Sequence record: OR565852
Reading direction: 5' to 3' (one strand)
Source: Citrobacter phage phiNP
DNA length: 44,932 nucleotides
Part shown: piece after piece, positions 1 to 44,932 of the stretch
Position numbering within the stretch: position 1 is the stretch's first letter
Layout: the number at the start of each line of letters is the position of its first letter
Made by a program: the position numbers and the translations under genes
The notes under the pieces: generated by a model
Seen by the model: the letters and a program-made list of their open reading frames with translations, nothing else
Databases searched by the model: none
Told to the model about the DNA's origin: nothing

Positions 1-25
1 GGTTCAACTCCCGCCAGCTCCACCA
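1..25 (+). repeat. ssrA: attL core; 3' terminal 25 nt of tmRNA gene (ssrA) ending in CCA
   Basis: Exact 25-nt direct repeat of 44908-44932; sequence GGTTCAACTCCCGCCAGCTCCACCA matches my recollection of the E. coli tmRNA 3' end. The gene body would lie upstream of the window. Confidence 0.7.
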
Positions 26-152
26 CTTTAGACAGGACAGTGCAAGGACAGCACCAGTAAAAACAGGAAGTTAGCAGTCCCGGCAGGACACCGACCAGAC
101 GGTAGCGGGACAAAAAAGGATACGTAAAGGAGCCGCGGCTCCAAAACAATCA

Positions 153-180
153 AGCCAGCCTCTCAGGGGCTGGTTTTTTT
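153..180 (+). terminator. Rho-independent terminator-like hairpin with T-run
   Basis: CCAGCC-tctcagg-GGCTGG stem followed by TTTTTTT (174-180); a 14-bp palindrome GGAGCCGCGGCTCC lies just upstream (129-142). Confidence 0.45.
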
Positions 181-230
181 GTGCCATAAATTTGCACAAA
201 AATTCTTACCTGATCGACACAGCTTACAAC

Positions 231-278
231 TTGACACTGTATGTATGACCAGTTAAATATAACTGTATATTCAACCAG
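231..278 (+). promoter_or_regulatory. Putative SOS-regulated promoter with two LexA-box-like sites
   Basis: TTGACA at 231-236; CTGT-N8-CCAG at 237-252 and 263-278, the same variant as the E. coli dinI SOS box as I recall it; SD AAGGAG at 281-286 precedes the ATG at 295. Confidence 0.5.
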
Positions 279-294
279 TAAAGGAGATGCTAAA

Positions 295-540
295 ATGCGT
301 GTCGAAATCAGTATTGCCAAAGAAAAATACGGAAAGTTACCGAAAACCGCGCCTTCCGCACTTCAGGAAGAAATGACAAAGCGCCTGGGTAAACAATACC
401 AGGATATTGAAGTCATCGTAAAACCAGCTGGAAGCGACGGTCTATCGGTCTTCCGTGCAGTGGATAAAGATGAAACCAAGAAGAACGTGGAAAAAATGCT
501 GCAAGAGGTCTGGGAGTCGGCTGATGACTGGTTCTTCTGA
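295..540 (+). CDS. dinI: DinI-family DNA-damage-inducible protein
   Basis: 81-aa product MRVEISIAK...EVWESADDWFF with the characteristic DinI C-terminal WESADDWF motif; the track ORF 241-540 is the same frame with an upstream ATG. Confidence 0.8.
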   Translation: MRVEISIAKEKYGKLPKTAPSALQEEMTKRLGKQYQDIEVIVKPAGSDGLSVFRAVDKDETKKNVEKMLQEVWESADDWFF

Positions 541-581
541 CATAGAATAGCCACACTATAACTCCAATAACCCCAAAAAAC

Positions 582-610
582 TTGACCCCGCCCCTCAATT
601 GGGTTACTAT
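582..610 (+). promoter_or_regulatory. Putative hicAB promoter
   Basis: TTGACC (582-587), 17-bp spacer, TACTAT (605-610); two ATAACCCCA direct repeats flank it. Confidence 0.3.
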
Positions 611-642
611 AACCCCATCAAAACAATACAGAGAGCCGGAGG

Positions 643-822
643 ATGGATAGCAGGAATGCGATAGCAATGATTGAAGCTGACGGGTGGTATCTGGTGAGAG
701 TAAAAGGTAGTCATCACCAGTTTAAGCACCCAACCAAGAAAGGGCTGGTAACGGTGAAACATCCACAGAAAGATATACCGCTACCAACACTCAAAAGCAT
801 CAAGAAACAGGCGGGGCTCTAA
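643..822 (+). CDS. hicA: HicA toxin (mRNA interferase)
   Basis: 59-aa ORF below the track size cut-off: MDSRNAIAMIEADGWYLVRVKGSHHQFKHP...; GSHHxF motif typical of HicA/YcfA; directly upstream of hicB. Confidence 0.75.
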   Translation: MDSRNAIAMIEADGWYLVRVKGSHHQFKHPTKKGLVTVKHPQKDIPLPTLKSIKKQAGL

Positions 823-845
823 GCCCCTGCCTCCTGGAGGTTCAA

Positions 846-1256
846 ATGTTATATCCCGTTGCTATTGATAAAGGCGATTCATCCTTCGGCGTTCGCGTAC
901 CTGATATTCCAGGCTGCTTCTCTGGCGGCGACAACTATCAGGATGCGATAGAGAGCGTGCGTGAGGCTATCGACGCACATATCGAATTACTGGTGGAAGA
1001 TGGTGAAGCGGTGCCGGAAGCTACCAGCGTGGAAAACTGGCTCGCAGATCCCGATTATACAGGCGTAGTATGGGCACTGGTGGATGTAGACGTTACCCGG
1101 TTAATGGGGAAAGCAGAAAAAATCAACGTAACGCTTCCCTCTTTGCTGATCCGTCGTATCGATCAATTTGTTGCCGCTCATCCCGAATATGGTAGCCGCT
1201 CAGGCTTCCTGTCACGTGTGGCTGCTGATAAAGTGATCGGACGGGAAAAACGTTAA
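846..1256 (+). CDS. hicB: HicB antitoxin
   Basis: N-terminal HicB-type domain (MLYPVAIDKGDSSFGVRVPDIPGCFSGGD...) and C-terminal ribbon-helix-helix-like segment (KINVTLPSLLIRRIDQFV). Confidence 0.8.
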   Translation: MLYPVAIDKGDSSFGVRVPDIPGCFSGGDNYQDAIESVREAIDAHIELLVEDGEAVPEATSVENWLADPDYTGVVWALVDVDVTRLMGKAEKINVTLPSLLIRRIDQFVAAHPEYGSRSGFLSRVAADKVIGREKR

Positions 1257-1280
1257 GCCTCGTTAGAGGCTTTAGGTGAA

Positions 1281-1835
1281 ATGATGCGCAAAAAAGAATT
1301 AGCTTTTCTTAAAGAGTGTTTAAGAGTAGAAGTTATCGGAAATAAGGATAAGAAATTCTCATGGGCTCGCACCATCAGACATGCCTGGCGTCAACCTAAA
1401 CGTAGATTTCTTTTCTGGTGGCGCATTGCATCTTATCTATATGGTTCAAATAACAAACAACTAAAAAAAATAGGGAAAAGAATAAATAGAAAATTATTTT
1501 TTAAATATAACACAGACATTGAACTAGGTGTTTCAATTGCCCCCGGATTATATATTGGACATTATAGCGGGATTGTTATCACAAGATATGCGACGATAGG
1601 CAAAAACTTCAACATAAGACAAAACACCACTATTGGATTAAAAAACAATAACACTAATAAAATCACAATTGGTGATAATGTTAATGTTGGAGCAAACTCC
1701 TGCATTATATCAGAAAACATTGTAATTGGTGACAACGTAAAAATAGGAGCTTTTACATTCGTTAATAAAACGATACCCTCAAACTCTATTTATTACACAA
1801 AAAAAGAAAACATCTGTAAAGAATGGGAGGTTTAA
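1281..1835 (+). CDS. Hexapeptide-repeat (left-handed beta-helix) acetyltransferase
   Basis: Tandem hexapeptide signature (IGKNFNI..TIG..ITIGDNVNVGANSCI..IVIGDNVKIGAFTFV); strongly AT-rich relative to the flanking phage DNA. Confidence 0.7.
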   Translation: MMRKKELAFLKECLRVEVIGNKDKKFSWARTIRHAWRQPKRRFLFWWRIASYLYGSNNKQLKKIGKRINRKLFFKYNTDIELGVSIAPGLYIGHYSGIVITRYATIGKNFNIRQNTTIGLKNNNTNKITIGDNVNVGANSCIISENIVIGDNVKIGAFTFVNKTIPSNSIYYTKKENICKEWEV

Positions 1836-1850
1836 CCTCCCTTCCTTTTA

Positions 1851-2429
1851 TTACTCTACTAGCTCTGGCCATTGAATGTTGGGCACATCAGTTGGTTGCA
1901 CGCGACTGAGCAATATTCGATATTTTTTCCACTCTTTCAGGCGTATCTTCTCATCATCTGTAGCCATATCTAAATCAACAGCGTCCTGTAAGGTGGCAAT
2001 GATTTCACCAGCCTGTTGGAGCTGTTCTTTCTTCTGCGATTCAGCTTCTCTGATAAATGCCTCACGCTCTGCATCGACATCATCTATCCATGCTTCTCCA
2101 TTCCACTTCTGATAGTTCCTGTCTGGTGAAATAGTTGTCACATTTGGCGGTAATGCACCAAGGGACGAAATATAAATTGGCATACCTGTTTCAGTTTCAT
2201 ACACAGTAATCCCACGATGATCTTCAACCAAAAGCCATGTATTTTCATCAATATCAAAAATGGCCGCATATCCAGCAGGAATTTCTGGTGGCGCAATATT
2301 GGTACAATTTGCAGGTAATCCTGTATATGGTGGTATATATGTATCACTCTCACCAATAAATTCATTAGTACCATCTAGTAAGTTAAACACATTAATTGTT
2401 TGTGCTTCTGCAATCATTTTAAAAGTCAT
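1851..2429 (-). CDS. Tail fibre assembly chaperone (Tfa)
   Basis: C-terminal region typical of Tfa proteins (EAWIDDV..EAESQKK..LKEWKKYRILLSRV); immediately downstream of the tail fibre gene. Confidence 0.75.
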   Translation of the reverse strand: MTFKMIAEAQTINVFNLLDGTNEFIGESDTYIPPYTGLPANCTNIAPPEIPAGYAAIFDIDENTWLLVEDHRGITVYETETGMPIYISSLGALPPNVTTISPDRNYQKWNGEAWIDDVDAEREAFIREAESQKKEQLQQAGEIIATLQDAVDLDMATDDEKIRLKEWKKYRILLSRVQPTDVPNIQWPELVE

Positions 2430-3277
2430 TATGCAAGCCTCACGATGTAATTATATGCAATGTTTTTTACAGTATTTTCTGCATTACCAGAAGCATTTAC
2501 CGTAATGGTATGCCCATGCGAACCGATTGCGATTGTATGAGAATGAGCACCAATACCGACAGTATGGTTGTGTGCACCAATGCCTACGGTATGGGCATGG
2601 TTACCTGCTGAACTGGTCTGAACAGTATTTCGAAGACCATCAGAATCCCAATCACCTCTGGTACCTGATGGCTGTGCACCTGTCGTATAACCGTGGGTAT
2701 GTTCGCCAGTTGTGTTGGTAGTTTTAGTACCGTAATCAAATGTACTGGTCGTTTTAGTCCCATAATCAAACGAACTGGTTGTTTTCGTGCCTAAATCCGT
2801 ATTTGAGGCGCTGGCACTATGGGTATGCGACTTGATGCCATCCTGCTCCTGAGACAGAACTACTCGCCCACTGGCAGGTTTCCCCTTTATTGTCCATCCA
2901 CGCATATCAGGGATAACACCTCCAGGATACGCAATTGCCAGTTTGGGGTATTTCGCTTTATCAAACGTCTGGCCCTGCATCAGCGCATACCCGTCCGGTA
3001 CCGTATCCGACGGCCAGGGAATGGGAGAGCCAACCGGGACACCAGAAGCATCATCTGTGGCCTTTTTAATAAGGCCCTGAATGGCAGTGATAACCTGTGC
3101 ATCATTCGTCGGATCCGGCTCAATACCCGCCCCCGACAGAACAGCGATTAATTCGCGCTGCACGGTGGTAAACCACCCACCCATCAGTTCAGTGGGCTGG
3201 ACATTCCCGGCCACATTACCATCAGTAAACTCACCGTTACCGTCTGCGGTATCAGTGAGATCTCCAATTTTTTGCAT
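2429..3277 (-). CDS. Tail fibre protein
   Basis: N-terminal conserved fibre region followed by tandem DYGTKTT repeats and His-rich H-x-H-T-V-G-I-G-A repeats; position between baseplate genes and tfa. Confidence 0.7.
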
Positions 3278-3330
3278 GCGTTATCCTCACAGTTACGTGA
3301 TTATGAAAAATAATTCAGGGGGTCAGAGAA

Positions 3331-3936
3331 TCAGGAGGCAGCGGGGATATAGTTAATTCGCAGAATCAGGCCAGGATCGACCAGGCGCTGCAGCATACAT
3401 TCCAGCGTTTTGTTACCCCATGACCTGAGTGGGTCACCACATCGTGCCTGCCCGCACTTTGCCCGAAATATGGTGGTTTCAGGGACGTTGACCTGCAGCA
3501 CAAACGGCCAGTCGTCACCATTCAGGGCATCGCCGCACGCAGAAAGCCCGCAGCGCGCCCGGCGATATTCAGTCACAGTAATGGTATAACCCGCCGCGGC
3601 CAGCGTCTGGATCAGCCCGTCAATACTCAGATTGCCACTGCTGGTTAGCCTGGCCACTACCGCCTCACGGCGCCGGGAAATGGTGATCATCTCGGAGATA
3701 GAGCAGTTATCCGGTAGCCCCAGCGTTTCTTCCCATTCCGTCAGCAGGGTGCCCGCCGTCGCGGGAAAGGCGTTTCGCAGCAGGGAAACCGCCGCCGTAT
3801 CGTTGGCCGCGAACGATCTGGCTATTGCCCTGAGTACGCGTCCCATCACCGTCTGGCGGTCATGTTGCCAGGCCTTTCCGGGTGGCAGTAGTTTTCCCAG
3901 CGCTGCGGCATAGTCATCTGTGCTGTACCGGCTCAT
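3331..3936 (-). CDS. Baseplate/tail protein (Mu gp48-like, YmfQ/DUF2313-like)
   Basis: Size and position after the J-like baseplate gene; family recalled from memory. Confidence 0.55.
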   Translation of the reverse strand: MSRYSTDDYAAALGKLLPPGKAWQHDRQTVMGRVLRAIARSFAANDTAAVSLLRNAFPATAGTLLTEWEETLGLPDNCSISEMITISRRREAVVARLTSSGNLSIDGLIQTLAAAGYTITVTEYRRARCGLSACGDALNGDDWPFVLQVNVPETTIFRAKCGQARCGDPLRSWGNKTLECMLQRLVDPGLILRINYIPAAS

Positions 3937-5090
3937 GTCGTGGTACCCGAAAATGTGATATCACCGCGGACGGGGAGTTCACCCGCGCCCAGCTGGATAA
4001 AGGTTCCGGAGGGGCTGTTAATCACAAAGCCCCGGGTTCCATCGATCGCACCGATGGCCAGCGTTAAATCGGACATAAAAATTTTTCCGCCAGGCTCGCC
4101 ATTGTCAAAGAAGACCTCATCAATAGCGCTTTCAATCGCTGCAACCGTGGCCGCGTCAGCATCCGGAATGCCGCCAATATCAAAATTAATCACCTTTTTA
4201 ATCGGAGAACAGACCCAGATAACAGTAGTGGCCGGGCGGCGTGGAAAAATGTAATCAGCGACCCGCAACTGGTCACCAGTAGCCTTGCCATACGGGTATT
4301 GTTCCTTTGTCGCTACCCCGTCAGTACCAACAGGAAACCCGTTGTTTGAACGATCGGCGCCATCACACATGATATAGACACCAACACTGTTAGCCCCCAT
4401 CAGTCGCGGCGCCACCCAGGCACGGGTAATGCCTGCCACCTCCAGCGCCCAACGTCTGTAATCGTCCGCGTTCCCGCCCTGTGATTCGCTCTGATACGCC
4501 AGCAATCCTCGCTGTCGGAAAGCTTCCCCATCTTCAATATCGGCCCCGCCGGTGGCGGCCTCCAGCAGTATCAGCGCGCTTTCAACGCCCGCAATGTTGG
4601 TATCCAGCGTCAGACGGGTGCCGCTGTCAGCATTTCCTGCCGATCCGCCTCCGCTCACATCCTCCGTAATATCAGAGAGCACCGCTGTGACCGGCACCGT
4701 ACCGGTACCATCAGTACCGATTTTCAGCCCGGCATCGGTGGTGTACTGGTATCCGTCAGAACGATTCAGGATGGAGCCCGCCGGAATAATCGCCCCGGGG
4801 GTACCGGTTGCCTGACAGGCTGGCGAACGGGCTGCGCTGGCCGCCTTGCGGAATACCTTCTTCAACGCCATCCACTGCGCCAGATACTCCCCCGTTGCGG
4901 TAAAGGGAATGGACTGCTTCGCGATGTAGTCCAGATAGGCATAATGCAGATGGGACATTCCGGCATCCATATCCGCCAGAACACGCAGGTTCGAAAATCG
5001 CAACAACGCACCGACGCTTTTCAGCTCGGTTTGCAGGAACTGCCGGTTTCGCTGACGCAGTTCACTCAGGGTGTCTCGTTTAAACGGCAT
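3933..5090 (-). CDS. Baseplate J-like protein (Mu gp47-like)
   Basis: 385 aa, position in the Mu-like baseplate series, overlapping start/stop with neighbours. Confidence 0.7.
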   Translation of the reverse strand: MPFKRDTLSELRQRNRQFLQTELKSVGALLRFSNLRVLADMDAGMSHLHYAYLDYIAKQSIPFTATGEYLAQWMALKKVFRKAASAARSPACQATGTPGAIIPAGSILNRSDGYQYTTDAGLKIGTDGTGTVPVTAVLSDITEDVSGGGSAGNADSGTRLTLDTNIAGVESALILLEAATGGADIEDGEAFRQRGLLAYQSESQGGNADDYRRWALEVAGITRAWVAPRLMGANSVGVYIMCDGADRSNNGFPVGTDGVATKEQYPYGKATGDQLRVADYIFPRRPATTVIWVCSPIKKVINFDIGGIPDADAATVAAIESAIDEVFFDNGEPGGKIFMSDLTLAIGAIDGTRGFVINSPSGTFIQLGAGELPVRGDITFSGTTT

Positions 5091-5532
5091 TCTTTAACTG
5101 CTCCCATACCCAGTAAAATTTGATTTCCTGCTGGCCGTCACCGTCCGGCGAACTCAGGCGAACAATCAGGTTAAGGCGCGCCGGCCATATGATTTGCGCC
5201 TCCACCTGAATATCCCCCACCACACCATCAGATTTCAGCCAGGCCAGTGCCTCCAGCGCGTATTCCTCCGCCCTGACAGCAACACGGGTCGTTAATTTTT
5301 CGCGGCGCAGCAGCCACAGGCGGGAGCCCATCGCCTGAGCCTCTCCGGAATCTCCCCACCATCCCCGGCGGTCAGTGCCTTCATAGTCATCGTCGGCACG
5401 CGCCAGGCGGTCAGTGAACAGGCTGATAATCACCGCTGTCTGGAGGTCATTACCCGACGCCAGTGCGCCAGCGGTGATCCCCCAGTCAGCGTGCATGGCG
5501 TCAGCGTCCCAGAATGATGAAACGTCACTCAT
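5080..5532 (-). CDS. Baseplate protein (Mu gp46 / gp25-like)
   Basis: 150 aa; synteny in the Mu-like baseplate operon. Confidence 0.55.
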   Translation of the reverse strand: MSDVSSFWDADAMHADWGITAGALASGNDLQTAVIISLFTDRLARADDDYEGTDRRGWWGDSGEAQAMGSRLWLLRREKLTTRVAVRAEEYALEALAWLKSDGVVGDIQVEAQIIWPARLNLIVRLSSPDGDGQQEIKFYWVWEQLKNAV

Positions 5533-6113
5533 GTCACCTGCCCCGCGGTTTTCTCACTGGTAATACTGCTGCTGCCACCAGCGACGCCTTTCGTCACATG
5601 GTTGTGACCGTTATATGCGTCGCGTAACTCTTTCAGCGTGCGCGGGTTGCTCTCGCAGTTATCGACAACATCCCCGGTAACCAGCAGCTTCGGCGTGATC
5701 AGCTTTACCTGCTCTGTCGCTGTGACCGTCAGGTTTCTGGCGTTATTCACCGTCACATCCTGTCCGTTCGCCTCAACAGTGATCCCTTTCTCCGTCATCA
5801 GGATATAAAGCCCCCACTGGTTATAAAGGACCGTTTCTCCCGGGTTCAGCCCGGTATGTCGGTGCCCCTGATGGTTGGAGCCAATGATCACCGGGCTGGA
5901 GCGATCGCCCCCCAGGAAAGCCAGTACCACATCAGAGCCCGCAGGCAGCGCGGAAGAAAAGCCAAACTCCGTTATCCGGCGGGCCGTAGCCACCTCCAGC
6001 GGTGTCTGGTACTGCACGCTCTGAACTGTGCCGCCGTCGTTCTGACCCGTCACACGACCAATACCCAACATCCCGGCGACGCGGGTCGCCAGGTGTCTGA
6101 AAAGTTGATTCAT
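5529..6113 (-). CDS. Baseplate assembly protein V / spike (Mu gp45-like)
   Basis: 194 aa; synteny; translationally coupled to neighbours. Confidence 0.6.
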   Translation of the reverse strand: MNQLFRHLATRVAGMLGIGRVTGQNDGGTVQSVQYQTPLEVATARRITEFGFSSALPAGSDVVLAFLGGDRSSPVIIGSNHQGHRHTGLNPGETVLYNQWGLYILMTEKGITVEANGQDVTVNNARNLTVTATEQVKLITPKLLVTGDVVDNCESNPRTLKELRDAYNGHNHVTKGVAGGSSSITSEKTAGQVT

Positions 6114-7189
6114 GGATTAAGCCCCGGTATCTGTTGGTAGAAAGCGTAAGGCTGGACGGTAAACGCCTCCGGTGGCATCAGGGACAGCCTGGCGTGCGTT
6201 CCGCCTGAATCCCTGATAAACGTCACCTCGGACAGCAACATTTCCCGATCGGTGACTTTCAGCGCCGGAATATTGACCGGGATCAGCGTATTGGGCTCCC
6301 ACAATTTCCCGGACTTATCCCGCCAGCTGTCAATCGTCACATCCAGTTGCCGGGAACGGCCGTAACGCCGGTTCATCTCCCAGTCGATACACTGCTGCGC
6401 CTGCTGTGACGCCATCAGCGTGCTCTCAACAATCACAATGCGTTTCCGGTAGCGCATTCTGGCCGCCTCCGGATCGCGTGCGGTCGCCAGGGTCACCGAA
6501 TCGTAGGCAGTATCCGGCGCCAGCCCGCTAACCGGGGACAGGCTCATGGATACCCCGACATAATCAGAAAACCGCTCAGCCATTGAGGTTCGGAAATATG
6601 CCTGCTCGATGTTTTCCCCCTGGGCGACACCACTGGCCGCCTTCCGGGTTCCCACCCTGGTCAGCAGCAGATTGCCGTCAGGCTGGTCGTAATACAGCAG
6701 CGCAGACCAGCGGCTGACACGTTCGATGATCTCCTGCGGGGATTCACCCCAGTTGAGTGTGAACTGGGGAACAGCAACCAGATCACTGACATCTGACGAT
6801 ACGGATATGCCGTAATACGAGGCCAGACGTGAAGCGATATCCAGCGCGTTGCCACCGTTAATCACGTTATTCGGCCACTCGGCGGAGCAGTCCACCAGGT
6901 CCTGGCACTTTCCGCGCCCCGTTGCTCTGACTTCATGGCGACTCCGGCTTATCGACGGCTCCCAGTCATCGACATAGCCGGTGATCACCAGGTCGTTACC
7001 GATCCGGATTTCGCAGGACTCCCCCTCCCTGACCAGCTGTTCATCCTGGCTACCGGGGAAATAGTCCATCAGCCCTAGGTCAAAATCAGACGGGAAACGC
7101 TCGATTGCCCGGGTGACCCGCACGGAATCCCAGCCCTCTATTCTTCTGCCTCCCACGGTGAGGGAAACGAGATCGCGGGTTTCAGTCAT
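6110..7189 (-). CDS. Baseplate hub / tail protein (Mu gp44-like)
   Basis: 359 aa; synteny between the DNA circulation and spike genes. Confidence 0.55.
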   Translation of the reverse strand: MTETRDLVSLTVGGRRIEGWDSVRVTRAIERFPSDFDLGLMDYFPGSQDEQLVREGESCEIRIGNDLVITGYVDDWEPSISRSRHEVRATGRGKCQDLVDCSAEWPNNVINGGNALDIASRLASYYGISVSSDVSDLVAVPQFTLNWGESPQEIIERVSRWSALLYYDQPDGNLLLTRVGTRKAASGVAQGENIEQAYFRTSMAERFSDYVGVSMSLSPVSGLAPDTAYDSVTLATARDPEAARMRYRKRIVIVESTLMASQQAQQCIDWEMNRRYGRSRQLDVTIDSWRDKSGKLWEPNTLIPVNIPALKVTDREMLLSEVTFIRDSGGTHARLSLMPPEAFTVQPYAFYQQIPGLNP

Positions 7190-8589
7190 TGCCGTAACAC
7201 CTTCATTTTCACAGGCATAAATGCCGGGTGGGGAACATCCGCTTCCTGCACCAGTTCATCAGCGCGCCCGGCATCCTGATACAACCGGTTTGCCAGCGTC
7301 AGCGCCGGAAGTGGCCGCGCGGTGCTGATCTCCATCAGCTCGCTCAGGTTCGGAGAAATATCGCTCATCCTGTCGATAAATGAGGATCGAAGACTGAGCA
7401 GCGCCCTGTAGAGATCATCATCGCCGCGGTCGCCCACCACCACCAGCGCTACATCCAGCTGATCGGATACCCGCTGCGTCAGTCCTTCGGCTTCGTCACG
7501 GCTGGTCGGATTGGACTCCGCCGCCGCCGCAGTCATCGCCCCGGAGCACAGCACAATGATCAGGGTGTTGACAGAGGCCGCGATTTTTCGCGTGGCCTCT
7601 GACTGCTGGTATTCGGTACTGGTGGCACCGGCCAGAGACTCCAGCAGCGTAACGCGCTCATCAATACCGCCGACGCTGTTCAGTATCAGGTTCACCAGAT
7701 CCGCCGTCAGCTGCATGATATCTTCGGGCGCCGTGGCGCTGTTGAGCCGTTCGACAGCATCTGAAATATTCTGGCGATCCATGACCGCCTGAGCCGTTAC
7801 CTGTTCGACCAGCGCCTGATAATCATCAGTGTCATCGGCCTGGTGAGTACCCGTTGCCCCGGAAGAACTCCCACCTGCCGTCCCTTTGTTGTAGCGTCCA
7901 TAGCGGGTATTCCCGAACGTGGAATTCAGGACGTTACTGACACTGGTCGCTTCGCTGATCGTGCTGTCTACCATCCGGGTCCAGAAGGCGACCGTTCCCC
8001 TGATGGTGTTGATCCCCTGAGTCACCCCCCGGAGTTCACTTTTGATCCGCGCCAGAACGCTGGAAACGGTGGTGGTAACCAGTTTCAGATAATTTGTCAC
8101 GACGTTCACACCGGCGACCTTGCTGCCGGTAATGGCGAACACCTTCAGACCTGATTCAATGGCTGTCAGGGTAAATTCGAACACCCGCCCGGCCTCCGCC
8201 GTTCCGGCAATTCTCAGGCCACCATCCGGAATGGCAACCGTCATTTCCCCCAGCGTCGGGTGTACCAGTGTCCCCGGCCCCTTTTCCTCACAGGCATTAA
8301 TCAGCGCCTGGCGCTGGGTAACGGCATCACCGCCACCGTAAACCTGGCTGTCCTCGACCAGAAAGCCCCTGATGGTTATCCGGCGAACACCCCGCCCCAG
8401 ATCTTCAATCCAGGCGGTATCCCGGTACGGGTATTCATGGACAGCCTGGCGACGTCCATGGACCCCTTCTTCAATCACGACGGCAAAAGGAACGCCCCGG
8501 AAGCTGGACGGCCGTAGCTTATCCTGCCAGCGCTCACCGCCTGTGCCGCCCATCAGAGCGGATATTGCATTCTGGATAATTGCCATCAT
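7186..8589 (-). CDS. DNA circulation protein (Mu gp43-like)
   Basis: 467 aa; position immediately downstream of the tape measure gene. Confidence 0.6.
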   Translation of the reverse strand: MMAIIQNAISALMGGTGGERWQDKLRPSSFRGVPFAVVIEEGVHGRRQAVHEYPYRDTAWIEDLGRGVRRITIRGFLVEDSQVYGGGDAVTQRQALINACEEKGPGTLVHPTLGEMTVAIPDGGLRIAGTAEAGRVFEFTLTAIESGLKVFAITGSKVAGVNVVTNYLKLVTTTVSSVLARIKSELRGVTQGINTIRGTVAFWTRMVDSTISEATSVSNVLNSTFGNTRYGRYNKGTAGGSSSGATGTHQADDTDDYQALVEQVTAQAVMDRQNISDAVERLNSATAPEDIMQLTADLVNLILNSVGGIDERVTLLESLAGATSTEYQQSEATRKIAASVNTLIIVLCSGAMTAAAAESNPTSRDEAEGLTQRVSDQLDVALVVVGDRGDDDLYRALLSLRSSFIDRMSDISPNLSELMEISTARPLPALTLANRLYQDAGRADELVQEADVPHPAFMPVKMKVLRQ

Positions 8590-8622
8590 TACCCCATAAG
8601 TAAAAACCCGCCGGCTGGCGGG

Positions 8623-10536
8623 TCAGTAGAACATAGGCATGGAGATCCGGCCGCCATTACGGGTTTCAATGGTCTGCTTCTCGCCATTACTGCCGGTCAT
8701 GGTAATTTCCAGCCTGAGTTTCTGATCCTCAAACGCCGCTTTCATCGCGCTGGTCAGATTTTCCCGTTCAGATGCGCTGGTACCACTACGCGGCTGGATA
8801 ATGGAGGGCGTCGCCCTGCTGGTGTTACCGGCGGCAACAGGTGCAGGTGACGCTGGCGACTGGCTGGCTATCACCCCGGGAGCATCCACCGCCGGTTTTT
8901 CTGCCTCCCTCACCACCGGCGGTAGCACCGGTGCCGGAACCCGGGCAGGATTCTGGTTAGCCCCTTGCGCGATATTCCGGTAATGCGCCAGTACGGCGCC
9001 AGGATACGCCGCGTTTTCCCGCCCCCACCGGCTCCGATCATAACCGCCGTTGTAATACCGCAGCGCCAGCGCCACATTTCCCCGGGAGCGTTGCATGTTC
9101 TCCGCGAAAATCTGCGCCCCGGCCATGATGTTTTGCCGGGGATCGGTCCAGTCAGTGACGCCGGTATTGCGGAAGTTTGACGGCATGACCTGCATCAGCC
9201 CCCGGGCGCCCGCCCGACTGATAGCACGCGGATTACCGCCGGACTCCTGGGACATTATCGCCTTAAGGAGTGTCGGATCGACGTTATATTTATCACCGGC
9301 TTCATGGAGAAGGTCGTCATATCGCCCCGCCCGTTCATAGGTTGTTGAGCGGCGGGATACAGGACGCCTCTCTGCTGGCCTGCGTGGCGCAATACCCGTC
9401 AGATCCTCCTGCAGCTGTGCCGCCGCGTCAGTTGCACCATAGCGGGCATCGTAGCGCCTGCGCACGGCGTCAGTATAAAATCCGGCATCCACCGCCCCGC
9501 GCTCCATCCGGGACAGGCTGCCGTACAGGTCTTTATCTCCCTGAATACGTCGCAACTTTTTGGCATTATCGCTGCTGACAAAACCGAGCGCATGAGAGAG
9601 GCCAGTAAAATCGCCGTGAGAGAACAGATCCGTTATGCCCTCCAGTCCATCTTTTACCGAACCGTCGATTTTATTCAGGCTGCCCAGTAACATACCGGCG
9701 GACATTTTCTTTTTCAGACCGTCCCATGATGCGCTGACTTCATTCAGGGTGCCGTTCATATCCTTCAGCTGGTCATTCAGAGCCGGATCCATCGTCAGAC
9801 CAAACTGATCGGACTTCGCCAGCAACTCTTTCAGGCGGGCACCTTCGCGCAGCAGCTGCAGACCGTTAGCATCCAGCCCCAGCGCATCAGCGGCGGTCTT
9901 CTGGTTCTCCGGTGACAGAGAGGGAAATACCCGGGCGATAGATTCCAGGGTTTTCAACACATCCGCCGTACCGTCCTTGTTCCTGACAATCTGTGCGCCA
10001 ATCTGGGACATCGCCCCCAGGACCGCGCTGTTTTTTCCCCAGAGCGCATCATTGAAGGTTTTAAACATCCCTTCTACAGACGCGTTCGCGCTCTGACTGT
10101 CGCTACCGAGGATGCGCATAGCGCCTGAAAGGCGGGTAAACTCGTCCACCCGCATTCCGGCGTTTTTGGCTGACACATCGAGGTTATAAGCCTCCCGCGA
10201 CGCCTCCGCGAAACTCTCTGCGACCCGCTTCATGCCATACCCGACCGCACCGGCCAGGCCAACTGAAGCCAGCTTTCCGGACAGCTCCCCCACCATTTTC
10301 AGGGGAGGAACCATATCACCGACAAACTGGACGTTATCGCGGGCCGCCCGGGCCATGCTGTCCAGTCGTCCGGAAATATTATCCAGCCCGTCAGTAGTAT
10401 CCTGGCCACCCAGCGCAAGCTCATCCTGGGTGTTCTGCAGTAGCGGGAGAAGCTTACGCACGGCCCCATCTATCCGGGAGACAGCATCACTGACCTGATC
10501 ATCTGCCACCAGTTCAAAATCAAATGCATTACTCAT
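8623..10536 (-). CDS. Tail tape measure protein with C-terminal lytic transglycosylase (SLT) domain
   Basis: 637 aa; Ala/Gly-rich helical N-terminal part; SLT-like segment LLKAIMSQESGGNPRAISRAGARGLMQVMP. Confidence 0.7.
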   Translation of the reverse strand: MSNAFDFELVADDQVSDAVSRIDGAVRKLLPLLQNTQDELALGGQDTTDGLDNISGRLDSMARAARDNVQFVGDMVPPLKMVGELSGKLASVGLAGAVGYGMKRVAESFAEASREAYNLDVSAKNAGMRVDEFTRLSGAMRILGSDSQSANASVEGMFKTFNDALWGKNSAVLGAMSQIGAQIVRNKDGTADVLKTLESIARVFPSLSPENQKTAADALGLDANGLQLLREGARLKELLAKSDQFGLTMDPALNDQLKDMNGTLNEVSASWDGLKKKMSAGMLLGSLNKIDGSVKDGLEGITDLFSHGDFTGLSHALGFVSSDNAKKLRRIQGDKDLYGSLSRMERGAVDAGFYTDAVRRRYDARYGATDAAAQLQEDLTGIAPRRPAERRPVSRRSTTYERAGRYDDLLHEAGDKYNVDPTLLKAIMSQESGGNPRAISRAGARGLMQVMPSNFRNTGVTDWTDPRQNIMAGAQIFAENMQRSRGNVALALRYYNGGYDRSRWGRENAAYPGAVLAHYRNIAQGANQNPARVPAPVLPPVVREAEKPAVDAPGVIASQSPASPAPVAAGNTSRATPSIIQPRSGTSASERENLTSAMKAAFEDQKLRLEITMTGSNGEKQTIETRNGGRISMPMFY

Positions 10537-10720
10537 CGTCGCCCCTCGCCCTGATCCCGTTGATGCGGTCAGCCTGCGCCACCCACCATTTCAGGCGCTG
10601 CCAGGTCATGTTCCATGCTGTATCAGACGGCCACCTGAAATAAAAGGTGACGTCAGCCGCCGTCACCTGCCATTGTGTCAGGGCTTCCAGGTCAAAAAAC
10701 CGAGTAAATATTCCTCGCAT
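10529..10720 (-). CDS. Tail assembly chaperone, -1 frame extension (putative frameshift product)
   Basis: Overlaps the upstream chaperone ORF by 43 nt in the -1 frame across a T6 run (10694-10699 on the plus strand). Confidence 0.45.
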   Translation of the reverse strand: MRGIFTRFFDLEALTQWQVTAADVTFYFRWPSDTAWNMTWQRLKWWVAQADRINGIRARGDDE

Positions 10721-10956
10721 TTGCGGAAGTCCAGAAAGTCCATCGGTGCCAGAACACTCTCACGAACACCGGACACCAGCGCAATCAGTAGCCGCATGGC
10801 CGCCAGCGAGGTCGATGCCGTCTGCTTTTCATAGAATTGTTCAGCCTGGCTTAACGTCGGTGCCTTCAGCTCCAGAGAGTCATAGCGCGTTTTCTGCGCC
10901 TGGTCTTCCAGGGGGACCGTCAGCGTCACCACTTTGATTCTGTCCAGCTCTGCCAT
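10678..10956 (-). CDS. Tail assembly chaperone (upstream frame)
   Basis: 92-aa ORF between the tube and tape measure genes, ending ...EEYLLGFLTWKP. Confidence 0.5.
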   Translation of the reverse strand: MAELDRIKVVTLTVPLEDQAQKTRYDSLELKAPTLSQAEQFYEKQTASTSLAAMRLLIALVSGVRESVLAPMDFLDFRKCEEYLLGFLTWKP

Positions 10957-10958
10957 TA

Positions 10959-11330
10959 TCAGTTCTCCGTTACGTCGCGTCCTTCCCAGCGCACATCAAA
11001 AACAGCGTCCTCGCTTTCCACTTCCTGGACATTCACCGTCCAGAGGCTACGACCTATGATGGTTTTGCCGTTAGCCAGCTCCGCGATGACGTTCACATTA
11101 GTCTGGTCGTTAAAGCCCGCCACGACCGTACCGCCGCTGTCGCGCAGACGCGCGGAGATATAGGACGCCACCGGCTTTTCCTTGTAGCCGTGGACGCCAT
11201 CCATCCCCACAAGAGAGGTGCGGTTAACCTTCGCAGCCTGGTATTTAAACGAGCCTTCCACCATCACCGTCACCCCGTTCACGGTGACGTAGGCGGTACC
11301 CGCCAGGCGGTTTGTGGTATCTCCTGTCAT
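10959..11330 (-). CDS. Tail tube protein
   Basis: 123 aa immediately downstream of the sheath gene. Confidence 0.65.
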   Translation of the reverse strand: MTGDTTNRLAGTAYVTVNGVTVMVEGSFKYQAAKVNRTSLVGMDGVHGYKEKPVASYISARLRDSGGTVVAGFNDQTNVNVIAELANGKTIIGRSLWTVNVQEVESEDAVFDVRWEGRDVTEN

Positions 11331-11333
11331 TGT

Positions 11334-12836
11334 TTAAGCTCCTGTAGTTGACTGCGCCTGGAGGCGGAACTGTGTCAGCAGTGCAAAGATGCGCAGCTGG
11401 TTCATCAGCGTTCCGGGCCAGAGGACATCGACCCGGTTGGGGTTCAATGCGTTCTGCTCGACGATCAGGTTTTTCGCGAATGATGCCGAATCCTGCACAT
11501 AGCCGTTATATTCCAGGGTCTGGTATTCCGCGATCTGGTCTGCCCTGATGACGTTCGGGGTCACGATGGCGGCTCCCGGCGCAAACCGGGTCCCGTCCGC
11601 CGCCAGTTTCATCCGGCCAAATTTGCTGGTTACCTGCGTGCGCAGATAGCGAACCACAAACATCAGGTTAAACAGCGTTTCCACCTGCAGATAGCTGTCA
11701 TCCGCATCGCCGTAAGCGTTGGTCTGGTAGGTGGTGATCACGTTCTCCACGCTAACGGTGCCATCATCCGCTACGGTAAAGGTGGAAATACCGCTGTGCA
11801 GCAGGTTGTTGCGTTCGGTCAGCGTAAACCGATCCTCCAGCGCTGGCGCCAGCACACCATACACCGGCAGGGTCTGAGTGGGACGACCGGGGTCGTTACG
11901 CAGCGACGGCGCTATGGCCCCGGTCAGTGCCGCCGCCCAGACATAAGACGGAGACGGTGACCGGTTCACGCCCATCAGCGTCTCATGCTGGTTATTGCGG
12001 GTTTCTCCCTTTGTCCCCAGCTCCGCGTAGGTGCCACTGGTCACACCAAATGCATGACCATAGAGCTGCTGCTCCCAGGACCAGCGCCCGGTGGCATCCG
12101 ACAGAAACGCCTTTATGGCGTCCAGCGATGCCGTGTCATCCCAGGGGTTTACGATGAAATCAAAGGTCTTGTCCTGCAGGTTTGCCAGCCCACCAACCAT
12201 ATCAGGTGCACCGGCGCCGCCGGTCATGGGCGAAATGGTGATATCCAGGCCGACAGGTGTTGCCTCTCCACCCTGTGAGCCCAGATAGTTCAGGCGCAGA
12301 TCCACCGAGTTACCGCAACTTCCGGGGTTACGGGCCGTCAGCTCTACGGCACCGGCATTCGCAGACGCCGCTACCGGAATCCCCGCCTTTTTATTAATCG
12401 CCGCGGCCAGCGCGGTGGCAATCTGACTACTGGTATCATCGGAGGTTACGGATACCTGTACCCGGGTACCGCCAATATAAAGCGAGATCACACCAGCCCC
12501 TGACGCCGTTCCGCTGATGGCAATGCTACCCGTCGCGCTGACCATGCTGGAGTCAGCGGCCAGCGGCAGGATCCAGATCTCCGCAGCGGTATCGTTCTGC
12601 TGGTAAGCCGTCATCATCGCATGCAGCATCGAGCCCCTGCCGGTCAGCTCCCCGACCACATTCACGGACGAAACGCGAACAGGAATATCCGGCGCCGTGG
12701 TGCCGGTATCCAGCATCTGGCCAATCAGCAGCGTGCGCTGGGTTGCCGTGGCGCTGTTCGCCATAGAGTTATCAAACTCCACAAAAAACAGCGGGGTTCG
12801 AAGATTAGACGGAATTCGGGAAAACGGGACGGTCAT
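11334..12836 (-). CDS. Contractile tail sheath protein
   Basis: 500 aa; size and position typical of Mu L-type sheath proteins. Confidence 0.75.
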   Translation of the reverse strand: MTVPFSRIPSNLRTPLFFVEFDNSMANSATATQRTLLIGQMLDTGTTAPDIPVRVSSVNVVGELTGRGSMLHAMMTAYQQNDTAAEIWILPLAADSSMVSATGSIAISGTASGAGVISLYIGGTRVQVSVTSDDTSSQIATALAAAINKKAGIPVAASANAGAVELTARNPGSCGNSVDLRLNYLGSQGGEATPVGLDITISPMTGGAGAPDMVGGLANLQDKTFDFIVNPWDDTASLDAIKAFLSDATGRWSWEQQLYGHAFGVTSGTYAELGTKGETRNNQHETLMGVNRSPSPSYVWAAALTGAIAPSLRNDPGRPTQTLPVYGVLAPALEDRFTLTERNNLLHSGISTFTVADDGTVSVENVITTYQTNAYGDADDSYLQVETLFNLMFVVRYLRTQVTSKFGRMKLAADGTRFAPGAAIVTPNVIRADQIAEYQTLEYNGYVQDSASFAKNLIVEQNALNPNRVDVLWPGTLMNQLRIFALLTQFRLQAQSTTGA

Positions 12837-12997
12837 TTACTGGCCCCCTTATTTTTGGTTTCAACCAGTGCCACATCGCCATCGCGCAAACGGCGGCGCC
12901 AGAAAGTATTATCCGGCACCTCGGCGCCGGATTTGGGCAAAGCTTCGCCCCGGACCGGGCAGCGAACGCTGAGCCCGTCCTTCGGTTTTACGAACAT
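12833..12997 (-). CDS. Small tail-associated protein (Mu gp38 / DUF2635-like)
   Basis: 54-aa ORF MFVKPKDGLSVRCPVRGEALPKSG... found by manual translation; its TGA overlaps the sheath ATG (ATGA coupling). Confidence 0.35.
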   Translation of the reverse strand: MFVKPKDGLSVRCPVRGEALPKSGAEVPDNTFWRRRLRDGDVALVETKNKGASK

Positions 12998-12999
12998 AA

Positions 13000-13545
13000 T
13001 TACTCCTGCAGATCGATACTGACGCCGGGGCGCGGAGTGCCGTCCGGCATTTCAATAGTGATGTCCACGCCCTCCAGGGGGTGGGTTTCGATAGGATAGA
13101 AGTCCTCCGGCCCCTGGTAGTGCTCGATGTCGATTTCCACCAGCAACTGCCCCAGATGTGCCTCACCGTCGGCATCTACGTTGATTGTCGATCGCACTTC
13201 GGCATACTGCTGAATCCGGCGGGTCAGCTCATAGCTGTTGATAACAGCCCGCTCGACCTGATCGCGCAGCGTCTCCAGCGCGATTTCGGCCCGCATGGCG
13301 CCATCATCCTCTGATTCGCCGTCATATTCCTGCACCCGCCCCGTGATCCGGATGGTGGTCACGGTGGTGAATGCCGGCGCATTACGGCCCTGAGAACGCT
13401 TGTGGTCAAAGGGGGTCTGAACCAGTATTGCCGGATAGATATCGGCCCGGGTGGGCCAGTCCCGGGGAGAATAGACGCGCTCCCCGGCGTCCGTCTTCCC
13501 GGCCAGGCTGGCAACAACCAGCTGCCTGATAGTGGATGCATTCAT
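13000..13545 (-). CDS. Virion morphogenesis protein (Mu gp37-like)
   Basis: 181 aa; synteny. Confidence 0.45.
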   Translation of the reverse strand: MNASTIRQLVVASLAGKTDAGERVYSPRDWPTRADIYPAILVQTPFDHKRSQGRNAPAFTTVTTIRITGRVQEYDGESEDDGAMRAEIALETLRDQVERAVINSYELTRRIQQYAEVRSTINVDADGEAHLGQLLVEIDIEHYQGPEDFYPIETHPLEGVDITIEMPDGTPRPGVSIDLQE

Positions 13546-13892
13546 GATCGGGACCTGACGACGTTGAGCACCAGCTTTGTGCCGCCGTGGCTGTCGGGCT
13601 GTTTATCCATAACAACAAACAGCTGATTAACCGGAACACCGCCGACAGTGCGAATAAAAACACGATCTCCCTGCTCCGGAGGTCGGGTAAAATCCGAATC
13701 CCTGACGCCCAGCACCGGACTGGTGGTGTTGATCTCAGCATCGCCATCGAGGTTCTCAGCCAGCTGCACATAGCCCCGATCAAAGATGCCATTCACGTCA
13801 AACGGCGTACCGCCGCGCGGGCGGTACTCATGCCGGTCACCAAAAACCTGATGCAACGGTGCCAGCAGATGGGTATCCCAGTTAACCCCCAT
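13542..13892 (-). CDS. Head-tail connector-like protein (Mu gp36-like)
   Basis: 116 aa; synteny. Confidence 0.45.
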   Translation of the reverse strand: MGVNWDTHLLAPLHQVFGDRHEYRPRGGTPFDVNGIFDRGYVQLAENLDGDAEINTTSPVLGVRDSDFTRPPEQGDRVFIRTVGGVPVNQLFVVMDKQPDSHGGTKLVLNVVRSRS

Positions 13893-13894
13893 AA

Positions 13895-14200
13895 TCAGCC
13901 CTCCGTAATACTGACGCCGGACGCCTTCGCCAGCGCCTTTTTACGGACCGCCTGCAGGTCCGCAATGACACCCGCCTGAATCAGACGTTCAGCATCCGCA
14001 CCGGTGACGGGAATACGCCTATTTTCACCGTATTCCCGCCCGTTATGACGGACACAGTTCCCCTTCAGCACCACATAGTCAGGATCCGATGTTTCGTCCT
14101 GCGACTCTTCGGCGTCCAGAATTTCTTCATCTTCCGGCCCGTCATACCCTGTTTCTTCTGCCTGAAGCAGGGCTTCATTTTCCGGTTTCTTTTTACCCAT
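13895..14200 (-). CDS. Acidic head-completion/connector protein (hypothetical)
   Basis: 101 aa, D/E-rich N-terminus; lies between the major capsid gene and the tail module. Confidence 0.35.
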   Translation of the reverse strand: MGKKKPENEALLQAEETGYDGPEDEEILDAEESQDETSDPDYVVLKGNCVRHNGREYGENRRIPVTGADAERLIQAGVIADLQAVRKKALAKASGVSITEG

Positions 14201-14201
14201 A

Positions 14202-15251
14202 TCACACCACCGTTGCGCAAAGTGAAGCGTTGACCCGGCTCGGAATCACCAGCGGCGCGGACTGCATCAGCAGAAGGCGCTGAGCGGGATCTTCTTTGAC
14301 CCAGGTTTTCGGCGCGTACGCTAATGGCCCGTAGTTGAAGGCAGGATCCATGATGACGCCAAATGCCCGGGTTCCCATCAAATCGGCACAACTCATCAGA
14401 ACAGCGCCGTCCGGGATGAGGGGTTTTTCCTTGTTATCTTCCGGGTCAATAAACCAGTCGTTATAAAGCCACAGGTCAAAGTTGCCCCAGCGCCCTTTAT
14501 AGACGGCCCCCTTCATGATCTGCGCCCCGGCATTGACCTGGTTACCAAACGGACTCAGTGCCGGGAAGGTGATCGCGTTGTCCTTGATGGTGGTATCCAG
14601 ACGGAACGCACGCCAGGATTTGTTGGTGAAAATCAGATCGGTTGCCACCGCGCCGGACTTCTGCAGGACACGGGTCTGCCAGTCCTCGATATCATCTGAC
14701 GGTCGCGTGTTCGTGGCACCGGCTGCCACAGTGAGCGGCCAGACGTCCGAGCCACTCAGGGTGACGGTCAGAGAGGGATCGCGCCCGAAATTCACCACAC
14801 GGGTTTCGTATCCGTCGCCGGAGACTGTGACGGTGCCGGTAGTCAGTGCGCTGGCGGCCATCCACTCCAGACGGCGGTTAATCATGTCAATCTGATCGGC
14901 CATCTCGAACTGCAGGTTCAGCATTTCGCGCTCAGCCGCGGTATATTCTCCGCCAATGCGTTCACCAATCTGACGACGGATAGGTTTACGCAGATCCGGC
15001 GCGCGCTTATCTTTGATATACGCAGGTTTAAAGGTATTGGTCTGGTAGGTTCGGGACTCCACCAGCTTGCCTTCCACCAGCGGAGACACAAACGGCGACA
15101 TACGGCGAAGACCCACGTCCACGTCAATCGCCACCTCTTCCTGGTCAGATGTCACCACATTTGGAAAGAAGCGGTCCAGCAGCCAGTTCTGGCTGGTTTT
15201 CAGGTTCGGCACCACCTGCACCAGCACACTGGTATCAAAAATATTCTTCAT
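14202..15251 (-). CDS. Major capsid protein, lambda gpE family
   Basis: 349 aa with stretches resembling lambda E (SPFVSPLVEGK vs ALYVSPIVSGE; MQSAPLVIPS vs MIQSAPLMLL). Confidence 0.75.
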   Translation of the reverse strand: MKNIFDTSVLVQVVPNLKTSQNWLLDRFFPNVVTSDQEEVAIDVDVGLRRMSPFVSPLVEGKLVESRTYQTNTFKPAYIKDKRAPDLRKPIRRQIGERIGGEYTAAEREMLNLQFEMADQIDMINRRLEWMAASALTTGTVTVSGDGYETRVVNFGRDPSLTVTLSGSDVWPLTVAAGATNTRPSDDIEDWQTRVLQKSGAVATDLIFTNKSWRAFRLDTTIKDNAITFPALSPFGNQVNAGAQIMKGAVYKGRWGNFDLWLYNDWFIDPEDNKEKPLIPDGAVLMSCADLMGTRAFGVIMDPAFNYGPLAYAPKTWVKEDPAQRLLLMQSAPLVIPSRVNASLCATVV

Positions 15252-15344
15252 ATCAGGTCTCTTTGCTATGCCGGCTCACTGGCCGGCCAAATTCAGAACA
15301 GAAGCACCCCTGCCGGTTAAGGCATACGTTCAGTGCTTCGGGGA

Positions 15345-15752
15345 TCAGGAAGAGGAAAGCGGCGTTTGTACACTGTCGCGCAGAAAGATGGCTACCGGGC
15401 GTAGCGCGGTTTTCATCTCCGCCATGGTCCAGCTTTTATCGATAGTGACACGATTCTGGTTAAATTCACCCATCAGATAAACACCGGCCTGCTGCTCTGC
15501 GTCGGTGGCATCAACATCATCCACCAGAATGGCCAGCGGCGTCTGGCTACCGTCAGCAGCCGTTTTAACGCAGGCGGTATAGTTACCGGAGTCGGTGATC
15601 ATACCCAGTACGGTACCGCGTGTTAGCACGTTACCGGCATCAATCATCACCGTATCGGTGACCAGCTGCAGAGTACCGGCAATCAGCTGATCGGGGACAA
15701 ACAGAGAACTCTGCATTCCCGGAGAAAACGGGTTTGGCCCAAACTGATCCAT
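15345..15752 (-). CDS. Head decoration protein (lambda gpD-like)
   Basis: 135 aa immediately upstream of the capsid gene. Confidence 0.5.
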   Translation of the reverse strand: MDQFGPNPFSPGMQSSLFVPDQLIAGTLQLVTDTVMIDAGNVLTRGTVLGMITDSGNYTACVKTAADGSQTPLAILVDDVDATDAEQQAGVYLMGEFNQNRVTIDKSWTMAEMKTALRPVAIFLRDSVQTPLSSS

Positions 15753-16354
15753 TATTTTTCACCTCGCGCATTGTTATAGAGCTGCGTCATTTTGCTGACG
15801 AGCTCCGATTTACCATTTGACGCCTTCCCCCCATCCGCGCCCAGACGGACCTGCTGCCCGGACATCATGCGCTCATCCAGAGAGCGACGCCCGCCAGCAG
15901 CCCCGGCACCACGCTGTGCTGCTGCGGACGATTTCATGACGCTGATAGCGGCGGCCGAACTCATCCCGGTATTGAATGCCAGCGATGCAGCCAGCGCCGG
16001 ATTAGCAGCAGCATGGTGGCTGCCAAAGATACGGGCGCAGCGGCGGCGTTCAGCCGTTCGGGCCTTACGTGTCGCTTTTCCTTCCTTTTCATCATCGCCG
16101 TCATCCTCTTCCGCATCCGGCTCCTGCTCATCATCACCTTCCGCATCCGGATCGGTCTCATCGTCTTCGGCGTCGTCCTCACGGTCGTCATCTTCGGCGT
16201 CACCATCACGATCATCGTCTTCCGCATCGTCCTCGCGCTCGTCTTCTTCAGCGCGGCGGCTGCGGGCCTTCTTCGCTTTTTTATCCTCTTCATCCTCAGA
16301 TGCAGAGGCGCCTAAACCCAACAGATGGGCGAAACTGAATGATGCTTTTGCCAT
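15752..16354 (-). CDS. Scaffold-like highly acidic protein
   Basis: 200 aa with a long (E/D)DDAEDDD(R/E)D repeat block; start overlaps the stop of the S49 protease gene, the position Nu3 holds in lambda. Confidence 0.45.
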   Translation of the reverse strand: MAKASFSFAHLLGLGASASEDEEDKKAKKARSRRAEEDEREDDAEDDDRDGDAEDDDREDDAEDDETDPDAEGDDEQEPDAEEDDGDDEKEGKATRKARTAERRRCARIFGSHHAAANPALAASLAFNTGMSSAAAISVMKSSAAAQRGAGAAGGRRSLDERMMSGQQVRLGADGGKASNGKSELVSKMTQLYNNARGEK

Positions 16355-16355
16355 A

Positions 16356-17222
16356 TCAGGCTCCTGTCAGTGAAAGTAGTTTTCTAAAAGCGGCATCCGG
16401 GGTAATCACCTCATCAGCCAGACCCAGTTCAACGCCATCACCGGCCATAAAACACGCCGCCTGGGTGTTTTTAATGACTTTTGCGCTGATACCACGGTTA
16501 CGTGCAACGGTGTTAACAAACAGTTCCCCCATTGCGTTAATGTCCTGCTGAATGGCCGTAAACGCCTCATCGGACAATTCTTTATAGGGCGACCCCTCCG
16601 CCTTACGGCTGCCAAAGGTAATGATTGTGACCTTCAGGCCGTCATCCATGATGCGCTGGCTCCAGTCCAGATGCATGGTCACCACGCCCACAGAGCCGAC
16701 GCCACCGGTGCGCGGTACGCAGATGCGATCGGCGGCGCTGGCGATAGCATAGGCCGCTGAATAGGCGCTCTCTGACAAAATGGCGTGAATCGGCTTATCG
16801 CCGCGGGCGCTATAGATTTCATCCACCAGGTCAAAACAACCGGCTACCTCCCCACCCGGGGAGTCGATGTCAAGACAAATCCCGGTAATCTCAGGGTCTG
16901 CCATCGCGGTCAGAAAGGTCTGCCGTATTCCGTCATAACCGGTCATTCCACTGTATGGACGCAGGCAGCCCAGCTTCTGGACCAGCGTCCCCTGAATGGG
17001 AATAACCGCAATCCCGGCCACATTGTCATAGCCCGGATCCCGCTGCGTTGAGCGCCGTCGGTTATCGTCATAGCCATACGACTCATCAGACATCGCCATG
17101 GATGCCTCCACCCTGCTGATGCCAAATCGATCCATGACGGCCGCCATAATGACCTCAGCTTTATGCGGGTGAATCGCCAGCGGCGTATTAAAAAGCCGCT
17201 GTGCCAGATGGGGTAAATTCAC
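16356..17222 (-). CDS. Head maturation protease, S49 (SppA/ClpP-like) family
   Basis: 288 aa with S49-like core (GGEVAGCFDLVDEI...SAAYAIASAADRI..GGVGSVGVV). Confidence 0.75.
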   Translation of the reverse strand: MNLPHLAQRLFNTPLAIHPHKAEVIMAAVMDRFGISRVEASMAMSDESYGYDDNRRRSTQRDPGYDNVAGIAVIPIQGTLVQKLGCLRPYSGMTGYDGIRQTFLTAMADPEITGICLDIDSPGGEVAGCFDLVDEIYSARGDKPIHAILSESAYSAAYAIASAADRICVPRTGGVGSVGVVTMHLDWSQRIMDDGLKVTIITFGSRKAEGSPYKELSDEAFTAIQQDINAMGELFVNTVARNRGISAKVIKNTQAACFMAGDGVELGLADEVITPDAAFRKLLSLTGA

Positions 17223-18865
17223 TATTTTTCCTCCGGATCGGTAATCGTCTCACTGGCAAACGTATCTGCCTGCGCCCAGCTCGGCAGCGGAATGCCGCGT
17301 TCCCGACAGGCGTCGATCTCCCGCTTGCGCTGGTCCATGATCTCTTCCCAGTCTTCGCCCACGTTTTCGGCAACCTCCATTTCCAGGGTGGACATGCCGG
17401 CATCGAGCCCCAGAATGGCCCCTTTCTTCTCGGCAACCGGATCCACCCAGCCACGGCCCGGCCCCATCCAGCGGGCGCGGGTATACGCGGCGCGGGCCTC
17501 AATAAAGTCAGGCGCGCCAGCAGGCAGCGGTAAATCTTCGGTATCGTGCACCTCTTCAACAAATGCGCTCAGAATAGGTTGCGCAAATCCAACAGCGAAA
17601 TCGTCGCGGCGCCGGGTCAGGGTTTTCCAGGCTTCCAGCATGGCGGAGCGGGCCGAACTGTAGTTAACGTCTGACCAGTCCTGGGTAACCTGCTGGGTGG
17701 ACAACCCCGTTGCTGCGGCGATATTGCGCAGCGCAGCGGCCTCGAAAACCTCGAAATTACTGTGCGGGCGTGCAGCGTTAACCGTCGCGATTTTTTCCCC
17801 GGGATACAGAATGGGCATCCGGGCGCCGTTCTGCAGCGTCAGACGACGATCGCTGTGAAAGCCAATGCGTCCGTCCTGGTAAGCGCCCAGACTGGTATCA
17901 TCGTAGGATTCACCCATCGCCGCCTGGACCATCTCCGGATCGTAGGGAGACTCGATATAGGCGCCGAAAATGGAGTTAAGAATTGCGGCTTCCAGTTCTG
18001 ACTGGTCGTACTTAATCAGCATCTTCAGGCGCTGGACCACCGGGGTCAGAATGCCGTTGCCGCGGTGCTGGGCGCCCCGCTCATGGTCATAGTCATGGAC
18101 CACATGGGGACGCCCCCAGTAAGTTTCCCGCGGGATGCGCTCCCATGTCAGCGTTTTCTCTCCACTCCACCAGTCGCCGATATGGGCCTGCCTGATGTGG
18201 TAGGCCACCGGCGCCCCGTCATCATCCAGTTCGACGCCGCCGCGAATATGCGGCATATCGAAATTCTGCTGCGGGTTGCTCAGGCGGTCAGGATCCACAA
18301 TCTGAACCGTCGTGGCATACCGCCCGCGACCGGGGCCAAGCCGGTCCAGGCGATACTGCAGGACCGCCAGCGCATCACCATCCAGCAACTTATGACGAAA
18401 CCCCAGACGCAGCATCTGGGAAACGGTCTGCTTACGCTCAACATCGCAATAACGCCCGGGGTCATTCGCCCAGGTGCGCCAGTGCGCTTCGAGGACTTTT
18501 CCGTATTCATCGGCCCAGGTGGCATCGAACGCCTTGTTGCCGGTCATCAGCGCCAGCATCCGGTAATCCGGTTTCATGATGGGCCGGTAGTTCGCCCCAA
18601 CGGCATTATCCAGCACCCGGGTAATCGAGCCGCTGGCCCAACCATCGTTACGCGCCAGATCCCGCACCCGGGAAACGATACGATCCCGGTAGATATTGAT
18701 TTCGTTATCCGGCGACCACAGCGCGGGCTGCCAGTTCGCCAGTTGGTCGCTGAACGAATCCGCAGCGTCGTAGGGCACCCGGCTGCCACCGGTCAGCGCC
18801 GTGTATGAGGGGCGGGAGGGTGCCAGCGGGCGCCCGTCCACGCCCAGGATTTGCACTTTATTCAT
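17222..18865 (-). CDS. Portal protein, lambda gpB family
   Basis: 547 aa; size and position between the gpW-like gene and the protease. Confidence 0.75.
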   Translation of the reverse strand: MNKVQILGVDGRPLAPSRPSYTALTGGSRVPYDAADSFSDQLANWQPALWSPDNEINIYRDRIVSRVRDLARNDGWASGSITRVLDNAVGANYRPIMKPDYRMLALMTGNKAFDATWADEYGKVLEAHWRTWANDPGRYCDVERKQTVSQMLRLGFRHKLLDGDALAVLQYRLDRLGPGRGRYATTVQIVDPDRLSNPQQNFDMPHIRGGVELDDDGAPVAYHIRQAHIGDWWSGEKTLTWERIPRETYWGRPHVVHDYDHERGAQHRGNGILTPVVQRLKMLIKYDQSELEAAILNSIFGAYIESPYDPEMVQAAMGESYDDTSLGAYQDGRIGFHSDRRLTLQNGARMPILYPGEKIATVNAARPHSNFEVFEAAALRNIAAATGLSTQQVTQDWSDVNYSSARSAMLEAWKTLTRRRDDFAVGFAQPILSAFVEEVHDTEDLPLPAGAPDFIEARAAYTRARWMGPGRGWVDPVAEKKGAILGLDAGMSTLEMEVAENVGEDWEEIMDQRKREIDACRERGIPLPSWAQADTFASETITDPEEK

Positions 18866-19128
18866 CAGAAACGGAACCTCACCGGTCGGCGTGGCCGCGC
18901 CACAATTCCCAGCTGCGCCTGCAGCAACTGGATCAGCGCCAGCAGGTCAGCCAAGCTGCTTTGCTGGTAAGAAACAGAGCGCGTGCCGTCTCCCTGTGAA
19001 TAGGAGAACGAAACACCACGACTCCCGGTAGTGAGATCGATATACGCCTGCTGTGCCTTTGCCAGTGCCTCCTGGAGCTGCTCACGAGTCATTCCACCGG
19101 CAAGCAGGCTGGTGTTTCGGTTAAACAT
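18865..19128 (-). CDS. Head-tail joining protein (gpW-like)
   Basis: 87 aa between the large terminase and portal genes. Confidence 0.5.
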   Translation of the reverse strand: MFNRNTSLLAGGMTREQLQEALAKAQQAYIDLTTGSRGVSFSYSQGDGTRSVSYQQSSLADLLALIQLLQAQLGIVARPRRPVRFRF

Positions 19129-19136
19129 GATGGTCC

Positions 19137-21116
19137 TTACTGAGGTAGTAACTGTGATAACCGTCGGCGCTTCGGCGCCGCTGGCTCTTCGATGATGACG
19201 CCCGGCAGCCGGTAATCCGGTTTCGGCTGTGGATCCGGCTCTGCGGCAATCAGTCGTTCCGGGTTAGCGGCGATACTGTCGGCCTTCGCATTCAGCTTCA
19301 GCCCCATATGCAGCAAACCGCAGAGCGCGGCATAGCCGTAAACACGGCAGTCCAGCGCCTCGTTAGCCCTGCCTGCCAGTTGCTCCCAGACGCGATAGGT
19401 CTGGCCGCCGGAGTGTTTTACAACAGAGCGTTCGGCCAGTAGCTGCCCGAAATAATGCAAATCCCGGTCAGCCGGAAAATGCATATACGCCGATTTCGAC
19501 TCCCCGGCCTCCGGCGGCTCAATATGCAGTCGGTTGCGGATAGTATCCTTTGCTGAATTGACGCCAATAATGATTGGTCGGAACGTCGCCTTACTGCGCG
19601 ATGAGGGGCGCTTGGTCGGCCAGACGGGTGACCGCTTTCCGCCCCTGGCGGACTCCCCTTTTACCGCCCAGATACGGCGTCCCAGTCGCTCTTTGGCAAA
19701 CTCGTAAACCTTCTGGGTATGGTGGCCTCCGGAATCGTGGCAGGCGGCCATGATGGTGAATCCCCGGCCATCAGCCCGGCGCCATACCTGCTTCAGGTAC
19801 GCGTCCAGGCGCTGCCAGGGCTCTTCGGTTTCCAGGTCACCCTCGATCACGTCATAGGCAATGGACCAGGACTCTTCGTTACGTCCCCATCCGATGACCT
19901 CGATTTCAAAGCGATCGTCCTGGGTATCAATCCCAGCCGTCAGAACCGCCACGCCATCCGGCACCTCGGCGGCGTAAACCTCACAGCGCTCAGCCAGCCG
20001 TTTTTCACTCAGCGCCTTCTCCCCCCTGTCCTCATAGGGCTCCCCGAGGGTGGTGTTAATGAAGGTCTGGCGCTGCAGGGGATCGTCTTTTACCTTCAGC
20101 CACTCCGCGACCAGATATTTCCATGCCGCATTAGGGAACAGGCTGTATCCGGTCCAGATATGGAATCCCGCATGGCCGCTAAATGGCCGGGTCGCGCGCC
20201 ATTCACCATTTTTCACCATCCATGCTTTATCGCTGTGCTGAATCACACAGCCGTTGTGCCGACAGACGTAATAAGCGGATTCAGGAATGCCGTTGCCGTC
20301 CTTATCCTTTTCCCACTTGATACCGTAAGACGTATCCGGGCCGCCCCACTCCAGAACCTGATATTCGCCGCAGTGTGGACAGGGAACAAAATAGCGACGC
20401 TGATCGCTCTCCAGATACGCTTTCTCGATGCGACTGATGCCTTTCACCGTCGGTGTCGAGCCCAGCGCTATTTTTCGGTTCCAGAACGTTTCCGAGCGCT
20501 TGATCCCCAGCGCTATCTGGTCGCCTTCCGCACCAGCGCCACCTGCGGGGTACCCGTCCACCTCATCAAACAGGATGATGCGGCAGGTGATACGACGGAA
20601 ACCACCAGGACTGTTCGCCCCCACCATGGTCAGGTTAGCACCATTAGTGAACGTCTTTTTGAGGATGGTCTGATTACTGTCCTTCGCTTTGGGACTACCG
20701 CAAATGTCAGCCAGAACGGGGGTATCGCGCAGCATCGGCGATATTTCGGTTTTACTGTAATCCTCGGCATCCTCAACACGGGGCTGCACCACCAGGATCG
20801 GTGACGGGTCATGTGAGAGAAAATAGCCCACTACGTGGTCGAGGATCTTGGTATAGCCGACACGGGCCGATTTCATCACACTAATCTGGACAACAGCAGG
20901 ATCCGTAATGGCATCCATGATGCCGTCCTGGTACGCAAAGGAGCGAAATTTACCCGTCTGGGCGCTGGTTTCCTTGGACAGCACCGCATATTTATTGGCC
21001 CATTCGCTCAGCGATAGAGGTTCCGGCGGGCGAACGTCTGCACGGGCCTGGACCAGCGAGGCGCGGAAGCGGCGCCAGGCGTTATTGCTGATCCCCCCCT
21101 CTGCTGTCTGTGTCAC
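19137..21116 (-). CDS. Terminase large subunit, lambda gpA family
   Basis: 659 aa; GpA-type segment VLTAGIDTQDDRFEIEVIGWG. Confidence 0.8.
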   Translation of the reverse strand: MTQTAEGGISNNAWRRFRASLVQARADVRPPEPLSLSEWANKYAVLSKETSAQTGKFRSFAYQDGIMDAITDPAVVQISVMKSARVGYTKILDHVVGYFLSHDPSPILVVQPRVEDAEDYSKTEISPMLRDTPVLADICGSPKAKDSNQTILKKTFTNGANLTMVGANSPGGFRRITCRIILFDEVDGYPAGGAGAEGDQIALGIKRSETFWNRKIALGSTPTVKGISRIEKAYLESDQRRYFVPCPHCGEYQVLEWGGPDTSYGIKWEKDKDGNGIPESAYYVCRHNGCVIQHSDKAWMVKNGEWRATRPFSGHAGFHIWTGYSLFPNAAWKYLVAEWLKVKDDPLQRQTFINTTLGEPYEDRGEKALSEKRLAERCEVYAAEVPDGVAVLTAGIDTQDDRFEIEVIGWGRNEESWSIAYDVIEGDLETEEPWQRLDAYLKQVWRRADGRGFTIMAACHDSGGHHTQKVYEFAKERLGRRIWAVKGESARGGKRSPVWPTKRPSSRSKATFRPIIIGVNSAKDTIRNRLHIEPPEAGESKSAYMHFPADRDLHYFGQLLAERSVVKHSGGQTYRVWEQLAGRANEALDCRVYGYAALCGLLHMGLKLNAKADSIAANPERLIAAEPDPQPKPDYRLPGVIIEEPAAPKRRRLSQLLPQ

Positions 21117-21687
21117 TGCTCAACTCCTCCATAGCCTCATACACCACTTCCTGAAGCGCCTGGACGAATTCAGCATCGCTGACAGTCGGGGCCAGCACAC
21201 GCAGCCGGGGGCCATGTTCCGGGGCGATAGCCACCAGGCGGGTACGCATCCGGGAATATTCTTTCCTGACCTCAGAGATCATTTCTTCGAATGGCAACAG
21301 TGCGCCGGATTTTGTGTCATATTCCAGCTGCGTCAGCAGCGCCAGGTAGTTCTCCTTCATCTGACGGGCTTCATCCAGCGTCATTTCAGCACCACGGGCA
21401 ACCAGGATCCGCTCTGCCACTTTACTGGCCGACTCCGGTCGTTCCGGCGTCGCGGTGTTACCCTGGCTGTTACTCCTGGTGGTGTTACCCTTCCTGTTAC
21501 CCTGGCTGTTACCTTCCGCATTTTTTTTACCCGGGCGACTCACCGTTTTCCGGTAGCGTTCAATGTTCGCGTTGGACGCGTCCACATCGATATCTTCACC
21601 ATCCAGAACCAGCCAGCCCCGGGCTTTCCACTGGGTGACCGTCTTCCGGCTGACGCCGTGCAACCTGGCGAATTCTGACTGGTTCAT
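21082..21687 (-). CDS. Terminase small subunit (HTH N-terminus)
   Basis: 201 aa; N-terminal HTH-like MNQSEFARLHGVSRKTVTQWKARGW; overlaps the large terminase start. Confidence 0.6.
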   Translation of the reverse strand: MNQSEFARLHGVSRKTVTQWKARGWLVLDGEDIDVDASNANIERYRKTVSRPGKKNAEGNSQGNRKGNTTRSNSQGNTATPERPESASKVAERILVARGAEMTLDEARQMKENYLALLTQLEYDTKSGALLPFEEMISEVRKEYSRMRTRLVAIAPEHGPRLRVLAPTVSDAEFVQALQEVVYEAMEELSSDTDSRGGDQQ

Positions 21688-21857
21688 GTGTTACCCCGGC
21701 TGTTACCTGTTACCCAAATTTCAAAAGTTCATAGCTAGCCGAACATCGCGGCGCGCAATGCCCGTGTGATATCAGCCAGTTAGGAAGGACCCATTTTTTT
21801 CTGAGCCGTCCTCCCCGGGGGATATCGTCGATTTTCCCGATTTGAAAAATATGCGGA

Positions 21858-22562
21858 CTACTTCGCGGTGCGGAGAGCCTCCGCTATTGCCTGACTCAGT
21901 GCACCAGGTAGCAGCGCTTCCGCCATCTGGTTCGCTCTGTCCATGTATCCCAGTACTGGGCTGACAGGAAGCGCATCACCAAAGCGAATAAGGAGTTTCG
22001 GGGCTGGCTGCTTCATCCTGTCGCGGCGCATGCCGTTCGGAGAGCGTTTAGCCCGCTTTTTCCTCTTGCTCTTCTTTGGCTTCCTGCGCTGCCATACACC
22101 GTTAACACCGTTGACGTCACCGATGAAGGTATTCGGCTTTGCCTTTAGCTGGCTCATCTTGTTACGGGTCAGGTTGCCGTATTTGTTCAGCTTGATGTTC
22201 TTGGGGTTCAGCAGTGCTTTGCCGTTCAGCTTATGCTCTCCACCAAATTCGAAAGGCTCCAGGTATCCGGCTGCCGTATCGCGAACAAACACCCGGGCGC
22301 GCAGGTTGCTCTTTCTTGCCCCCACTGAGCCAACCGACTTAACGGTGAATGGTGTCGGATTATCCAGCCTGCGCTGGAATGCCGTCTTCTGCGCAGCCTC
22401 TATCTGTCGAACGACAGACGTCATAGCCTGGGCCGTGGCGAAAGGAATCTGCTTTTTTATCGCCTGCAGCTGGCGTGACAGGTCACGTAAATCAGCCATT
22501 GGACACCCCTTATAGTGCTGGTACCCATGGTAAATTACTGGTCCACGGTTTCGGGTTTCCAT
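21858..22562 (-). CDS. Hypothetical protein with a highly basic segment
   Basis: 234 aa; KPKKSKRKKRAKR segment; alternative start at MADLRDLS. Confidence 0.35.
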   Translation of the reverse strand: METRNRGPVIYHGYQHYKGCPMADLRDLSRQLQAIKKQIPFATAQAMTSVVRQIEAAQKTAFQRRLDNPTPFTVKSVGSVGARKSNLRARVFVRDTAAGYLEPFEFGGEHKLNGKALLNPKNIKLNKYGNLTRNKMSQLKAKPNTFIGDVNGVNGVWQRRKPKKSKRKKRAKRSPNGMRRDRMKQPAPKLLIRFGDALPVSPVLGYMDRANQMAEALLPGALSQAIAEALRTAK

Positions 22563-23175
22563 GAAAGCAGACTATTCGTGCATCGGGCGGCAACGTTCCA
22601 TTGCCTTCAGACCTTAATGAGTGCCATCCTGGCATTCCGGCGCACGCGATGTGCTGCTTATAGCTGACTATCTGGCCGGGATACTCGTTCTGCCAGATAA
22701 TCCGGGGCTGAAACACATCATCGAGAAAACCCTGGTCACCCCATTTCTTCCCAGGCTGCGTACACTCCTGCATGATGCGCACCGGCGCTTCCATGAACTG
22801 TTCCCATATCGACGCTTTATTTCCATGCGGTATTCGCATCACGGCAGATCCCACCGTTGAGGGATGATAGAAATCAGCCAGAATTCCCATGCGCTGCTCT
22901 GCCAGCAATTCCGTAATATCACCGGTAATAACCGTATCGAGATCAAGAAAGAAGATGTCGCTATCACACTGAGCCGGATCGAACAATTCGATCTTGCTCC
23001 ACCAGCCCGGCCAGCTCTGCTTCAGGGGAATAGTACGAACTCCCCGGATAGCCCTGTCGGAGAAGCACACAAAGTCATATCCACCAGGTAGCTGCCGTTT
23101 CAGCCATTTCACATGCTCTGGTGCATATGCGCCACCGCTGCGTAAAACCGTTGCGATTACGGGCTTATCTCTCAT
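22510..23175 (-). CDS. Putative glycosyltransferase-like protein (DxD-containing)
   Basis: 221 aa; FFLDLDTVI contains a DxD motif; assignment is tentative. Confidence 0.3.
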   Translation of the reverse strand: MRDKPVIATVLRSGGAYAPEHVKWLKRQLPGGYDFVCFSDRAIRGVRTIPLKQSWPGWWSKIELFDPAQCDSDIFFLDLDTVITGDITELLAEQRMGILADFYHPSTVGSAVMRIPHGNKASIWEQFMEAPVRIMQECTQPGKKWGDQGFLDDVFQPRIIWQNEYPGQIVSYKQHIACAGMPGWHSLRSEGNGTLPPDARIVCFHGNPKPWTSNLPWVPAL

Positions 23176-23785
23176 CAGTCATATCCATCCATTCGGCAAG
23201 TGTCATTTGAGGTACGGAAGCTAGCTTTCCCAGAGAAACCACATTAATCTGAGGCCGGGCTGACGCGAAAAGTAACGGCAAATGAGACAAGTCTCGGCAC
23301 CAGCCGCCCTCCACACGCTCTTCGTCAGTCGCATCAACCCCCACCAGAGCTACATCGATAAATCCCAGGTGGTACGCCAGACCCAGCGCGCCGTAGGCAC
23401 TGTTACCAGAATGAATTTCGCCAGGGCTATTGCTCAGGCCGGGAGTACACGACCAGCGCCATAACCACCAGCCAGGTGATCCAACCGTTGCCGGTTCAGC
23501 GCCACGCGATGAGATTCGCCTCATCCTGATAACATGCGGCGGTAGCCCGATATCATCCGGAACAGCCGCCACATAGCAGATGTTCGGGCGCGGATTAGCC
23601 AGCCGGCTCATATTTTCCGGACTGGGATCCAGCGTGAAAAAATAATCGGTGCTCGGTAGCCAGTCGATAGCTCCATTCACCGCAATAATTGTCACCCCGT
23701 CCGGTGGACTGAACTCCGCCGCACTGGGACCGGATGCGACGATAATCGCTCTATTGCTGTTTCCAGCCTTTCGCGTTGAAAGCAT
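23165..23785 (-). CDS. GT42/Maf(DUF115)-like Rossmann-fold protein, paralogue A
   Basis: 206 aa; IIVASGPS...IIAVNGAID and ...LGLAYHLGFIDVALVGVDAT resemble, from memory, the N-terminal motifs of Cst-II-type sialyltransferases and motility-accessory-factor proteins. Confidence 0.35.
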   Translation of the reverse strand: MLSTRKAGNSNRAIIVASGPSAAEFSPPDGVTIIAVNGAIDWLPSTDYFFTLDPSPENMSRLANPRPNICYVAAVPDDIGLPPHVIRMRRISSRGAEPATVGSPGWWLWRWSCTPGLSNSPGEIHSGNSAYGALGLAYHLGFIDVALVGVDATDEERVEGGWCRDLSHLPLLFASARPQINVVSLGKLASVPQMTLAEWMDMTDER

Positions 23786-24294
23786 TTCAGAGAGGTATCC
23801 CGTGAACAGTTAACAATTTCCACCCCAGAGCAGGCCGCGGCCAGGCGGGAAAATTCACCCTGCCAGGCGATAACGCTTTCATGTGTCGGGTTTCGTAGTC
23901 GTCCGGCGGCATGGGCCCCATGCCAGTGAATCCCGCGCTTCAGTGAGCAGTCATAGCCCAACAGCAGAATCCGGCTGGCGCCCAGGGTGGCGGCTAACTC
24001 AATGGCTCGCTGCCCTGAGTTAAACGATCCCGGTATTGCTGTTTGCAGGTAGCTAATGCCGAAATGAATGGCGGTGTAACGGCTGCCACACCAGCGCGCC
24101 GCCGTTACAGGAATTTTGCTGGCGTGCTCCCGCCACCATGCAAAATCAGCCGCATAGATTGCCGAGCAGAACGGCGCCACACGCCATGAATCATTAACGG
24201 CAATAATGGGGATTTCAGCCTCATAGAGCAGCTGACAATCGGCAAGCGTCAGGGATGGCCCCGACGCTGCACAAGCGATGACGGAGTTTTTCAC
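23692..24294 (-). CDS. GT42/Maf(DUF115)-like Rossmann-fold protein, paralogue B
   Basis: 200 aa; VIACAASGPSL...IIAVNDSWR and ...ATLGASRILLLGYDCS parallel the adjacent paralogue. Confidence 0.35.
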   Translation of the reverse strand: MKNSVIACAASGPSLTLADCQLLYEAEIPIIAVNDSWRVAPFCSAIYAADFAWWREHASKIPVTAARWCGSRYTAIHFGISYLQTAIPGSFNSGQRAIELAATLGASRILLLGYDCSLKRGIHWHGAHAAGRLRNPTHESVIAWQGEFSRLAAACSGVEIVNCSRDTSLKCFQRERLETAIERLSSHPVPVRRSSVHRTG

Positions 24295-24604
24295 TGTGTA
24301 TCCAAAATATATTCCGGGGAAAGTTGAAACTGGATGCTATCTGAAACAGATCGTTTATGCTGAGTTACCCCGGAAATAAGCCGGGTATTCAGAAGAAAAT
24401 AAAAAGCACTGTCGACGAGCCTCCGAAGAAGCCCGCCTGCACTGCCCGTTATGGTGTTACTCCAGATTATCCCTGGTTATCATAAGGGTTCAGCCCGCCC
24501 ATGCCGACACATGGGCGCACACAGCAACAAGGGGGATGGCTGCTGTAATGCCCTGTTCGCTGGGCCAGCGTCGGTTGCCACCCGATCTACGGCAGTGAAT
24601 TCAT

Positions 24605-24856
24605 TTAGCCCAGCTTTGCACGCACCAGCGCATCTTTCGCTTCAAGAAGTTTACGCAAACCAGCCGACTTCTCCGGGCCATTCGGCAGCATTGCATCCAT
24701 CAGCTTAGCCAGATCACCGATAGGCTTACTGACTTCCTGTAAATGCGGAGGTAAGTGCTCATACTCAAAATACTTAATGATCGGCGTGATGATAGTTGCC
24801 ATCGATAACCTCTGTTTGATTGTTGGATGCTCTAACTGAGTCATAAATACGTTCAC
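24605..24856 (-). CDS. Hypothetical small protein downstream of the spanins
   Basis: 83-aa ORF; the likely true start is the internal MATIITP. Confidence 0.3.
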   Translation of the reverse strand: MNVFMTQLEHPTIKQRLSMATIITPIIKYFEYEHLPPHLQEVSKPIGDLAKLMDAMLPNGPEKSAGLRKLLEAKDALVRAKLG

Positions 24857-25328
24857 ACGTCATTCCAGCGCGGTAGCTTTTGTCAGATCGTCCAGCATAG
24901 TATTTAGCTTCATCTGCAAGGCGTCCGAGCATGTCGGCGAGCATCGCGGCGTTGGCGCTGGCTGTTTTGCTTCGGACGGTAGCGGCAAGATCTGCGGTGT
25001 GCTTTGCGGCGTCCAGGCGGGTGGCAAGTTTTTTAGCTTGTTGCTGCAGCTGGCTAACAGTGGCAGACAAACCAGCAGCAGTGGCAGCAGCTTTTGCGGC
25101 TTGCGTTTGTGCATCTTTCACGGCCTCATCACGGGCAATAATGCGCCCTTGCTCAATCATTCGGGCAGCAGTCTGCGCGTTAGCAGCCTGTGAGGACTCT
25201 GCGCTGTCACGATCCGCCCATTTTATTCGCCAGGCCCGGTCGCGCCAGCTATCTCCCGTAACAAACGCAATGACCACCAGCAGTATGATCGCCAGAGGCT
25301 TCCAGAATGTCTTCAGCAGAGAGAACAT
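24774..25328 (-). CDS. Rz-like i-spanin
   Basis: 184 aa with N-terminal transmembrane segment and Ala/Gln-rich coiled-coil; contains the embedded Rz1-like ORF. Confidence 0.6.
   Translation of the reverse strand: MFSLLKTFWKPLAIILLVVIAFVTGDSWRDRAWRIKWADRDSAESSQAANAQTAARMIEQGRIIARDEAVKDAQTQAAKAAATAAGLSATVSQLQQQAKKLATRLDAAKHTADLAATVRSKTASANAAMLADMLGRLADEAKYYAGRSDKSYRAGMTCERIYDSVRASNNQTEVIDGNYHHADH
24860..25114 (-). CDS. Rz1-like o-spanin (lipoprotein) embedded in Rz
   Basis: 84 aa; signal peptide with lipobox LLASC; Pro-rich mature part; wholly inside the Rz gene in another frame. Confidence 0.55.
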   Translation of the reverse strand: MHKRKPQKLLPLLLVCLPLLASCSNKLKNLPPAWTPQSTPQILPLPSEAKQPAPTPRCSPTCSDALQMKLNTMLDDLTKATALE

Positions 25329-25331
25329 CTG

Positions 25332-25739
25332 TCACCCCGCCAGATCGATAGCCTTAACGAAAACATCAAATCTGTATGGCTGGTCCCCGTTCTCATGCTG
25401 AATGATGGCCTGCAACAGCTTCATCATGAATCGGCTGTCGCTGGTATCAATACGCTGGTCGGGATCAACGCCCGTCGCTTTCGCTACGCTGTTGATATAG
25501 GACTGCGTGTCGTTCTCATTGGTCGGTGCCCAGCGGTTTATGATCCCGCTGATGGTGCTGAGCCCATGTTTACGCTGGTAGTTGCGCAAAATGATGATCA
25601 TCGCCCGAATGCCATACTCCGCCGATTTGAACTGACAGAATGATTTATCAGTGCGCTGAGTTTCTGGCACCAGCCCCTTCCACTCGTCACCCCAGCGAAT
25701 ATTGCCGGGGTTGTTATTGCGGATCCCGCGTGCTGTCAT
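25332..25739 (-). CDS. Putative endolysin
   Basis: 135 aa between holin and Rz; enzymatic class not determined. Confidence 0.45.
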   Translation of the reverse strand: MTARGIRNNNPGNIRWGDEWKGLVPETQRTDKSFCQFKSAEYGIRAMIIILRNYQRKHGLSTISGIINRWAPTNENDTQSYINSVAKATGVDPDQRIDTSDSRFMMKLLQAIIQHENGDQPYRFDVFVKAIDLAG

Positions 25740-26068
25740 TTATTGCTCTCCCTTGTGTTGATGCCGGCTCTCCTGGAGACAACAGCCAGCGCCATATCGC
25801 GGAGGCGATCAGCACCAACGAAGCCCACCAGCGCACCCACAAACGCGCCGGAATTAGCAGGGAGGCCGAAGTATTCAAGTAATGCTGAAATGGCCAGGGC
25901 GAAAATACCGCAGATCAGCGCTCCCGTTGCCGTGTACAGCTTCGGCTTTCCTGCCCTGATGTCGATCAGCGCTGAAATGCCCAGGGCGCACAGACCTGCG
26001 TATACCGAAGGGAGGTACATCGCGATCCATTTCATAGTTTGCTCAAAAATCCCGTTTGCATGGTTCAT
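25736..26068 (-). CDS. Holin
   Basis: 110 aa with predicted hydrophobic helices and a charged C-terminus; first gene of the lysis cassette. Confidence 0.6.
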   Translation of the reverse strand: MNHANGIFEQTMKWIAMYLPSVYAGLCALGISALIDIRAGKPKLYTATGALICGIFALAISALLEYFGLPANSGAFVGALVGFVGADRLRDMALAVVSRRAGINTRESNK

Positions 26069-26245
26069 GAATCCACCTCCGAAGTGATGTTCGAGGTGCT
26101 GTGTTGGGGGAAATTCAGGCTTCAGGGTGGTGGCGCTACATGGCTATATAGAGGATGAAACCCTGAGCCTGAAAGAGATGACCACCACAGCATGACAAAC
26201 GTGGTGAGCCGATTGATGACGCTTTCGGCTCATTGAGTGAGCCGT

Positions 26246-27298
26246 TTATTTTTCTGGTAACGCTCTGATTTCTTCAACGGTCTGGTTAAACCGCTCTGTT
26301 TCCAGCTCGACGCCAATAGCCTTACGGCCTAAATCGATCGCCGCTTTTAACGTGGAACCGGAGCCCATGAAGAAATCAGCTACCACATCCCCGGGTCTGC
26401 TGCTCGCGCTGATGATTTGCTTCAGCATGTCAGCAGGCTTTTCGCAGGGATGTTTGCCGGGATAAAACTGGACGGGTTTATGCGTCCATACGTCGGTATA
26501 TGGCACGGCCACCGACACGGCAAAATACCGCCGAAGGGATTTGTACTCCTCCAGCAGTTCGGAATATTTACGGTTCAGTGACTGGTATGTTGCCACCAGT
26601 TGGTGATGAGGCTGCGCCAGTTCGGCACGCTGATGCTTCTCGATAGCGATCCGGGTGAAAAGCTCCTGCAATTTGAGGTAATCCGCTTCACCCGGCAGCT
26701 GCCACTGGCTGGAACCAAACCAGTGCGAAACCATGTTCTTCTTACCAGTGGCCTCGGTGATTTGTTTCGAGGTAACGCCAAGGGATTCCCGGGCATTCTG
26801 AAAATAGGTAATAAGCGGTGTCAGCACATGCTGTTTGAGTTCACCACATTTTGCCGCGTAACCATCGTCTTTGGGCTTGCATGGCCCCTGATAGTGTTCA
26901 GCAAACAGAACACGCTCAGTGGCCGGGAAATACGCGCGCAGACTTTCTTTATTGCAGCCATTCCAGCGACCGCTCGGTTTAGCCCAAATGATGTGGTTCA
27001 GGATGCTGAAGCGGTCGCGCATTAAGATTTCAATATCTGCAGCCAGCCGGTGGCCGCAAAACAGGTAAAGGCTACCGGCGGGTTTCAACACTCGCCAGAA
27101 TTCAGCCAGGCAGCGATCGAGCCAGCGAAGATAGTCTTCATCCCCTTTCCACTGGTTATCCCATCCGTTTGGCTTCACCTTGAAGTAAGGCGGATCGGTA
27201 ACAATCAGGTCGATGGAGTTATCAGGAAGGGTGGCGATGTAATGCAGGCAGTCAGCGTTGATTAACTCAACACTGTTTATTTTTACAGTATTTTTCAT
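26246..27298 (-). CDS. DNA methyltransferase (N4/N6 class, DPPY motif)
   Basis: 350 aa; IDLIVTDPPYF motif IV near the N-terminus and FFMGSGST AdoMet motif near the C-terminus. Confidence 0.75.
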   Translation of the reverse strand: MKNTVKINSVELINADCLHYIATLPDNSIDLIVTDPPYFKVKPNGWDNQWKGDEDYLRWLDRCLAEFWRVLKPAGSLYLFCGHRLAADIEILMRDRFSILNHIIWAKPSGRWNGCNKESLRAYFPATERVLFAEHYQGPCKPKDDGYAAKCGELKQHVLTPLITYFQNARESLGVTSKQITEATGKKNMVSHWFGSSQWQLPGEADYLKLQELFTRIAIEKHQRAELAQPHHQLVATYQSLNRKYSELLEEYKSLRRYFAVSVAVPYTDVWTHKPVQFYPGKHPCEKPADMLKQIISASSRPGDVVADFFMGSGSTLKAAIDLGRKAIGVELETERFNQTVEEIRALPEK

Positions 27299-27447
27299 AG
27301 ATCAGTAAGCGGGACTCTGATAGGCTCACTGTGCTTTAGCGCTAAAGCGGTGGGCCTCGGTTCGCTTGTGACCTCAAACATGAGCGAATGGCTGGTGGAG
27401 TGCTCCAACACCCACCAGCCGCCCATTTTCACAGCCAATAGCCACCA

Positions 27448-27711
27448 TTACTGGAGGCGCTTATAACATCCGAATTGATAAAACGAAAACCCCGCCATCA
27501 CTAATTGCGTGAGTATAAATTCACAGCGTGCAAGGCTCAGGTGTGTATTCTCTGCAATTTCCCCAGCGGTCGCTGGCGTTGTACTTAGTTCATTAAGAAT
27601 TGCTTTCGCTTCTTCTGTCATATCTTGCTGATTTAGCATGTCTTTTACCTTAAAAAATAGTGTGACATACAGATAACTCTGGTCGCCGACAGCAGCAAGA
27701 AGTCTTTGCAA
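27448..27711 (-). CDS. Hypothetical small protein
   Basis: 87-aa ORF just downstream of the putative late terminator; possible internal start at MLNQQD. Confidence 0.3.
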   Translation of the reverse strand: MQRLLAAVGDQSYLYVTLFFKVKDMLNQQDMTEEAKAILNELSTTPATAGEIAENTHLSLARCEFILTQLVMAGFSFYQFGCYKRLQ

Positions 27712-27716
27712 AAGAC

Positions 27717-27743
27717 ATAAAAAAACCCCGCCGAAACGAGGTT
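27717..27743 (-). terminator. Putative tR'-like intrinsic terminator downstream of the Q-like gene
   Basis: Minus-strand AACCUCGUUUCGGCGGGG followed by U7; sits where lambda has tR'. Confidence 0.4.
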
Positions 27744-27837
27744 AGATACAGTTTTGACAAAATATCAAATTAGCCTTAAATATGGCTCATTTTGTTGCAT
27801 TTTGCAAGCGCGTTAGACGGAGTTAGTGAAATTTAGG
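27744..27837 (-). promoter_or_regulatory. Putative late promoter (pR'-like) region
   Basis: Minus-strand TTGCAA followed about 17 nt later by a TATTTA-like hexamer; placement by analogy with lambdoid late control. Confidence 0.3.
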
Positions 27838-28533
27838 TCACATTTCCAGCGCATTAGCCACTTCCAGCCCTTCGCGCCTGATGAGGATCGTTTGCAGCGC
27901 CTGAGTGTCAAGCTCGACGAATGCCGCTTTAAATCTCGCCCAGTGCGATGCATACACACGTAACCAGGTTGAACGATCCACAGACATCATTCGCGCCAGC
28001 GCCGCACCGGCGTATTCTTTATATGTGTCATTGCTTCTGGCCGCAGCCACCTCCTGCGCTGCCAGCCAGACAAGACCGACCAGTTTTTTCACTACCCGTG
28101 ATTGCAGCTTCTTCTCTACCCTGCAATTCTGAAACTCATTCCATACATGCTGGCACATCAGCGTCTGGTACCTGAAGTTCAGATCGAAACCGTAGCAGTA
28201 ACGGATCCATGCCTGCTGGTAGTCATCCAGTGAATTGATTACCCGGCGCCACGGCGCGTAACTAAATTCCAGATCCTGCATTGGCGGGAACGGTCGCCGC
28301 CGGCTTCTCGTTTCCAGCACATAAACAGGCGTGGTTAATGCCTTCACAAGCGAGTGTCCACAGCCTTCCCCGCCCTCCAGTTCGATAAGAGGCTGCCCGC
28401 AGCGGGGCGTTTTATTTTTGTCTGCCGGTGGATGTTCGCTAAACGCCTGCAGTTGCCCCTTTGTCCCTTCAGATAAATTCGCCAGGGCGCGCTTTACTTC
28501 TATACGGGTATATTCAATGGCCTGTAAGTTCAT
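27838..28533 (-). CDS. Putative Q-like late-gene antiterminator
   Basis: 231 aa immediately upstream of the promoter/terminator region and lysis genes; Cys/His cluster (CGQPLIELEGGEGCGH). Confidence 0.5.
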   Translation of the reverse strand: MNLQAIEYTRIEVKRALANLSEGTKGQLQAFSEHPPADKNKTPRCGQPLIELEGGEGCGHSLVKALTTPVYVLETRSRRRPFPPMQDLEFSYAPWRRVINSLDDYQQAWIRYCYGFDLNFRYQTLMCQHVWNEFQNCRVEKKLQSRVVKKLVGLVWLAAQEVAAARSNDTYKEYAGAALARMMSVDRSTWLRVYASHWARFKAAFVELDTQALQTILIRREGLEVANALEM

Positions 28534-28554
28534 TCAGATTAGCGCTCCATACAC

Positions 28555-29646
28555 TTACGCTTTAACAATTACGCCGATCGCCAGCGCCCGATCCAGAAAA
28601 CGAAACAGCAGTTCCAGCTGTGTGCCATATTTCTGCTCGAACGCCGCTACATCGGCATGCAATTTGTCGTGGCACTCTCTGCACAGAGGGAACACGAACA
28701 GGTCATGGGCTTTGGTAGCAGTGCCACCCATCCCATGACCGATAACATGATGCGGATCGTCTGCCGGACGGCGACAACACTCGCAGGGCTGACTTTTAAC
28801 CCAGCGCGTATACTTCTCATTCTCCCAGCGGCGGCGCTTAGGCCGTAACATGAACGACTCCGGTGATTCAGGATCTGCGCTCAATGCAATAACCCTTGGC
28901 TGCTGCTCCTGCATTACCTGCTGATTTTCCTGTGGCCTGCACCTTTTTAACGATCCAGCCGTTTTTATCCTCCTCTGCAGGGCGACGGTTGGTCGGTTAT
29001 CTGCGGCAATAATGTCGCTTTCTTTATATACAGATGGGAACGGTTCATAGGGCATCTGCATCACTCTGGCTGCCAGTTCTTCCGGAATGGCATCTGCCAC
29101 ACCGACATAAATAGCCCACCAGCACAGCTCAGCGATCGACAATTCCCGCTCGCGATTAAACCGAAGGCCGACCAGCACGGTATCAATGATCCAGTCAATA
29201 ACGTTACGGCGCGCTATACCAGCCAACAGATCGGTTGACTGCTCACGAAGTTTGTTATCGCAGTGCCAGCAAAGCATCATCGCGCCCGGGGCGTGTCGCA
29301 TGGTCACCAGCTCATGATGGTGATAATCCGAGTGCGGGTACTGACATTCACCGATATTCCGCTCAAGCCAGTGATCCAGCCCGGAGAGACTACCCGCAGC
29401 ACGGATCACCCTCTCATCAGTGAAGAATGGGATCAGCGCTTCATCCTCCGCCAGCGGCTGCCGGGCATCAGGAACACGGCCGGTTGACAGCCTGGCCATG
29501 TTCTCCGGTTCGGACTCCACCAGCACGCGCCCCGCGGAGAAAAGGCGCATTAACTCTTTGCCCGGTTTGAGCAGTACCACGCCAAGACGTGGCACAACTT
29601 CAGGGGTTAACAGCGCTCTCATGCAACCTCCCGCTGCTGGTTGCAT
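28555..29646 (-). CDS. DUF968-like protein with C-terminal HNH/Zn-finger-like motif
   Basis: 363 aa; C-terminal CECCRR..HHVIGHGMGG..LCRECHDKLH. Confidence 0.55.
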   Translation of the reverse strand: MQPAAGGCMRALLTPEVVPRLGVVLLKPGKELMRLFSAGRVLVESEPENMARLSTGRVPDARQPLAEDEALIPFFTDERVIRAAGSLSGLDHWLERNIGECQYPHSDYHHHELVTMRHAPGAMMLCWHCDNKLREQSTDLLAGIARRNVIDWIIDTVLVGLRFNRERELSIAELCWWAIYVGVADAIPEELAARVMQMPYEPFPSVYKESDIIAADNRPTVALQRRIKTAGSLKRCRPQENQQVMQEQQPRVIALSADPESPESFMLRPKRRRWENEKYTRWVKSQPCECCRRPADDPHHVIGHGMGGTATKAHDLFVFPLCRECHDKLHADVAAFEQKYGTQLELLFRFLDRALAIGVIVKA

Positions 29647-31379
29647 AACTCGGGCAGGTTGGCTTCTACCAGCGCACGGGCAAACGGGGGCGGAACGGCG
29701 TTACCGCAGCGCGCTACCTGCTTGTCTTTTGCATAGCGCTGGCCGCGATAATCACGATCGATAATGTAACCTTCAGGAAAGCCCTGGGCCTTATACAACT
29801 CATGAGGCTGCAACATGCGCATGCCAATATCGACGATCTGGTAGTCGGCACCATCAACCGTTACCAGGCCGAAGCGATCATTGGTTGTGACGGTTCCCAG
29901 CGGTTCATCCAGCGATACGCCGCTTTTTTCATTTCCGTAGTACTTCATCAGGAAGGCGCGAACCTCTCCGATATGCAGACCGCCGGCGGTCACCGTAGGC
30001 ATGGGCTGATCCACTTTTCGACCGTCTTTGCAGGTACCGCGCAGATGAACCAGGTGTGAGGTCACAACAGCATGGTGATCAGTGGTCGTAACGGTATGCG
30101 CAGGTGCATCCATAGCGGCACCCGGCCCCGTATAATTACCGCCGAAGTGTTTCGCCAGAAAGGTGGTCACCAGCTGCGACTTTCCACCACCGCCAGCGGT
30201 TACTGTTCCATTGGGTTCATCAGCGCCGTGTCCGGTACTGTTACCAAACTGGCGGGCTATCATTGGCGCCACCAGGCAGGCGCGGGACTCTTTTAACACG
30301 GTGTGGGCCGGTTTATTTATCGCCCGCGGCTTCGCCTGATATTCGCTACCACCATTACCGGCGATAAACGGGGTAACGACAGCGTATCCATGGGTTTTGG
30401 TAATAGTCTGCAGCGGACTATCAATGCCCTGCCCACGAAAGCAGTCATATGCCGTGCGGCTGCTGGTGTGATTACACTTCACAATAAACGGTGTCGGGTT
30501 GTTCAGCACAAACCGCTCAATACCACGCGCAATGCGCTTCAGCGTATTTTCCGCCAGCAGCTTTGGGCGCTCAAAAATGCTCTGGCAGGGGATTGACCAG
30601 TCGATACACTCCGCCGCGGTACGCCATGGCGCCAGCCTGCCGCTCTGAACTTCCAGCGATTTAGGATCGCCATGTGTTGGCTCTGGCCAGTGAATTTCCT
30701 CACCATCACAGCGCATGACCATGAAGAATCGCTTGCGGATCGTCGGCGCGCCGAAATCGCAGGCTCGCAGTTCGCGATAATCGATGCCGTAGCCCAGCCC
30801 GTTAATAAGGCGCTGCGCCTGCTCGCTGCCTTTAGGTACAGACAGGAACTCGCACACCTCAGACAGGGCGGGATGATCCGCAGGTATGCCGGTGGATAGC
30901 ATGCCAACAAACGCCGCGAAGGTTTCGCCCGCGCGGGATGGATCCGGGCGCATTTCGTCTGCCAGCAGCGGCCCCCACGTTTTGAACTCCTCCACGTTCT
31001 CCAGCATCATGACACGCGGGCGCTTCGCCAGCGCCCAGCGTACTACTACCCACGCCAGACCGCGAATCTCTTTTTTTACCGGCTTAGCACCCTTCGCCTT
31101 TGAGAAGTGGCGGCAATCAGGGCTAAACCAGGCCAGGCCGACCGGATTACCACCAGTGGCCGCCAGCGGATCAACGTCAAACACGGACTCGCAGTAATGC
31201 AGGGTATCGGGGTGGTTAGTTTTGTGCATAGCGATCGCGTTTTCATCGTGGTTGATGGCAATATCCACGCTGCGCCCGATCGCCAGCTCGATCCCGGTAC
31301 TCGCGCCGCCGCCACCAGCAAAGTTATCAACGATAATTTCACGCATTGACGGCTCCCTGCATGCTGTAGACCAGACCAC
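29619..31379 (-). CDS. DNA cytosine-5 methyltransferase with long, internally repetitive variable region
   Basis: 586 aa; motif I DNFAGGGG, motif IV SPDC, motif VI ENV, C-terminal GNAV; ~280-aa variable region with six P..T(V/I)T..(V/L)VT repeats. Confidence 0.8.
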   Translation of the reverse strand: MVWSTACREPSMREIIVDNFAGGGGASTGIELAIGRSVDIAINHDENAIAMHKTNHPDTLHYCESVFDVDPLAATGGNPVGLAWFSPDCRHFSKAKGAKPVKKEIRGLAWVVVRWALAKRPRVMMLENVEEFKTWGPLLADEMRPDPSRAGETFAAFVGMLSTGIPADHPALSEVCEFLSVPKGSEQAQRLINGLGYGIDYRELRACDFGAPTIRKRFFMVMRCDGEEIHWPEPTHGDPKSLEVQSGRLAPWRTAAECIDWSIPCQSIFERPKLLAENTLKRIARGIERFVLNNPTPFIVKCNHTSSRTAYDCFRGQGIDSPLQTITKTHGYAVVTPFIAGNGGSEYQAKPRAINKPAHTVLKESRACLVAPMIARQFGNSTGHGADEPNGTVTAGGGGKSQLVTTFLAKHFGGNYTGPGAAMDAPAHTVTTTDHHAVVTSHLVHLRGTCKDGRKVDQPMPTVTAGGLHIGEVRAFLMKYYGNEKSGVSLDEPLGTVTTNDRFGLVTVDGADYQIVDIGMRMLQPHELYKAQGFPEGYIIDRDYRGQRYAKDKQVARCGNAVPPPFARALVEANLPELCNQQREVA

Positions 31380-32220
31380 CAGCCACGGTGATTATTTCGC
31401 TGGTGGGCATACGCTCAAGCCAGAGCTGATTGATGTTCGCCTTCAGCTTGTTCTGCTGGGCCAACTCCAGAGAATCCGCTCCCTCAACCTGATTGAATAC
31501 CAGGCCAACCTCCAGCGGCCAGATACGCGACTCCACTTCTGGCTGTCCCAAGCCAGCAGGCATAACGTCTTCCACCGGGGCTGGCGGCACCACTTTTTCC
31601 GCGGCAAATTGGGCCAGCGACATAAATGCCCGCCCCTTAGCCTCTAGATCACTGCGATGAATGTAGCTGAAACGCTCGCCCCGCCATGTCTTATCGAATA
31701 CCACTATGGCGCCAGCGAAAAATGCGCTGGTAGGCTGCTGTTTCTCGTCTGCCGGGATAAACCATGCAGGCAGGTCGAAGCCAATGCGGCCACGGATGAA
31801 AACAATATGATCAGCATCTTCAGGCCACCATGTTTCACTAGGTGCCGCTTTGATGAGGAACACATAGCGACCGCCCTTCTCACGCATGGCAGAGGCATAG
31901 CTCATGATATGACTCATGCCGGTGATCGCCTGCTTACCGTCGTATTGCGATCGGCTATAGGGCGGATTGCCGAACGCGGCGCCACCGATGGCGATCAGCA
32001 TTTCCGACCAATCCTGTGTCAGAGCGTTATCTTCGGCGGTGTACCAGACCGGGCATTTGGCGTTACTGTCGTCGGCGAACAAATCCAGCATCAGCGGCCC
32101 AAACATCGCATTGATGCCCCAGAACAACAGTTCCGGCGTGCGCCACTGATCGCCAACTTCTTTTAACTCGTGGACTGGCTTGCTACGTAGTTCAGCCAGC
32201 GCCAGGCAGTATTTATTCAT
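31339..32220 (-). CDS. Phage-type N6-adenine DNA methyltransferase (NPPY) with C-terminal extension
   Basis: 293 aa; WRTPELLF and FGNPPYS motifs of the phage Dam family; ~120-aa C-terminal extension of unknown function. Confidence 0.65.
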   Translation of the reverse strand: MNKYCLALAELRSKPVHELKEVGDQWRTPELLFWGINAMFGPLMLDLFADDSNAKCPVWYTAEDNALTQDWSEMLIAIGGAAFGNPPYSRSQYDGKQAITGMSHIMSYASAMREKGGRYVFLIKAAPSETWWPEDADHIVFIRGRIGFDLPAWFIPADEKQQPTSAFFAGAIVVFDKTWRGERFSYIHRSDLEAKGRAFMSLAQFAAEKVVPPAPVEDVMPAGLGQPEVESRIWPLEVGLVFNQVEGADSLELAQQNKLKANINQLWLERMPTSEIITVAGGLVYSMQGAVNA

Positions 32221-33089
32221 GAGCGAAATCCCGAGTTTTCTGGTAGTGAATAATCCACATCTTTGAAGGTTGCCCGCGCAGCAGGGCTGTGGTTGTTAAC
32301 CCACTCGCCATTTTTGCGCTCAGGGCGACCAGCCTTGTGCCATTTGTTCGCGGCCTGCAGGTAACCAGGGAATTTCGTTGGGTGAAACAGTGTCGTAGGT
32401 CGAAGGTACTCGGACATTTTAAAATCCTGCCCCCATTTCTCGGTCATGTACTCCACAACCAGAGTGAGTTCGTAGATGGTGAACCCCTCCCCCAGCCGGG
32501 CGCGAATATTCTCCAGCGACGTTTTCCCCACCTGATAACGGGATCCTGTTTTTTGGTTCAGAAAAGTCAGAACCTGTTTAGCCTGATCAGTGATCTCCAC
32601 AGCAGGGGCGGGTTGCGACGCAACCGGACAAGAAGTTTTTTTATCTGATGGATCAGTAGTTGATTTTACTGACGGATCCCCGCCAGATTCTGACGGGTGA
32701 AAACCGCCATTTTTATCAGATTTTGACGCCTCAATTTTTGACGGGTCAGATTTTGATGCGTCAGATTTTGACGGGTCAGAATCTGGCAGGTGAGAGAATG
32801 CCGCCGCCTGGAGTTTCCTCACATTAAGTCGATAAACATTGGATGCATTACGGTTACCCTGGCGGCGAGCGGTACGGGTCAACCACCCTTCAGCTTCCAG
32901 CTTTGCAATAGCCGTTCTGACTGTGCTGGACCCCGCCCCAATCTGGCGAGCGATAGTCTCAATGGACGGCCAGGAAACGCCTTCATCGTTACTGAAGTCT
33001 GCCAGGCGTGCCATGATTGCGACACTGGAAATCTTCATGCCAGCCGCCGCACAGCCATCCCAGACGTATGCAGATAATTTAACGCTCAC
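32217..33089 (-). CDS. Replication initiator protein (O-like) containing the origin iterons
   Basis: 290 aa; GTG start; N-terminal HTH-like region; central SDPSKSDASKSDPSKIEASKSD peptide repeats encoded by the iteron array. Confidence 0.6.
   Translation of the reverse strand: MSVKLSAYVWDGCAAAGMKISSVAIMARLADFSNDEGVSWPSIETIARQIGAGSSTVRTAIAKLEAEGWLTRTARRQGNRNASNVYRLNVRKLQAAAFSHLPDSDPSKSDASKSDPSKIEASKSDKNGGFHPSESGGDPSVKSTTDPSDKKTSCPVASQPAPAVEITDQAKQVLTFLNQKTGSRYQVGKTSLENIRARLGEGFTIYELTLVVEYMTEKWGQDFKMSEYLRPTTLFHPTKFPGYLQAANKWHKAGRPERKNGEWVNNHSPAARATFKDVDYSLPENSGFRS
32661..32790. repeat. Iteron array (putative origin of replication)
   Basis: Seven ~15-bp units of consensus TCAGATTTTGACGGG; five are contiguous from 32716 to 32790. 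Confidence 0.6.
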
Positions 33090-33265
33090 TTATCTACCCT
33101 CACGAATCTGGAACGAAACACGATCAGCGGTGCCGCACATTCCCAGTCATATCCTGGGCGGCGGTAGATAACACGCTGTCCAGTTGCGTCATAACCGATC
33201 ACATTTACGACAATACCGTGATGATCCCGGTAATATCGGTTCAGAGGTTGAATATGCTCTGTCAC
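33086..33265 (-). CDS. Hypothetical small protein (GTG start)
   Basis: 59-aa ORF found by manual translation; SD-like GGGGGG upstream; start and stop are translationally coupled to both neighbours. Confidence 0.3.
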   Translation of the reverse strand: MTEHIQPLNRYYRDHHGIVVNVIGYDATGQRVIYRRPGYDWECAAPLIVFRSRFVRVDK

Positions 33266-33266
33266 G

Positions 33267-34001
33267 TTAGCCCCCCATCAATTCGGAGGCGTAGCGCTCG
33301 GCGATCCACTGGACGCCACGAGGTGTTACGCGGGTTTGCGTATAGGCATGACCGAAATCAGACGTGCCGGTTTTGACAGTGAACAGGCCCTCCCGCTGGC
33401 GCAGGGCATGAGGCAGCAAATTGCCGGACTGGCGGAACAAAACCTTGTCACGCACCAGTGCATCTATCATGGCTTTTTCCGGCATGTTGAGGATCTTCGC
33501 CGTCTCACGCAGGCCTTTGGCGCCGCCAGACTCTACGTAGTGGTTTACGAACGCCACCTTTGGCGCGTCCTGCTGAACCTTATGTGACAGCTGCGCATTC
33601 TGCTCTGCCATATCGGCGGCCAGGCGGAGCGCTTCGGGGAGGGTCTGGGGAATTAATGCTGTGCTTTCCAGCTCCTGCCAGCGATCCACAACCGCAGCCG
33701 TAAACTCAGGAGAAAGTCTGGCAACCAGCACCAAAGAATCGCGTTTGTTGAACCGATATTCCTGATAAACGTTGCCGTTATGCTCAAAATCGAACTGCGC
33801 CAACGGCGCGGTTAAAAGACCAGCAGCATTCAGGCGCTCAGCGGAGCGTTTGACGTCACCATGTTTACTCTGCACAAGAGCGGCGATTTCACGGCTGCTC
33901 ATTGTCACTACGCCGCCGAATGCAGGTGAAAAACCAGCAGCCTGTGCGCGATTAATCAATTGCTGTGGCATTTTGCTGACCTCCCCGGGAAATAAAGTCA
34001 C
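33267..34001 (-). CDS. Rha-family regulatory protein / antirepressor with KilAC-like C-terminal domain
   Basis: 244 aa; N-terminal [24 protein letters not shown] (Rha-like) and C-terminal ...[15 protein letters not shown] (KilAC-like). Confidence 0.6.
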
Positions 34002-34149
34002 CCACAGCCCACTCGGTAAAGCTGTGGTTCACGAGTGCCCAGCCGCCGGGTACTCTTACGGCATAGCAATACGTGACATCGCCTTTGCCACCACGAACTG
34101 GCAGCGCGCGAAGTTGCGAACGCTGGCTATTTGCGGTTAAATTGCTCAT
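33952..34149 (-). CDS. Hypothetical small protein
   Basis: 66 aa; ATG overlaps the TGA of the upstream CII-like gene (ATGA coupling). Confidence 0.3.
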
Positions 34150-34703
34150 GCGGATTTCTCCATACACATAGATTTATCTGCCACGACGCCCGGAGCTGCA
34201 CACTCGCGGGCGTCACTCTTTTCTGGCTGGCAGAAAACGCGGAAAAGCAGCGTTAAATGCTCCTGCCACTTAGCCATGACCTGATAGCTGTTCTCCTCTA
34301 TCTGCGCCCTTTCGGCATCGTCAATCACGCCGTCTGCTGTCGCCTTTCGCACATACTGAGAATGACGCCCGATCCATTCGACCGACTCCATCAGACGTTG
34401 ATTGATGTCGGCGTTATCAACTTCTTCCACGTCCGCCAGCGGCACGAATACGCCGTTTGAATGGCGCGCTATGGCATCGGCGATGTGGTTTGAGCCACCA
34501 GCGCTCTGCAGCACCATTGCCCAGCCCAGCGGGAAAACCTGGTCGCCGTCGGCACGCAGGCGGTTAAAGAGCGAATTTTCCGTAACATCAAGCCATTCAG
34601 CCGCCTCGGCGTATCCGCCAGGCAGTTCAGCGATCGTTTTTTTAATTGCTGCCACCAGCCAGGCTGGCTGACGTTCAACTTTCCACTGCGGTTCGTTACC
34701 CAC
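34146..34703 (-). CDS. Putative CII-like early regulatory protein
   Basis: 185 aa directly downstream of cro; assignment by position and weak recollection only. Confidence 0.35.
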
Positions 34704-34959
34704 GGCTATCCCCTTTTTTCTGTGGTGCAGCTTTAACGCTCTTCCCTGTAGGGTTTACATAACGCTGCGGGTACAAAATCTGGAGTTCGTCTATCTGGCC
34801 CGAATAAAACTTCACCAGCCTTTCAGCTACATCGAGAGAAGCAATTTGCTGTCCCCGTTCAATTCGGCTTAAGTTGGCAGGATCAATGCCCACCAAGTTG
34901 GCGACATATGAGAGTGTTAAATTTTGCGATTTTCGCAAATTTCTTAGCGGTGATTGCAT
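34696..34959 (-). CDS. cro: Cro-like HTH (XRE family) repressor
   Basis: 87 aa; HTH LTLSYVANLVGIDPANLSRIERG; divergent from cI. Confidence 0.7.
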   Translation of the reverse strand: MQSPLRNLRKSQNLTLSYVANLVGIDPANLSRIERGQQIASLDVAERLVKFYSGQIDELQILYPQRYVNPTGKSVKAAPQKKGDSRG

Positions 34960-35057
34960 AAAGCCCCCTATAATTGCGCAATACGCATATTAATGTGTAC
35001 TTACGACTTGCGCAAGTTGCTTTGCATATCACGCAAAAACAACCTGTAATAGAACGC
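34960..35057. promoter_or_regulatory. Immunity-region operators/promoters (OR-like)
   Basis: Divergent cro/cI intergenic region with TTGCGCAATACGCA, CTTGCGCAAG and ACGCAA elements. Confidence 0.5.
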
Positions 35058-35753
35058 ATGAACATAGGAAACCGCATTAGAGAATTGCGCCTCGCAAGAG
35101 GCATGAAAATTTCTGACCTTGCTGATGCTGTTGGTATTGACGGCGCGAACGTTTCTCGCGTAGAGACCGGTAAGCAAAAGTCATTTACTGAACAATCGCT
35201 TAGCAAATATGCAAATGCGCTCGGCGTTGATGTTGCTGAACTCTTTACACCTTCCATAAATGAAACTACTGTATACAAATCCAGTGAGAATAATCCAGTT
35301 TATGGAGAGGATGACCCGGTGTTTAGAGTCGAAATGCTTGATGTCAGTGCCAGCGCTGGCATGGGTTTTATACAGGGTAGTGATGTCATCGATGTCATCA
35401 GATCGATTGAATACAACAGCGAACGGGCGGTCGCTCTGTTTGGTGGAAGAACGCCAGATACCGTTAAAGTGATCAACGTTCGCGGTGATAGTATGGCTGA
35501 TACTATAGAGCCAGGTGACCTAATCTTTGTTGATGTTTCAATTAATGAATTTGATGGTGATGGCATTTATGTGTTTGGTTTTGACGAGAAAATTTATGTC
35601 AAACGGTTACAGATGATTCCCGATAAAATTCTGGTGATATCTGATAATCCCAAATACAGAGAGTGGTCAGTTGATCAATCTAACGAAGACCGTTTTTATG
35701 TGTTTGGGAAAGTGATGCTTAGCCAATCACAAGCAATGAAAAGACACGGATAA
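35058..35753 (+). CDS. cI: CI-like repressor (HTH_XRE + S24 LexA-like peptidase domain)
   Basis: N-terminal HTH; C-terminal S24 motifs VRGDSMADTIEPGDLIFVD and KIYVKRL; likely start at ATG 35058 within track ORF 34974-35753. Confidence 0.85.
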   Translation: MNIGNRIRELRLARGMKISDLADAVGIDGANVSRVETGKQKSFTEQSLSKYANALGVDVAELFTPSINETTVYKSSENNPVYGEDDPVFRVEMLDVSASAGMGFIQGSDVIDVIRSIEYNSERAVALFGGRTPDTVKVINVRGDSMADTIEPGDLIFVDVSINEFDGDGIYVFGFDEKIYVKRLQMIPDKILVISDNPKYREWSVDQSNEDRFYVFGKVMLSQSQAMKRHG

Positions 35754-35768
35754 CCCCTCTCCAGCAAA

Positions 35769-35795
35769 GAGCCGCCGCTTAATGGCGGCTTTTTC
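35769..35795 (+). terminator. Rho-independent terminator after cI
   Basis: GCCGCC-gcttaat-GGCGGC stem followed by TTTTT. Confidence 0.6.
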
Positions 35796-35803
35796 ATACC
35801 CTA

Positions 35804-35859
35804 AATATTGCGAATTACGCATTTTATTACTTGCGTAATTCGCAATATTATTTTATCTT
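35804..35859 (+). promoter_or_regulatory. OL/pL-like double operator palindrome with putative promoter
   Basis: AATATTGCGAATTACGCA-9 nt-TGCGTAATTCGCAATATT; each arm is itself a 13-bp dyad; possible -35 TTGCGT and -10 TATCTT. Confidence 0.5.
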
Positions 35860-36745
35860 CATTCCATCAACAGCGAACAGGCAGGACGCCCACGAAGTAG
35901 CCGCCCGGGGCATATGAAGGCCGGGATGATTCGCTCAGAACATGGCGAAAGCCGAAAGACTTGAAGGCGGTTTTCTCAGGTTGCGCGCTAAAGCATAGCG
36001 GGGAGAACCTGGGGCGGAGAGCAAACCCCGCGATTCAGGACATGATCGCCTGTGCATACCAATAAGCCGTCTGGCAGCGTAACTGCTCTTTACATTGGCA
36101 CCGGCAAAGTGGCGCCGCTGAACCGAGGCTGGTGGATCGTAAAACCGCAGGAGCAAGCAACAAACGGTAGTCCGTATGGAGAAAAATCCGTTGAGTAAGG
36201 GGCCTGGCCGGAACCGTAACCGGCACACAACGATGAGAGCATTGACGAGCAAGGTTTAATGTCCGGTTCGATTCCAGACACCACGAAGCGGTGGCAATGG
36301 GCAGGGAAAAGGTCCGTTCAATTCGGACACCGGCAGTGCTCTCTTCGTTGTGGAGTATACAAGCGTATTGCAGCGCCGGTCGACGCAAAGACCCGTAAAT
36401 CGACTGAGCCGTAGTTACTGGCGGCCAATACCAAAACAGAGCGGCGGGAAGTAAGTAGGGGTAGCGCCCTGGTGTCACAACCAAATCACGCTTAGGACCG
36501 TGATAACCGTAGTACCAATATTGCTGTGTGTAGTCTTGGCGGTACCAGTTCCATCCCTTGAAGTCCCTGGTACCGCCCTTTTTACACAAGAGACAAGAGC
36601 ATCACCGGGCGACGGGCTCATAACCCAATCCACCCGGGCGTTAAGGAAGTGGTCTTCTCACCCATGACCAGCGCGCAGGTGCTCTTTTCTGTTGTGTATG
36701 GAGAAACTTACGGCGGCGGCAGCCGCTTAACCGAGAGGAAATGCT

Positions 36746-37117
36746 ATGAGCAATGATCGCATGACCGTAGTACCCGATTTTCTGGGTGAGCTGGACGCCG
36801 GCGTGTTCATGAACAAAATCGCCGCCGCGCTTAATACCACCGCGCTGGGTGTTCTAAATAACGGCACCAAAGGCAAAGTTGTTCTCACCTTTGATTTTGA
36901 GCGTATGGGGAATTCCGTTGAAGAGAAGCGCGTCAAGATCAAGCACAAGCTGAATTACAGCACCCCGACGCCGCGCGGTAAAGCCTCCGAAGAGGACACC
37001 ACTGAAACGCCAATGTGGGTTAACAAAGGCGGCAAGCTCACCATCCTGCAGGAGGATCAGGGGCAATTGTTCAGTATCAACGGCGCCACAGACGGAAAGC
37101 TTAAAGCGGCTCAGTGA
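36746..37117 (+). CDS. YfdP-like prophage protein (hypothetical)
   Basis: 123 aa; SD GAGGAA upstream; first ORF after the long leader. Confidence 0.45.
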   Translation: MSNDRMTVVPDFLGELDAGVFMNKIAAALNTTALGVLNNGTKGKVVLTFDFERMGNSVEEKRVKIKHKLNYSTPTPRGKASEEDTTETPMWVNKGGKLTILQEDQGQLFSINGATDGKLKAAQ

Positions 37118-37155
37118 ACCGCTGACAACTAATTCACTGCCACCAATTCGATCAT

Positions 37156-38001
37156 TTGTTAATAAGGAATTTTATGTCTCAGGTAGACAGCGGTACTTTT
37201 AAGCAGGTTAAAGATCTGGTTCTTTCTGGTTATCACCTGAATGATATTAACGGCCTGGCTTGCCCAACAGCATTACTCCCGGAAGAAACTCGCGTTGAAA
37301 GCCTCGAGCGCTTTTCTCTTGAGCGCTTCCGTTTCCGTGGGGCCATGACCACAACCAGCATTGATGATTTTGCCCGTTATTCTAAAGGCTACGCCAGTAC
37401 CGAGGAACCTGCTCGCTGCTTTATTGATGCGGACAATATGACTGCGCGATCCGTGTTCAATATCGGCACGCTGGATAATCCGGGCCATGCTGATAACGTT
37501 GCTGCAATCACCCTGAAGCAGACTGCGCCTTTCCGCGCGCTGCTGGCGATCAACGGCGACCGCCTGAAGCAAAAGCAAATCGCTGAATGGCTGGAAGACT
37601 GGAGTGATTATCTGCTGGCCTTTGATGCTGACGGAAATACCATGCAAATTTCACAGGCTGCTCAGGCTGTTCGACGCATCACTATCCAGCAGGCCACCCA
37701 ACAAGATCATGAAGACGGTGATTTCAGCGGGAAAAAATCGCTGATGCAGAGTGTTGAGGCCAGCAGCAAAGATGTTATGCCTGTAGCGTTTGAGTTCAAA
37801 TGCGTGCCATACGAAGGGCTTGGTGAGCGTGCATTCAGCCTGCGCAATAGTCTGCTCACTGGTGACGAACCGCGTTTTGTACTGCGCATTGTTCAACTGG
37901 AAGCGCAGGAAGAAGCGATCGCCAACGAATTCCGCGACCTGCTGATCGGCAAATTCGACGGCGAGCCAGTGGAAACCTTTATCGGTAACTTTAAAGCGTA
38001 A
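37156..38001 (+). CDS. YfdQ-like (DUF2303) prophage protein
   Basis: 281 aa; resemblance to CPS-53 prophage YfdQ recalled from memory. Confidence 0.5.
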   Translation: MLIRNFMSQVDSGTFKQVKDLVLSGYHLNDINGLACPTALLPEETRVESLERFSLERFRFRGAMTTTSIDDFARYSKGYASTEEPARCFIDADNMTARSVFNIGTLDNPGHADNVAAITLKQTAPFRALLAINGDRLKQKQIAEWLEDWSDYLLAFDADGNTMQISQAAQAVRRITIQQATQQDHEDGDFSGKKSLMQSVEASSKDVMPVAFEFKCVPYEGLGERAFSLRNSLLTGDEPRFVLRIVQLEAQEEAIANEFRDLLIGKFDGEPVETFIGNFKA

Positions 38002-38139
38002 TTGCTCAGCCTTAATTGCCCTGCCCCGCGGGGCAATTAGTGAAGCGTAATTCATTTAAATATCGCCATCTGGCGAGGGATTCGTGCAACCAAAAATCAG
38101 CCGAAGGTGCAGCTGCGAATAAATGGAGAAATAAAACCG

Positions 38140-38682
38140 ATGAGCTACATACAGACATTATCAGGCAAGAAATTCGACTATGTGAATGCCACTGTTGACG
38201 ATATTGAGATCGAAGATATAGCGACCGCGCTTTCCCATATCTGCCGCTTTGCCGGCCACCTGCCGGAGTTCTACTCCGTGGCCCAACACTCAGTTCTGTG
38301 CAGCCAGCTGGTAGAGCCTGAGTTTGCCTTTGAAGCGCTGATGCACGACGCCGCAGAAGCGTATTGTCAGGATATTCCCGCACCGCTTAAAGCCCTGCTG
38401 CCGGACTACCGCCGGATTGAGGCGTTTGTCGACGAACTGATCCGCTTTAAATTCAATCTGCCGCTCACACAGTCTCCTGTAGTGAAATATGCCGATCTGA
38501 CAATGCTGGCTACCGAACGCCGGGATCTGGACATTGACGACGGTACATCGTGGCCCATCCTCGAAGGAATCCCCACCAGCGACCTTATCCAGATCGCTCC
38601 TCTTCGCCCGGGCCAGGCTTACGGACTTTTCATGACCCGCTTTAACGAACTGATGGAGCTGCGCGCATGCAACACCATATGA
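38140..38682 (+). CDS. HD-domain phosphohydrolase (YfdR-like 5'-deoxynucleotidase)
   Basis: HD-domain signature (H..HS..LCSQL...HDAAEAY); likely start MSYIQTLSGKKFDY at 38140 within track ORF 38107-38682. Confidence 0.65.
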   Translation: MSYIQTLSGKKFDYVNATVDDIEIEDIATALSHICRFAGHLPEFYSVAQHSVLCSQLVEPEFAFEALMHDAAEAYCQDIPAPLKALLPDYRRIEAFVDELIRFKFNLPLTQSPVVKYADLTMLATERRDLDIDDGTSWPILEGIPTSDLIQIAPLRPGQAYGLFMTRFNELMELRACNTI

Positions 38683-38867
38683 AAGTAAAAGAACTGGTTG
38701 CCGCGGCACGCATGGCAGCGTCTGACCTTCCACCAGCAGCGGCACAGTTAATGCGTGAAGTCGCCACCAGACTGGATGTGACCTTTGTTGCCCTGAGTGA
38801 AGCTCTGGATCAGCGCGTCACCCTTATGGCAGAGAACGAAATTTTACGCGGGGATAAATCGCAATGA
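38667..38867 (+). CDS. Hypothetical small protein
   Basis: 66 aa, in operon context. Confidence 0.35.
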   Translation: MQHHMKVKELVAAARMAASDLPPAAAQLMREVATRLDVTFVALSEALDQRVTLMAENEILRGDKSQ

Positions 38868-39190
38868 ACGAACAAACTACAGTTAAACACCTCCATTTCT
38901 ACGGTGCCAGCGATGATCTGCTGGAATGCGAAGGCGCGATCCGCGAGGAGATTGGTTGCTATAACTCTCCAGGCATCTATCACCTCAAATCCGCCGAGGG
39001 TGAAATGCAGGTTGTCGGTTATTACCTCGACTCCGGGCTGTGGAGCATCGGAATCAGCCAGGTCGCCGAAGATACGCCGCTGCCAGCGTGGCCCGTCACT
39101 TACGCCATGCATGAGCGTGGTTACAGTGTCCAGCTCACCATCACTGTGCCGGACGACGCCATTCTGGTTTTGTCAGAGGAAGATGAATGA
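38864..39190 (+). CDS. Hypothetical protein
   Basis: 108 aa; start overlaps the stop of the upstream ORF. Confidence 0.4.
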   Translation: MNEQTTVKHLHFYGASDDLLECEGAIREEIGCYNSPGIYHLKSAEGEMQVVGYYLDSGLWSIGISQVAEDTPLPAWPVTYAMHERGYSVQLTITVPDDAILVLSEEDE

Positions 39191-39918
39191 GCATTACCCT
39201 GCATAACGCCGACTGCTTCGATGTTTTTCCGACGATTGCCAGCGGTTCCGTAGACATGGTGTGTGCGGATATTCCCTACGGTACCACGCAGTGCTGCTGG
39301 GATTCGGTGCTTGACCTCGAGGTGATGTGGCATGAACTGTACCGCATCGCCAAGCCGTCAGCGGCAATTGTCCTGTTTTCGGCTCAACCGTTTACCGCGG
39401 TGCTGGTCGGCAGCAACCTGGCGGACTGGCGATCCGAGTGGATTTGGGAAAAAGGCAACGCCACCGGCTTCCTTAATGCCAAAAAACAGCCGTTGCGTGC
39501 CCATGAAAATATAGAGGTGTTTTATCGTCGCCAGCCGACATACAACCCGCAGTTTACCCATGGTCATGCGCGCAGAACATCGAAGCGCAAAACCGTCAAT
39601 TCGGAGTGCTACGGCAAAGCGCTGACGCTGACTAAGTATGACTCAACCAGCCGGTACCCGCGCGATGTGCAGTTTTTCTCGAGTGACAAGCAAACCGGTA
39701 ATTTCCATCCCACCCAGAAGCCGCTGGCGCTGGTTCAGTACCTGATCGAGACCTACAGCAACCCCGGCGATACGGTGCTGGATTTCACAATGGGAAGCGG
39801 TACCGCAGGAGTCGCCTGCCTGCGTGTCGGGCGCTGCTTTATTGGCATTGAGAAAGACACCTCAATATTTCAGGTCGCGCGTCATCGTATAGGGACTAAG
39901 CAGGAGCATGCAGCATGA
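39187..39918 (+). CDS. DNA methyltransferase (N4/N6 class)
   Basis: 243 aa; DIPYG motif-IV variant near the N-terminus, FTMGSGT AdoMet-binding motif near the C-terminus. Confidence 0.7.
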   Translation: MSITLHNADCFDVFPTIASGSVDMVCADIPYGTTQCCWDSVLDLEVMWHELYRIAKPSAAIVLFSAQPFTAVLVGSNLADWRSEWIWEKGNATGFLNAKKQPLRAHENIEVFYRRQPTYNPQFTHGHARRTSKRKTVNSECYGKALTLTKYDSTSRYPRDVQFFSSDKQTGNFHPTQKPLALVQYLIETYSNPGDTVLDFTMGSGTAGVACLRVGRCFIGIEKDTSIFQVARHRIGTKQEHAA

Positions 39919-40112
39919 AGATCCGCTGTTTTTTCGGGCTTCATAAATGGGTGCTGTTCAAGAAAGAGCTTCACCCATATCAATCTCTTAACGGACTGCA
40001 GCCAACTATTATTTTCCACTATGGGTGTAATGGCTGCGGCAAGACCAGAACAGAGACTCGCGAAGAGGGTTACTGGCATTCTTTTAAACCATCAGATTTG
40101 GAGCACATGTAA
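39915..40112 (+). CDS. Hypothetical small Cys-rich protein
   Basis: 65 aa containing CNGCGK; coupled to neighbours. Confidence 0.3.
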   Translation: MKIRCFFGLHKWVLFKKELHPYQSLNGLQPTIIFHYGCNGCGKTRTETREEGYWHSFKPSDLEHM

Positions 40113-40679
40113 TGAACCACCTTATGATCGACCTAGAAACGATGGGTAATAAGCCTGCTGCGCCAATTGTCGCGATCGGCGCTGTGTTTTTCGACCCGAA
40201 AAGCGGTGAGCTGGGCGCCGAGTTCTATGTGGCCGTCAACCTCGCCAGCGCCATGGATCAGGGTGCTACCCCTGACGGTGACACGATCCTGTGGTGGCTG
40301 AAGCAATCAGCGGAAGCTCGCGCTGCTATTTGTACCGACGACACTAAGAACATCGCCGAAGCGCTCTCCGAGCTTAGGTCATTTATTAGCCGTAACTCTG
40401 ACAAACCGCGTTATCTGAAAGTCTGGGGCAATGGCGCCAATTTCGACAACGTTATTTTGCGTTCAGCCTATGAACGCGCCGGCCAAACCTGCCCGTGGCA
40501 ATTCTGGAACGACAGCGACGTGCAGCACCATGGTGCTGCTCGGCAAACAGCTTGGTTTCGATCCAAAGCGCGATATGCCATTTGATGGTGTAGCCCACAA
40601 CGCACTGGCCGATGCCCACCACCAGGTGAAATATGTATCGGCAATCTGGCAGCGACTATTGCCCGCCAGCGCCGAATAA
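40112..40679 (+). pseudogene. DEDDh 3'-5' exonuclease interrupted by a frameshift
   Basis: Exo I (MIDLETMG) and Exo II (GNGANFDNV) motifs in frame of ORF 40112-40585; Exo III motif (HNALADAHH) in the overlapping +1 ORF 40431-40679. Confidence 0.5.
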
Positions 40680-40709
40680 TACCCCTAATAGCCCGGGTGC
40701 AGCCGGGCA

Positions 40710-40928
40710 ATGGAGAAATTTATGCTGAGCCTCGATTGTGTTCCCATCTCAACTTATTGCAAAGAGACAGGCGAAACTCCTGATGCGATCAACAAGCGCG
40801 TACAGCGCGGTGTGTGGCGTGAAGGGGTTCAGGTGCTGAAAGTCGAAGGCGTTAAGGAGAGATGGATAGATCTTAGTGAGGTTGCAAAATGGGCCAGACA
40901 GAATCGCCTAAACTCCCGCGCGGCGTAA
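40710..40928 (+). CDS. xis: Excisionase-like protein
   Basis: 72 aa immediately upstream of and overlapping the integrase gene. Confidence 0.55.
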   Translation: MEKFMLSLDCVPISTYCKETGETPDAINKRVQRGVWREGVQVLKVEGVKERWIDLSEVAKWARQNRLNSRAA

Positions 40929-42055
40929 CCATCAGGAAACATCGCAACGGTCAAACCATCAATATTACTTTTACATATAAAGGGGTGAAATGCCGTGAGC
41001 CTCTTTCTAATCTGGACGTAACCCCTAAAAATATCAAATACGCCGAGCGCACACTCGGCGAAATCCATAACAAGATCGAAAGGGGAACGTTTGTTTACGC
41101 GGAATACTTTCCCCGTTCTACCCGATTAAAAATTTTCGGAAACGCTGCCGCAGGAAAAACGGTGAAGATGTATCTGGATGAGTATCTGGTGATCTGCGAA
41201 ACGAGGAAGCTTTCCCCTTCGACAATAGGCGGGTACAAGAAATGCCGAAGCGCATTGTCATCACTTCATATTTATCCTGCAAGTGAGTTGACGCCGGCTG
41301 CATTGAAGACATGGATCCAGAACCAGAAAACGACATTGAAGACCATCCGAAACCAGTTGTCATTCCTGCGTTCTGCATTGGATGAAGCAGTGACAGATGG
41401 TGTGCTTCAGATTAACCCTGTATCTCTGGTAACAGCCTCACGATACCAAAGTGATAAATCAGAGGCAGAAAGTAGTTATGTGGTTGATCCGCTATCACCA
41501 GCAGAAGTTGATGCTTTGCTCTCTGCTACTGGCAATAAGCAGTGGGAGAATCTTTTCCGGTTCGCGATACAAACAGGGCTGCGTAGTTCCGAATTGTGTG
41601 CTCTTCGTTGGCGTGATATCGACTTTGTAGGGAAGACTGCCCATATCCAGAGCGCCAGTGTTGTTGGTGTGATCAAAGGGACCAAGACAAAAGCAGGTAC
41701 CCGTAAAGTTGAACTCACAGATGAAGCAATGTCGGCTCTGATAAATCAGAAACCGTTCACGTTCATGAAGGGCGCTACTGTCTTTGAGGATCCAAAGACC
41801 AATAAGCCGTGGGCAAGTGCTGATGCAATTAGAAAAAAGGCATGGGTGCCGACATTGCGAAAGGCTGGTATTCGGTACAGAAACCCATATCAGACTAGAC
41901 ATACATTCGCCACATGCCATATCAGCCGGGGAACAAACTTGTTCTGGCTTGCGACTCAAATGGGACATAAAGGCCCAGAGATGCTTTTCCGTCACTACGG
42001 CTCATATCTGAAGGAATATGATGGACAAACAAGCCTGAAGAAGATAAAAATATAA
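40889..42055 (+). CDS. int: Tyrosine integrase
   Basis: 388 aa; N-terminal arm-binding-type segment (LPRGVTIRKHRNGQ) and C-terminal catalytic region (RHTFATCHI...HYGSY). Confidence 0.85.
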   Translation: MGQTESPKLPRGVTIRKHRNGQTINITFTYKGVKCREPLSNLDVTPKNIKYAERTLGEIHNKIERGTFVYAEYFPRSTRLKIFGNAAAGKTVKMYLDEYLVICETRKLSPSTIGGYKKCRSALSSLHIYPASELTPAALKTWIQNQKTTLKTIRNQLSFLRSALDEAVTDGVLQINPVSLVTASRYQSDKSEAESSYVVDPLSPAEVDALLSATGNKQWENLFRFAIQTGLRSSELCALRWRDIDFVGKTAHIQSASVVGVIKGTKTKAGTRKVELTDEAMSALINQKPFTFMKGATVFEDPKTNKPWASADAIRKKAWVPTLRKAGIRYRNPYQTRHTFATCHISRGTNLFWLATQMGHKGPEMLFRHYGSYLKEYDGQTSLKKIKI

Positions 42056-42058
42056 TCC

Positions 42059-43846
42059 ATGTCTGAATTATTGGCCGCAATTTGTGGCCATTTCATGGAA
42101 CAAGGTACAAACATGGCAAATCCAATAACCAAACTAAAAAAAATAAACGTTGTAAAATTTCGAGGACTAAAAAATATAAATATAGAATTTGGTTCGCGAC
42201 TAACTGTTATTTGTGGTAAAAACGGCACATCTAAATCGACAATTCTTGGTATTATCGCCCAAATTTTTAGTTTTACAAAAGATCTGTCTAAGAACCCCGA
42301 GGTTGATTTAACACAATATAAGACATTAACTAATGGCACCTTCAAGTCAGCTTTCAGTGAACATTTTAGACTTTCAGAACAATTTGATACTGCAGGTTCA
42401 ATGGAAGTCAGGATTAGTGTTTATGATGGTGCATCTAACAAACATCTTGAAAAGCTAACATTGGGTCTATACAGCTCCAGTGACAGGGATAAATCAAGGC
42501 CAATAGTCAGGGGCAATGATTCCATACCGGGGAAAAACCAAAGTAGAAACGTCACTCATCCAGTTATTTTTCTAAGCTTAGCAAGACTTCTCCCTATTAC
42601 TCTACGGACTGATTACTCAACAAGGGATGTTCAGTATATCAATGAAAACGCAGATGATATAAGAATAATGAGCAATCAACTCTTACTTAAGAATAATGGG
42701 TGCTCAGTAACAGCCACGAAAGGGACGATCGATTCAATGGTCGTACACGGCGATAATTACGACCATCAATCAGTCTCTGTTGGTGAGGATAATGTTGGAC
42801 AATTAATTCAAGCAATATTTTCCTTTAAAAGGCTAAAAGAACTTTATGACGATTATCATGGAGGTATTTTATTAATTGATGAAGCGGACGCAGGTCTTTT
42901 CCCTGCTGCTCAGTTAGAATTAATTGACATTCTAGCTAAAGCAGCTAAAAAATATGACTTGCAAATAATCATGACTTCTCACTCACCATTAATAATAGAA
43001 GATATTTTCAATCGTTCCAAACAAGATGCCAACGGATTTAAAACAATATATCTGACAGATACTTATGGTGATATTAAAACAAAAGACAATCTATCATGGG
43101 CCGATATCAATGCTGATTTGCATGTTGAAACTGTAAAAATAAATGATGAGATTAGCCTTCCAAAAGCCAACGTATATTTTGAAGATAAAGAAGGCTTCGA
43201 TTTTTTCAAACAATTGATAATTGATAGAAGAATAAACAGAATATTGAATCCATTAGGAAACATAAATATTAGTTGTACTGCTATCCTAGATTTAATGGCT
43301 AGAAAAGTCCCTGAGTTTACTAACAAAAGCCTAGTTGTCTTAGACGGTGATGTTGCTCTCGATAACAGTGACAATGCTAAAAAAGCGAAAAAAGAGAGAA
43401 GCTTATGCTTGCTTCCAGGCATTCTTCCCCCAGATCAAATGATTTTTGAATTCTTATATAACTTACCTCCAGACGATATATATTGGAACAATAAAAATAG
43501 ATTTACAAAAGCAGTATTTATGAAAATAACAAAAGACATAATTACAACATTAAAAATAAGTAACTATCCTATTGATTTACTAAATTCTATAGAGAATTAT
43601 AAAAAATCAAACAAAAACCATGGCGGAGTGGTTAGAAAACTATTTAAAGATTTTGTCCATACGCCTGAGTTCCTAGCACAAGTAAAAGGGCGAGTTAAAG
43701 ATAATCCTTATCGATATTGGGTCGAGAAACACCCCGTAGAATCCGATAATTTCAAGCATGAATTAATCAAAAACCTTAAAATTATTATGACAAATGGACA
43801 TGGCGTTGACTCTGCTACCATCACTTCGTATCTGTCTGGCAACTAA
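42059..43846 (+). CDS. OLD-family-like ATP-dependent nuclease (ABC ATPase + putative TOPRIM)
   Basis: 595 aa, AT-rich; Walker A GKNGTSKST, Walker B ILLIDEADAG, H-loop MTSHSP; C-terminal candidate TOPRIM Glu (YFEDKEG) and DxD (VVLDGDVALD). Confidence 0.65.
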   Translation: MSELLAAICGHFMEQGTNMANPITKLKKINVVKFRGLKNINIEFGSRLTVICGKNGTSKSTILGIIAQIFSFTKDLSKNPEVDLTQYKTLTNGTFKSAFSEHFRLSEQFDTAGSMEVRISVYDGASNKHLEKLTLGLYSSSDRDKSRPIVRGNDSIPGKNQSRNVTHPVIFLSLARLLPITLRTDYSTRDVQYINENADDIRIMSNQLLLKNNGCSVTATKGTIDSMVVHGDNYDHQSVSVGEDNVGQLIQAIFSFKRLKELYDDYHGGILLIDEADAGLFPAAQLELIDILAKAAKKYDLQIIMTSHSPLIIEDIFNRSKQDANGFKTIYLTDTYGDIKTKDNLSWADINADLHVETVKINDEISLPKANVYFEDKEGFDFFKQLIIDRRINRILNPLGNINISCTAILDLMARKVPEFTNKSLVVLDGDVALDNSDNAKKAKKERSLCLLPGILPPDQMIFEFLYNLPPDDIYWNNKNRFTKAVFMKITKDIITTLKISNYPIDLLNSIENYKKSNKNHGGVVRKLFKDFVHTPEFLAQVKGRVKDNPYRYWVEKHPVESDNFKHELIKNLKIIMTNGHGVDSATITSYLSGN

Positions 43847-43854
43847 TTGATTGA

Positions 43855-43891
43855 AAAGGGCTTTATATGATGGCCATAAAGCCCTTTTTTT
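43855..43891 (+). terminator. Rho-independent terminator between the OLD-like and Dam-like genes
   Basis: Perfect 12-bp inverted repeat AAAGGGCTTTAT/ATAAAGCCCTTT followed by a T-run. Confidence 0.6.
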
Positions 43892-43925
43892 GATATACTT
43901 TAGACTTGACATTTAGAGGTATCAT

Positions 43926-44807
43926 ATGCGTTTTAACACCCCACTTCGTTATCCTGGCGGCAAAGGCAAGCTTTCTAATTTCATGCTTCGGATTATTGAA
44001 GATAATAAGCTTTCGCCTATACATTATGCAGAGCCATATGCTGGGGGTGCTGGTTTAGCGCTGAAGCTGTTACACTTAAATGTAGCTGAAAAAATCATTC
44101 TTAATGATATTAATATCTCAGTTTATGCTTTTTGGCACAGTGTATTAAATAATGCAGATCATTTATGTGCTTTAATTGAGGATACTGAAGTCACAATGGA
44201 TGAGTGGTTCAAACAGAAAGAAATAATTAATCATCCAAGAGACCATGATATGCTAACAATTGGTTTTTCTACCTTTTTTCTTAATAGAACAAATCGTTCT
44301 GGAATATTAAAAGGCGGTGTAATTGGTGGTAAAAATCAAGAAGGGCAATGGAAACTTGATGCTCGTTATAACAAGAGCGATTTAATTTCTCGGATTCAGA
44401 AAATATCAAAAAACCGTGAAAGAATAGATTTGTATAACATGGATGCAATTGATTTCATAAAAAAAATAGTTGTTCAATTGCCTAAAAAATCATTAACATA
44501 TTTAGATCCGCCATATTATATAAAAGGTAAGGGATTATATATCAATCATTATGAACATAGTGACCATGTTAATGTTGCAAAAGTAGTGCAGCATGATATT
44601 AAAACACCGTGGATTGTTTCTTACGATAACACTCCTGAGATCCAAGGTATGTATAAGGCATCATCATTAGTGTATGGAATAAACTACAGTGCTCAAGATC
44701 GATATAAGGGCTCAGAAGTGATGTTCTTCAGTAAACGATTGAAAGTCTTTAAAACCGATGATCCAACTAAGGTAAAAGCACCTACCAATAAAAATGCTAT
44801 GAGCTAG
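43926..44807 (+). CDS. Dam-like (D12 class) N6-adenine DNA methyltransferase
   Basis: 293 aa, AT-rich; N-terminal YPGGKGKL, AEPYAGGAG AdoMet motif, FFLNRTNRSG, DPPYY catalytic motif. Confidence 0.75.
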   Translation: MRFNTPLRYPGGKGKLSNFMLRIIEDNKLSPIHYAEPYAGGAGLALKLLHLNVAEKIILNDINISVYAFWHSVLNNADHLCALIEDTEVTMDEWFKQKEIINHPRDHDMLTIGFSTFFLNRTNRSGILKGGVIGGKNQEGQWKLDARYNKSDLISRIQKISKNRERIDLYNMDAIDFIKKIVVQLPKKSLTYLDPPYYIKGKGLYINHYEHSDHVNVAKVVQHDIKTPWIVSYDNTPEIQGMYKASSLVYGINYSAQDRYKGSEVMFFSKRLKVFKTDDPTKVKAPTNKNAMS

Positions 44808-44896
44808 ACGACTACCCACGGACAGAAAAAGCGCCGTAAAAGAGCCGCAGCAAAGTCACTTTTTAATAAATCATTTTTAATCAAAAAGATAATAAG

Positions 44897-44932
44897 TTTC
44901 GGACGCTGGTTCAACTCCCGCCAGCTCCACCA
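44897..44932 (+). repeat. attR; partial copy of the ssrA 3' end
   Basis: 36 nt TTTCGGACGCTGGTTCAACTCCCGCCAGCTCCACCA; final 25 nt are identical to 1-25; one mismatch to the remembered ssrA sequence; upstream flank is phage coding DNA. Confidence 0.7.

Follow-up and report, generated by a model that had tools for sequence, protein, structure and literature searches.

A predicted LexA-controlled dinI gene at the attL edge of Citrobacter phage phiNP

LexA-controlled dinI genes and the left end of phiNP

[quoted passage not shown] The dinI gene of phiNP resembles these genes in being a stand-alone prophage DinI gene preceded by a terminator-like palindrome and then by a LexA box that overlaps a sigma-70 promoter, box and promoter being predicted in phiNP (PMC3121763). 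In both systems the box lies 14-19 nt 5′ of the ATG, and the phiNP protein shares 43% amino acid identity with Gifsy-1 DinI. The two systems differ in three respects. There is one LexA box in Gifsy and there are two in phiNP; in Gifsy, dinI leads an operon that also contains an antirepressor gene (gfoA/gftA) and irsA, whereas phiNP has hicAB downstream and no antirepressor; and the Gifsy repressors are not cleaved, whereas phiNP encodes a cleavable CI of the S24 type.

The chromosomal DinI proteins of E. coli and Salmonella are, like the phiNP protein, 81 residues long and have the same fold, with 41% identity and the eight RecA-contact residues in common. The E. coli dinI box, ACCTGTATAAATAACCAGTA, is of the CTGT-N8-CCAG type seen in phiNP, and Salmonella chromosomal dinI likewise carries a pair of boxes, 19 and 42 bp from its ATG (PMC8072944); in phiNP the distance from the end of the box to the ATG is 14 nt for box 2 and 40 nt for box 1. 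The phiNP gene differs from its chromosomal counterparts in being phage-borne at an att edge and in having two strong boxes, and its product differs from theirs by a two-residue insertion after strand 1 (KY, residues 11-12) and by a C-terminus that ends in WFF without the VSE tail. Klebsiella dinI also gives a LexA ChIP signal (PMC10907235).

Coliphage 186 (NC_001317) shares with phiNP, for which it is predicted, a LexA-repressed promoter; in 186 this promoter, p95, drives tum, and its box lies over the -10 element. The C-terminal half of Tum is DinI-like, with 32% identity to phiNP DinI over 73 residues; the BLASTP match ends at VWE (Tum residue 141 of 146), and the SADDWF end lies outside it. 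The nested Tum products are annotated in the 186 record as modulating prophage SOS induction. Unlike the phiNP protein, Tum has 146 residues with an N-terminal antirepressor half, and 186 CI, unlike that of phiNP, is not RecA-cleaved. In Stx/lambdoid phages, phiKO2 and OS31, as in phiNP, a DinI-like gene stands at the end of the map beside the tail-fibre genes, from which it diverges; it is preceded by a LexA box in Klebsiella phage phiKO2 and Serratia phage OS31 (PMC7556043), and the Stx-phage homologues have 54-57% identity to phiNP DinI. The virion of phiNP, whose genes specify a lambda-like head and a Mu-like myovirus tail, is of a different type from those of Stx/lambdoid phages, phiKO2 and OS31; its dinI is not known to differ from theirs in function. 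Homologues of phiNP DinI are encoded in 131 deposited phage genomes, many of them at the very end of the record. LexA control of a prophage dinI is already documented for Gifsy-1/2/3, 186 tum, phiKO2 and Serratia OS31, and phiNP would be an ordinary case.

The window analysed here is the whole 44,932-nt stretch of DNA deposited for phiNP (OR565852), and the coordinates of its features are collected in Table 1. Its two ends carry the repeat GGTTCAACTCCCGCCAGCTCCACCA, which corresponds to the tmRNA 3′ end (Rfam RF00023, model positions 350-374) and is identical to the 25-bp ssrA att site given in the published description of phiNP (PMC6456863). In genomes with a phiNP-type prophage (L161 and L163) an intact tmRNA gene ends 270 nt 5′ of the dinI ATG. 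The placement of the gene at the attL edge in the original prediction is therefore borne out, with the ssrA 3′ end at the left terminus of the window and an intact tmRNA upstream in prophage-bearing genomes. An alignment of relatives integrated at ssrA shows that they keep the phage-supplied terminator, which probably insulates the dinI promoter against read-through from ssrA. Accompanied at the prophage end by further cargo (hicAB and an acetyltransferase gene) and adjoining the tail-fibre genes, dinI has the upstream terminator, the apparent promoter of its own and the att-edge position expected of a moron; a moron would also have a terminator on its other side, where no intrinsic one was found. 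Near and distant DNA searches of deposited phages gave short matches only and no close relative of the phiNP dinI region; the phiNP head genes have 75% DNA identity to those of Serratia phage BZS1.

Table 1. Features of the phiNP window discussed in the text.
Feature	Position (strand)	Basis or comment
attL core	1..25 (+)	Last 25 nt of ssrA (tmRNA) gene; exact direct repeat
Intrinsic terminator, phage-supplied	152..183 (+)	Terminator scan; 11-bp stem and T-run; between ssrA and dinI promoter
-35 hexamer TTGACA	231..236 (+)	Read from sequence; perfect consensus
LexA box 1 (distal), CACTGTATGTATGACCAGTT	235..254	Predicted; weight matrix 19.7 bits; fills promoter spacer
Probable -10, AAATAT	255..260 (+)	18-nt spacer; 3/6 match, with A at position 2 and T at position 6
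LexA box 2 (proximal), AACTGTATATTCAACCAGTA	261..280	Predicted; 23.6 bits, highest in window; over predicted transcription start
Shine-Dalgarno AAGGAG	281..286 (+)	8 nt 5′ of ATG 295
dinI-like gene (phiNP ORF1)	295..540 (+)	81 aa and stop codon
Promoter-like site of hicAB	582-610	Promoter scan
hicA	643-822 (+)	Pfam HicA_toxin
hicB	846-1256 (+)	Pfam HicB_lk_antitox
CI repressor	35058..35753 (+)	Pfam HTH_3 and Peptidase_S24; proposed downstream target of RecA* activity
attR	44908-44932	Exact copy of the 25-bp repeat at 1-25

The DinI protein and its predicted operators

The phiNP GenBank record (P0061) starts the gene at ATG 241. We rejected the resulting 99-aa ORF: this ATG falls within LexA box 1 and lacks a Shine-Dalgarno sequence, and the relatives are mostly 77-82 aa. 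All of 55 database relatives begin at MRVEISIAK (lengths from 61 to 122 aa), and this common start, together with the AAGGAG in front of ATG 295, indicates a product of 81 aa. The protein matches the Pfam DinI family (PF06183) over the full profile, positions 1-63 of 63, with an E-value of 3.2e-20 and 72.7 bits against a cut-off of 24.2, and phmmer aligns residues 1-80 end to end with E. coli DinI (PDB 1GHH/7YWA; E=8e-11). In the AlphaFold2 model (pLDDT 84) the chain has a beta-alpha-beta-beta-alpha arrangement (E2-8, H19-34, E39-45, E49-53, H58-78), and a Foldseek search with this model returned 1GHH (TM 0.82, rmsd 2.2 Å) and the RecA-bound DinI of 7YWA (TM 0.81-0.84), with no other fold in the PDB at E<0.001.

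Filament stabilization by E. coli DinI requires a hydrophobic pocket formed by L13, L21, W71, W77 and F78, as well as an acidic patch of E24, E69 and D76 (PMC9926225, cryo-EM). In the HMMER alignment all eight of these RecA-contact residues are kept in phiNP, as L15, L23, W73, W79, F80, E26, E71 and D78, and L23, E26, W73, D78, W79 and F80 are invariant across an alignment of 19 sequences. Exact matches to the protein, named 'Prophage damage-inducible protein', are recorded for both C. rodentium and phage phiNP, as are exact matches to the CI repressor of the window. The family match, the alignment to 1GHH/7YWA, the fold and the contact residues confirm the earlier assignment of the ORF to the DinI family, and we predict with high confidence that phiNP ORF1 encodes a functional DinI-type binder of RecA filaments. 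We infer its SOS inducibility and its binding to RecA from the behavior of its homologues.

Positions 231-297 read, in order, TTGACA, CTGTATGTATGACCAG, TT, AAATAT, AA, CTGTATATTCAACCAG, TA, AAGGAG, ATGCTAAA and the ATG. The 16-nt CTGT-N8-CCAG core of box 1, CTGTATGTATGACCAG, occupies 237-252 and that of box 2, CTGTATATTCAACCAG, 263-278. Box 1 as a 20-mer adjoins the -35 hexamer and overlaps its last two bases, and box 2 covers the transcription start, which is predicted at around position 267. The assignment of AAATAT as the -10 element is probable; the match is weak, and relatives have an AT-rich counterpart at this position. Two CTGT-N8-CCAG elements overlapping a TTGACA promoter before a DinI ORF had been claimed from the letters of this stretch; the positions stand, with the correction that the -35 hexamer is overlapped by box 1 only, by two bases. 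The CTGT-N8-CCAG pattern occurs six times in the window against an expectation of 1.1, a count that none of 100 shuffles reached.

We scored the boxes with a symmetric 20-mer LexA matrix trained on 27 E. coli operators. The dinI operator of E. coli, the sequence of which was verified in K-12, was kept out of the training set. This operator scores 22.3 bits, and in leave-one-out scoring the 27 training operators have a median of 18.2 bits and a minimum of 7.9. The two predicted phiNP operators (Table 1) thus fall within the score range of validated E. coli LexA sites, and both exceed 17.1 bits, the maximum reached when the window was dinucleotide-shuffled 100 times. In the whole window no more than four positions score above 14 bits. 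A consensus promoter scan of the window did not call the dinI promoter; it called nothing in the cI-cro region either, and is therefore too strict to count as negative evidence.

Conservation of the operators and the downstream region

For comparison we collected 160 loci encoding DinI relatives, in equal numbers (80 each) from genomes and viral contigs; 127 of the loci have at least 150 nt before the start codon and could be used for upstream analysis. Of the 127 loci, 117 have a LexA box scoring 14 bits or more within these 150 nt and 113 have one scoring 18 bits or more; two or more boxes of at least 12 bits are present in 53. Elsewhere in the same loci LexA sites of the 14-bit class occur at a background of 0.024 per kb. 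Most boxes end 14-22 nt 5′ of the ATG, as does box 2 of phiNP, a placement at 14-19 nt being common to most of the 117 loci, and close relatives also keep box 1, at about 40 nt from the ATG. The exceptions include several Yersinia loci with no start codon before the DinI match, which may encode longer, possibly Tum-like proteins.

The promoter elements are conserved together with the boxes. A TTGACA abutting box 1 (TTGACACTGT) is found in all two-box relatives, several of which have unrelated upstream flanks, and the -10 position is AT-rich, with TAAAAT, TAAATT and AAACAT among its variants. Close relatives retain the whole block of TTGACA, box 1, AT-rich -10, box 2 and Shine-Dalgarno sequence, and the relatives that keep it include Erwinia, Mixta and two IMG/VR contigs (75-77% identity) as well as the more distant loci L008, L009 and L013. 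The block is conserved even where the sequence 5′ of TTGACA is unrelated, which implies that the promoter and operators travel with the gene as a cassette. Taken together, the operator scores and the conservation of the operators across relatives strongly indicate the LexA-controlled promoter that had been proposed, and the reading of this locus as a LexA-controlled DinI gene is very likely right.

Directly 3′ of dinI lie hicA and hicB, which form a toxin-antitoxin pair. The interval 540-643 contains no small ORF, the terminator scan detected no intrinsic terminator between dinI and hicA, and positions 520-650 have no significant structure (z = -0.26); SOS-dependent read-through into hicAB is possible in view of the missing terminator. 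The linkage of dinI to hicAB is present in seven relatives (L001, L002, L005, L006, L021, L081 and L082) and absent in L003 and L004. These observations bear on a rival reading, which holds that the LexA promoter serves mainly to drive read-through into hicAB, or to yield from the 3′ part of dinI a regulatory RNA like DinR of Klebsiella, and that DinI itself is secondary. The terminator-free interval and the linkage kept in seven relatives fit this idea, as does the existence in Klebsiella of an sRNA derived from the dinI 3′ end (PMC10907235). However, hicAB has a promoter-like site of its own, and the same dinI promoter is found without hicAB in L003, L004 and most other loci. The spacer at 541-600 is C-rich and G-poor and could act as a Rho-dependent stop, while a DinR-type sRNA requires a Rho-independent terminator, which phiNP lacks. 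We consider this reading improbable. A DinR-like 3′ sRNA or a known RNA family was also considered as a separate candidate and rejected, given the missing terminator, the lack of structure in 520-650 and an Rfam search of positions 1-900 that returned nothing significant besides the ssrA 3′ end.

Predicted role of DinI in prophage induction

We propose, with a probability of roughly 0.8, that phiNP carries at attL an autonomously transcribed, LexA-repressed dinI cargo gene, the product of which acts on RecA filaments. In the undamaged lysogen two LexA dimers would sit on the promoter, one in the spacer between the -35 and -10 elements and the other over the transcription start, and read-through from ssrA would be stopped by the upstream terminator. 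On DNA damage RecA would become active and stimulate self-cleavage of LexA, the promoter would open, and the 81-aa DinI would build up. Like its E. coli counterpart, the protein would then use its hydrophobic pocket and acidic patch to enter the groove of RecA-ssDNA filaments, where it would stabilize the filament and outcompete other groove binders. Slow substrates, namely UmuD and probably the S24-type CI of phiNP, would be cleaved more slowly while cleavage of LexA goes on. The net outcome would be a modest delay or a higher threshold of induction, with DinI not required for induction.

The phage is inducible, replicating and excising after mitomycin C or UV treatment (bioRxiv 10.1101/2025.01.01.630987), and its CI has all of the autocleavage motifs: the Ala-Gly site SASAG/MG, the serine of GDSM and the lysine of VKRL. 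With the Peptidase_S24 match, these motifs bear out the earlier statement that the phiNP repressor has an S24 autocleavage domain. The original prediction went on to suggest that DinI could damp RecA coprotease activity and so feed back on CI cleavage. The groove elements bound by DinI are those that lambda CI needs (PMC9926225), so that competition at the RecA groove is structurally plausible, and a self-damping loop on CI cleavage is plausible as a mechanism. The idea is not new; the 186 GenBank record already describes LexA-controlled, DinI-like Tum products that modulate SOS induction. Our literature search found no experiment on DinI and the cleavage of a lambda-type CI, no dinI deletion in a phage with a cleavable CI and no experiment on the phiNP dinI locus. 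Among the possible effects of phiNP DinI on induction, damping may have somewhat less than an even chance, and both a sustaining of RecA* and the absence of any effect appear unlikely, to an equal degree. Our best estimate is a modest, non-essential delay of slow cleavage reactions such as those of UmuD and CI.

The action of DinI depends on its concentration, the protein being a filament stabilizer at levels stoichiometric with RecA and an inhibitor only when it is abundant (PMC6590174). This opens the way to a positive-feedback explanation, in which DinI made from a single-copy prophage would mainly stabilize RecA*, prolong the cleavage of both LexA and CI and aid lytic commitment. Stoichiometric DinI is indeed a positive modulator that stabilizes RecA filaments (PMC6590174; PMC9926225), and such a function would also make sense for prophages governed by antirepressors (Gifsy and 186), where only sustained LexA cleavage matters. 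Set against this, DinI occupies the groove elements needed by lambda CI, which means that filament stabilization and exclusion of substrates are coupled, and induction was not lowered by the Gifsy dinI deletions. We regard positive feedback as a rather unlikely account of the gene.

Non-polar dinI deletions in Gifsy-1 and Gifsy-3 left both the level and the rate of induction unchanged (PMC3121763). As a test of competition with CI this result is indirect, because the Gifsy repressors are not cleaved and are controlled by antirepressors. Homologues of dinI are found in phages of either repressor type, cleavable or under antirepressor control. This distribution argues against selection for an effect on CI cleavage in particular and suggests that the gene acts more generally, on RecA or on the SOS response of the host. 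The gene might then be a host-directed accessory with no part in the choice between lysis and lysogeny, limiting UmuD cleavage and mutagenesis or tuning the SOS response of the lysogen; if so, the lysogen would benefit during sub-lethal damage. Consistent with this are the combination of an apparent promoter of its own and an upstream terminator, the location at the prophage end beside hicAB and the acetyltransferase gene, the prediction in the phiNP paper that the gene is a 'fitness' cargo gene (PMC6456863), the Gifsy deletions without an induction phenotype, and the presence of a prophage DinI-like gene among the groups tied to the evolution of quinolone resistance in E. coli (PMC10575684). 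However, the hosts already have a chromosomal dinI, and no prophage copy has a demonstrated phenotype. A purely host-directed role is less likely than not.

The 186 and Gifsy systems raise the further idea of an antirepression module, in which an SOS-induced antirepressor has the DinI-like protein as a partner or as a fused domain: the LexA-controlled antirepressor Tum of 186 has a DinI-like C-terminal half, and in Gifsy a LexA-controlled operon begins with dinI and includes the antirepressor gene (PMC3121763). The phiNP protein, in contrast, stands alone at 81 aa with no N-terminal extension; its gene is followed, with no small ORF in 540-643, by hicA and hicB, which have a promoter-like site to themselves; and the complete cleavage apparatus of CI means that no antirepressor is needed. 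The sole Ant/KilAC protein of phiNP (33267-34001, minus strand) lies in the early region with no LexA box of at least 14 bits nearby. On gene anatomy and the complete S24 CI we reject a Tum-like fusion or an antirepressor operon, and we consider a module of this kind in phiNP extremely improbable.

LexA boxes in cI and after Q

The two remaining strong LexA boxes of the window are unusually placed. The third box, TACTGTATACAAATCCAGTG (35267-35286, 21.8 bits), lies within cI, in the part that encodes the linker between the HTH and S24 domains. The box is present at an identical offset in 80 of 80 IMG/VR CI homologues, which have 68-97% identity, and also in Cronobacter phage ENT47670 (50% identity); it is absent from HK022-type cI genes, which have only the C-terminal domain in common. 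The residues encoded at the box differ between homologues (ETTVYKSS, SNTVYEYS, QSTVCINS, EPTVYLNS and DTVDTYSV), and nucleotide entropy drops from 0.91 bits in the flanks to 0.34 in the box, with an amino-acid entropy there of about 2 bits. Conservation of the DNA where the residues vary indicates selection on the DNA itself, pointing to a LexA operator inside cI. A limited literature search found no paper describing a LexA operator within cI.

An SOS-controlled transcript from within cI is possible. On the plus strand a TTTACA stands 17 nt before the TACTGT of the box; it falls in conserved Leu-Phe-Thr codons and is thus inseparable from protein constraint. On the minus strand there is no -35 conserved among homologues. 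The sequence GGAGAGG is found 8 nt before an in-frame GTG, codon 88 of cI, and 46 of 53 unique homologues have GTG at this codon, compared with 21% GTG over all valine codons. Val91 and Val141 have a similar GTG bias, so that the bias at Val88 is not decisive. The gene next after that of the Q antiterminator encodes a DNA methylase, and its codons 3-9 hold the fourth box (27271-27290, 22.2 bits). Close homologues share this box in 80 of 80 cases; as the methylase protein is conserved there too, this is weaker evidence for an operator.

These boxes could be combined with dinI in a multi-point LexA circuit, in which the operators of the dinI promoter, of cI and of the region after Q, together with competition between DinI and CI for the RecA groove and an SOS transcript from the cI box, set the threshold of induction. 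The cI box may control an SOS transcript encoding, for example, a CI without its DNA-binding domain, translated from the GTG at codon 88. We think such a circuit unlikely; if true, it would set the threshold in a manner for which lambda-type switches offer no described precedent. The operator within cI could matter more than dinI, as a direct LexA input to CI switches besides RecA-stimulated cleavage.

Implications for phiNP

ORF1 of phiNP was already annotated as DinI-like, and the phiNP genome paper is silent on LexA and SOS (PMC6456863). What is new for this phage, which is used in the C. rodentium mouse-infection model, is the regulatory annotation, consisting of two predicted LexA operators and a corrected start codon. 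The sole deletion test of a prophage dinI that we found in the literature was made in the antirepressor-type Gifsy prophages. As phiNP also lysogenizes E. coli K-12, it would be a convenient system in which to ask what a prophage DinI does where the repressor is one cleaved through RecA*.

Predicted LexA operators within coding sequence

The predicted LexA box inside the S24-type repressor gene cI, in the sequence encoding the linker between the HTH and Peptidase_S24 domains, has an identical offset in all 80 of the CI homologues (68–97% identity), and the more distant cI of Cronobacter phage ENT47670 (50% identity) also carries a box at the matching offset; it is absent from the HK022-type cI genes compared. 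The residues encoded across the box differ among homologues, while nucleotide entropy is 0.34 bits within it and 0.91 bits in the flanks. Taken together, the fixed offset, varying residues and low entropy suggest that the repressor gene contains a LexA operator selected at the DNA level. One possible role would be control of an SOS transcript starting within cI, of which three short motifs around the box are candidate parts.

The third locus in the window with a strong LexA box, after the dinI promoter and cI, is the start of the N6/N4 DNA methylase gene. All 80 of the close homologues, at 81% identity or more, keep this box; however, the peptide encoded there, MKNTVKINS, is likewise conserved, and conservation of the site is therefore no proof of selection on the DNA.

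Features of the phiNP sequence. LexA boxes are predictions, scored in bits on a matrix from 27 E. coli operators (shuffled-window maximum 17.1).
Feature	Position	Context
LexA box, 21.8 bits	35267-35286	In cI (35058-35753), linker coding sequence
TTTACA	35244-35249	In cI; candidate transcript part
GGAGAGG	35304-35310	In cI; candidate transcript part
In-frame GTG	35319	In cI; candidate transcript part
LexA box, 22.2 bits	27271-27290	Codons 3-9 of methylase gene
N6/N4 DNA methylase gene	26246-27298	Minus strand; downstream of Q gene
Q antiterminator gene	27838-28533	Upstream of methylase gene
TTGACC-17-TACTAT, promoter-like	582-610	dinI-hicA spacer
Direct repeats ACTATAAC(T/C)CCA	555-566, 606-617	dinI-hicA spacer
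Inverted repeat	598-618	dinI-hicA spacer
Four 15-bp tandem repeats, TCAGATTTTGACGGG-like	32716-32795	In minus-strand gene 32217-33089
TGTTACCC(T/C)GGCTGTTAC, four copies	21456-21512, 21689-21706	Around start of small-terminase-like gene
Small-terminase-like gene	21082-21687	Minus strand
AAA_15/AAA_21 ATPase gene, 595 aa	42059-43846	Weaker PtuA, AriA and GajA model matches
D12 adenine methyltransferase gene	43926-44807	PADLOC model PD-Lambda-5_B, E=2.8e-123

The dinI-like gene and its neighbors

In the phiNP GenBank record the dinI product (WOZ57162.1, P0061) has 99 aa and begins at ATG 241, which falls within LexA box 1 (235-254); the stretch at issue is 241-294. In the annotated C. rodentium genome, as in every homologue, the protein is the 81-aa form that begins at ATG 295. 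The CI of the phiNP record is also shorter, at 216 aa versus 231 aa.

Directly downstream of dinI (region 541-1256) lies a hicA/hicB toxin-antitoxin pair. The dinI-hicA spacer is rich in C and poor in G, and no intrinsic terminator was found in it; SOS transcription may run on from dinI into hicAB. Repeats in the spacer could constitute a HicB operator.

Repeats and cargo elsewhere in the prophage

The tandem repeats in gene 32217-33089 look like origin iterons, and the gene itself like a replication initiator. The four-copy repeat near where the small-terminase-like gene begins may mark a packaging site or be bound by terminase.

Between int and attR, the right ssrA repeat, and adjoining the latter, is a two-gene cargo. 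Its ATPase and methyltransferase probably form a PD-lambda-5-type anti-phage defence system.

Follow-up and report, generated by a model that had tools for sequence, protein, structure and literature searches.

NeuO, the polysialic-acid O-acetyltransferase of E. coli K1, is encoded by the prophage CUS-3 (PMC3046976), and prophage-driven O-acetylation of LPS by Sf6 Oac and OafA/GtrC-type enzymes changes receptors and antigens. Other phages carry genes labelled as serine acetyltransferases (JL22 sacF and those of the P2-like ESSI2, Hafnia phage yong2 and vB_EcoM-613R2). Their products are 39–50% identical to ORF4 of phage ΦNP and, like ORF4, these genes are usually convergent with the tail-fibre assembly gene tfa; the authors of the JL22 study stated that it is unknown why the acetyltransferase gene is there. 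ΦNP is an active temperate phage of Citrobacter rodentium, the standard mouse model for EPEC/EHEC infection, and also lysogenises E. coli K-12. The phage uses the LPS outer-core GlcII as its receptor, and its ORF4 was published with the annotation "serine acetyltransferase" (PMC6456863). We judge the chances to be about even that ORF4 is cargo expressed in the lysogen, where its product would O-acetylate a glycan of the envelope.

Results

The left end of the ΦNP prophage

The window, i.e. the whole stretch of 44,932 nt that was analysed, is the complete C. rodentium prophage ΦNP from att to att. The published 25-mer attP/attB of ΦNP, TGGTGGAGCTGGCGGGAGTTGAACC (PMC6456863), exactly matches two copies in the window (chance expectation 0), one forming the 3' end of ssrA at 1..25 and the other at 44908-44932; since both ends carry the att core, the window corresponds to the whole prophage. 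Positions 1-66 are matched by E. coli ssrA. The left-end cargo block contains a dinI-like gene (241..540, + strand; PF06183 DinI, E 4e-20), listed as ORF1 of ΦNP (PMC6456863), for which public gene calls place the start at nt 295 to give a protein of 81 aa. It is followed on the same strand by the toxin gene hicA (643..822; PF07927, E 5e-22) and the antitoxin gene hicB (846..1256; PF15919, E 3e-45). The hicAB block shares 84% DNA identity with other ssrA-integrated prophages, and this identity ends exactly at nt 1281, the first position of the acetyltransferase gene ORF4 (1281..1835, + strand, 184 aa). An alternative NCBI record of ORF4 starts at the second Met (nt 1284) and is 183 aa long. 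Convergent with ORF4 lies the tail-fibre assembly (chaperone) gene tfa (1851..2429, − strand; PF02413 Caudo_TAP, E 1.6e-35; PHROG 105, E 1e-82), followed by the tail fibre gene (2429..3277, − strand; PF07484 Collar; PHROG 295, E 3e-118). The placement of the gene between a TA module and the tail-fibre assembly gene, as given in a preliminary description of this DNA, is therefore correct. A PtuA/OLD-like ATPase is encoded at the other end of the prophage.

ORF4 scores above the gathering thresholds of two Pfam families, Hexapep (PF00132, 30.9 bits; gathering 27) and Hexapep_2 (PF14602, 28.8; gathering 27), and the hexapeptide consensus [LIV]-[GAED]-X2-[STAV]-X matches seven times between residues 80 and 160. 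Taking these matches together with the fold model described below, we assign ORF4 to the hexapeptide-repeat (left-handed β-helix) acyltransferase superfamily, in agreement with the preliminary description. Among phage families, ORF4 matches PHROG 2154, listed as "unknown function", at E 2.4e-71.

Neighbourhoods of ORF4 relatives

Relatives of ORF4 are found time and again next to tail-fibre assembly genes, in phages of the P2-like, P1-like and ΦNP-like kinds. A convergent tfa is located immediately downstream of the acetyltransferase gene in 37 of 78 viral loci, and Caudo_TAP proteins account for 32 of the 65 distinct downstream neighbours. A block spanning the acetyltransferase gene, tfa and the C-terminal part of the fibre gene (1304..3019) is continuous, at 76% identity by blastn, in one viral locus (L126) whose phage backbone is unrelated, whose fibre has 1196 aa and whose flanking genes differ, and in the P1-like phage JL22 the acetyltransferase gene sits between two alternative tfa genes, beside cin. 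Pairwise identities of acetyltransferases and Tfa proteins are correlated (raw Mantel correlation 0.51, reached in 0 of 2000 permutations), a signal driven by near-identical loci. Alleles reassort in both directions: acetyltransferases ~52% identical to ORF4 are paired with Tfa proteins of 11–21% identity, and others at only ~40% identity are paired with Tfa at ~55%. Moreover, when phage loci with a Tfa related to that of ΦNP are considered, just 2 of 57 have an acetyltransferase at this site. The reassortment and this low count rule out strict co-inheritance of the acetyltransferase and tfa. Elsewhere the same tfa-side slot holds methyltransferases, invertases, NleG, PagK, catalase and other genes. 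The proximity of ORF4 to tfa is therefore not gene-specific, as this site takes up cargo in general. The adjacency is thus mainly a cargo-slot effect, though with one clear en-bloc transfer (L126). Papers on P2/P4 defence hotspots do not mention acetyltransferases.

More distant, chromosomal relatives of ORF4 are located mostly among glycosyltransferases. Among 139 neighbour proteins of homologues with 30–45% identity to ORF4 there are 16 GT2 and 15 GT1/GT4 glycosyltransferases, together with seven PALP (CysK-type) enzymes; the latter imply that some of the distant relatives are true serine acetyltransferases (SATs). C. rodentium itself encodes an ORF4 paralogue (61% identity), whose gene comes after that of a GT2 enzyme within an islet of low GC at tRNA-Pro. 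Among closer relatives, three separate lineages directly adjoin WaaZ-like (Kdo III transferase) genes of the LPS core. A 64%-identical homologue (L015) lies next to a WaaZ gene scoring 222.9 against a curated cut-off of 200, and WaaZ-like neighbours, in both gene orders, also occur at four viral loci (L102, L111, L113, L114) and at a Pseudomonas locus (L024). HtrL-type LPS-core genes (HtrL_YibB) adjoin two further homologues (L138 and L141). These WaaZ, HtrL and glycosyltransferase associations concern a minority of loci, and none is present in ΦNP itself. Addition of Kdo III, driven by WaaZ, remodels the LPS outer core (PMC6358824).

A cargo slot with such varied contents raises the question as to whether ORF4 might acetylate a small molecule other than an envelope glycan (xenobiotics, antibiotics, nucleotides and signalling metabolites are examples) and so serve as a detoxification, defence or counter-defence gene in a variability hotspot. 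Xenobiotic acetyltransferases are included among the hexapeptide acyltransferases, the contents of the hypervariable slot in other phages include methyltransferases, T3SS effectors and further fitness genes, and ORF4 adjoins a TA module in a prophage with a PtuA/OLD-like ATPase at its other end. On the other hand, a search of PADLOC-DB yielded no family matching the acetyltransferase, DinI, HicA or HicB, which for ORF4 rules out a known defence system. In addition, ORF4 comes closest to curated families of the CysE/EpsC/WcaB type and not to Vat/CatB-type xenobiotic acetyltransferases, and the recurring neighbours are glycosyltransferases and WaaZ-like and HtrL-like genes. We regard acetylation of a small molecule other than an envelope glycan as unlikely.

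Composition, conservation and expression signals

The preliminary description had called the gene AT-rich and compositionally foreign, and the numbers bear this out: the GC content of ORF4 is 32.1%, compared to 58.1% in the tail and head genes (3331-21000) and 53.2% in the whole window. The low-GC patch extends beyond ORF4: it takes in tfa (40.1%) and reaches the fibre gene (48.9% for the entire gene), of which it covers the 3' part, and the GC profile places the receptor-binding C-terminal half of the fibre inside it. Homologues of ORF4 have a lower GC content than their flanks in 67 of 78 viral loci. No DNA-level relative of ORF4 was found in E. coli complete genomes, and no close DNA relative of the ORF4 region among INPHARED phages. 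A protein identical to ORF4 is encoded on at least 266 public contigs (C. rodentium WP_012906752.1 / CBG89320.1), and comparison with orthologues of 81–83% identity gives dN/dS values of 0.05–0.08. Together these observations rule out a chance ORF, and a dN/dS of ~0.08 indicates that ORF4 is maintained as a functional gene under purifying selection. We read ORF4 as a cargo gene ('moron') that was gained by horizontal transfer and sits at the prophage end next to att.

The only promoter-like site on the + strand ahead of ORF4 is a σ70-like candidate 5' of hicA (582..610; TTGACC-17-TACTAT), recognised purely as a consensus match (9 of 12 positions) in a region where promoter-like sites are rarer than in shuffled controls. 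The stop codon of hicB is followed directly by a hairpin without a U-tract (1255..1272, + strand; fold of 1245-1295, −13.4 kcal/mol, z −2.45) that could limit read-through into ORF4, which is preceded by the Shine-Dalgarno sequence AGGTGA (1274-1279, + strand). Between ORF4 and tfa, and overlapping the ORF4 stop, lies a GC-rich, terminator-like hairpin, GGGAGGTTTAACCTCCC (1825..1841), which was picked up on both strands by the terminator scan; folding of 1815-1860 gives −13.5 kcal/mol (z −2.67) for the + strand and −16.7 kcal/mol (z −3.72) for the − strand. The orientation of ORF4 opposite to the late operon, and its position downstream of hicAB, are as expected for a lysogen-expressed moron. 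Its transcription in the lysogen would probably occur by read-through from the hicAB promoter, on the strand opposite the late genes, and the transcript would end at a bidirectional terminator shared with tfa.

Codons 61–64 of ORF4 contain an A8 homopolymer (1463..1470, + strand), and an A7 variant leads to a TAG stop after K63. This A7 allele is present in two public run assemblies that are otherwise identical. The tract is statistically ordinary, with a run of A8 or longer occurring in 19% of shuffles; it is the sole candidate slippage site within 1100-2000, a region in which no tandem repeat or VNTR was found. Phase variation of ORF4 by A8 slippage is speculative. H-NS may silence a gene of 32% GC in an enterobacterium, and both the very low GC content and the frameshifted allele, which cuts the protein to 63 aa, would suit a silent, hitch-hiking ORF4 that is xenogeneically silenced in C. 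rodentium or drifting to loss there, and that may be active in other hosts. Such a fate is very unlikely given the dN/dS of ~0.08, the intact catalytic residues and the ratio of at least 266 contigs with the intact protein to two with the frameshift.

Fold, active site and the serine acetyltransferase label

The AlphaFold2 (AF2) monomer model of ORF4, based on an alignment of 80 sequences, has a pLDDT of 96.3 and a pTM of 0.89. A shallower run with 27 sequences modelled the β-helix poorly (pLDDT 74.7) and gave weak Foldseek matches, a defect mended by the larger alignment. The model comprises a four-helix N-terminal domain (residues ~4–76) and a left-handed β-helix (~78–170), the fold that the preliminary description had anticipated. 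Serine acetyltransferases make up all of the best 50 Foldseek matches in the PDB (E down to 1.8e-10; query-normalised TM-scores ~0.6–0.74), and they also lead the phmmer matches to PDB sequences (best E 5e-9). A fold search of the viral database BFVD with the same model returned low TM-scores and was uninformative. By prediction ORF4 is soluble and basic (pI 10.15), and its maximum 19-residue Kyte-Doolittle value of 1.33 means that no membrane helix is predicted. This, together with the lack of a Pfam match to Acyl_transf_3, rules out a membrane enzyme of the Oac type.

The predicted catalytic pair is conserved. ORF4 H94 corresponds to CysE H158 and is invariant in both the 27- and the 80-homologue sets, and D79 corresponds to CysE D143, a position at which 26 of 27 homologues have D or E. 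The situation is different for D92, D157, R192 and H193 of CysE, which, following the established structural literature on CysE, we take to be the serine/cysteine-binding residues (numbering checked against the E. coli CysE sequence). In ORF4, G93 takes the place of D157, and 19 of 27 homologues have A or G there; N126 and K127 stand where CysE has R192 and H193, at positions that vary among homologues; and in the alignment the D92 region has no counterpart in ORF4. The C-terminal CysK-binding tail, which ends in Ile, is absent as well: ORF4 ends with ...KEWEV just past the β-helix, so that the last ~30 residues of CysE lack an equivalent. Scores against curated models are far below the cut-offs, both for CysE (TIGR01172, 62.1 vs. 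210.65; NF008349, 37.6 vs. 397) and for WcaB (49 vs. 196 and 48 vs. 194.65), and the best match, to EpsC (NF041874), reaches only 78.1 vs. 150. The serine-binding and tail residues and the curated cut-offs rule out a true serine acetyltransferase, and with the serine-binding residues of CysE lost, the database label is wrong. ORF4 would instead be a soluble, acetyl-CoA-dependent O-acetyltransferase of SAT architecture that has lost its serine specificity, and is presumably trimeric, as a prediction beyond the monomer model.

The label nevertheless stands for an explicit hypothesis, namely that ORF4 is a genuine serine O-acetyltransferase and an auxiliary metabolic gene, raising O-acetylserine for cysteine synthesis or CysB signalling during lysogeny or infection. 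The curated-model, PDB-sequence and fold matches, which are headed by serine acetyltransferases, the conserved His/Asp pair and the seven PALP neighbours are in its favour. We consider it extremely improbable, since all members of the subfamily lack the four substrate-binding residues or have others in their place, the CysK-binding tail is missing, the equivalog cut-offs are missed by a wide margin (62 vs. 210.65 for TIGR01172), and there is no nearby cysK, with close relatives instead occupying phage cargo slots or lying beside glycosyltransferases. Equally remote is a virion role, in which ORF4 would belong to a host-range module and have as its target in lytic growth the tail fibre, the fibre's chaperone or some component of the host: the frequent convergent tfa, the continuous L126 block and the JL22 arrangement would fit, but transcription of ORF4 runs counter to that of the late operon, the alleles of the acetyltransferase and of Tfa reassort, the gene is present in so few of the related-Tfa loci, and left-handed β-helix enzymes of the ORF4 type are not known to acetylate proteins.

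Discussion

The most likely task of ORF4 would be the O-acetylation of a sugar in an envelope glycan during its assembly at the cytoplasmic face of the inner membrane; without a membrane segment, the enzyme would have to act on cytoplasmic intermediates. As the acceptor we would name first, as a guess, the core oligosaccharide of LPS, with an Und-PP-linked O-unit, ECA and colanic acid as alternatives. The outcome would be an altered lysogen surface (lysogenic conversion), with possible effects on phage adsorption and antigenicity. The preliminary description had likewise suggested that O-acetylation of a surface polysaccharide leads to lysogenic conversion or exclusion, which is plausible and consistent with the sequence evidence. 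What the analysis establishes is the fold, the catalytic residues, the loss of serine binding, the purifying selection, the layout as cargo and the repeated genomic neighbourhoods; that lysogens express ORF4, which molecule accepts the acetyl group and what phenotype may result are points that we infer. K-12 lysogens of ΦNP can still be infected and lysogenised by ΦSM, a phage that uses the core GlcIII (PMC6456863), making gross masking of the K-12 outer core unlikely. A search of the literature on O-acetyl groups in the C. rodentium O-polysaccharide found nothing usable.

A more specific version of envelope-glycan acetylation would link ORF4 to its neighbours. The acetyltransferase, tfa and the fibre tip could form a portable 'bind-and-mask' host-range cassette, with ORF4 as the receptor-masking half: a phage recognising GlcII would O-acetylate the LPS core of its lysogen, such that neither released progeny nor rivals using the same receptor could adsorb any more. 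WaaZ-like or HtrL-like core-remodelling genes would be partners of the enzyme in related phages, and slippage in the A8 tract could switch the enzyme off at low frequency. We consider such a cassette quite unlikely. If true, it would represent a second, cytoplasmic left-handed β-helix route to LPS conversion, directed at the core rather than the O-antigen.

If ORF4 does acetylate an envelope glycan, this would correct a "serine acetyltransferase" mis-annotation that has spread through P2-like, P1-like and other phages, and give a function to PHROG 2154. Phage-driven LPS conversion, in which membrane enzymes of the Oac/Gtr kinds otherwise predominate, would also gain a soluble, cytoplasmic class of enzymes, with a bearing on the host range of phages, on serotyping and on immune recognition by the host. 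Failing such an activity, ORF4 is one more cargo gene in a known variability hotspot.

How does ORF4 compare with characterised enzymes? With CysE (EC 2.3.1.30) it shares the fold, the domain order and the equivalents of catalytic His158 and Asp143, but its N-terminal domain is shortened to four helices, and the serine-binding residues and the CysK-binding tail are lacking. WcaB and EpsC are SAT-like hexapeptide enzymes of ~160–190 aa and therefore of a size class similar to that of ORF4, which both models match; however, ORF4 remains below both equivalog cut-offs and resides in a phage cargo slot instead of a polysaccharide cluster. Sf6 Oac and the OafA/GtrC-type enzymes correspond to ORF4 in proposed role but not in structure, since they are integral-membrane Acyl_transf_3 proteins acting at the periplasmic face, and ORF4 has neither such a domain nor a predicted membrane segment. 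NeuO differs from ORF4 in belonging to another sequence subfamily (the NeuD/NeuO-type model TIGR03570 scores ORF4 39.8 vs. a cut-off of 160.8) and in lacking the SAT-type N-terminal helical domain that ORF4 has. Expression of NeuO is phase-variable owing to a 5' heptanucleotide VNTR, whereas ORF4 has no tandem repeat and only the A8 run; and the substrate of NeuO is the K1 capsule, whereas that of ORF4 is a candidate envelope glycan. Both are prophage-encoded cargo enzymes of the soluble, acetyl-CoA-dependent hexapeptide-repeat type with a catalytic His, in the case of ORF4 by prediction, and NeuO is the best functional counterpart of ORF4.

The ORF4 gene and its prophage

ORF4 of the ΦNP prophage (window 1281–1835, + strand) is a 184-aa open reading frame. 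The preliminary description, an AT-rich hexapeptide-repeat acetyltransferase gene between a toxin-antitoxin module and the tail-fibre assembly gene, proves accurate: the product matches Pfam Hexapep (30.9 vs. a gathering score of 27), GC content is 32.1% vs. 58.1% in the downstream structural genes (3331–21000) and 53.2% in the whole window, a dinI-like gene, hicA and hicB lie 5' on the same strand, and 3' of it are a convergent Caudo_TAP tail-fibre assembly gene (tfa; 1851–2429, − strand) and the tail fibre, beyond which come Mu-type baseplate genes. The low-GC patch extends beyond ORF4 through tfa (40.1%) into the 3' portion of the fibre gene. At both ends of the window, the terminal 25 bases match exactly the published ΦNP attachment core TGGTGGAGCTGGCGGGAGTTGAACC (PMC6456863), the 3' end of ssrA, and the identical protein is found in C. 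rodentium (WP_012906752.1/CBG89320.1; on at least 266 public contigs), so that the window is the complete ΦNP prophage. At its opposite end, beside the second att copy (40889–44807), are genes for an integrase (40889–42055), a 595-aa ABC-type ATPase (42059–43846) and an adenine DNA methyltransferase (43926–44807). The best solved relatives of the ATPase are Septu/retron PtuA, an OLD-family nuclease and AriA. These matches (E 1e-7 to 1e-2) are confined to Walker-type stretches, and the ATPase may be anti-phage defence cargo.

Predicted fold and active site

ORF4 was listed as 'Serine acetyltransferase - Fitness' in Table 2 of PMC6456863, a label given without experiment. Serine acetyltransferases (SATs) do lead the PDB sequence matches (E 5e-9), and the best curated NCBIfam models are EpsC, CysE and WcaB, every score being far under its cut-off; the product also matches PHROG 2154, a phage family of 'unknown function' (E 2e-71). 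A first AF2 model, from a 27-sequence alignment, was poor (pLDDT 74.7), but one from an 80-sequence alignment reached a pLDDT of 96.3 and a pTM of 0.89, and in it a left-handed beta-helix comes after four N-terminal helices; the PDB entries that Foldseek ranks as its best 50 matches are SATs without exception. For the active site we aligned the family to E. coli CysE, the numbering of which was checked. H94 corresponds to the catalytic His158 and is invariant in the family; D79 corresponds to Asp143, where 26 of 27 homologues have D or E. In place of Asp157, the serine- or cysteine-binding residue of CysE, the ORF4 family mostly has Gly or Ala, the Arg192 and His193 positions lack conservation, and the alignment gives no counterpart for the Asp92 region or the C-terminal CysK-binding tail. 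These residues suggest an acetyl-CoA-dependent O-acetyltransferase mechanism on a SAT fold, and they deny the protein membership of the true serine acetyltransferases. The product is very basic (pI 10.15) and, with no membrane helix predicted, is probably soluble. Its close subfamily is small, with 27 relatives at E <= 1e-30 and 433 at E <= 1e-10 among 1.84 billion cluster representatives (50% identity).

A cargo site beside tfa

In IMG/VR, 174 stretches encode relatives of ORF4, and 79 loci were examined. A convergent tfa is the next gene in 37 of 78 viral loci, Caudo_TAP proteins account for 32 of the 65 distinct immediate downstream neighbours, and in 67 of 78 the acetyltransferase gene has a lower GC content than the flanking DNA. 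HicB (9), P2 gpU (6) and tail sheath (4) are among the upstream neighbours, showing that in ΦNP-like and P2-like phages the gene fills a slot distal to tfa; a like arrangement is seen in the deposited phages Hafnia phage yong2, vB_EcoM-613R2 and JL22. In JL22 (ON018986.2), a P1-like Escherichia phage-plasmid, the homologue lies beside the cin invertase gene and between two alternative tail-fibre/tfa sets (region L170, 722–8089), and its authors state that the reason for its presence is not known. If it is within the invertible segment, inversion would set it co-directional behind the alternative S'-U' fibre genes and tie its transcription to fibre choice.

Where a viral locus has a related Tfa (57–77% identity) and enough downstream sequence, the acetyltransferase gene is next in only 2 of 57 cases; the others carry methyltransferases, invertases, Mn catalase, PagK, NleG or a GT1/GT4 glycosyltransferase, or have an empty slot with sheath or gpU directly next. 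The site adjoining tfa is therefore a general cargo hotspot. The closest non-Citrobacter orthologue (83% identity), in a prophage remnant of Escherichia albertii (CP070287.2; L006, 4934–6543), belongs to a 90%-identity cluster with 108 member sequences and has ompT and an NleG type III effector gene as neighbours, but lacks an adjacent tail-fibre gene.

Two ssrA-integrated prophages have ssrA, dinI and hicAB in common with the window at ~84% DNA identity (window 558–1281 vs. L096 4628–5349 and L100 3707–4429). Homology ends exactly at nt 1281, beyond which they carry an acetyltransferase just 52% identical and an unrelated Tfa, so that the ORF4 start codon marks a sharp recombination junction, the 5' edge of a cargo/host-range module. 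L126, a locus with an unrelated backbone and a 1196-aa fibre, shares a single continuous block, 76% identical, that covers window 1304–3019 (acetyltransferase, tfa and fibre C-terminus). En-bloc movement with the host-range module thus does occur occasionally; in other loci acetyltransferase and Tfa alleles reassort.

Expression architecture

ORF4 and the late operon are on opposite strands, and before ORF4 the + strand has a single promoter-like site, upstream of hicA (582–610). The hicB stop codon is followed by a hairpin without a U-tract and then an AGGTGA ribosome-binding site, and a GC-rich hairpin between ORF4 and tfa (1825–1841) has a terminator score whichever strand is read. Strand, promoter-like site and terminator-like hairpin would fit a lysogen-expressed moron co-transcribed with hicAB. 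An A8 run (1463–1470) occupies codons 61–64. Against intact ORF4 on the at least 266 contigs, two independent public run assemblies, otherwise identical, have A7 (ERR930280 and ERR969266; L257 195–386 and L258 1039–1230), a frameshift leading to a TAG stop after K63 and a 63-aa product (P0090). The tract is A7–A8 in the closest orthologues, and A8 or longer also occurs in 19% of shuffles; the A7 allele could be slipped-strand on/off switching or homopolymer error.

Candidate acceptors

Glycosyltransferases dominate the neighbours of chromosomal homologues (30–45% identity), with 16 GT2 and 15 GT1/GT4 among 139 proteins. A C. rodentium chromosomal paralogue (P0031; 61% identity, on many contigs) has a GT2 gene directly upstream (CP082833.1; L003, 4730–6570), the two forming a low-GC islet between yejM and narP, just past tRNA-Pro(GGG) (~0.36–0.44 vs. 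0.57–0.60 in the flanks). In L015 (7177–8560), a 64%-identical homologue is directly 3' of a gene for WaaZ, the Kdo III transferase, which clears its curated cut-off (222.9 vs. 200). WaaZ-like genes elsewhere score 80 bits, below that cut-off; they lie directly 3' of the homologue in viral loci L102, L113 and L114 (7968–9508), after one small ORF in L111 (7968–9511), and 5' of it in Pseudomonas L024 (7096–8552), so the pairing is seen in both gene orders. An HtrL_YibB gene adjoins the homologue in viral loci L138 (3074–4610) and L141 (912–2445), E. coli htrL being a neighbour of the waa cluster, and a weak GT9/RfaQ-like gene does so in L143. WaaZ adds a third Kdo and shifts LPS to truncated-outer-core glycoforms (PMC6358824). 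The ΦNP receptor in E. coli K-12 is the LPS outer-core GlcII, and ΦNP lysogens remain infectable by ΦSM, a GlcIII user (PMC6456863).

These minority associations and the LPS-core receptor point to the LPS core as acceptor or, more broadly, to an envelope glycan whose assembly takes place on the cytoplasmic side. The proposal that ORF4 O-acetylates a surface polysaccharide is upheld in part: the glycosyltransferase, WaaZ and HtrL neighbours and the receptor favour it, while the acceptor is one that we infer. We give O-acetylation of an envelope glycan about an even chance, with roughly half of that estimate falling to the LPS core; the hypothesis will not surprise a specialist, yet is sharp and easily testable in K-12(ΦNP). 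Acetylation of some other small molecule by the same SAT-fold enzyme appears unlikely beside this glycosyltransferase-rich context. H-NS silencing is possible at 32% GC, and dN/dS of 0.05–0.08 against orthologues at 81–83% identity indicates strong purifying selection on the protein; that ORF4 is silent cargo in C. rodentium is quite improbable. A true serine acetyltransferase, as the SAT-led structural matches might suggest, is very improbable with the altered active site, and CysK-type PALP enzymes are only 7 of the 139 chromosomal neighbours. A virion-directed role, for a gene next to tfa and facing the late operon, is equally improbable.

Comparison with known systems

No PADLOC defence model matches ORF4. 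Classical phage LPS O-acetyltransferases (Oac type) are membrane proteins and form a separate family, to which ORF4 does not belong on Pfam matches and hydropathy. The closest functional analogue is NeuO of prophage CUS-3: this left-handed beta-helix O-acetyltransferase acts on a surface polysaccharide, and a 5' VNTR makes it phase-variable (PMC3046976). Both are prophage-borne and share this fold, but ORF4 has no VNTR, and curated-model scores reject it from the NeuO family. ORF4 is mis-annotated and best filed with the prophage cargo glycan-type acetyltransferases.

What the first reader, a model, noticed from the sequence alone, without database searches (positions are those of the whole stretch)
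22510..24294. Glycosyltransferase-fold gene cluster between the lysis cassette and the terminase
Three consecutive genes sit where lambdoid phages usually carry little. One has a DxD-containing segment (FFLDLDTVI). The other two are clear paralogues of each other, with a GPS motif near the N-terminus and an I-I-A-V-N-(G/D) segment that resemble, from memory, Cst-II-type sialyltransferases and motility-accessory-factor/DUF115 proteins. They would be expressed with the late operon. Candidate roles are glycosylation of virion proteins, modification of host surface polysaccharide, or a nucleic-acid modification pathway. The adjacent basic protein (21858-22562) may belong to the same unit.
Basis: partly seen in the sequence, partly recalled or inferred. 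Interest (0 to 1): 0.65.

Follow-up and report, generated by a model that had tools for sequence, protein, structure and literature searches.

The report
Phage late-operon three-glycosyltransferase cassette
Three adjacent late genes of this Citrobacter rodentium prophage are real glycosyltransferase-fold enzymes, counterparts of the never-explained pmgO-pmgP-pmgQ genes of phage P1, and they most likely attach a short sugar chain to proteins, though the target is unproven.

Summary
Three minus-strand genes lie at the stated coordinates: A (23692-24294), B (23165-23785) and C (22510-23175).

- **Orthology.** The trio matches P1 PmgO/PmgP/PmgQ at 41/57/43% identity. These genes are non-essential in P1 and their function is unknown.
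- **Distribution.** The trio recurs in P1-like, lambdoid and jumbo phages. It is often embedded among head genes, and extra glycosyltransferases or methyltransferases are inserted or fused.
- **Non-phage context.** In Pseudescherichia chromosomes the same trio is interleaved with Ig-repeat adhesin genes.
- **Donor clue.** E. coli WaaZ, which is needed for the third Kdo of the LPS core, belongs to the same superfamily as A and B.
- **Neighbour.** The adjacent basic protein is not part of the unit.

My best reading is a late-expressed cassette that builds a glycan on proteins, probably virion proteins, from host nucleotide sugars. LPS-core remodelling is the main rival. DNA modification is unlikely. 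Neither donor nor acceptor has been shown.

The parts
23692..24294 (-). Gene A: PmgO-type enzyme with a Maf/MptE/sialyltransferase-like single-Rossmann fold (200 aa, GTG start). The last ~16-20 residues are a non-conserved tail.
23165..23785 (-). Gene B: PmgP-type, a remote paralogue of A with the same fold (206 aa).
   Evidence: PHROG 2111 at 1.6e-95. Pfam MptE-like at 5.6e-4, covering residues 10-153. 57% identical to P1 PmgP over residues 1-203. hhalign of the A family against the B family gives 97.8% probability, E 6.8e-13. Invariant residues: P20, D53, G127 N128 S129, G149 D151, H168.
22510..23175 (-). Gene C: PmgQ-type minimal GT8-like GT-A glycosyltransferase (221 aa). It has the DxD motif (D78, D80), GDQ (146-148) and the C-terminal motif FHGNPKPW (204-211).
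23692..23785 (-). 94-nt overlap between the 3' end of A and the 5' end of B, in different frames.
   Evidence: Coordinates. Overlaps of 4-103 nt occur in other loci (P1 103; L006 94; L092 100; L096 and XacN1 4). I read this as ordinary tight coupling and not a conserved element.
27724..28533 (-). Context inferred to drive expression: the Q antiterminator gene (27838-28533) and a tR'-like terminator (27743-27724) at the head of the late operon. The operon runs through the DNA methylase, lysis genes, A, B, C and the terminase genes.
   Evidence: ORF and synteny with a Phage_antiter_Q gene in L006. Terminator-like hairpin followed by a T-run. No strong terminator was found between 26068 and 21082 on the minus strand.

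Best explanation
This is a three-enzyme glycan-assembly cassette, orthologous to pmgO-pmgP-pmgQ of phage P1. It is transcribed with the Q-dependent late operon.

A and B are small, soluble transferases of the Maf / GT42 / WaaZ type. In every characterised glycosyltransferase of this fold, the donor is a CMP-activated ulosonic acid. The cassette carries no sugar-synthesis genes, so the most plausible donor is the host's CMP-Kdo. C is a minimal GT8-type enzyme, a family of retaining alpha-hexosyltransferases, and would use UDP-glucose or UDP-galactose.

Together, in the cytoplasm of the induced cell, they would build a short glycan on Ser/Thr (or Tyr) residues of proteins made at the same time. 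These are most likely virion proteins. The process would resemble Maf enzymes glycosylating flagellin, or GT8 enzymes extending protein-linked glycans.

- **Shown here:** the folds, the conserved motifs, the orthology to P1, the conservation of the module, and its genomic contexts.
- **Inferred:** late expression, glycosyltransferase (not kinase) chemistry, the donors, and the protein acceptor.
For: **Folds.**
- C: GT8 fold. The top matches are GlyE, the Skp1 alpha-galactosyltransferase and glycogenin, which all act on protein-linked glycans; LgtC also matches.
- Both A and B keep the same motif set (GPS, N, D, NSG, GxD, His), so both look catalytically competent.

**The module is conserved across unrelated phages.**
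- 72 of 80 B-anchored viral loci have the order A-B-C, though most of these are P1-like.
- It is also present in P1 and JK004, EP_H11, the jumbo phage XacN1 and E. coli prophage L006.

**Sugar-chemistry partners are inserted or fused.**
- A GT4-like gene in EP_H11, and a TylF-type sugar O-methyltransferase fused to C in XacN1.
- A Nucleotid_trans GT-A gene in L092, and SAM methyltransferases in L099, L102 and L180.
- A fused to a TylF-type methyltransferase, and tandem A/B-type domains in one protein.
- In 73 of 80 A-anchored loci, A pairs with a GT9-like (heptosyltransferase-like) protein; 69 of the 80 also carry a methyltransferase.

**Link to proteins.**
- In five Pseudescherichia/Enterobacteriaceae genomes, the trio (43/64/44% identical to the window's) is interleaved with Big_1 adhesin genes. 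A lies 68 nt downstream of a 1177-aa inverse autotransporter.
- One A homologue is fused to Big_1/Big_13 Ig-like domains.

**Link to virion genes.** The module sits:
- after the major capsid gene (L102, L180);
- after the terminase and portal genes (L092/L093);
- among head-tail connector genes (PAJU2);
- just upstream of the terminase here.

The PAJU2 homologue of A was labelled 'structural protein' by its submitters.

**Donor.**
- E. coli WaaZ, required for KdoIII of the LPS core (PMC4690856), matches Pfam MptE-like at 6.9e-7.

**Physical properties.** None of the three proteins has a transmembrane segment, and their pI values are not consistently basic.
Against: - No acceptor has been identified.
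- The structural proteins of this phage are collinear with, and the same length as, those of Serratia phage BZS1, which lacks the trio. There is therefore no added Ser/Thr-rich extension of the mycobacteriophage type.
- No Big_1-like domain is present in this phage.
- P1 deletions of these genes give no plating defect (PMC9024508; PMC10695390). The P1 virion proteomics paper reports no glycosylation, though it did not look for it.
- The adhesin-island context probably reflects a single evolutionary event.
- Placement among head genes is also typical of unrelated cargo genes.
- The enzyme families involved (WaaZ-like, GT8, GT9, GT4) are exactly those that build the LPS core, which fits the rival explanation equally well.
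- A and B score below the Pfam cut-off for MptE-like, and the fold also includes pyrophosphokinases.
Confidence: 0.42

Rival explanations
1. LPS-core remodelling. A and B act like WaaZ on the inner core of nascent lipid A-core, and C acts like WaaJ/WaaO on the outer core. The infected cell would then make altered or truncated LPS. That would mask the LPS-core receptor, giving superinfection exclusion or protecting progeny from debris, or it would weaken the outer membrane at lysis.
For: - The enzyme families match the host LPS-core set. WaaZ is MptE-like and is the only protein outside the A and B families hit by the A profile. C aligns with WaaJ. The alternative partner X290 aligns with WaaF. 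EP_H11 adds a GT4-like gene.
- The title of Frirdich et al. 2003, seen in a reference list, says that waaZ overexpression truncates the outer core.
- From my own knowledge, P1 uses the LPS core as its receptor. Two active C. rodentium phages also do so (PMC6456863).
- A lone C-type gene lies between the integrase and the tail-fibre genes in phage Chlobot, a position typical of lysogenic-conversion genes.
- No acceptor-like extension is seen on the virion proteins.
Against: - Expression is confined to lytic growth, both here (late operon) and in P1 (C1-repressed and late promoters). That is poorly timed for changing a surface whose existing LPS persists.
- The module is common in strictly lytic jumbo phages and sits inside head-gene clusters.
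- The non-phage context is an adhesin island, not an LPS or O-antigen locus.
- The proteins lack the basic or amphipathic membrane-association tails of LgtC-type enzymes. C ends right after the KPW motif, and pI values are not consistently basic.
Confidence: 0.27
2. Glycosylation or other hypermodification of virion DNA before packaging, as an anti-restriction measure.
For: - The cassette lies next to the terminase, in an operon that also carries a late DNA methylase. The prophage has three DNA methyltransferases, including a C5-cytosine enzyme.
- In 9 of 80 related loci, a TET-associated DNA glycosyltransferase (PF20691) and a ParB_N protein follow the A-X290-methyltransferase module.
Against: - No hydroxymethylase or TET gene was found among the ORFs scanned.
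- A, B and C are unrelated to known DNA glycosyltransferases (T4-type GT-B enzymes, TAGT).
- P1 deletions of these genes gave no anti-restriction phenotype (PMC9024508).
- From my own knowledge, no sugar modification has been reported for P1 DNA.
- The pI values are not consistently basic.
- The chromosomal adhesin context has no link to DNA.
Confidence: 0.06
3. A and/or B are small-molecule pyrophosphokinases of the MptE or thiamine-pyrophosphokinase type, or inactive partner subunits, rather than glycosyltransferases. Only C would then transfer sugar.
For: - The only Pfam match is to the MptE-like family, and it is below the cut-off.
- B lacks the HWHGxH motif of A.
Against: - The best and longest structural match is to a glycosyltransferase (Maf, 166 residues).
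- The position after the second strand is Asn (IAVN). From memory, sialyltransferase Cst-II also has Asn there, whereas the kinases have Asp.
- The constant neighbours are glycosyltransferases and sugar-tailoring enzymes.
- WaaZ, a genetic Kdo transferase, belongs to the same superfamily.
Confidence: 0.1

Closest known systems
Phage P1 pmgO-pmgP-(ppp)-pmgQ (P7 hdmB-hdmC-hdmD)
   Same: The three proteins are orthologous (41/57/43% identity, E 1e-45 to 1e-79) and in the same order. The A/B overlap is similar (94 against 103 nt). Expression is confined to lytic growth.
   Different: P1 has a Ser/Thr phosphatase gene (ppp) between B and C, and the genes lie in a different genomic neighbourhood, next to tail and baseplate genes. 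The P1 genes are themselves uncharacterised: they are non-essential, with no plating or anti-restriction phenotype. The match therefore names the module but does not explain it.
Maf (motility-associated factor) flagellin glycosyltransferases, with GT42 sialyltransferases (Cst-I/II)
   Different: A and B are only about 200 aa. They lack Maf's flanking substrate-binding domains (632 aa) and the Cst lid. Pfam scores are below the cut-off. No nonulosonic-acid synthesis genes accompany them, so a different donor, possibly CMP-Kdo, is implied.
E. coli WaaZ (LPS-core KdoIII addition; CAZy GT73, from memory)
   Same: Same superfamily. WaaZ matches MptE-like at 6.9e-7 over residues 1-195. It scores 27 bits with the broad A-family profile, similar to B's 31 bits. 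This provides a host precedent for an enzyme of this fold that uses CMP-Kdo.
   Different: The similarity is distant: single-sequence hhalign gives only 27-39% probability. WaaZ lacks A's HWHGxH motif and is 283 aa. Its acceptor is lipid A-core.
GT8 retaining glycosyltransferases (GlyE, glycogenin, Skp1 AgtA, LgtC, WaaJ/WaaO)
   Different: C is a minimal 221-aa core with no C-terminal membrane-association or acceptor domain. Its Pfam GT8 score is far below the cut-off (11 against 24.3 bits).
Mycobacteriophage virion-glycosylation operons (Freeman et al. 2023, cited from memory; mentioned in PMC11256854)
   Same: Phage-encoded glycosyltransferases, often with an O-methyltransferase, co-expressed with structural genes. 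This is the only known case of phages glycosylating their own capsid and tail.
   Different: The enzyme families and host type (Gram-negative) differ. No C-terminal acceptor extension is seen on capsid or tail proteins here. Glycosylation of these virions has not been shown.
Adhesin glycosylation systems (Aah/TibC heptosyltransferases for AIDA-I/TibA; GtfAB-GlyE for serine-rich repeat adhesins)
   Same: Cytoplasmic glycosyltransferases encoded next to the large surface adhesin they modify. This mirrors the Pseudescherichia island, where A, B and C are interleaved with Big_1 inverse-autotransporter genes.
   Different: The catalytic families differ, apart from GT8 (GlyE) and the GT9-like alternative partner. 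The association here is by gene neighbourhood only.

Membership tests
CAZy GT8 / Pfam Glyco_transf_8 (gene C) | GT-A fold of the GT8 type | tested here: met
CAZy GT8 / Pfam Glyco_transf_8 (gene C) | DxD metal/nucleotide-sugar motif | tested here: met
   D78 is invariant and D80 at least 90% conserved in 76 homologues. The motif aligns with WaaJ LDADVV.
CAZy GT8 / Pfam Glyco_transf_8 (gene C) | C-terminal H-x-x-G-x-x-K-P-W motif | tested here: met
   Present as the variant FHGNPKPW (F204 H205 G206 P208 P210 invariant). It aligns with WaaJ HYTGATKPW.
CAZy GT8 / Pfam Glyco_transf_8 (gene C) | Score above Pfam's curated cut-off | tested here: not met
   11 bits against a cut-off of 24.3, E 0.31. 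C is a divergent GT8-like family (PHROG 1962), not a Pfam-defined member.
CAZy GT8 / Pfam Glyco_transf_8 (gene C) | Retaining transfer from a UDP-hexose | not testable with these tools
   Needs an enzyme assay.
MptE-like/DUF115 superfamily: Maf, GT42, WaaZ (genes A and B) | Single-Rossmann sialyltransferase-like fold | tested here: met
MptE-like/DUF115 superfamily: Maf, GT42, WaaZ (genes A and B) | Score above Pfam's curated cut-off for PF01973 | tested here: not met
   23.5 bits (A) and 20.2 bits (B) against a cut-off of 34.6. Many close homologues do carry a precomputed PF01973 hit.
MptE-like/DUF115 superfamily: Maf, GT42, WaaZ (genes A and B) | N-terminal G-P-S nucleotide-binding loop and (N/T)SG...GxD core | tested here: met
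   A: G12 P13 S14, N92 S93 G94, G113 D115. B: P20, N128 S129, G149 D151. All are invariant. The mapping onto Cst-II residues is from memory.
MptE-like/DUF115 superfamily: Maf, GT42, WaaZ (genes A and B) | Catalytic histidine acting as general base | tested here: inconclusive
   Invariant His candidates exist (A: H123/H125/H128; B: H168). No residue-level structural alignment to Cst-II or Maf was available.
MptE-like/DUF115 superfamily: Maf, GT42, WaaZ (genes A and B) | Maf-specific N- and C-terminal domains that bind flagellin | tested here: not met
   A and B are 200 and 206 aa. Only the central domain of the 632-aa Maf aligns (166 residues). They work like the Maf catalytic core but are not Maf proteins.
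MptE-like/DUF115 superfamily: Maf, GT42, WaaZ (genes A and B) | CMP-ulosonic acid donor | not testable with these tools
   Inferred from the fold family and the WaaZ homology. No CMP-sugar synthesis genes lie in or next to the cassette.
P1 PmgO-PmgP-PmgQ module | Orthology of all three proteins and the order A-B-C | tested here: met
   41/57/43% identity. Same order in P1, JK004, EP_H11, XacN1 and 72 of 80 B-anchored loci.
P1 PmgO-PmgP-PmgQ module | Expression confined to lytic growth | tested here: inconclusive
   Position in the Q-dependent late operon with no strong internal terminator. P1 has C1 operators and a late promoter upstream. No transcript data.
Mycobacteriophage-type virion glycosylation | Ser/Thr-rich acceptor extension on capsid or tail-tube protein | tested here: not met
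   All structural proteins are collinear with, and within a few residues of the length of, those of the trio-less phage BZS1. The variable tail fibre is the only exception.
Mycobacteriophage-type virion glycosylation | Glycan detectable on virion proteins | not testable with these tools
   Needs glycoprotein staining or mass spectrometry.
Serotype-converting LPS modification (Gtr/Oac-type lysogenic conversion) | Location beside att/int, expression in the lysogen, and membrane-embedded enzymes | tested here: not met
   The cassette lies in the late operon, about 17 kb from int. No hydrophobic segment is present (maximum Kyte-Doolittle 19-residue score 1.3-1.6).
Phage DNA glycosyltransferases (T4 alpha/beta-GT, TAGT) | Homology to a DNA glycosyltransferase family and a hydroxymethyl-base pathway in the genome | tested here: not met
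   No such Pfam or fold match for A, B or C. No hydroxymethylase or TET among the ORFs scanned. TAGT occurs only as a separate neighbouring gene in 9 related loci.

The most novel reading that the evidence does not exclude
Tailed phages of Gram-negative bacteria, including the classic phage P1, O-glycosylate their own virion proteins with a short LPS-core-like glycan containing Kdo and hexose. Some relatives would add heptose or methylated sugars. The glycan would be made by a dedicated phage cassette from host LPS precursors. The same cassette would have been borrowed by enterobacteria to glycosylate Ig-repeat adhesins. If so, this would be the first Kdo-type protein glycosylation and the first virion glycosylation system described outside mycobacteriophages.
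Probability: 0.15. Interest if true: 0.85.

Novelty: new variant of a known kind. Interest (0 to 1): 0.58.

Why it matters
The cassette is widespread. The A family alone has about 6000 clusters at 50% identity with E <= 1e-3. It occurs in lambdoid prophages of enteric pathogens, in P1-type phage-plasmids, in Pseudomonas siphophages and in jumbo phages. Yet none of its members has an assigned function in the literature I could search.

P1 and E. coli K-12 carry the orthologues, and single-gene P1 deletions already exist, so the question can be tested directly with standard glycoproteomics and LPS analysis.

- **If the target is the virion**, this would extend phage self-glycosylation to Gram-negative hosts. 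That bears on phage immunogenicity and phage therapy.
- **If the target is LPS**, it would be a way of editing the receptor during lytic growth.
- **The link to WaaZ** suggests a small, soluble family of CMP-Kdo transferases that could be useful for glycoengineering.
- **The adhesin-island context** predicts an unrecognised adhesin glycosylation system in Enterobacteriaceae.

Tried and rejected
- **Nucleotide similarity.** Searches of the region against the phage and E. coli genome collections found nothing. Only protein-level searches were informative.
- **Sequence searches against solved structures.** Single sequences and family profiles gave only noise for A, B and C. Fold comparison was needed.
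- **NCBIfam.** No family for any of the four proteins.
- **The adjacent basic protein (21858-22562) as part of the unit: rejected.**
  - Its likely start is 22499.
  - Homologues sit just upstream of cos/terS in phages that lack the trio: Serratia BZS1 at 71% identity, plus Rhodobacter, Yersinia and Ralstonia phages.
  - P1, L006 and XacN1 carry the trio without it.
- **The A/B overlap as a special element (for example a frameshift site): rejected.** The overlap length varies from 4 to 103 nt among loci.
- **X290, the usual partner of A, as a disguised B or C: rejected.** hhalign probabilities are below 1%. It is GT9-like instead.
- **Search for an acceptor in this phage.** There is no length difference or extension relative to the trio-less BZS1, and no Big_1-like domain.
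- **P0235, a C homologue with an N-terminal extension.** I suspected a sulfotransferase from a motif, but it gave no Pfam hit, so I make no claim.
- **Rfam.** A scan of the whole window found no match.
- **AlphaFold-database fold library.** It was unavailable, so I could not compare the A model with the predicted WaaZ structure.
- **Frirdich et al. 2003.** The paper is not held. Only its title, seen in a reference list, is used.
- **Which C. rodentium prophage this is.** Not settled. No tmRNA or tRNA gene lies in the window, so identity with the ssrA-integrating phage PhiNP (PMC6456863) is unconfirmed.


Full report
**What is in the sequence**

All relevant genes are on the minus strand. Read 5' to 3' on that strand:

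| Position | Gene |
|---|---|
| 27838-28533 | Q antiterminator homologue |
| 27743-27724 | hairpin with T-run, resembling tR' |
| 27448-27711 | small ORF |
| 26246-27298 | N6/N4 DNA methylase |
| 25736-26068 | holin |
| 25332-25739 | endolysin |
| 24774-25328 | Rz, with Rz1 embedded at 24860-25114 |
| 24605-24856 | 83-aa ORF |
| 24295-24604 | 310-nt gap |
| 23692-24294 | A (200 aa) |
| 23165-23785 | B (206 aa) |
| 22510-23175 | C (221 aa) |
| 21858-22562 | ORF D |
| 21082-21687 | small terminase subunit |
| 19137-21116 | large terminase subunit |

No convincing terminator lies between the lysis genes and the terminase. The trio therefore sits inside the late operon. Co-transcription is inferred from this layout and was not measured.

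Proteins identical to A and C occur on a 5.35-Mb Citrobacter rodentium contig. The window is therefore a C. rodentium prophage with a lambdoid regulatory and head module and a Mu-like contractile tail. It is collinear with Serratia phage BZS1.

**Fold and family**

- PHROGs places A in family 4603 ('alpha-2,3-sialyltransferase', 7e-55). B falls in 2111 (unknown function, 2e-95) and C in 1962 ('glycosyltransferase', 2e-95). A and B each weakly hit the other's family.
- Pfam gives only sub-threshold MptE-like matches for A and B, and a trace GT8 match for C.
- A model of C (pLDDT 96.2) matches GT8 enzymes: GlyE 16.4, the Skp1 alpha-galactosyltransferase 16.0, glycogenin 16.0 and LgtC 15.7. E. 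coli WaaJ aligns with the C family across the DxD motif and the C-terminal KPW motif.
- A and B are homologous, but only at profile level. Both retain the same putative active-site motifs.

**Relatives and module structure**

The trio is the counterpart of P1 pmgO-pmgP-pmgQ (P7 hdmB-hdmC-hdmD), with 41, 57 and 43% identity. In P1 a phosphatase gene separates B from C. The operon has C1 operators and a late promoter.

In the literature I could search, the P1 genes are non-essential. They show no plating or anti-restriction phenotype, and no function has been assigned (PMC10695390; PMC9024508).

The trio also occurs in:
- Cronobacter phage JK004;
- E. coli phages EP_H11 and IME392, with an extra GT4-like gene;
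- an E. coli lambdoid prophage, in the same slot between lysis genes and terminase;
- Xanthomonas and Stenotrophomonas jumbo phages. In XacN1, C is fused to a TylF-type sugar O-methyltransferase.

Of 80 viral loci anchored on B, 72 have the order A-B-C, though most of these are P1-like. Independent contexts place the module as follows:
- after the terminase and portal genes, with an added Nucleotid_trans GT-A gene (L092/L093);
- after the major capsid gene (L102);
- between the major capsid gene and the gp6-like connector in a Zhongshania prophage (L180).

Some metagenomic proteins fuse two A/B-type domains. Others fuse A to a TylF-type methyltransferase or to Big_1/Big_13 Ig-like domains.

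A is more widespread than the trio, with about 6000 clusters at 50% identity. In 73 of 80 A-anchored viral loci it is followed by a 290-aa protein, and in 69 by a SAM methyltransferase as well. The 290-aa protein is unrelated to B or C. It resembles the C-terminal domain of the heptosyltransferase WaaF (PDB 1psw at E 0.005; hhalign 87%). That arrangement is also found among the head-tail genes of Pseudomonas phage PAJU2 and in Klebsiella jumbo phage Eowyn.

The constant company of other glycosyltransferases and sugar-tailoring enzymes argues that A and B do sugar chemistry and are not kinases.

**Donor clue**

E. coli K-12 WaaZ matches Pfam MptE-like at 6.9e-7 across residues 1-195. Loss of WaaZ removes KdoIII from the LPS core (PMC4690856).

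It nonetheless gives a host precedent for an enzyme of this fold associated with CMP-Kdo. No CMP-sugar synthesis genes accompany the cassette, and hosts such as E. coli K-12 make no sialic-acid-type sugars (my own knowledge). CMP-Kdo is therefore the most economical donor. This is inference.

**Acceptor**

Three lines of evidence point to proteins.

1. **A non-phage context.** In five species-level Pseudescherichia/Enterobacteriaceae genomes, A, B and C (43/64/44% identical to the window's) are interleaved with adhesin genes.
   - A lies 68 nt downstream of a 1177-aa inverse autotransporter (IAT_beta plus seven Big_1 repeats).
   - B and C lie between that gene and further Big_1 and Big_1+RCC1 proteins.
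   - An MscS channel gene flanks the island.
   - This layout is typical of adhesin glycosylation systems.
2. **Repeated placement inside head or head-tail gene clusters** in unrelated phages.
3. **Structural matches and annotation.** The closest structural relatives (Maf, GlyE, glycogenin, Skp1 GalT) act on proteins or protein-linked glycans. The PAJU2 submitters labelled the A homologue a 'structural protein'.

Against this:
- no acceptor signature is visible;
- structural proteins match those of trio-less BZS1 in length;
- no Big_1 domain exists in this phage;
- the adhesin island is probably one evolutionary event.

**The main rival: LPS-core remodelling**

The families involved (WaaZ-like, GT8, GT9-like, GT4-like) are those of the host LPS-core pathway. 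From my own knowledge, P1 binds the LPS core. Two active C. rodentium phages also do so (PMC6456863). A lone C-type gene occupies a conversion-like position in phage Chlobot.

Several points weigh against this rival:
- lytic-only timing;
- presence of the module in strictly lytic jumbo phages;
- soluble, non-basic proteins;
- the adhesin context.

**Other rivals**

DNA modification is unlikely.
- A, B and C show no relation to known DNA glycosyltransferases.
- No hydroxymethyl-base pathway was found among the ORFs scanned.
- The P1 deletions have no anti-restriction phenotype.
- The TET-associated glycosyltransferase seen in nine related loci is a separate neighbouring gene.

A kinase reading of A and B cannot be excluded by computation alone.

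**The neighbouring ORF D**

Its probable start is 22499, where an ATG follows AAGGGG. This makes it 213 aa and non-overlapping with C. It matches PHROG 1924 ('minor tail protein').

Its homologues lie just upstream of cos/terS in phages that lack the trio (BZS1 at 71% identity; Rhodobacter, Yersinia and Ralstonia phages). Phages with the trio often lack it. It is a separate late gene.

**Verdict**

The cassette is a member of a widespread but functionally unexplained phage module. Its best-supported role is late glycosylation of proteins using host nucleotide sugars (confidence about 0.4). LPS-core remodelling is the serious alternative (about 0.27).

I call it a new variant of a known kind. 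Phage-encoded glycosylation is known, but this enzyme combination, its likely Kdo-type donor and its target are not.

Noticed in passing
window 21858-22562 (-): ORF D probably starts at 22499 (ATG after AAGGGG), giving 213 aa. It has a very basic stretch (RRKPKKSKRKKRAKRS). It matches PHROG 1924 'minor tail protein'. Homologues sit immediately upstream of cos/terS at the right end of several phage genomes that lack the glycosyltransferase trio. Its function is unknown.
   Followed up: partly
L173, L174, L176, L178, L179 (for example L173 2343-13969): A chromosomal island in Pseudescherichia/Enterobacteriaceae genomes. A-, B- and C-type genes are interleaved with an inverse autotransporter (IAT_beta plus 7 Big_1 repeats) and several other Big_1/RCC1 proteins. 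This predicts an undescribed adhesin glycosylation system.
   Followed up: partly
L172 5346-6197 (E. coli K-12 waaZ): WaaZ, the gene needed for KdoIII of the LPS core, matches Pfam MptE-like (6.9e-7, residues 1-195). It also scores with the phage A-family profile. This places it in the Maf/sialyltransferase-like fold superfamily.
   Followed up: partly
L011-L089 (for example L012 10001-12048; PAJU2 L002 4974-6917): Most A-type genes in viral contigs (73 of 80) are followed not by B and C but by a 290-aa GT9-like (heptosyltransferase-like) protein; 69 of the 80 also carry a SAM methyltransferase. In many of the inspected contigs this alternative module lies between the lysis genes and the terminase; in PAJU2-like contigs it lies among head-tail genes.
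   Followed up: partly
L043, L046, L048, L053, L056, L057, L059, L067, L069 (for example L069 13128-14015): In nine related prophage contigs, a ParB_N-domain protein and a TET-associated glycosyltransferase (PF20691, a DNA glycosyltransferase family) follow the A-X290-methyltransferase module. No TET gene was seen within the flanks examined.
   Followed up: no
window 26246-27298, 29619-31379, 31339-32220 (-): The prophage carries three DNA methyltransferases: an N6/N4 enzyme inside the late operon, a 586-aa C5-cytosine enzyme whose Pfam match covers only its N-terminal part, and a Dam-type enzyme.
   Followed up: no
window 42059-44807 (+): Beyond the integrase (40889-42055) the GC content drops to 33-36%. 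This stretch encodes an AAA_15/AbiEii-type ATPase (595 aa) and a D12-class adenine methyltransferase. It may be a separate defence or restriction island. No tRNA or tmRNA gene is present in the window.
   Followed up: no
window 24295-24604: A 310-nt stretch with no ORF lies between the 83-aa ORF after Rz and gene A. It has only a weak promoter-like site (24507-24479, minus strand) and no Rfam match.
   Followed up: partly
window 23165-23785 (-): The public annotation of B in C. rodentium is 176 aa (P0241). Homologues, including P1 PmgP, align from residue 1 of the 206-aa ORF. The annotated start is therefore probably too far downstream.
   Followed up: partly
window 846-1835 (+) and 1851-3277 (-): Two plus-strand ORFs (136 and 184 aa) face the minus-strand tail-fibre and tail-fibre-assembly genes at the left end. 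This may be an alternative or invertible tail-fibre segment.
   Followed up: no
L171 1781-2350 (PAJU2 ORF010): The original PAJU2 record labels the A homologue 'structural protein'. In that stretch, the only other gene with this wording is the major tail protein. This hints at detection in virions. The source paper could not be read.
   Followed up: partly

Follow-up and report, generated by a model that had tools for sequence, protein, structure and literature searches.

Five DNA methyltransferase genes in the temperate phage ΦNP of Citrobacter rodentium: four solitary genes in the lytic operons and one in a probable defence cassette

The temperate phage ΦNP of Citrobacter rodentium ICC168, which has already been published as a functional phage and makes up the whole of the window analysed here (44,932 nucleotides), carries five DNA methyltransferase (MTase) genes, numbered M1 to M5 in Table 1. 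Four of these (M1–M4) are probably solitary anti-restriction MTases placed in the lytic operons, and the fifth (M5) probably forms part of a paired defence cassette. The original prediction of five MTases in one prophage is borne out: the five open reading frames (ORFs) are found exactly at the positions first given, each matches a DNA-MTase Pfam family above the gathering score, all five lie within a single element bounded by 25-bp att repeats, and a motif scan of all of the ORFs in the window found no sixth amino-MTase candidate. The catalytic and SAM-binding motifs, the loss of which would imply inactivity, were found in all five proteins.

Table 1. Coordinates of the MTase genes of ΦNP, and of the neighbouring genes, terminators, and att cores, in the window.
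Feature	Position	Strand	Evidence and remarks
attL core	1..25	+	3' end of ssrA (tmRNA), 25 bp; exact repeat of 44908-44932
Holin, lambda S family	25736..26068	-	PF05106 Phage_holin_3_1, E 1.6e-16; first lysis gene downstream of M1
M1, beta-class N6-adenine MTase	26246..27298	-	PF01555, 146.6 bits; DPPY@35, FMGSG@310
tR'-like intrinsic terminator between Q and M1	27724..27743	-	Terminator scan
Antiterminator Q	27838..28533	-	PF06323, E 6.9e-35
DUF968 (YdfU-type) protein, weak HNH similarity	28555..29646	-	PF06147, 240 bits; HNHc_6 below cut-off
M2, C5-cytosine MTase	29619..31346	-	PF00145, 73.5 bits
M3, phage Dam-family N6-adenine MTase	31339..32220	-	PF05869, 149.3 bits; NPPY@85
Replication-initiation/DnaD-like protein	32217..33089	-	PF09524, PF13730, DnaD_N; heads the M3-M2 gene string
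Cro-like gene	34696..34959	-	Divergent from the CI-type repressor gene
CI-type repressor, HTH + S24 peptidase	35058..35753	+	Pfam families on called genes
M4, small beta-class amino-MTase	39187..39918	+	PF01555, 95.7 bits; DIPY@28, FTMGSG
Tyrosine integrase	40889..42055	+	PF12167 and PF00589
ABC-type ATPase + TOPRIM-like C-terminal domain, partner of M5	42113..43846	+	577 aa
Intrinsic terminator (strong hairpin + T-run) between the ATPase gene and M5	43853..43891	+	14-bp stem
M5, D12-class (alpha) N6-adenine MTase, PD-λ-5_B family	43926..44807	+	PF02086, 65 bits; YAGGAG, DPPY@194
attR core	44908..44932	+	Exact repeat of 1-25

The ends of ΦNP are formed by an exact direct repeat of 25 bp, GGTTCAACTCCCGCCAGCTCCACCA, of which the window contains no third copy at up to three mismatches. 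This repeat is identical to the published attP/attB of ΦNP in ssrA, the integration site of what is described in the literature as a functional myovirus of 44,907 bp (PMC6456863), and an exact copy of the M5 protein is encoded by C. rodentium ICC168 (FN543502). The divergence of the CI-type and Cro-like genes (their window coordinates being the locus coordinates plus 33925) sets the early-left (+) and early-right (-) operons. A related lambdoid prophage at ssrA in Escherichia coli ST131 JJ1886, together with those of about 85 other E. coli genomes, has in common with ΦNP the att site, the early-left genes, the integrase, and the ATPase-MTase cassette, at about 85% nucleotide identity. The JJ1886 prophage also has MTases similar to M1 and M3 in the same positions, but its MTases number three rather than five (M2 and M4 are missing), its tail is of the lambda-like siphovirus type rather than the Mu/P2-like contractile type of ΦNP, and its ssrA-proximal end carries RnlAB in place of HicAB.

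The order of the genes around M1 is Q, the tR'-like terminator (an 8-bp GC-rich stem followed by a run of seven U, dG -9.6 kcal/mol), M1, and the holin, and no nuclease partner is evident in these flanks. The closest parallel is M.EcoGII, the sequence of which was taken from Table S1 of PMC11551740, and which aligns with M1 over the full length of the proteins (349 and 350 aa, respectively), with 78% identity and 89% similarity over 348 aligned residues. Both are beta-class enzymes in which DPPY is followed by a central target recognition domain (TRD) and then by FxGxG, although the 22% sequence divergence takes in the TRD region. M.EcoGII and M.EcoGI are non-specific adenine MTases of E. coli O104:H4 prophages. 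They and M1 are members of one family of lambdoid phage MTases, encoded between Q and the lysis genes in the sequenced phages, as M1 is; homologues approximately 80% identical to M1 are found at this Q-holin location in SfV, cdtI, mEp460, phiP27, and Stx2 phages. By homology with M.EcoGII, M1 would be expected to deposit m6A with little regard to sequence. The prophage-borne M.EcoGII is silent in the lysogen and harmful if expressed constitutively (PMC5778455; reviewed in PMC12707154); it resides in a cryptic prophage, whereas M1 is found in a demonstrably functional phage.

In the early-right operon, the replication gene, M3, and M2 form a translationally coupled string in this order, with a 4-nt overlap between the first two genes and an 8-nt overlap between M3 and the ATG of M2. 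M3 scores 201.9 bits against TIGR01712 (phage_N6A_met), far above the equivalog cut-off of 97, and is 72–78% identical to other members of this phage Dam family (PF05869/TIGR01712), which includes the dam genes of the Stx2/VT2, cdtI, and mEp460 phages, and Sb44 of ST64B. The identity is 78% over the full length with Sb44, which shares the 85-aa C-terminal extension of M3, and 72% over 210 aa with the dam genes of the cdtI, mEp460, and Stx2c phages; the 210-aa Stx-phage forms lack this extension. The typed members M.EcoGV and M.EcoVT2 were GATC-specific in work on E. coli methylomes (PMC6602927), and M3 probably has the same m6A specificity.

The M2 gene was first reported as 29619-31379 (-), reaching a GTG at 31379, but its most likely start is the ATG at 31346, which gives a protein of 575 aa, as in the homologues. 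The motifs FAGGGG, FSPDCRHFS, ENV, and GNAVPP are each conserved in 118–120 of the 120 homologues. Residues 322–493 (in the 586-aa numbering from the GTG) contain six tandem TRD-like modules of approximately 35 aa, with the consensus PxxT[VI]T; the homologues have between four and nine modules, of 23 types and in shuffled orders, and close homologues differ by the insertion, deletion, and exchange of modules. M2 may be multispecific through its six modules, and its layout appears to resemble that of the multispecific C5-MTases of the Bacillus temperate phages SPR, φ3T, ρ11, and H2, which combine several TRDs in one polypeptide (a concept reviewed in PMC12707154), in that one catalytic core (motifs I, IV, VI, VIII, IX, and X) is joined to an expanded variable region. 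The modules of M2 are contiguous, each with a TRD-like T[VI]T...G signature, although their independence as individual TRDs is putative, and M2 differs from the Bacillus enzymes in its Gram-negative host range and in its motif IV, which reads P-D-C rather than P-C, with an Asp between the Pro and the catalytic Cys. The neighbouring DUF968 gene, considered as a possible cognate nuclease of M2, was rejected because the JJ1886 prophage has the same gene and no C5-MTase gene.

M4 overlaps both of its neighbouring ORFs by start/stop overlaps of 4 nt, and lies downstream of the CI gene in a string of genes, yfdP-yfdQ-yfdR...int. Its flanks, in which no nuclease partner is evident, consist of small ORFs without family matches and a DEDD-type Rv2179c-like exonuclease. 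Its motif IV is DIPY, and not DPPY, but DIPY or DVPY is found in 119 of 120 close homologues, and DLPY outnumbers DPPY (88 versus 37) among 151 aligned sequences (M4 and 150 distant representatives). The D[LIVM]PY form is, therefore, the norm of this subfamily, and the DIPY of M4 is no lesion.

M5 is found in a different setting, in an AT-rich cassette between the integrase gene and attR, where it starts 79 bp downstream of the gene encoding the 577-aa ATPase (or 595 aa, if translation begins at the alternative ATG at 42059). M5 matches the PADLOC model PD-Lambda-5_B over its full length (E 2.8e-123), and it also matches the generic type II and orphan MTase models. The ATPase combines an ABC head with a TOPRIM-like domain bearing an invariant E...DxD, the spacing of which agrees with that of residues E319/D375/D377 of HEC-04, which have been validated by mutation (bioRxiv 10.1101/2024.01.29.577857). 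Its HMM matches are weak and partial (HEC-04, E 2.5e-16; PtuA, E 2e-20), and the C-terminal domain, searched alone, matched nothing in Pfam or PADLOC. The original claim that no endonuclease adjoins any of these genes stands for M1–M4, for which no nuclease partner is evident, with the search of the flanks recovering no cognate for M1, M2, or M4, but it does not hold for M5, which is flanked by this putative nuclease ATPase.

The two genes of the cassette travel together, and the pair is present in every other genomic context examined: at ssrA in about 85 E. coli genomes, in an icd-site prophage, in the P2 gpA-portal hotspot with the gene order reversed, in a Yersinia prophage at the junction between Q and the holin, and also in Pseudomonas, Enterovibrio, and Halomonas. 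The pair is joined by a PD-Lambda-5_A (ParB/HEPN) gene in two of these genera, Pseudomonas and Enterovibrio, making a cluster of three genes. The two proteins also diverge in parallel (87/47/25% identity in the ATPase and 89/56/51% in the MTase), with M5 sharing 89% identity with the JJ1886 copy, and 51–56% with copies that have a ParB/HEPN or an ATPase partner.

The PD-λ-5 system (Vassallo et al. 2022), which is also carried as prophage cargo, consists of a ParB/HEPN protein A and a methyltransferase B, and is an experimentally validated broad defence, the cloning of which needed a Δmrr host, and which protects against nine of the ten phages tested (PMC9519451). M5 shares 51–53% identity with subunit B of bona fide PD-λ-5 A+B pairs from E. 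coli prophage hotspots, but the place of subunit A is taken by the ABC-ATPase/TOPRIM protein, which gave no match to PD-Lambda-5_A, and no PD-λ-5_A gene is found in the window. The M5 partner was also compared with the ABC-ATPase-TOPRIM defence nucleases, that is, HEC-04/IbfA, the OLD family, PARIS AriA-AriB, and Gabija GajA; HEC-04 and IbfA are single-gene systems, whereas the ATPase of the ΦNP type is found with a D12 MTase in every context examined. Given its PD-λ-5_B type and the conserved pairing with the ATPase, M5 would represent the modification half of a defence cassette rather than an orphan, and the pair is most likely a defence module that is expressed in the lysogen.

It is unlikely that M5 is, like the other four, an orphan anti-restriction MTase which merely shares a cargo slot with an unrelated single-gene defence of the HEC-04/IbfA type. 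HEC-04 and IbfA do work as single genes, generic type II and orphan models do recognize M5, and the hairpin that separates the two genes (dG -16.3 kcal/mol, z -4.0, none of 200 shuffles as stable) makes separate transcripts probable. This arrangement would not account, however, for the persistence of the pair across integration sites, hotspots, reversed orders, and other genera, for the parallel divergence of its members, for the family that M5 shares with subunit B of the validated two-gene PD-λ-5 defence, or for its location beside attR, outside the lytic operons that hold M1–M4. The pair is still less likely to be mainly an addiction module, stabilizing the prophage through post-segregational killing. 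Its architecture resembles that of restriction-modification (R-M) systems, which are known to stabilize mobile elements (PMC4176335), and HEC-04 is toxic upon induction (bioRxiv 10.1101/2024.01.29.577857), but the places where the pair is found are classical hotspots of phage defence (the P2 gpA-portal, Q-holin, and int-att junctions), the related PD-λ-5 is broadly protective, and addiction and defence roles can coexist.

A role of the solitary MTases in the life cycle of ΦNP, either in the control of packaging and replication (as in the Dmt of P1 and its pac sites) or as epigenetic switches of lysis-lysogeny or host genes, appears improbable. The fusion of M3 into the replication operon, the documented life-cycle roles of phage Dam enzymes (reviewed in PMC12707154), the over-representation of GATC in ΦNP (232 sites observed versus 174 expected), and a S. 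aureus prophage MTase which alters the host phenotype, according to a JCI 2025 report as cited in PMC12805903, are all consistent with such a role. Against this, a GATC role in C. rodentium would only duplicate the work of the host, which already methylates all of the GATC sites tested (PMC12805903), a nearly non-specific M1 and a multi-module M2 would be ill-suited to site-specific regulation, and the JJ1886 prophage does without M2 and M4. There is also little likelihood that some of the MTases are inactive relics, which would reduce the effective number. The candidates here are M4, which lacks the canonical (D/N/S)PP(Y/F/W) motif, and M2, with the Asp inserted before its catalytic Cys and its repeat-laden variable region, and the methylomes of lysogens often show no detectable motif for MTases of the M.EcoGI/GII type, among other prophage MTases (PMC6602927). 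Each variant is, however, conserved in its family: D[LIVM]PY occurs in most of the 150 distant sequences aligned with M4, and FSPDCRHFS in 119 of the 120 homologues of M2, which indicates purifying selection. None of the five ORFs is truncated, their SAM motifs are intact, and genes of the lytic cycle are expected to be silent in lysogens.

The preferred reading, of four anti-restriction MTases and a separate defence cassette, must also accommodate some discordant observations. The published ΦNP papers make no mention of methylation, and DNA heavily modified with m6A and m5C might suffer type IV restriction on MG1655 (McrA+, McrBC+, Mrr+, EcoKI+), on which, according to the published plating, ΦNP forms plaques with roughly the efficiency seen on the restriction-less ER2507. 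The lack of EcoKI restriction is equally explained by the single EcoKI site carried by ΦNP. M3 and M4 would seem redundant beside an M1 that methylates almost all adenines, unless timing matters. No avoidance of GATC, CCWGG, or common 4–6 bp palindromes is found in ΦNP, which is a weak argument for an anti-restriction role.

The self-protection against restriction originally proposed for all five MTases is, then, the best reading for M1–M4, based on operon position and homology with M.EcoGII, and M5 is better read as half of a defence cassette. M1–M4 would be silent in the lysogen under repressor control and switched on after induction or infection, with M4 expressed from the early-left operon, M3 and M2 from the early-right operon, and M1, which follows the tR'-like terminator, as the first gene of the Q-dependent late operon. 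To the broad adenine methylation predicted for M1, M3 would probably add m6A at GATC, M2 would add m5C, possibly at several motifs, and M4 would contribute another m6A or m4C motif. The replicating ΦNP DNA would be methylated ahead of packaging, and would enter the next host already protected against type I–III restriction. This layout fits the known anti-restriction pattern of methylating the DNA before exit, and solitary MTases are very often found on mobile elements, where they have been interpreted as R-M antidotes (PMC4176335).

The cassette, by contrast, would be expressed in the lysogen. The ATPase gene has its own terminator, which is overlapped by a promoter-like site for M5, with an extended -10 (43871-43899), although such calls are consensus matches that are no commoner than in shuffled sequence. 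It would constitute a defence related to PD-λ-5, of an R-M or Abi-like nature, with a putative nuclease similar to OLD/HEC-04. Overall, ΦNP packs modules of known types closely together, and two of the leads that they offer are moderately novel. In the lysogen, M5 may mark the host and prophage DNA as self, or restrain the nuclease, while the ATPase-TOPRIM protein would act against superinfecting phages, by attacking them or aborting their infection.

The five DNA methyltransferase genes considered here (M1 to M5) lie in a single, complete and functional prophage with one att pair and one integrase, which matches the published phage ΦNP. A 25-bp direct repeat, GGTTCAACTCCCGCCAGCTCCACCA, occupies both ends of the window; reverse-complemented, it is the attP/attB published for this phage (PMC6456863). 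A third copy is absent, even at three mismatches, with none expected by chance, and the possibility of a tandem satellite island was rejected for want of this third copy. ΦNP is a 44,907-bp, plaque-forming myovirus that is released spontaneously and integrates at the 3' end of ssrA, and it also lysogenises E. coli K-12 (PMC6456863; PMC3072379); neither of these papers mentions methyltransferases. An exact copy of the M5 protein is encoded on the chromosome of C. rodentium ICC168 (FN543502). Given that the window is one complete functional prophage, everything within it is phage-borne, including the right end. The low GC of this end might place M5 and the adjoining ATPase gene outside the prophage, a placement which is ruled out by the att repeats and by the variable downstream flank of the pair, which elsewhere is glaH, a second integrase, or an IS together with lifA.

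The original prediction of five methyltransferases in one prophage was borne out, as all five ORFs lie between the att repeats and each scores above the gathering threshold of a DNA-methyltransferase Pfam family, with further support from NCBIfam and PADLOC. The catalytic and SAM-binding motifs, whose loss had been named as a possible objection, are intact in M1, M2, M3, and M5, and the variant motif of M4 is conserved in its family. A motif scan of every reading frame of the window recovered no sixth amino-methyltransferase. The phage is a known one, and every component is of a known kind.

Features of the ΦNP prophage discussed in the text (strand in brackets where recorded)
Feature	Coordinates	Description
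attL repeat	1-25	25-bp direct repeat
DinI	295-540	attL-side cargo block
HicA toxin	643-822	attL-side cargo block
HicB antitoxin	846-1256	attL-side cargo block
Acetyltransferase	1281-1835	hexapeptide-repeat type; attL-side cargo block
Holin	25736-26068	lambda-S-type
M1	26246-27298 (-)	PF01555 family
Small ORF	27448-27638 (-)	about 63 aa from ATG at 27638
Hairpin	27724-27743	GC-rich, with U-run; tR'-like
Q	27838-28533	
M2	29619-31346 (-)	C5 methyltransferase
M3	31339-32220 (-)	phage Dam family
Cro-like gene	34696-34959 (-)	
CI-type repressor	35058-35753 (+)	
M4	39187-39918 (+)	PF01555 family
Exonuclease	40112-40585 (+)	Rv2179c-like
Integrase	40889-42055	only one in window
M5 partner	42113-43846 (+)	ABC ATPase with TOPRIM-like C-terminal domain
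M5	43926-44807 (+)	D12-class, PD-λ-5_B type
attR repeat	44908-44932	25-bp direct repeat

The CI-type repressor gene is divergent from a Cro-like gene, which defines lambda-like early-left and early-right operons. In the early-right operon, the order is M3, M2, and then the DUF968 gene and Q. M3 shares 4 nt with the replication gene and is itself overlapped by M2, so that both would be delayed-early genes.

The Dam-type enzyme M3 matches TIGR01712 at the equivalog level (201.9 bits, with a cut-off of 97), contains the catalytic motif NPPY at residue 85, and shares 72-78% identity with dam genes from the ST64B, cdtI, mEp460, and Stx2c phages. Its specificity is predicted to be GATC, given the 72% identity to the dam genes of Stx/cdtI phages and the typed relatives M.EcoGV and M.EcoVT2, which methylate GATC (PMC6602927). 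RefSeq and other annotations label genes of this type as "phosphoadenosine phosphosulfate reductase" in NC_004313 (ST64B), NC_031940, NC_009514 (cdtI), and PP925821/27, which looks like a propagated misannotation because of the PF05869/TIGR01712 match.

For the C5-cytosine methyltransferase M2, the start codon is almost certainly the ATG at 31346, which gives a protein of 575 aa, like those of its homologues, and an overlap of 8 nt with the M3 stop codon. Motifs I, IV, VI, VIII, IX, and X are all present in the canonical order (FAGGGG; FSPDCRHFS, with the catalytic Cys; ENV; TIRKR; RMLQPHELYKAQGFP; GNAVPP), and 119 of 120 homologues retain the Asp between the Pro and the catalytic Cys of motif IV. 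A region of about 300 aa separates motifs VIII and IX; in it, six tandem units of approximately 35 aa (residues about 300-520) share the signature (D/E)xPxxT[VI]T, after which come a turn, Gly-rich or polar, and a hydrophobic strand, and resemble the "TL" core of the target-recognising domains (TRDs) of C5 methyltransferases. In the 120 homologues, which have catalytic cores of 57-96% identity, the number of units varies from four (507 aa) to nine (695 aa), and the 23 sequence types of unit are inserted, deleted, and exchanged among the homologues: ΦNP has the order ABCDEF, and homologues have ABCHDEF, AOPCDEF, AGQPCDE, ABEF, or IGBCHDKEF. This shuffling parallels the multi-TRD, multispecific C5 methyltransferases of Bacillus temperate phages (PMC12707154). 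By this comparison, M2 may belong to a large family of Gram-negative phage enzymes that evolves by the shuffling of four to nine mini-TRD modules, a modular and possibly multispecific family of C5 methyltransferases in enterobacterial phages, and such enzymes may act as "master-key" methylases analogous to those of the Bacillus phages. The DUF968/HNH-like gene that adjoins M2 was rejected as its cognate nuclease, because it is also present in the related ssrA-integrated prophage of E. coli ST131 strain JJ1886, which has no C5 methyltransferase, and because its HNHc_6 score falls below the cut-off.

At the junction between Q and the lambda-S-type holin gene, M1 has the motif order IV (DPPY at residue 35), TRD, and then I (FMGSG at residue 310), which fits the beta-class plan at about 350 aa, and it covers the PF01555 profile over its full length. 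It aligns end to end with M.EcoGII (reference sequence from PMC11551740), with 78% identity and 89% positives over 348 residues and two gaps. M.EcoGII is a non-specific, prophage-borne adenine methyltransferase that is silent in the lysogen and deleterious under constitutive expression (PMC5778455). Homologues of M1, with approximately 80% identity, occupy the same position in the SfV, cdtI, mEp460, phiP27, and Stx2 phages. This is the slot in which the Stx genes are found in the Stx phages. The location of M1 behind Q and a tR'-like hairpin is consistent with late expression that would depend on induction. A small ORF between this terminator and M1 has a weak similarity to the DprA winged helix (E 1.2e-4).

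The beta-class enzyme M4 sits in the early-left gene string (yfdP, yfdQ, yfdR, two small ORFs, M4, a small ORF, an Rv2179c-like exonuclease, a possible xis, and int), overlapping each of its neighbours by 4 nt. It contains FTMGSG and lacks a strict (D/N/S)PP(Y/F/W) motif IV, with DIPY in its place, which might be taken as the mark of a dead enzyme. This was rejected, since the variant is conserved throughout the family: DIPY is found in 111 and DVPY in eight of 120 close homologues, and DLPY outnumbers DPPY by 88 to 37 in an alignment of 151 sequences (M4 and 150 distant representatives of 50% clusters). By these alignments, D[LIVM]PY is evidently a conserved subfamily signature, and not a product of decay. 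The exonuclease two genes downstream matches PF16473 (E 3e-56) and belongs to the Rv2179c-like 3'-5' exo(ribo)nucleases.

The flanks of these four genes were searched for cryptic nucleases. The neighbours of M1 are Q, the small winged-helix-like ORF, and the holin gene, and those of M4 are small ORFs without hits and the DEDD exonuclease, none of them of a restriction type; no nuclease partner is apparent among the flanking genes of M1, M2, M3, or M4. The original prediction of solitary enzymes without an adjacent endonuclease therefore stands for M1 to M4, as four solitary methyltransferases of the lytic cycle. Their arrangement, with its predicted timing and specificities, appears to match the "Trojan horse" model, in which orphan modifiers of degenerate sites are expressed solely on cell exit (PMC12707154), and a survey in which solitary methyltransferases were abundant on mobile elements (PMC4176335).

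The site content of the genome and its host range bear on a putative anti-restriction function of these enzymes. Avoidance of GATC, CCWGG, or common palindromes was not found in ΦNP, where GATC (232 vs. 174 expected) and CCWGG (142 vs. 104), together with CCGG, GCGC, and CTGCAG, are over-represented, which is weakly consistent with a reliance on modification. In published assays, ΦNP plaques about equally well on the fully restriction-proficient MG1655 and on ER2507, a strain without mcr-hsd-mrr, and there is thus no sign in this plating of type IV restriction against a heavily methylated genome. Plating on MG1655 (EcoKI+) was rejected as evidence of self-protection, because ΦNP has a single EcoKI site (AACN6GTGC; 5.7 expected). 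The phage adsorbs to DH5α, yet neither plaques nor lysogenises there, and ΦNP grown on MG1655 plates more poorly on ER2507 and LE392 (PMC6456863); these host effects might be linked to the modification or defence genes of the phage. A nanopore methylome study of C. rodentium reported GATC alone (PMC12805903).

The fifth enzyme, M5, departs from the claim of five orphan methyltransferases for self-protection, as a conserved ATPase-TOPRIM partner adjoins it, and its description should be revised to that of one half of a putative defence cassette related to PD-λ-5. The cassette lies outside the lytic operons, between int and attR, and has a GC content of 0.34-0.41. Residues 1-283 of M5 align with positions 1-284 of the 291 in the PADLOC profile PD-Lambda-5_B (E 2.8e-123). 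The N-terminus of the partner is an ABC ATPase with Walker A, signature, and Walker B motifs, and residues E357/D358 and D411/D413 are invariant in 34 homologues, down to 49% identity. The E357...D411/D413 spacing is that of E319/D375/D377 in HEC-04, a single-gene defence in which these residues are essential by mutation (bioRxiv 10.1101/2024.01.29.577857), and the C-terminal domain is assigned with moderate confidence to TOPRIM. IbfA is a further relative of the same single-gene kind. Behind the ATPase gene lies a terminator made of a hairpin with a 14-bp stem and a T-run (dG -16.3, z -4.0), and an extended -10 promoter-like site for M5, which is a consensus match only, overlaps this terminator.

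PD-λ-5 is a validated broad-range two-gene defence, annotated "ParB/HEPN, methyltransferase", which its authors see as an RM+Abi system in a compacted, prophage-borne form, and its cloning needed a Δmrr host (PMC9519451). M5 has the character of the B subunit of that system, whereas its neighbour is an ABC ATPase in place of an adjacent ParB/HEPN A subunit: the PD-Lambda-5_A model is absent from the best 25 of the 114 PADLOC matches of this neighbour (the weakest of these with E 6.8e-12), the C-terminal domain alone has no PADLOC match, and there is no other candidate ORF for the A subunit between int and attR. The same model is matched with E values of 4e-43 to 4e-207 by bona fide A proteins, which come from E. 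coli, Pseudomonas, and Enterovibrio. For a type II restriction-modification system, the features seen are adjacency and conserved pairing.

The pairing itself is widespread. The int-ATPase-MTase block is found, with approximately 85% identity, in 85 complete E. coli genomes, beside glaH or another island, and more diverged pairs occur at the icd site, beside intE, in the defence hotspot of the P2 gpA-portal region (in reversed order), at the Q-holin junction of a Yersinia prophage, and in Pseudomonas, Enterovibrio, and Halomonas. The two proteins diverge in parallel (ATPase 87/47/25%, methyltransferase 89/56/51%). In other prophage hotspots of E. coli, the M5 family is also found in pairs with true PD-Lambda-5_A proteins, and the A, B, and ATPase-TOPRIM genes occur together in Pseudomonas yamanorum (locus L014, 1470-5731) and Enterovibrio norvegicus (L015, 4001-8209), while in Halomonas (L019, 1350-5716) an unassigned 525-aa protein stands where A would be, beside the methyltransferase and ATPase-TOPRIM genes. 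These clusters suggest a larger system, of which PD-λ-5 is one compacted form. Given the three-gene clusters and the separate A+B pairs, ΦNP would carry the B + ATPase-TOPRIM version, with PD-λ-5 as the A+B version; the int-attR pair may be a different way of compacting, into two genes, a system of three (ParB/HEPN, methyltransferase, and ATPase-TOPRIM), and adenine methylation may here gate a nuclease of the OLD/HEC-04 kind in place of a conventional restriction enzyme. Such a cassette would be expressed in the lysogen and would act in defence or exclusion, with methylation by M5 either marking self or restraining the putative nuclease. In the Yersinia enterocolitica prophage (L017, 415-9731), the pair lies between Q and the holin gene in the orientation opposite to both, and this prophage also encodes Mom and a 686-aa C5 methyltransferase, another multi-modification lambdoid prophage.

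A second cargo block (295-1835) lies on the ssrA-proximal side, between attL and the tail-fibre genes, with a GC content of about 0.42, and the JJ1886 relative has RnlA/RnlB where ΦNP has this HicA/HicB-bearing block. The 12-mer TGACCCCGCCCC is present once in the window, near the left end (583-594), and three times, at an exact spacing of 40 bp, in host DNA past attR (L004, 11567, 11607, and 11647), which corresponds to 45.5 kb in window numbering, outside the window and upstream of an IS3-family element.

The JJ1886 prophage, the closest E. coli relative, has M1-, M3-, and M5-type genes in the same positions and lacks M2 and M4, and the E. coli phages Flotzy and Eeyore and the Klebsiella phage Kp4866-6 have M1-, M2-, and M3-type genes. 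ΦNP thus follows a common mosaic pattern, of which it occupies the upper end, and is not a different kind of element. Solitary phage methyltransferases are already recognised as an anti-restriction strategy, and the ATPase-TOPRIM/methyltransferase pairing and the module shuffling of M2 are the parts that merit follow-up. The joint reading, in which the int-attR cassette is a distinct, unnamed methylation-coupled defence and M2 represents a multispecific C5-methyltransferase family with shuffled mini-TRDs, is a tentative one, which we consider possible rather than probable.

What sets ΦNP apart is that this functional temperate phage forms plaques and can both infect and lysogenise E. coli K-12, so that several questions can be addressed side by side in one experimentally tractable genome. 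These include the division of labour among four differently timed methyltransferases (a close M.EcoGII homologue, a Dam-type enzyme, a multi-module C5 enzyme, and a beta-class enzyme with D[LIVM]PY), whether the variable region of M2 confers multiple specificities, and how a PD-λ-5-type methyltransferase and an ABC-ATPase/TOPRIM nuclease cooperate. This cooperation is relevant to the way in which PD-λ-5, a broad-spectrum and mechanistically uncharacterised defence, works, and to what keeps OLD/HEC-04-like nucleases away from self DNA. M5 may also imprint a prophage-dependent methylation motif on the whole genome of C. rodentium, a widely used mouse infection model. Should the readings of the cassette and of M2 both hold, ΦNP would unite near-universal m6A, multi-site m5C, and a methylation-dependent defence module in one genetically tractable phage of K-12.

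Follow-up and report, generated by a model that had tools for sequence, protein, structure and literature searches.

The locus described here raises the question of whether a phage C5 cytosine DNA methyltransferase (C5-MTase) whose variable region is built of repeated units recognizes one DNA target or several. An initial annotation of the window, i.e., the whole 44,932-nt stretch of Citrobacter phage phiNP DNA that was analysed (sequence record OR565852), assigned the open reading frame (ORF) at positions 29619–31379 to this class of enzymes, noted six internal repeat modules in the variable region of the protein, and suggested that one enzyme may methylate several motifs.

This ORF is indeed intact (minus strand, 586 aa counted from GTG; ORF scan), but the real start of the gene is probably the ATG at 31346 and not the GTG at 31379, because MREIIVDNFAGGGG opens every close homologue. 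The close homologues, 572–575 aa in length, are without the 11-codon extension, which is probably untranslated, and a GGAG ribosome-binding site is seen with the ATG. The translation of 29619..31346 was checked. The gene and its surroundings are the following:

29619..31346, minus strand: C5 cytosine DNA methyltransferase coding sequence, 575 aa and stop, from the probable ATG start
31347..31379, minus strand: 11 further codons of the mechanical ORF, from its GTG start, inside the Dam gene
31339..32220, minus strand: Dam-type N6-adenine methyltransferase gene, upstream, same operon (Pfam PF05869, E 1.1e-43)

The ATG of the C5-MTase gene and the stop of the Dam gene overlap by 8 nt (overlap sequence ATGCGTGA), and the C5-MTase gene is predicted to be translationally coupled, with Dam upstream and a DUF968/HNH gene downstream. 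Its neighbours are Dam, a replication protein (Phg_2220_C), DUF968/HNH, and antiterminator Q; among the neighbours scanned, no endonuclease partner was seen. The C5-MTase is an orphan, prophage-borne enzyme; the lambdoid prophage encodes it in its replication/nin region, with two more DNA methyltransferases in the same early region. The placement of the gene, within or beside the replication module of a temperate phage, agrees with the settings in ARM81mr, where the gene of ARM81mr_p29 is placed in the phage replication module, and in phi2LM21.

The gene codes for a complete C5 cytosine DNA methyltransferase, as judged by sequence and predicted fold, and in this respect the initial annotation was correct. 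The ORF matches Pfam PF00145 (C-5 cytosine DNA methylase, E 2.7e-20), and the family profile matches the PDB entries 3G7U (1e-21), plant DNMT1-type MET1 (9e-19), and HhaI (4e-13). Motifs I, IV, VI, VIII, IX, and X are all found and follow the canonical order, the variable region separating motif VIII from motif IX:

31305..31322, minus strand: motif I FAGGGG (AdoMet binding), aligned with motif I of 3G7U, DNMT1, and MET1
31101..31124, minus strand: motif IV SPDCRHFS with the catalytic Cys, aligned with GGPPCQGFS of 3G7U
30993..31001, minus strand: motif VI ENV (motif search and profile alignment)
30723..30743, minus strand: motif VIII TIRKRFF (RxR) (motif search and profile alignment)
29775..29819, minus strand: motif IX RMLQPHELYKAQGFP (motif search and profile alignment)
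29685..29705, minus strand: motif X GNAVPPP (motif search and profile alignment)

Motif IV has Pro-Asp-Cys in place of the canonical Pro-Pro-Cys; the form PDC[KRT]HFS is the norm for the family, nearly all members of which carry Asp before the Cys. In the AF2 model built with 150 diverse sequences, pLDDT is mostly >90 at residues 1–250 and about 510–570, that is, in the catalytic domain, which is modelled with a class I methyltransferase fold. Foldseek against the PDB matched this domain to MET1, DNMT1, 3G7U, and HhaI (E 1e-11 to 1e-9), and matched nothing outside the catalytic domain of the model.

Between motifs VIII and IX lie a conserved subdomain of ~100 aa, near-invariant across 150 family members, and six tandem units of ~34 aa each, the whole array spanning ~190 aa (29859–30422 of the window). 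The repeated segment had initially been estimated at ~280 aa, which proved too long, as the ~100 aa that come directly after motif VIII are non-repeated. The region is organized as follows:

30423..30722, minus strand: conserved non-repeated subdomain (WPEPTHG...AAECIDWSIPC...LAENTLKRIARGIERFV...), directly after motif VIII
30318..30422, minus strand: unit 1, class F, variable module DSPLQTITKTHGYAVVTPFIAGNGGSEYQAKPRAI (unit HMM, relatives' alignment)
30222..30317, minus strand: unit 2, class B, variable module NKPAHTVLKESRACLVAPMIARQFGNSTGHGA (unit HMM, relatives' alignment)
30111..30221, minus strand: unit 3, class D, variable module DEPNGTVTAGGGGKSQLVTTFLAKHFGGNYTGPGAAM (unit HMM, relatives' alignment)
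30012..30110, minus strand: unit 4, class A, variable module DAPAHTVTTTDHHAVVTSHLVHLRGTCKDGRKV (unit HMM, relatives' alignment)
29910..30011, minus strand: unit 5, class C, constant, penultimate in the family DQPMPTVTAGGLHIGEVRAFLMKYYGNEKSGVSL (unit HMM, class survey)
29859..29909, minus strand: unit 6, class E, constant last unit DEPLGTVTTNDRFGLVT, at the canonical TL position of C5-MTase recognition domains

The repeats are real and lie where they had been placed, in the variable region. Six copies of P..T[VIL], at amino acid positions 322, 357, 389, 426, 459, and 493 (spacing 35, 32, 37, 33, and 34), were never reached when the protein was shuffled 20000 times; 12 out of 15 unit pairs score at z>3 against shuffled units, the best being pairs 3–5, 4–6, 1–4, and 1–6 (z 7–10); the BLOSUM autocorrelation has its maximum at lag 34–35; and an HMM built on the unit recovers six units out of six. 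Each unit follows the plan DxPxxT(V/I)T, loop, hydrophobic strand, and aromatic-Gly linker. The consensus proposed initially, P..T(V/I)T..(V/L)VT, does recur six times but in a looser form, e.g., TVL...LVA in unit 2 and TVT...EVR in unit 5. No tandem repeat was found in the array at the nucleotide level by TRF, and therefore the units are ancient, diverged protein repeats and not recent duplications.

In the AF2 model, pLDDT is 78–98 at residues 201–280, drops to about 65, and then falls below 50 past residue 290. On the array itself (residues 290–495) it is 30–65 even with 150 diverse sequences, and with 46 close homologues the mean is 33; thus, the structure gives no support for each unit reaching the active site.

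The family to which the enzyme belongs (phrog_116, E 2e-104) comprises 2727 clusters of 50% identity at E<1e-30, with members in 98 sequenced phages, and purifying selection acts on the gene across thousands of genomes. The arrays of this family evolve in a modular way. Among 120 close homologues, the number of units varies from 4 to 10 by indels of whole modules with the register fixed, the order of units being colinear in close relatives. In 150 representatives of the 50%-identity clusters there are about 1–11 units, with a spacing peak at 32–39 aa. The C-type unit is penultimate in the arrays of these representatives, and the E-type hairpin is present in 100 out of 150, being the last unit in 91 out of 117 occurrences. 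Other hairpin classes are found in 5–32 proteins each at varying positions, re-ordered or mosaic among relatives. Units 1–4 of the phiNP enzyme are drawn from more than 20 such recurrent classes, gained, lost, and re-ordered among relatives; the classes are discrete and are kept across different 50%-identity clusters (proteins 43–69% identical to the phiNP enzyme). The smallest members, e.g., P0222, retain just units C and E, and unit numbers form a natural series of four in P0053, six in the phiNP enzyme, and eight to nine in P0020 and P0024.

Comparison with the monospecific reference M.HhaI (PDB 1MHT and others), which has the same catalytic fold and motif order, narrows the set of candidate recognition modules. 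In M.HhaI, motifs VIII and IX are about 105 aa apart, with one TL element between them; in the phiNP enzyme, the distance is about 305 aa and there are six such elements. Thr250-Leu251 of M.HhaI lies 22 aa before motif IX, and the T-V of unit 6, 25 aa before it; by this positional match, made against the verified HhaI sequence, unit 6 is assigned to the place of the Thr250-Leu251 element. In a PDB sequence search with the segment from unit 6 to motif X, just motifs IX–X aligned. Since the last two units are constant and unit 6 corresponds to the ordinary TL position, just four units remain as candidate variable modules. Thus, of the six recognition modules suggested initially, units 1–4 fit the suggestion through their gain, loss, and re-ordering among relatives, but units 5 and 6 do not.

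Multispecific phage C5-MTases with tandem modules in the variable region, invoked in the initial annotation as a precedent, are well represented by the enzymes of the Bacillus phages SPR, rho11s, H2, and phi3T (M.SPRI, M.Rho11sI, M.H2I, and M.Phi3TI), which formed our comparison set; M.BceSV and M.BssHII also belong beside them. Wilke in 1988 and Trautner in 1996 are said to have established for the Bacillus enzymes, via mutation and deletion, the rule that one target-recognition domain (TRD) reads one target. The phiNP array occupies the same position as these tandem TRDs: in both cases a single catalytic core carries, in the interval from motif VIII to motif IX, a tandem row of short modules; relatives differ by the presence or absence of entire modules, the flanking parts of the alignment staying constant; and the enzymes are orphan and encoded by temperate phages. 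Each Bacillus TRD has its own (S)PT(L/I)T, and the six phiNP units have T(V/I). Moreover, the Bacillus array is followed by a constant block (EVRPVL...DEPAFTVNTIDRHGV...RIRKLTPLE) that is homologous to the C-terminal half of unit 5, to unit 6, and to motif IX in the phiNP enzyme. Unit 6 together with motif IX is 39% identical to residues 417–457 of the rho11s enzyme (BLASTP, E 2e-5), and EVRAFL of unit 5 aligns with EVRPVL (hhalign). The hhalign comparison of the phiNP and Bacillus enzymes is colinear, but with a whole-protein probability of 11%.

Homology of the phiNP units to the Bacillus TRDs was considered and rejected, as the unit HMM scores these TRDs at 2–4 bits only and detects no module homology. 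The spacing of modules is 32–37 aa in the phiNP enzyme vs. 41–47 aa in the Bacillus TRDs; the Bacillus enzymes have 2–4 TL-type motifs each (PT(L/I)T in most), whereas the phiNP family has up to about 11 units; and motif IV is PCQ in the Bacillus enzymes and PDC in the phiNP enzyme, the two forming separate clades. Hence, the alignment with characterised multispecific C5-MTases, envisaged at the outset as a check, holds for the end block and the colinear order and fails for the units, which are also shorter.

Several relatives have been studied experimentally. ARM81mr_p29 from Aeromonas phage phiARM81mr and ARM81ld_p31 from phiARM81ld are, respectively, 59% and 50% identical to the phiNP enzyme over the full length and are described as m5C methyltransferases of relaxed specificity (Dziewit & Radlinska, 2016, as cited in PMC5537653). 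Like the phiNP enzyme, they have motif IV of the PDC[KR]HFS form (PDCKHFS in ARM81mr_p29) and an array with C- and E-type units at its end. They differ in having five units, the first of which belongs to the TQCAQVKGGHFA class absent from the phiNP enzyme, and in missing its classes F and B. More detailed data exist for JCM7686_0772 and JCM7686_2655, orphan prophage m5C methyltransferases of Paracoccus aminophilus (PMC3925955), tied to the phiNP family through Pyei1_p05, which is reported to be ~69% identical to them (PMC6536676). Pyei1_p05 is 36% identical to the phiNP enzyme (E 7.5e-134) and has PDCKHFS and about eight PxxT(V/I) units; the Paracoccus group as a whole differs from the phiNP enzyme in identity (about 36%), length (about 670–700 aa), a larger number of units, and other unit classes. 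In E. coli, the two Paracoccus enzymes gave partial protection at no fewer than 16 different restriction sites (Additional file 8 of PMC3925955), including AGCT, GGCC, CCNGG, CCWGG, CCSGG, CCGG, GCGC, ACGT, CTCGAG, CAGCTG, GCN7GC, and others, whereas CGCG, GATC, CTAG, CATG, CCATGG, CCWWGG, GGNNCC, and ACGCGT were unprotected (PMC3925955). One more relative, phi2LM21_p23 (36% identity to the phiNP enzyme, E 2.1e-115), had no activity in E. coli (PMC5537653).

Three short rules for the Paracoccus protection were rejected, because each predicts protection at sites that were fully cut: GC at CGCG; CC at CCATGG, CCWWGG, and GGNNCC; and ACG at ACGCGT. The pattern is explained by no single short motif. 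By its sequence, the phiNP enzyme fits the relaxed-specificity m5C methyltransferase group of proteobacterial (pro)phages (ARM81mr_p29/JCM7686_0772; PHROG 116), and the assays on relatives suggest that such enzymes may methylate many different sites, shielding phage DNA from restriction.

The reading that we prefer, and hold with moderate confidence, is that of an orphan prophage C5-MTase in which the units of the array act as alternative target-recognition modules, all served by a single catalytic core. Upon prophage induction, the enzyme would methylate several short (4–5 bp) sequences, probably incompletely, and the progeny DNA would be guarded against many restriction systems, those of present hosts as well as future ones. 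Such tandem-module multispecificity of the phiNP enzyme is plausible because of both the module architecture with its shuffling and the many sites protected by relatives; we infer that the enzyme is likely active and multi-target, one module corresponding to one target. A more far-reaching version, which we put forward tentatively and with some doubt, is that the ~34-aa units are the smallest portable recognition modules of C5-MTases, each class reading one 4–5-bp target on one core. The family would then be a combinatorial library and provide the first tandem-TRD multispecific C5-MTases outside Firmicutes, and the phiNP enzyme would read four or five targets.

Some observations count against the preferred reading: the unit spacing is shorter than in Bacillus, the unit HMM and hhalign scores against the Bacillus enzymes are low, the pLDDT of the array is low, motif IV has PDC, every protection by the Paracoccus enzymes was partial, and phi2LM21_p23 was inactive in E. 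coli.

It is possible, if rather unlikely, that a single recognition mode of relaxed specificity operates instead. At the active site, recognition would fall to units 5–6 alone, the upstream units would stack as an extended beta-hairpin repeat domain providing non-specific DNA affinity or processivity, and cytosines in a loose context would be methylated at many sites with low efficiency. Relaxed specificity is the assay authors' own term, all protection being partial (PMC3925955 and PMC5537653), and partial protection was read by the authors of PMC3925955 in exactly this way, not as multispecificity. The smallest members of the P0222 type, with C and E only, suggest that these two units suffice as a TRD, and non-specific prophage adenine methyltransferases such as M.EcoGII are known (PMC12707154). 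Linkers conserved as strongly as loops and the colinear order in close relatives would also fit a rigid repeat domain; the per-position conservation inside unit classes is similar in loops and linkers and therefore does not discriminate between the explanations. However, the failure of the GC, CC, and ACG rules on the Paracoccus data goes against one loose mode, and discrete, conserved, combinatorially distributed hairpin classes are unexpected for mere spacer repeats.

An ordinary monospecific C5-MTase, with the extra units being parts of a large recognition domain or decayed "pseudo-domains," seems improbable. Most C5-MTases are monospecific, units 5–6 alone are constant family-wide, and inactive pseudo-TRDs were reportedly described in Bacillus phage enzymes by Lange et al. 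in 1991. Yet close homologues keep all six units well conserved, not decaying, two Paracoccus relatives protected many unrelated sites (PMC3925955), and ARM81mr_p29, 59% identical to the phiNP enzyme, is likewise described as relaxed (PMC5537653). Finally, it is very improbable that the protein is no active DNA C5-MTase at all, being inactivated by PDC in motif IV or by silencing in the lysogen, or acting on another substrate: motif IV does depart from the near-universal Pro-Cys and phi2LM21_p23 was without activity in E. coli (PMC5537653), but PDC[KRT]HFS is the family norm, ARM81mr_p29 carries PDC and is reported active (PMC5537653), Pyei1_p05 with PDC is reported ~69% identical to active Paracoccus enzymes (PMC6536676), and the remaining catalytic motifs are intact in a gene kept by purifying selection in thousands of genomes.

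Thus, the phiNP C5-MTase is a further member of a partly characterised, very large family of Gram-negative phages. To our knowledge, the way in which one core serves several recognition domains in multispecific C5-MTases has never been structurally resolved. A 2025 review names only temperate phages of Bacillus for the multispecific strategy (PMC12707154), and a limited literature search found no paper describing the repeat architecture in C5-MTases of Gram-negative phages, which is an absence of evidence. If the array is one rigid domain, then, apart from its unusual repeat, the enzyme is an ordinary orphan phage methyltransferase. If, as we prefer, the units are independent modules, natural variants with differences of single units, e.g., P0053, the phiNP enzyme, P0020, and P0024, would constitute a ready-made deletion/swap series, from which targets could be assigned to modules and a recognition code derived, with use in methyltransferase engineering. 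PacBio-based methylomes largely miss such enzymes owing to the weak m5C signal. Multispecificity of this kind, if true, would explain broad anti-restriction protection in many temperate phages of Enterobacterales, Pseudomonas, Vibrio, and Aeromonas.

The C5 cytosine DNA methyltransferase gene of phage phiNP (hereafter the query) belongs to a family of phage m5C methyltransferases with relaxed specificity that has been characterised in part. It lies in the early/nin region of a lambdoid prophage, whose boundary is the integrase at 40889–42055, and its neighbours encode, according to Pfam, a Dam-type N6-adenine methyltransferase (PF05869), a DUF968/HNH protein, antiterminator Q and a replication protein. 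Besides the query, the window contains three DNA methyltransferase genes, two of them within the prophage early region; all four are listed below:

29619–31379, minus strand: intact open reading frame of the query as called, GTG start, 586 aa
31339–32220, minus strand: Dam-type DNA methyltransferase, PF05869, prophage early region
26246–27298, minus strand: N6_N4-type DNA methyltransferase, PF01555 (E = 1.4e-42), prophage early region
43926–44807, plus strand: D12-class adenine methyltransferase, PF02086, outside the integrase

All close homologues found by protein search start with MREIIVDNFAGGGG, and the corresponding ATG at 31346 is preceded by GGAG and forms an 8-nt overlap with the stop codon of the Dam-type gene (31339–31346, ATGCGTGA); thus, the real product is probably the 575-aa protein encoded by 29619–31346. 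At the other end, the TGA stop codon overlaps the in-frame ATG of the DUF968/HNH gene (ATGA, 29619–29622). Given these overlaps, the mechanical starts, GTG at 31379 for the methyltransferase and ATG at 29646 for DUF968, are probably both too far upstream. The gene is translationally coupled on both sides, to the Dam-type gene upstream and to the DUF968/HNH gene downstream. Among species-representative genomes, a 50-mer of the repeat region has an exact match only in Mixta mediterraneensis Marseille-Q2057 (NZ_JACFXY010000006.1, 5412–5461), and the top protein match among those listed, labelled Erwinia tracheiphila, is 96% identical.

Just past the integrase, 42059–44807 (plus strand) has a GC content of 33–36%, compared with about 57% in the prophage, and encodes a 595-aa AAA_15/AAA_21 ATPase with an AbiEii/OLD-like signature, followed by the D12-class methyltransferase; one possibility is that this segment forms an attachment-site island with a role in defence or restriction-modification. 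Two genes just past the tail-fibre assembly gene (846–1835, plus strand), one for a HicB-like antitoxin (PF15919, E = 3e-45) and one for a hexapeptide-repeat acetyltransferase, are probably prophage morons.

The query protein matches PF00145, and the family profile finds solved C5-methyltransferases (3G7U, 1e-21; plant DNMT1-type MET1, 9e-19; HhaI, 4e-13; HaeIII, 3e-11). In the AlphaFold2 model based on a diverse alignment, the catalytic domain has pLDDT mostly >90, and Foldseek with this model also retrieves C5-methyltransferases. The following motifs are present:

Motif I: FAGGGG
Motif IV: SPDCRHFS, 31101–31124
Motif VI: ENV
Motif VIII: TIRKRFF
Motif IX: RMLQPHELYKAQGFP
Motif X: GNAVPPP

Motif IV contains Pro-Asp-Cys where almost all C5-methyltransferases have Pro-Pro-Cys or x-Pro-Cys. 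PDC[KRT]HFS is nevertheless normal for the family, being found by a simple pattern check in about two thirds of 150 representatives, and the Aeromonas phage relative ARM81mr_p29, reported to be active (PMC5537653), shares the PDC motif IV.

The initial annotation had described six internal repeat modules; they lie between motifs VIII and IX and are confirmed by several measures. Six P..T[VIL] occurrences are spaced by 35, 32, 37, 33, and 34 aa, a number reached in none of 20000 shuffles of the protein; 12 out of 15 unit pairs have z > 3 relative to shuffled units (7–10 for the top pairs), and the autocorrelation of the protein peaks at lag 34–35. The likeness spans the full unit, i.e., D-x-P-x-x-T-(V/I)-T, a loop of 5–8 residues, a hydrophobic strand (V/L)V(T/A) and an aromatic-Gly linker. 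A repeat search found no tandem repeat at the nucleotide level, and hence the duplication of units is ancient. The array covers about 190 aa (29859–30422), while the ~100 aa from motif VIII to the array constitute a separate conserved subdomain, according to the family alignment and AlphaFold2; the latter could not place the array (pLDDT 30–65).

The family is very large: a word-indexed search yielded more than 8000 proteins at E < 1e-5, the upper limit of that search, and an exhaustive one, 2727 clusters (50% identity) at E < 1e-30. Members occur in 98 sequenced phages, whose hosts include Pseudomonas, Vibrio, Aeromonas, Burkholderia, Klebsiella, Escherichia, and Rhizobiales. In 120 close homologues (57–96% identical), the unit HMM detects 4–10 units per protein, which form eleven classes in the colinear order [F or H-I]-[G]-B-[J]-D-[K]-A-[A]-C-E, with F-B-D-A-C-E of the query being the commonest short form. 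In these homologues, an insertion or deletion always amounts to one whole module, made up of the C-half of unit n and the N-half of unit n+1. The 507-aa homologue P0053 has the arrangement F-B-D/C hybrid-E, with a hybrid D/C unit; in P0020, H-I and a second A are added, and in P0024, J. Across 150 representatives from different 50%-identity clusters, proteins contain 1–11 units, with spacing peaking at 32–39 aa. Clustering of their hairpins (T plus 12 residues) places the E-type hairpin TVTTKDRFGLVTV in 100 of the 150 proteins, as the last unit in 91 out of 117 occurrences, and the C-type hairpin TITAGGxHxxEVR in the penultimate unit; the remaining hairpins form >20 recurrent classes, each in 5–32 proteins and 2–10 positions from the end, and 152 singletons. 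The smallest family members retain essentially C and E only. Thus, units 5 and 6 of the query correspond to a constant core, and units 1–4, to variable modules. In some relatives whose arrangements were examined directly, the unit order is shuffled and mosaic. In homologues P0136, P0155, P0218, and P0132, one hairpin class is combined with different linker (C-half) classes, e.g., the DHH hairpin with the RQFGNS linker; such pairings imply that the conserved strand between hairpin and linker is a frequent site of recombination. A further close homologue, P0086 from Brenneria populi (941 aa, 77% identical over 85% of the query), combines PF00145 with a Hint domain (PF13403), which could be an intein-like insertion or an N-terminal-side fusion.

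In M.HhaI, Thr250-Leu251, the TL element conserved in recognition domains of C5-methyltransferases, lies 22 residues ahead of motif IX (PDB-verified sequence), and T-V of query unit 6 lies 25 residues ahead of it; hence, unit 6 corresponds to the ordinary TL element, and units 1–5 are extra copies. We also compared the query with the multispecific enzymes of Bacillus phages SPR, rho11s, H2, and phi3T, where each mapped recognition domain has its own (S)PT(L/I)T at 41–47-aa spacing, and constant flanks surround modules that are present or absent as a whole, the same evolutionary pattern as in the query family. The Bacillus block following the array, EVRPVL...DEPAFTVNTIDRHGV...RIRKLTPLE, aligns with the C-half of unit 5, unit 6, and motif IX of the query (colinear in hhalign; BLASTP, 39% identity over 46 aa, E = 2e-5), and thus both arrays share one topological slot. 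Membership of the query in the Bacillus clade was nevertheless rejected, since the query unit HMM detects no homology with Bacillus recognition domains (2–4 bits), the global hhalign probability is only 11%, and the query units are shorter than the Bacillus modules. The resemblance may concern how the enzymes work. In a 2025 review, Bacillus temperate phages are the only ones named as having several recognition domains arrayed in one polypeptide (PMC12707154), and our literature search found no paper on the repeat architecture of the query family.

Two m5C methyltransferases of Paracoccus aminophilus prophages (JCM7686_0772 and JCM7686_2655) have "relaxed substrate specificity" in E. coli (PMC3925955). 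They partially protect DNA from AluI (AGCT), BsuRI (GGCC), Bme1390I (CCNGG), EcoRII (CCWGG), NciI (CCSGG), HpaII and MspI (CCGG), Hin6I (GCGC), TaiI (ACGT), XhoI (CTCGAG), PvuII, BglI, CaiI, EcoO109I, HpyF10VI, and PauI, while CGCG, TCGCGA, GATC, GGNNCC, CCWWGG, CTAG, CATG, GANTC, CCGCTC, ACGCGT, and CCATGG are fully cut (PMC3925955, Additional file 8). No single short rule among those tried fits this table: GC fails as CGCG is cut, CC as CCATGG, CCWWGG, and GGNNCC are cut, and ACG as ACGCGT is cut. The protected sites resemble a collection of discrete 4–5-bp targets, with all protections partial. Their homologue Pyei1_p05, ~69% identical to the Paracoccus enzymes (PMC6536676), contains about eight units along with PDCKHFS; its match with the query has E = 7.5e-134. 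PMC5537653 describes ARM81mr_p29 and ARM81ld_p31 from Aeromonas phages as m5C methyltransferases with relaxed specificity, and a further relative, phi2LM21_p23, as having no activity in E. coli. ARM81mr_p29 and the query share 59% identity over the full length; four of the five units of ARM81mr_p29 belong to classes common to the query, and its hairpin class TQCAQVKGGHFA is absent from the query.

The best-supported reading, plausible but unproven, is that the query is an orphan anti-restriction C5-methyltransferase, which would be made on prophage induction alongside the coupled Dam-type enzyme, and in which the variable units 1–4 would be alternative recognition modules serving one catalytic core, leading to methylation at several short sequences. 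Its broad specificity would be expected by analogy with the relatives; the protein itself is presumably active, and each module would presumably read one target. The initial suggestion of multispecificity via the modules is partly supported: it is plausible and agrees with the published results for relatives, with only four out of six units being candidate variable modules. The main rival explanation is that only the constant C–E pair reads DNA at the active site, the other units forming one extended repeat domain with loose specificity; the partial character of the protections in relatives, the conservation of the linkers and the low AlphaFold2 confidence for the array are compatible with it. 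Less likely are a monospecific enzyme, given the range of sites protected by the Paracoccus enzymes, and an inactive protein, given the reported activity of ARM81mr_p29. If units 1–4 are proven to act as alternative recognition modules, multispecificity based on tandem target-recognition domains would extend beyond Bacillus phages.
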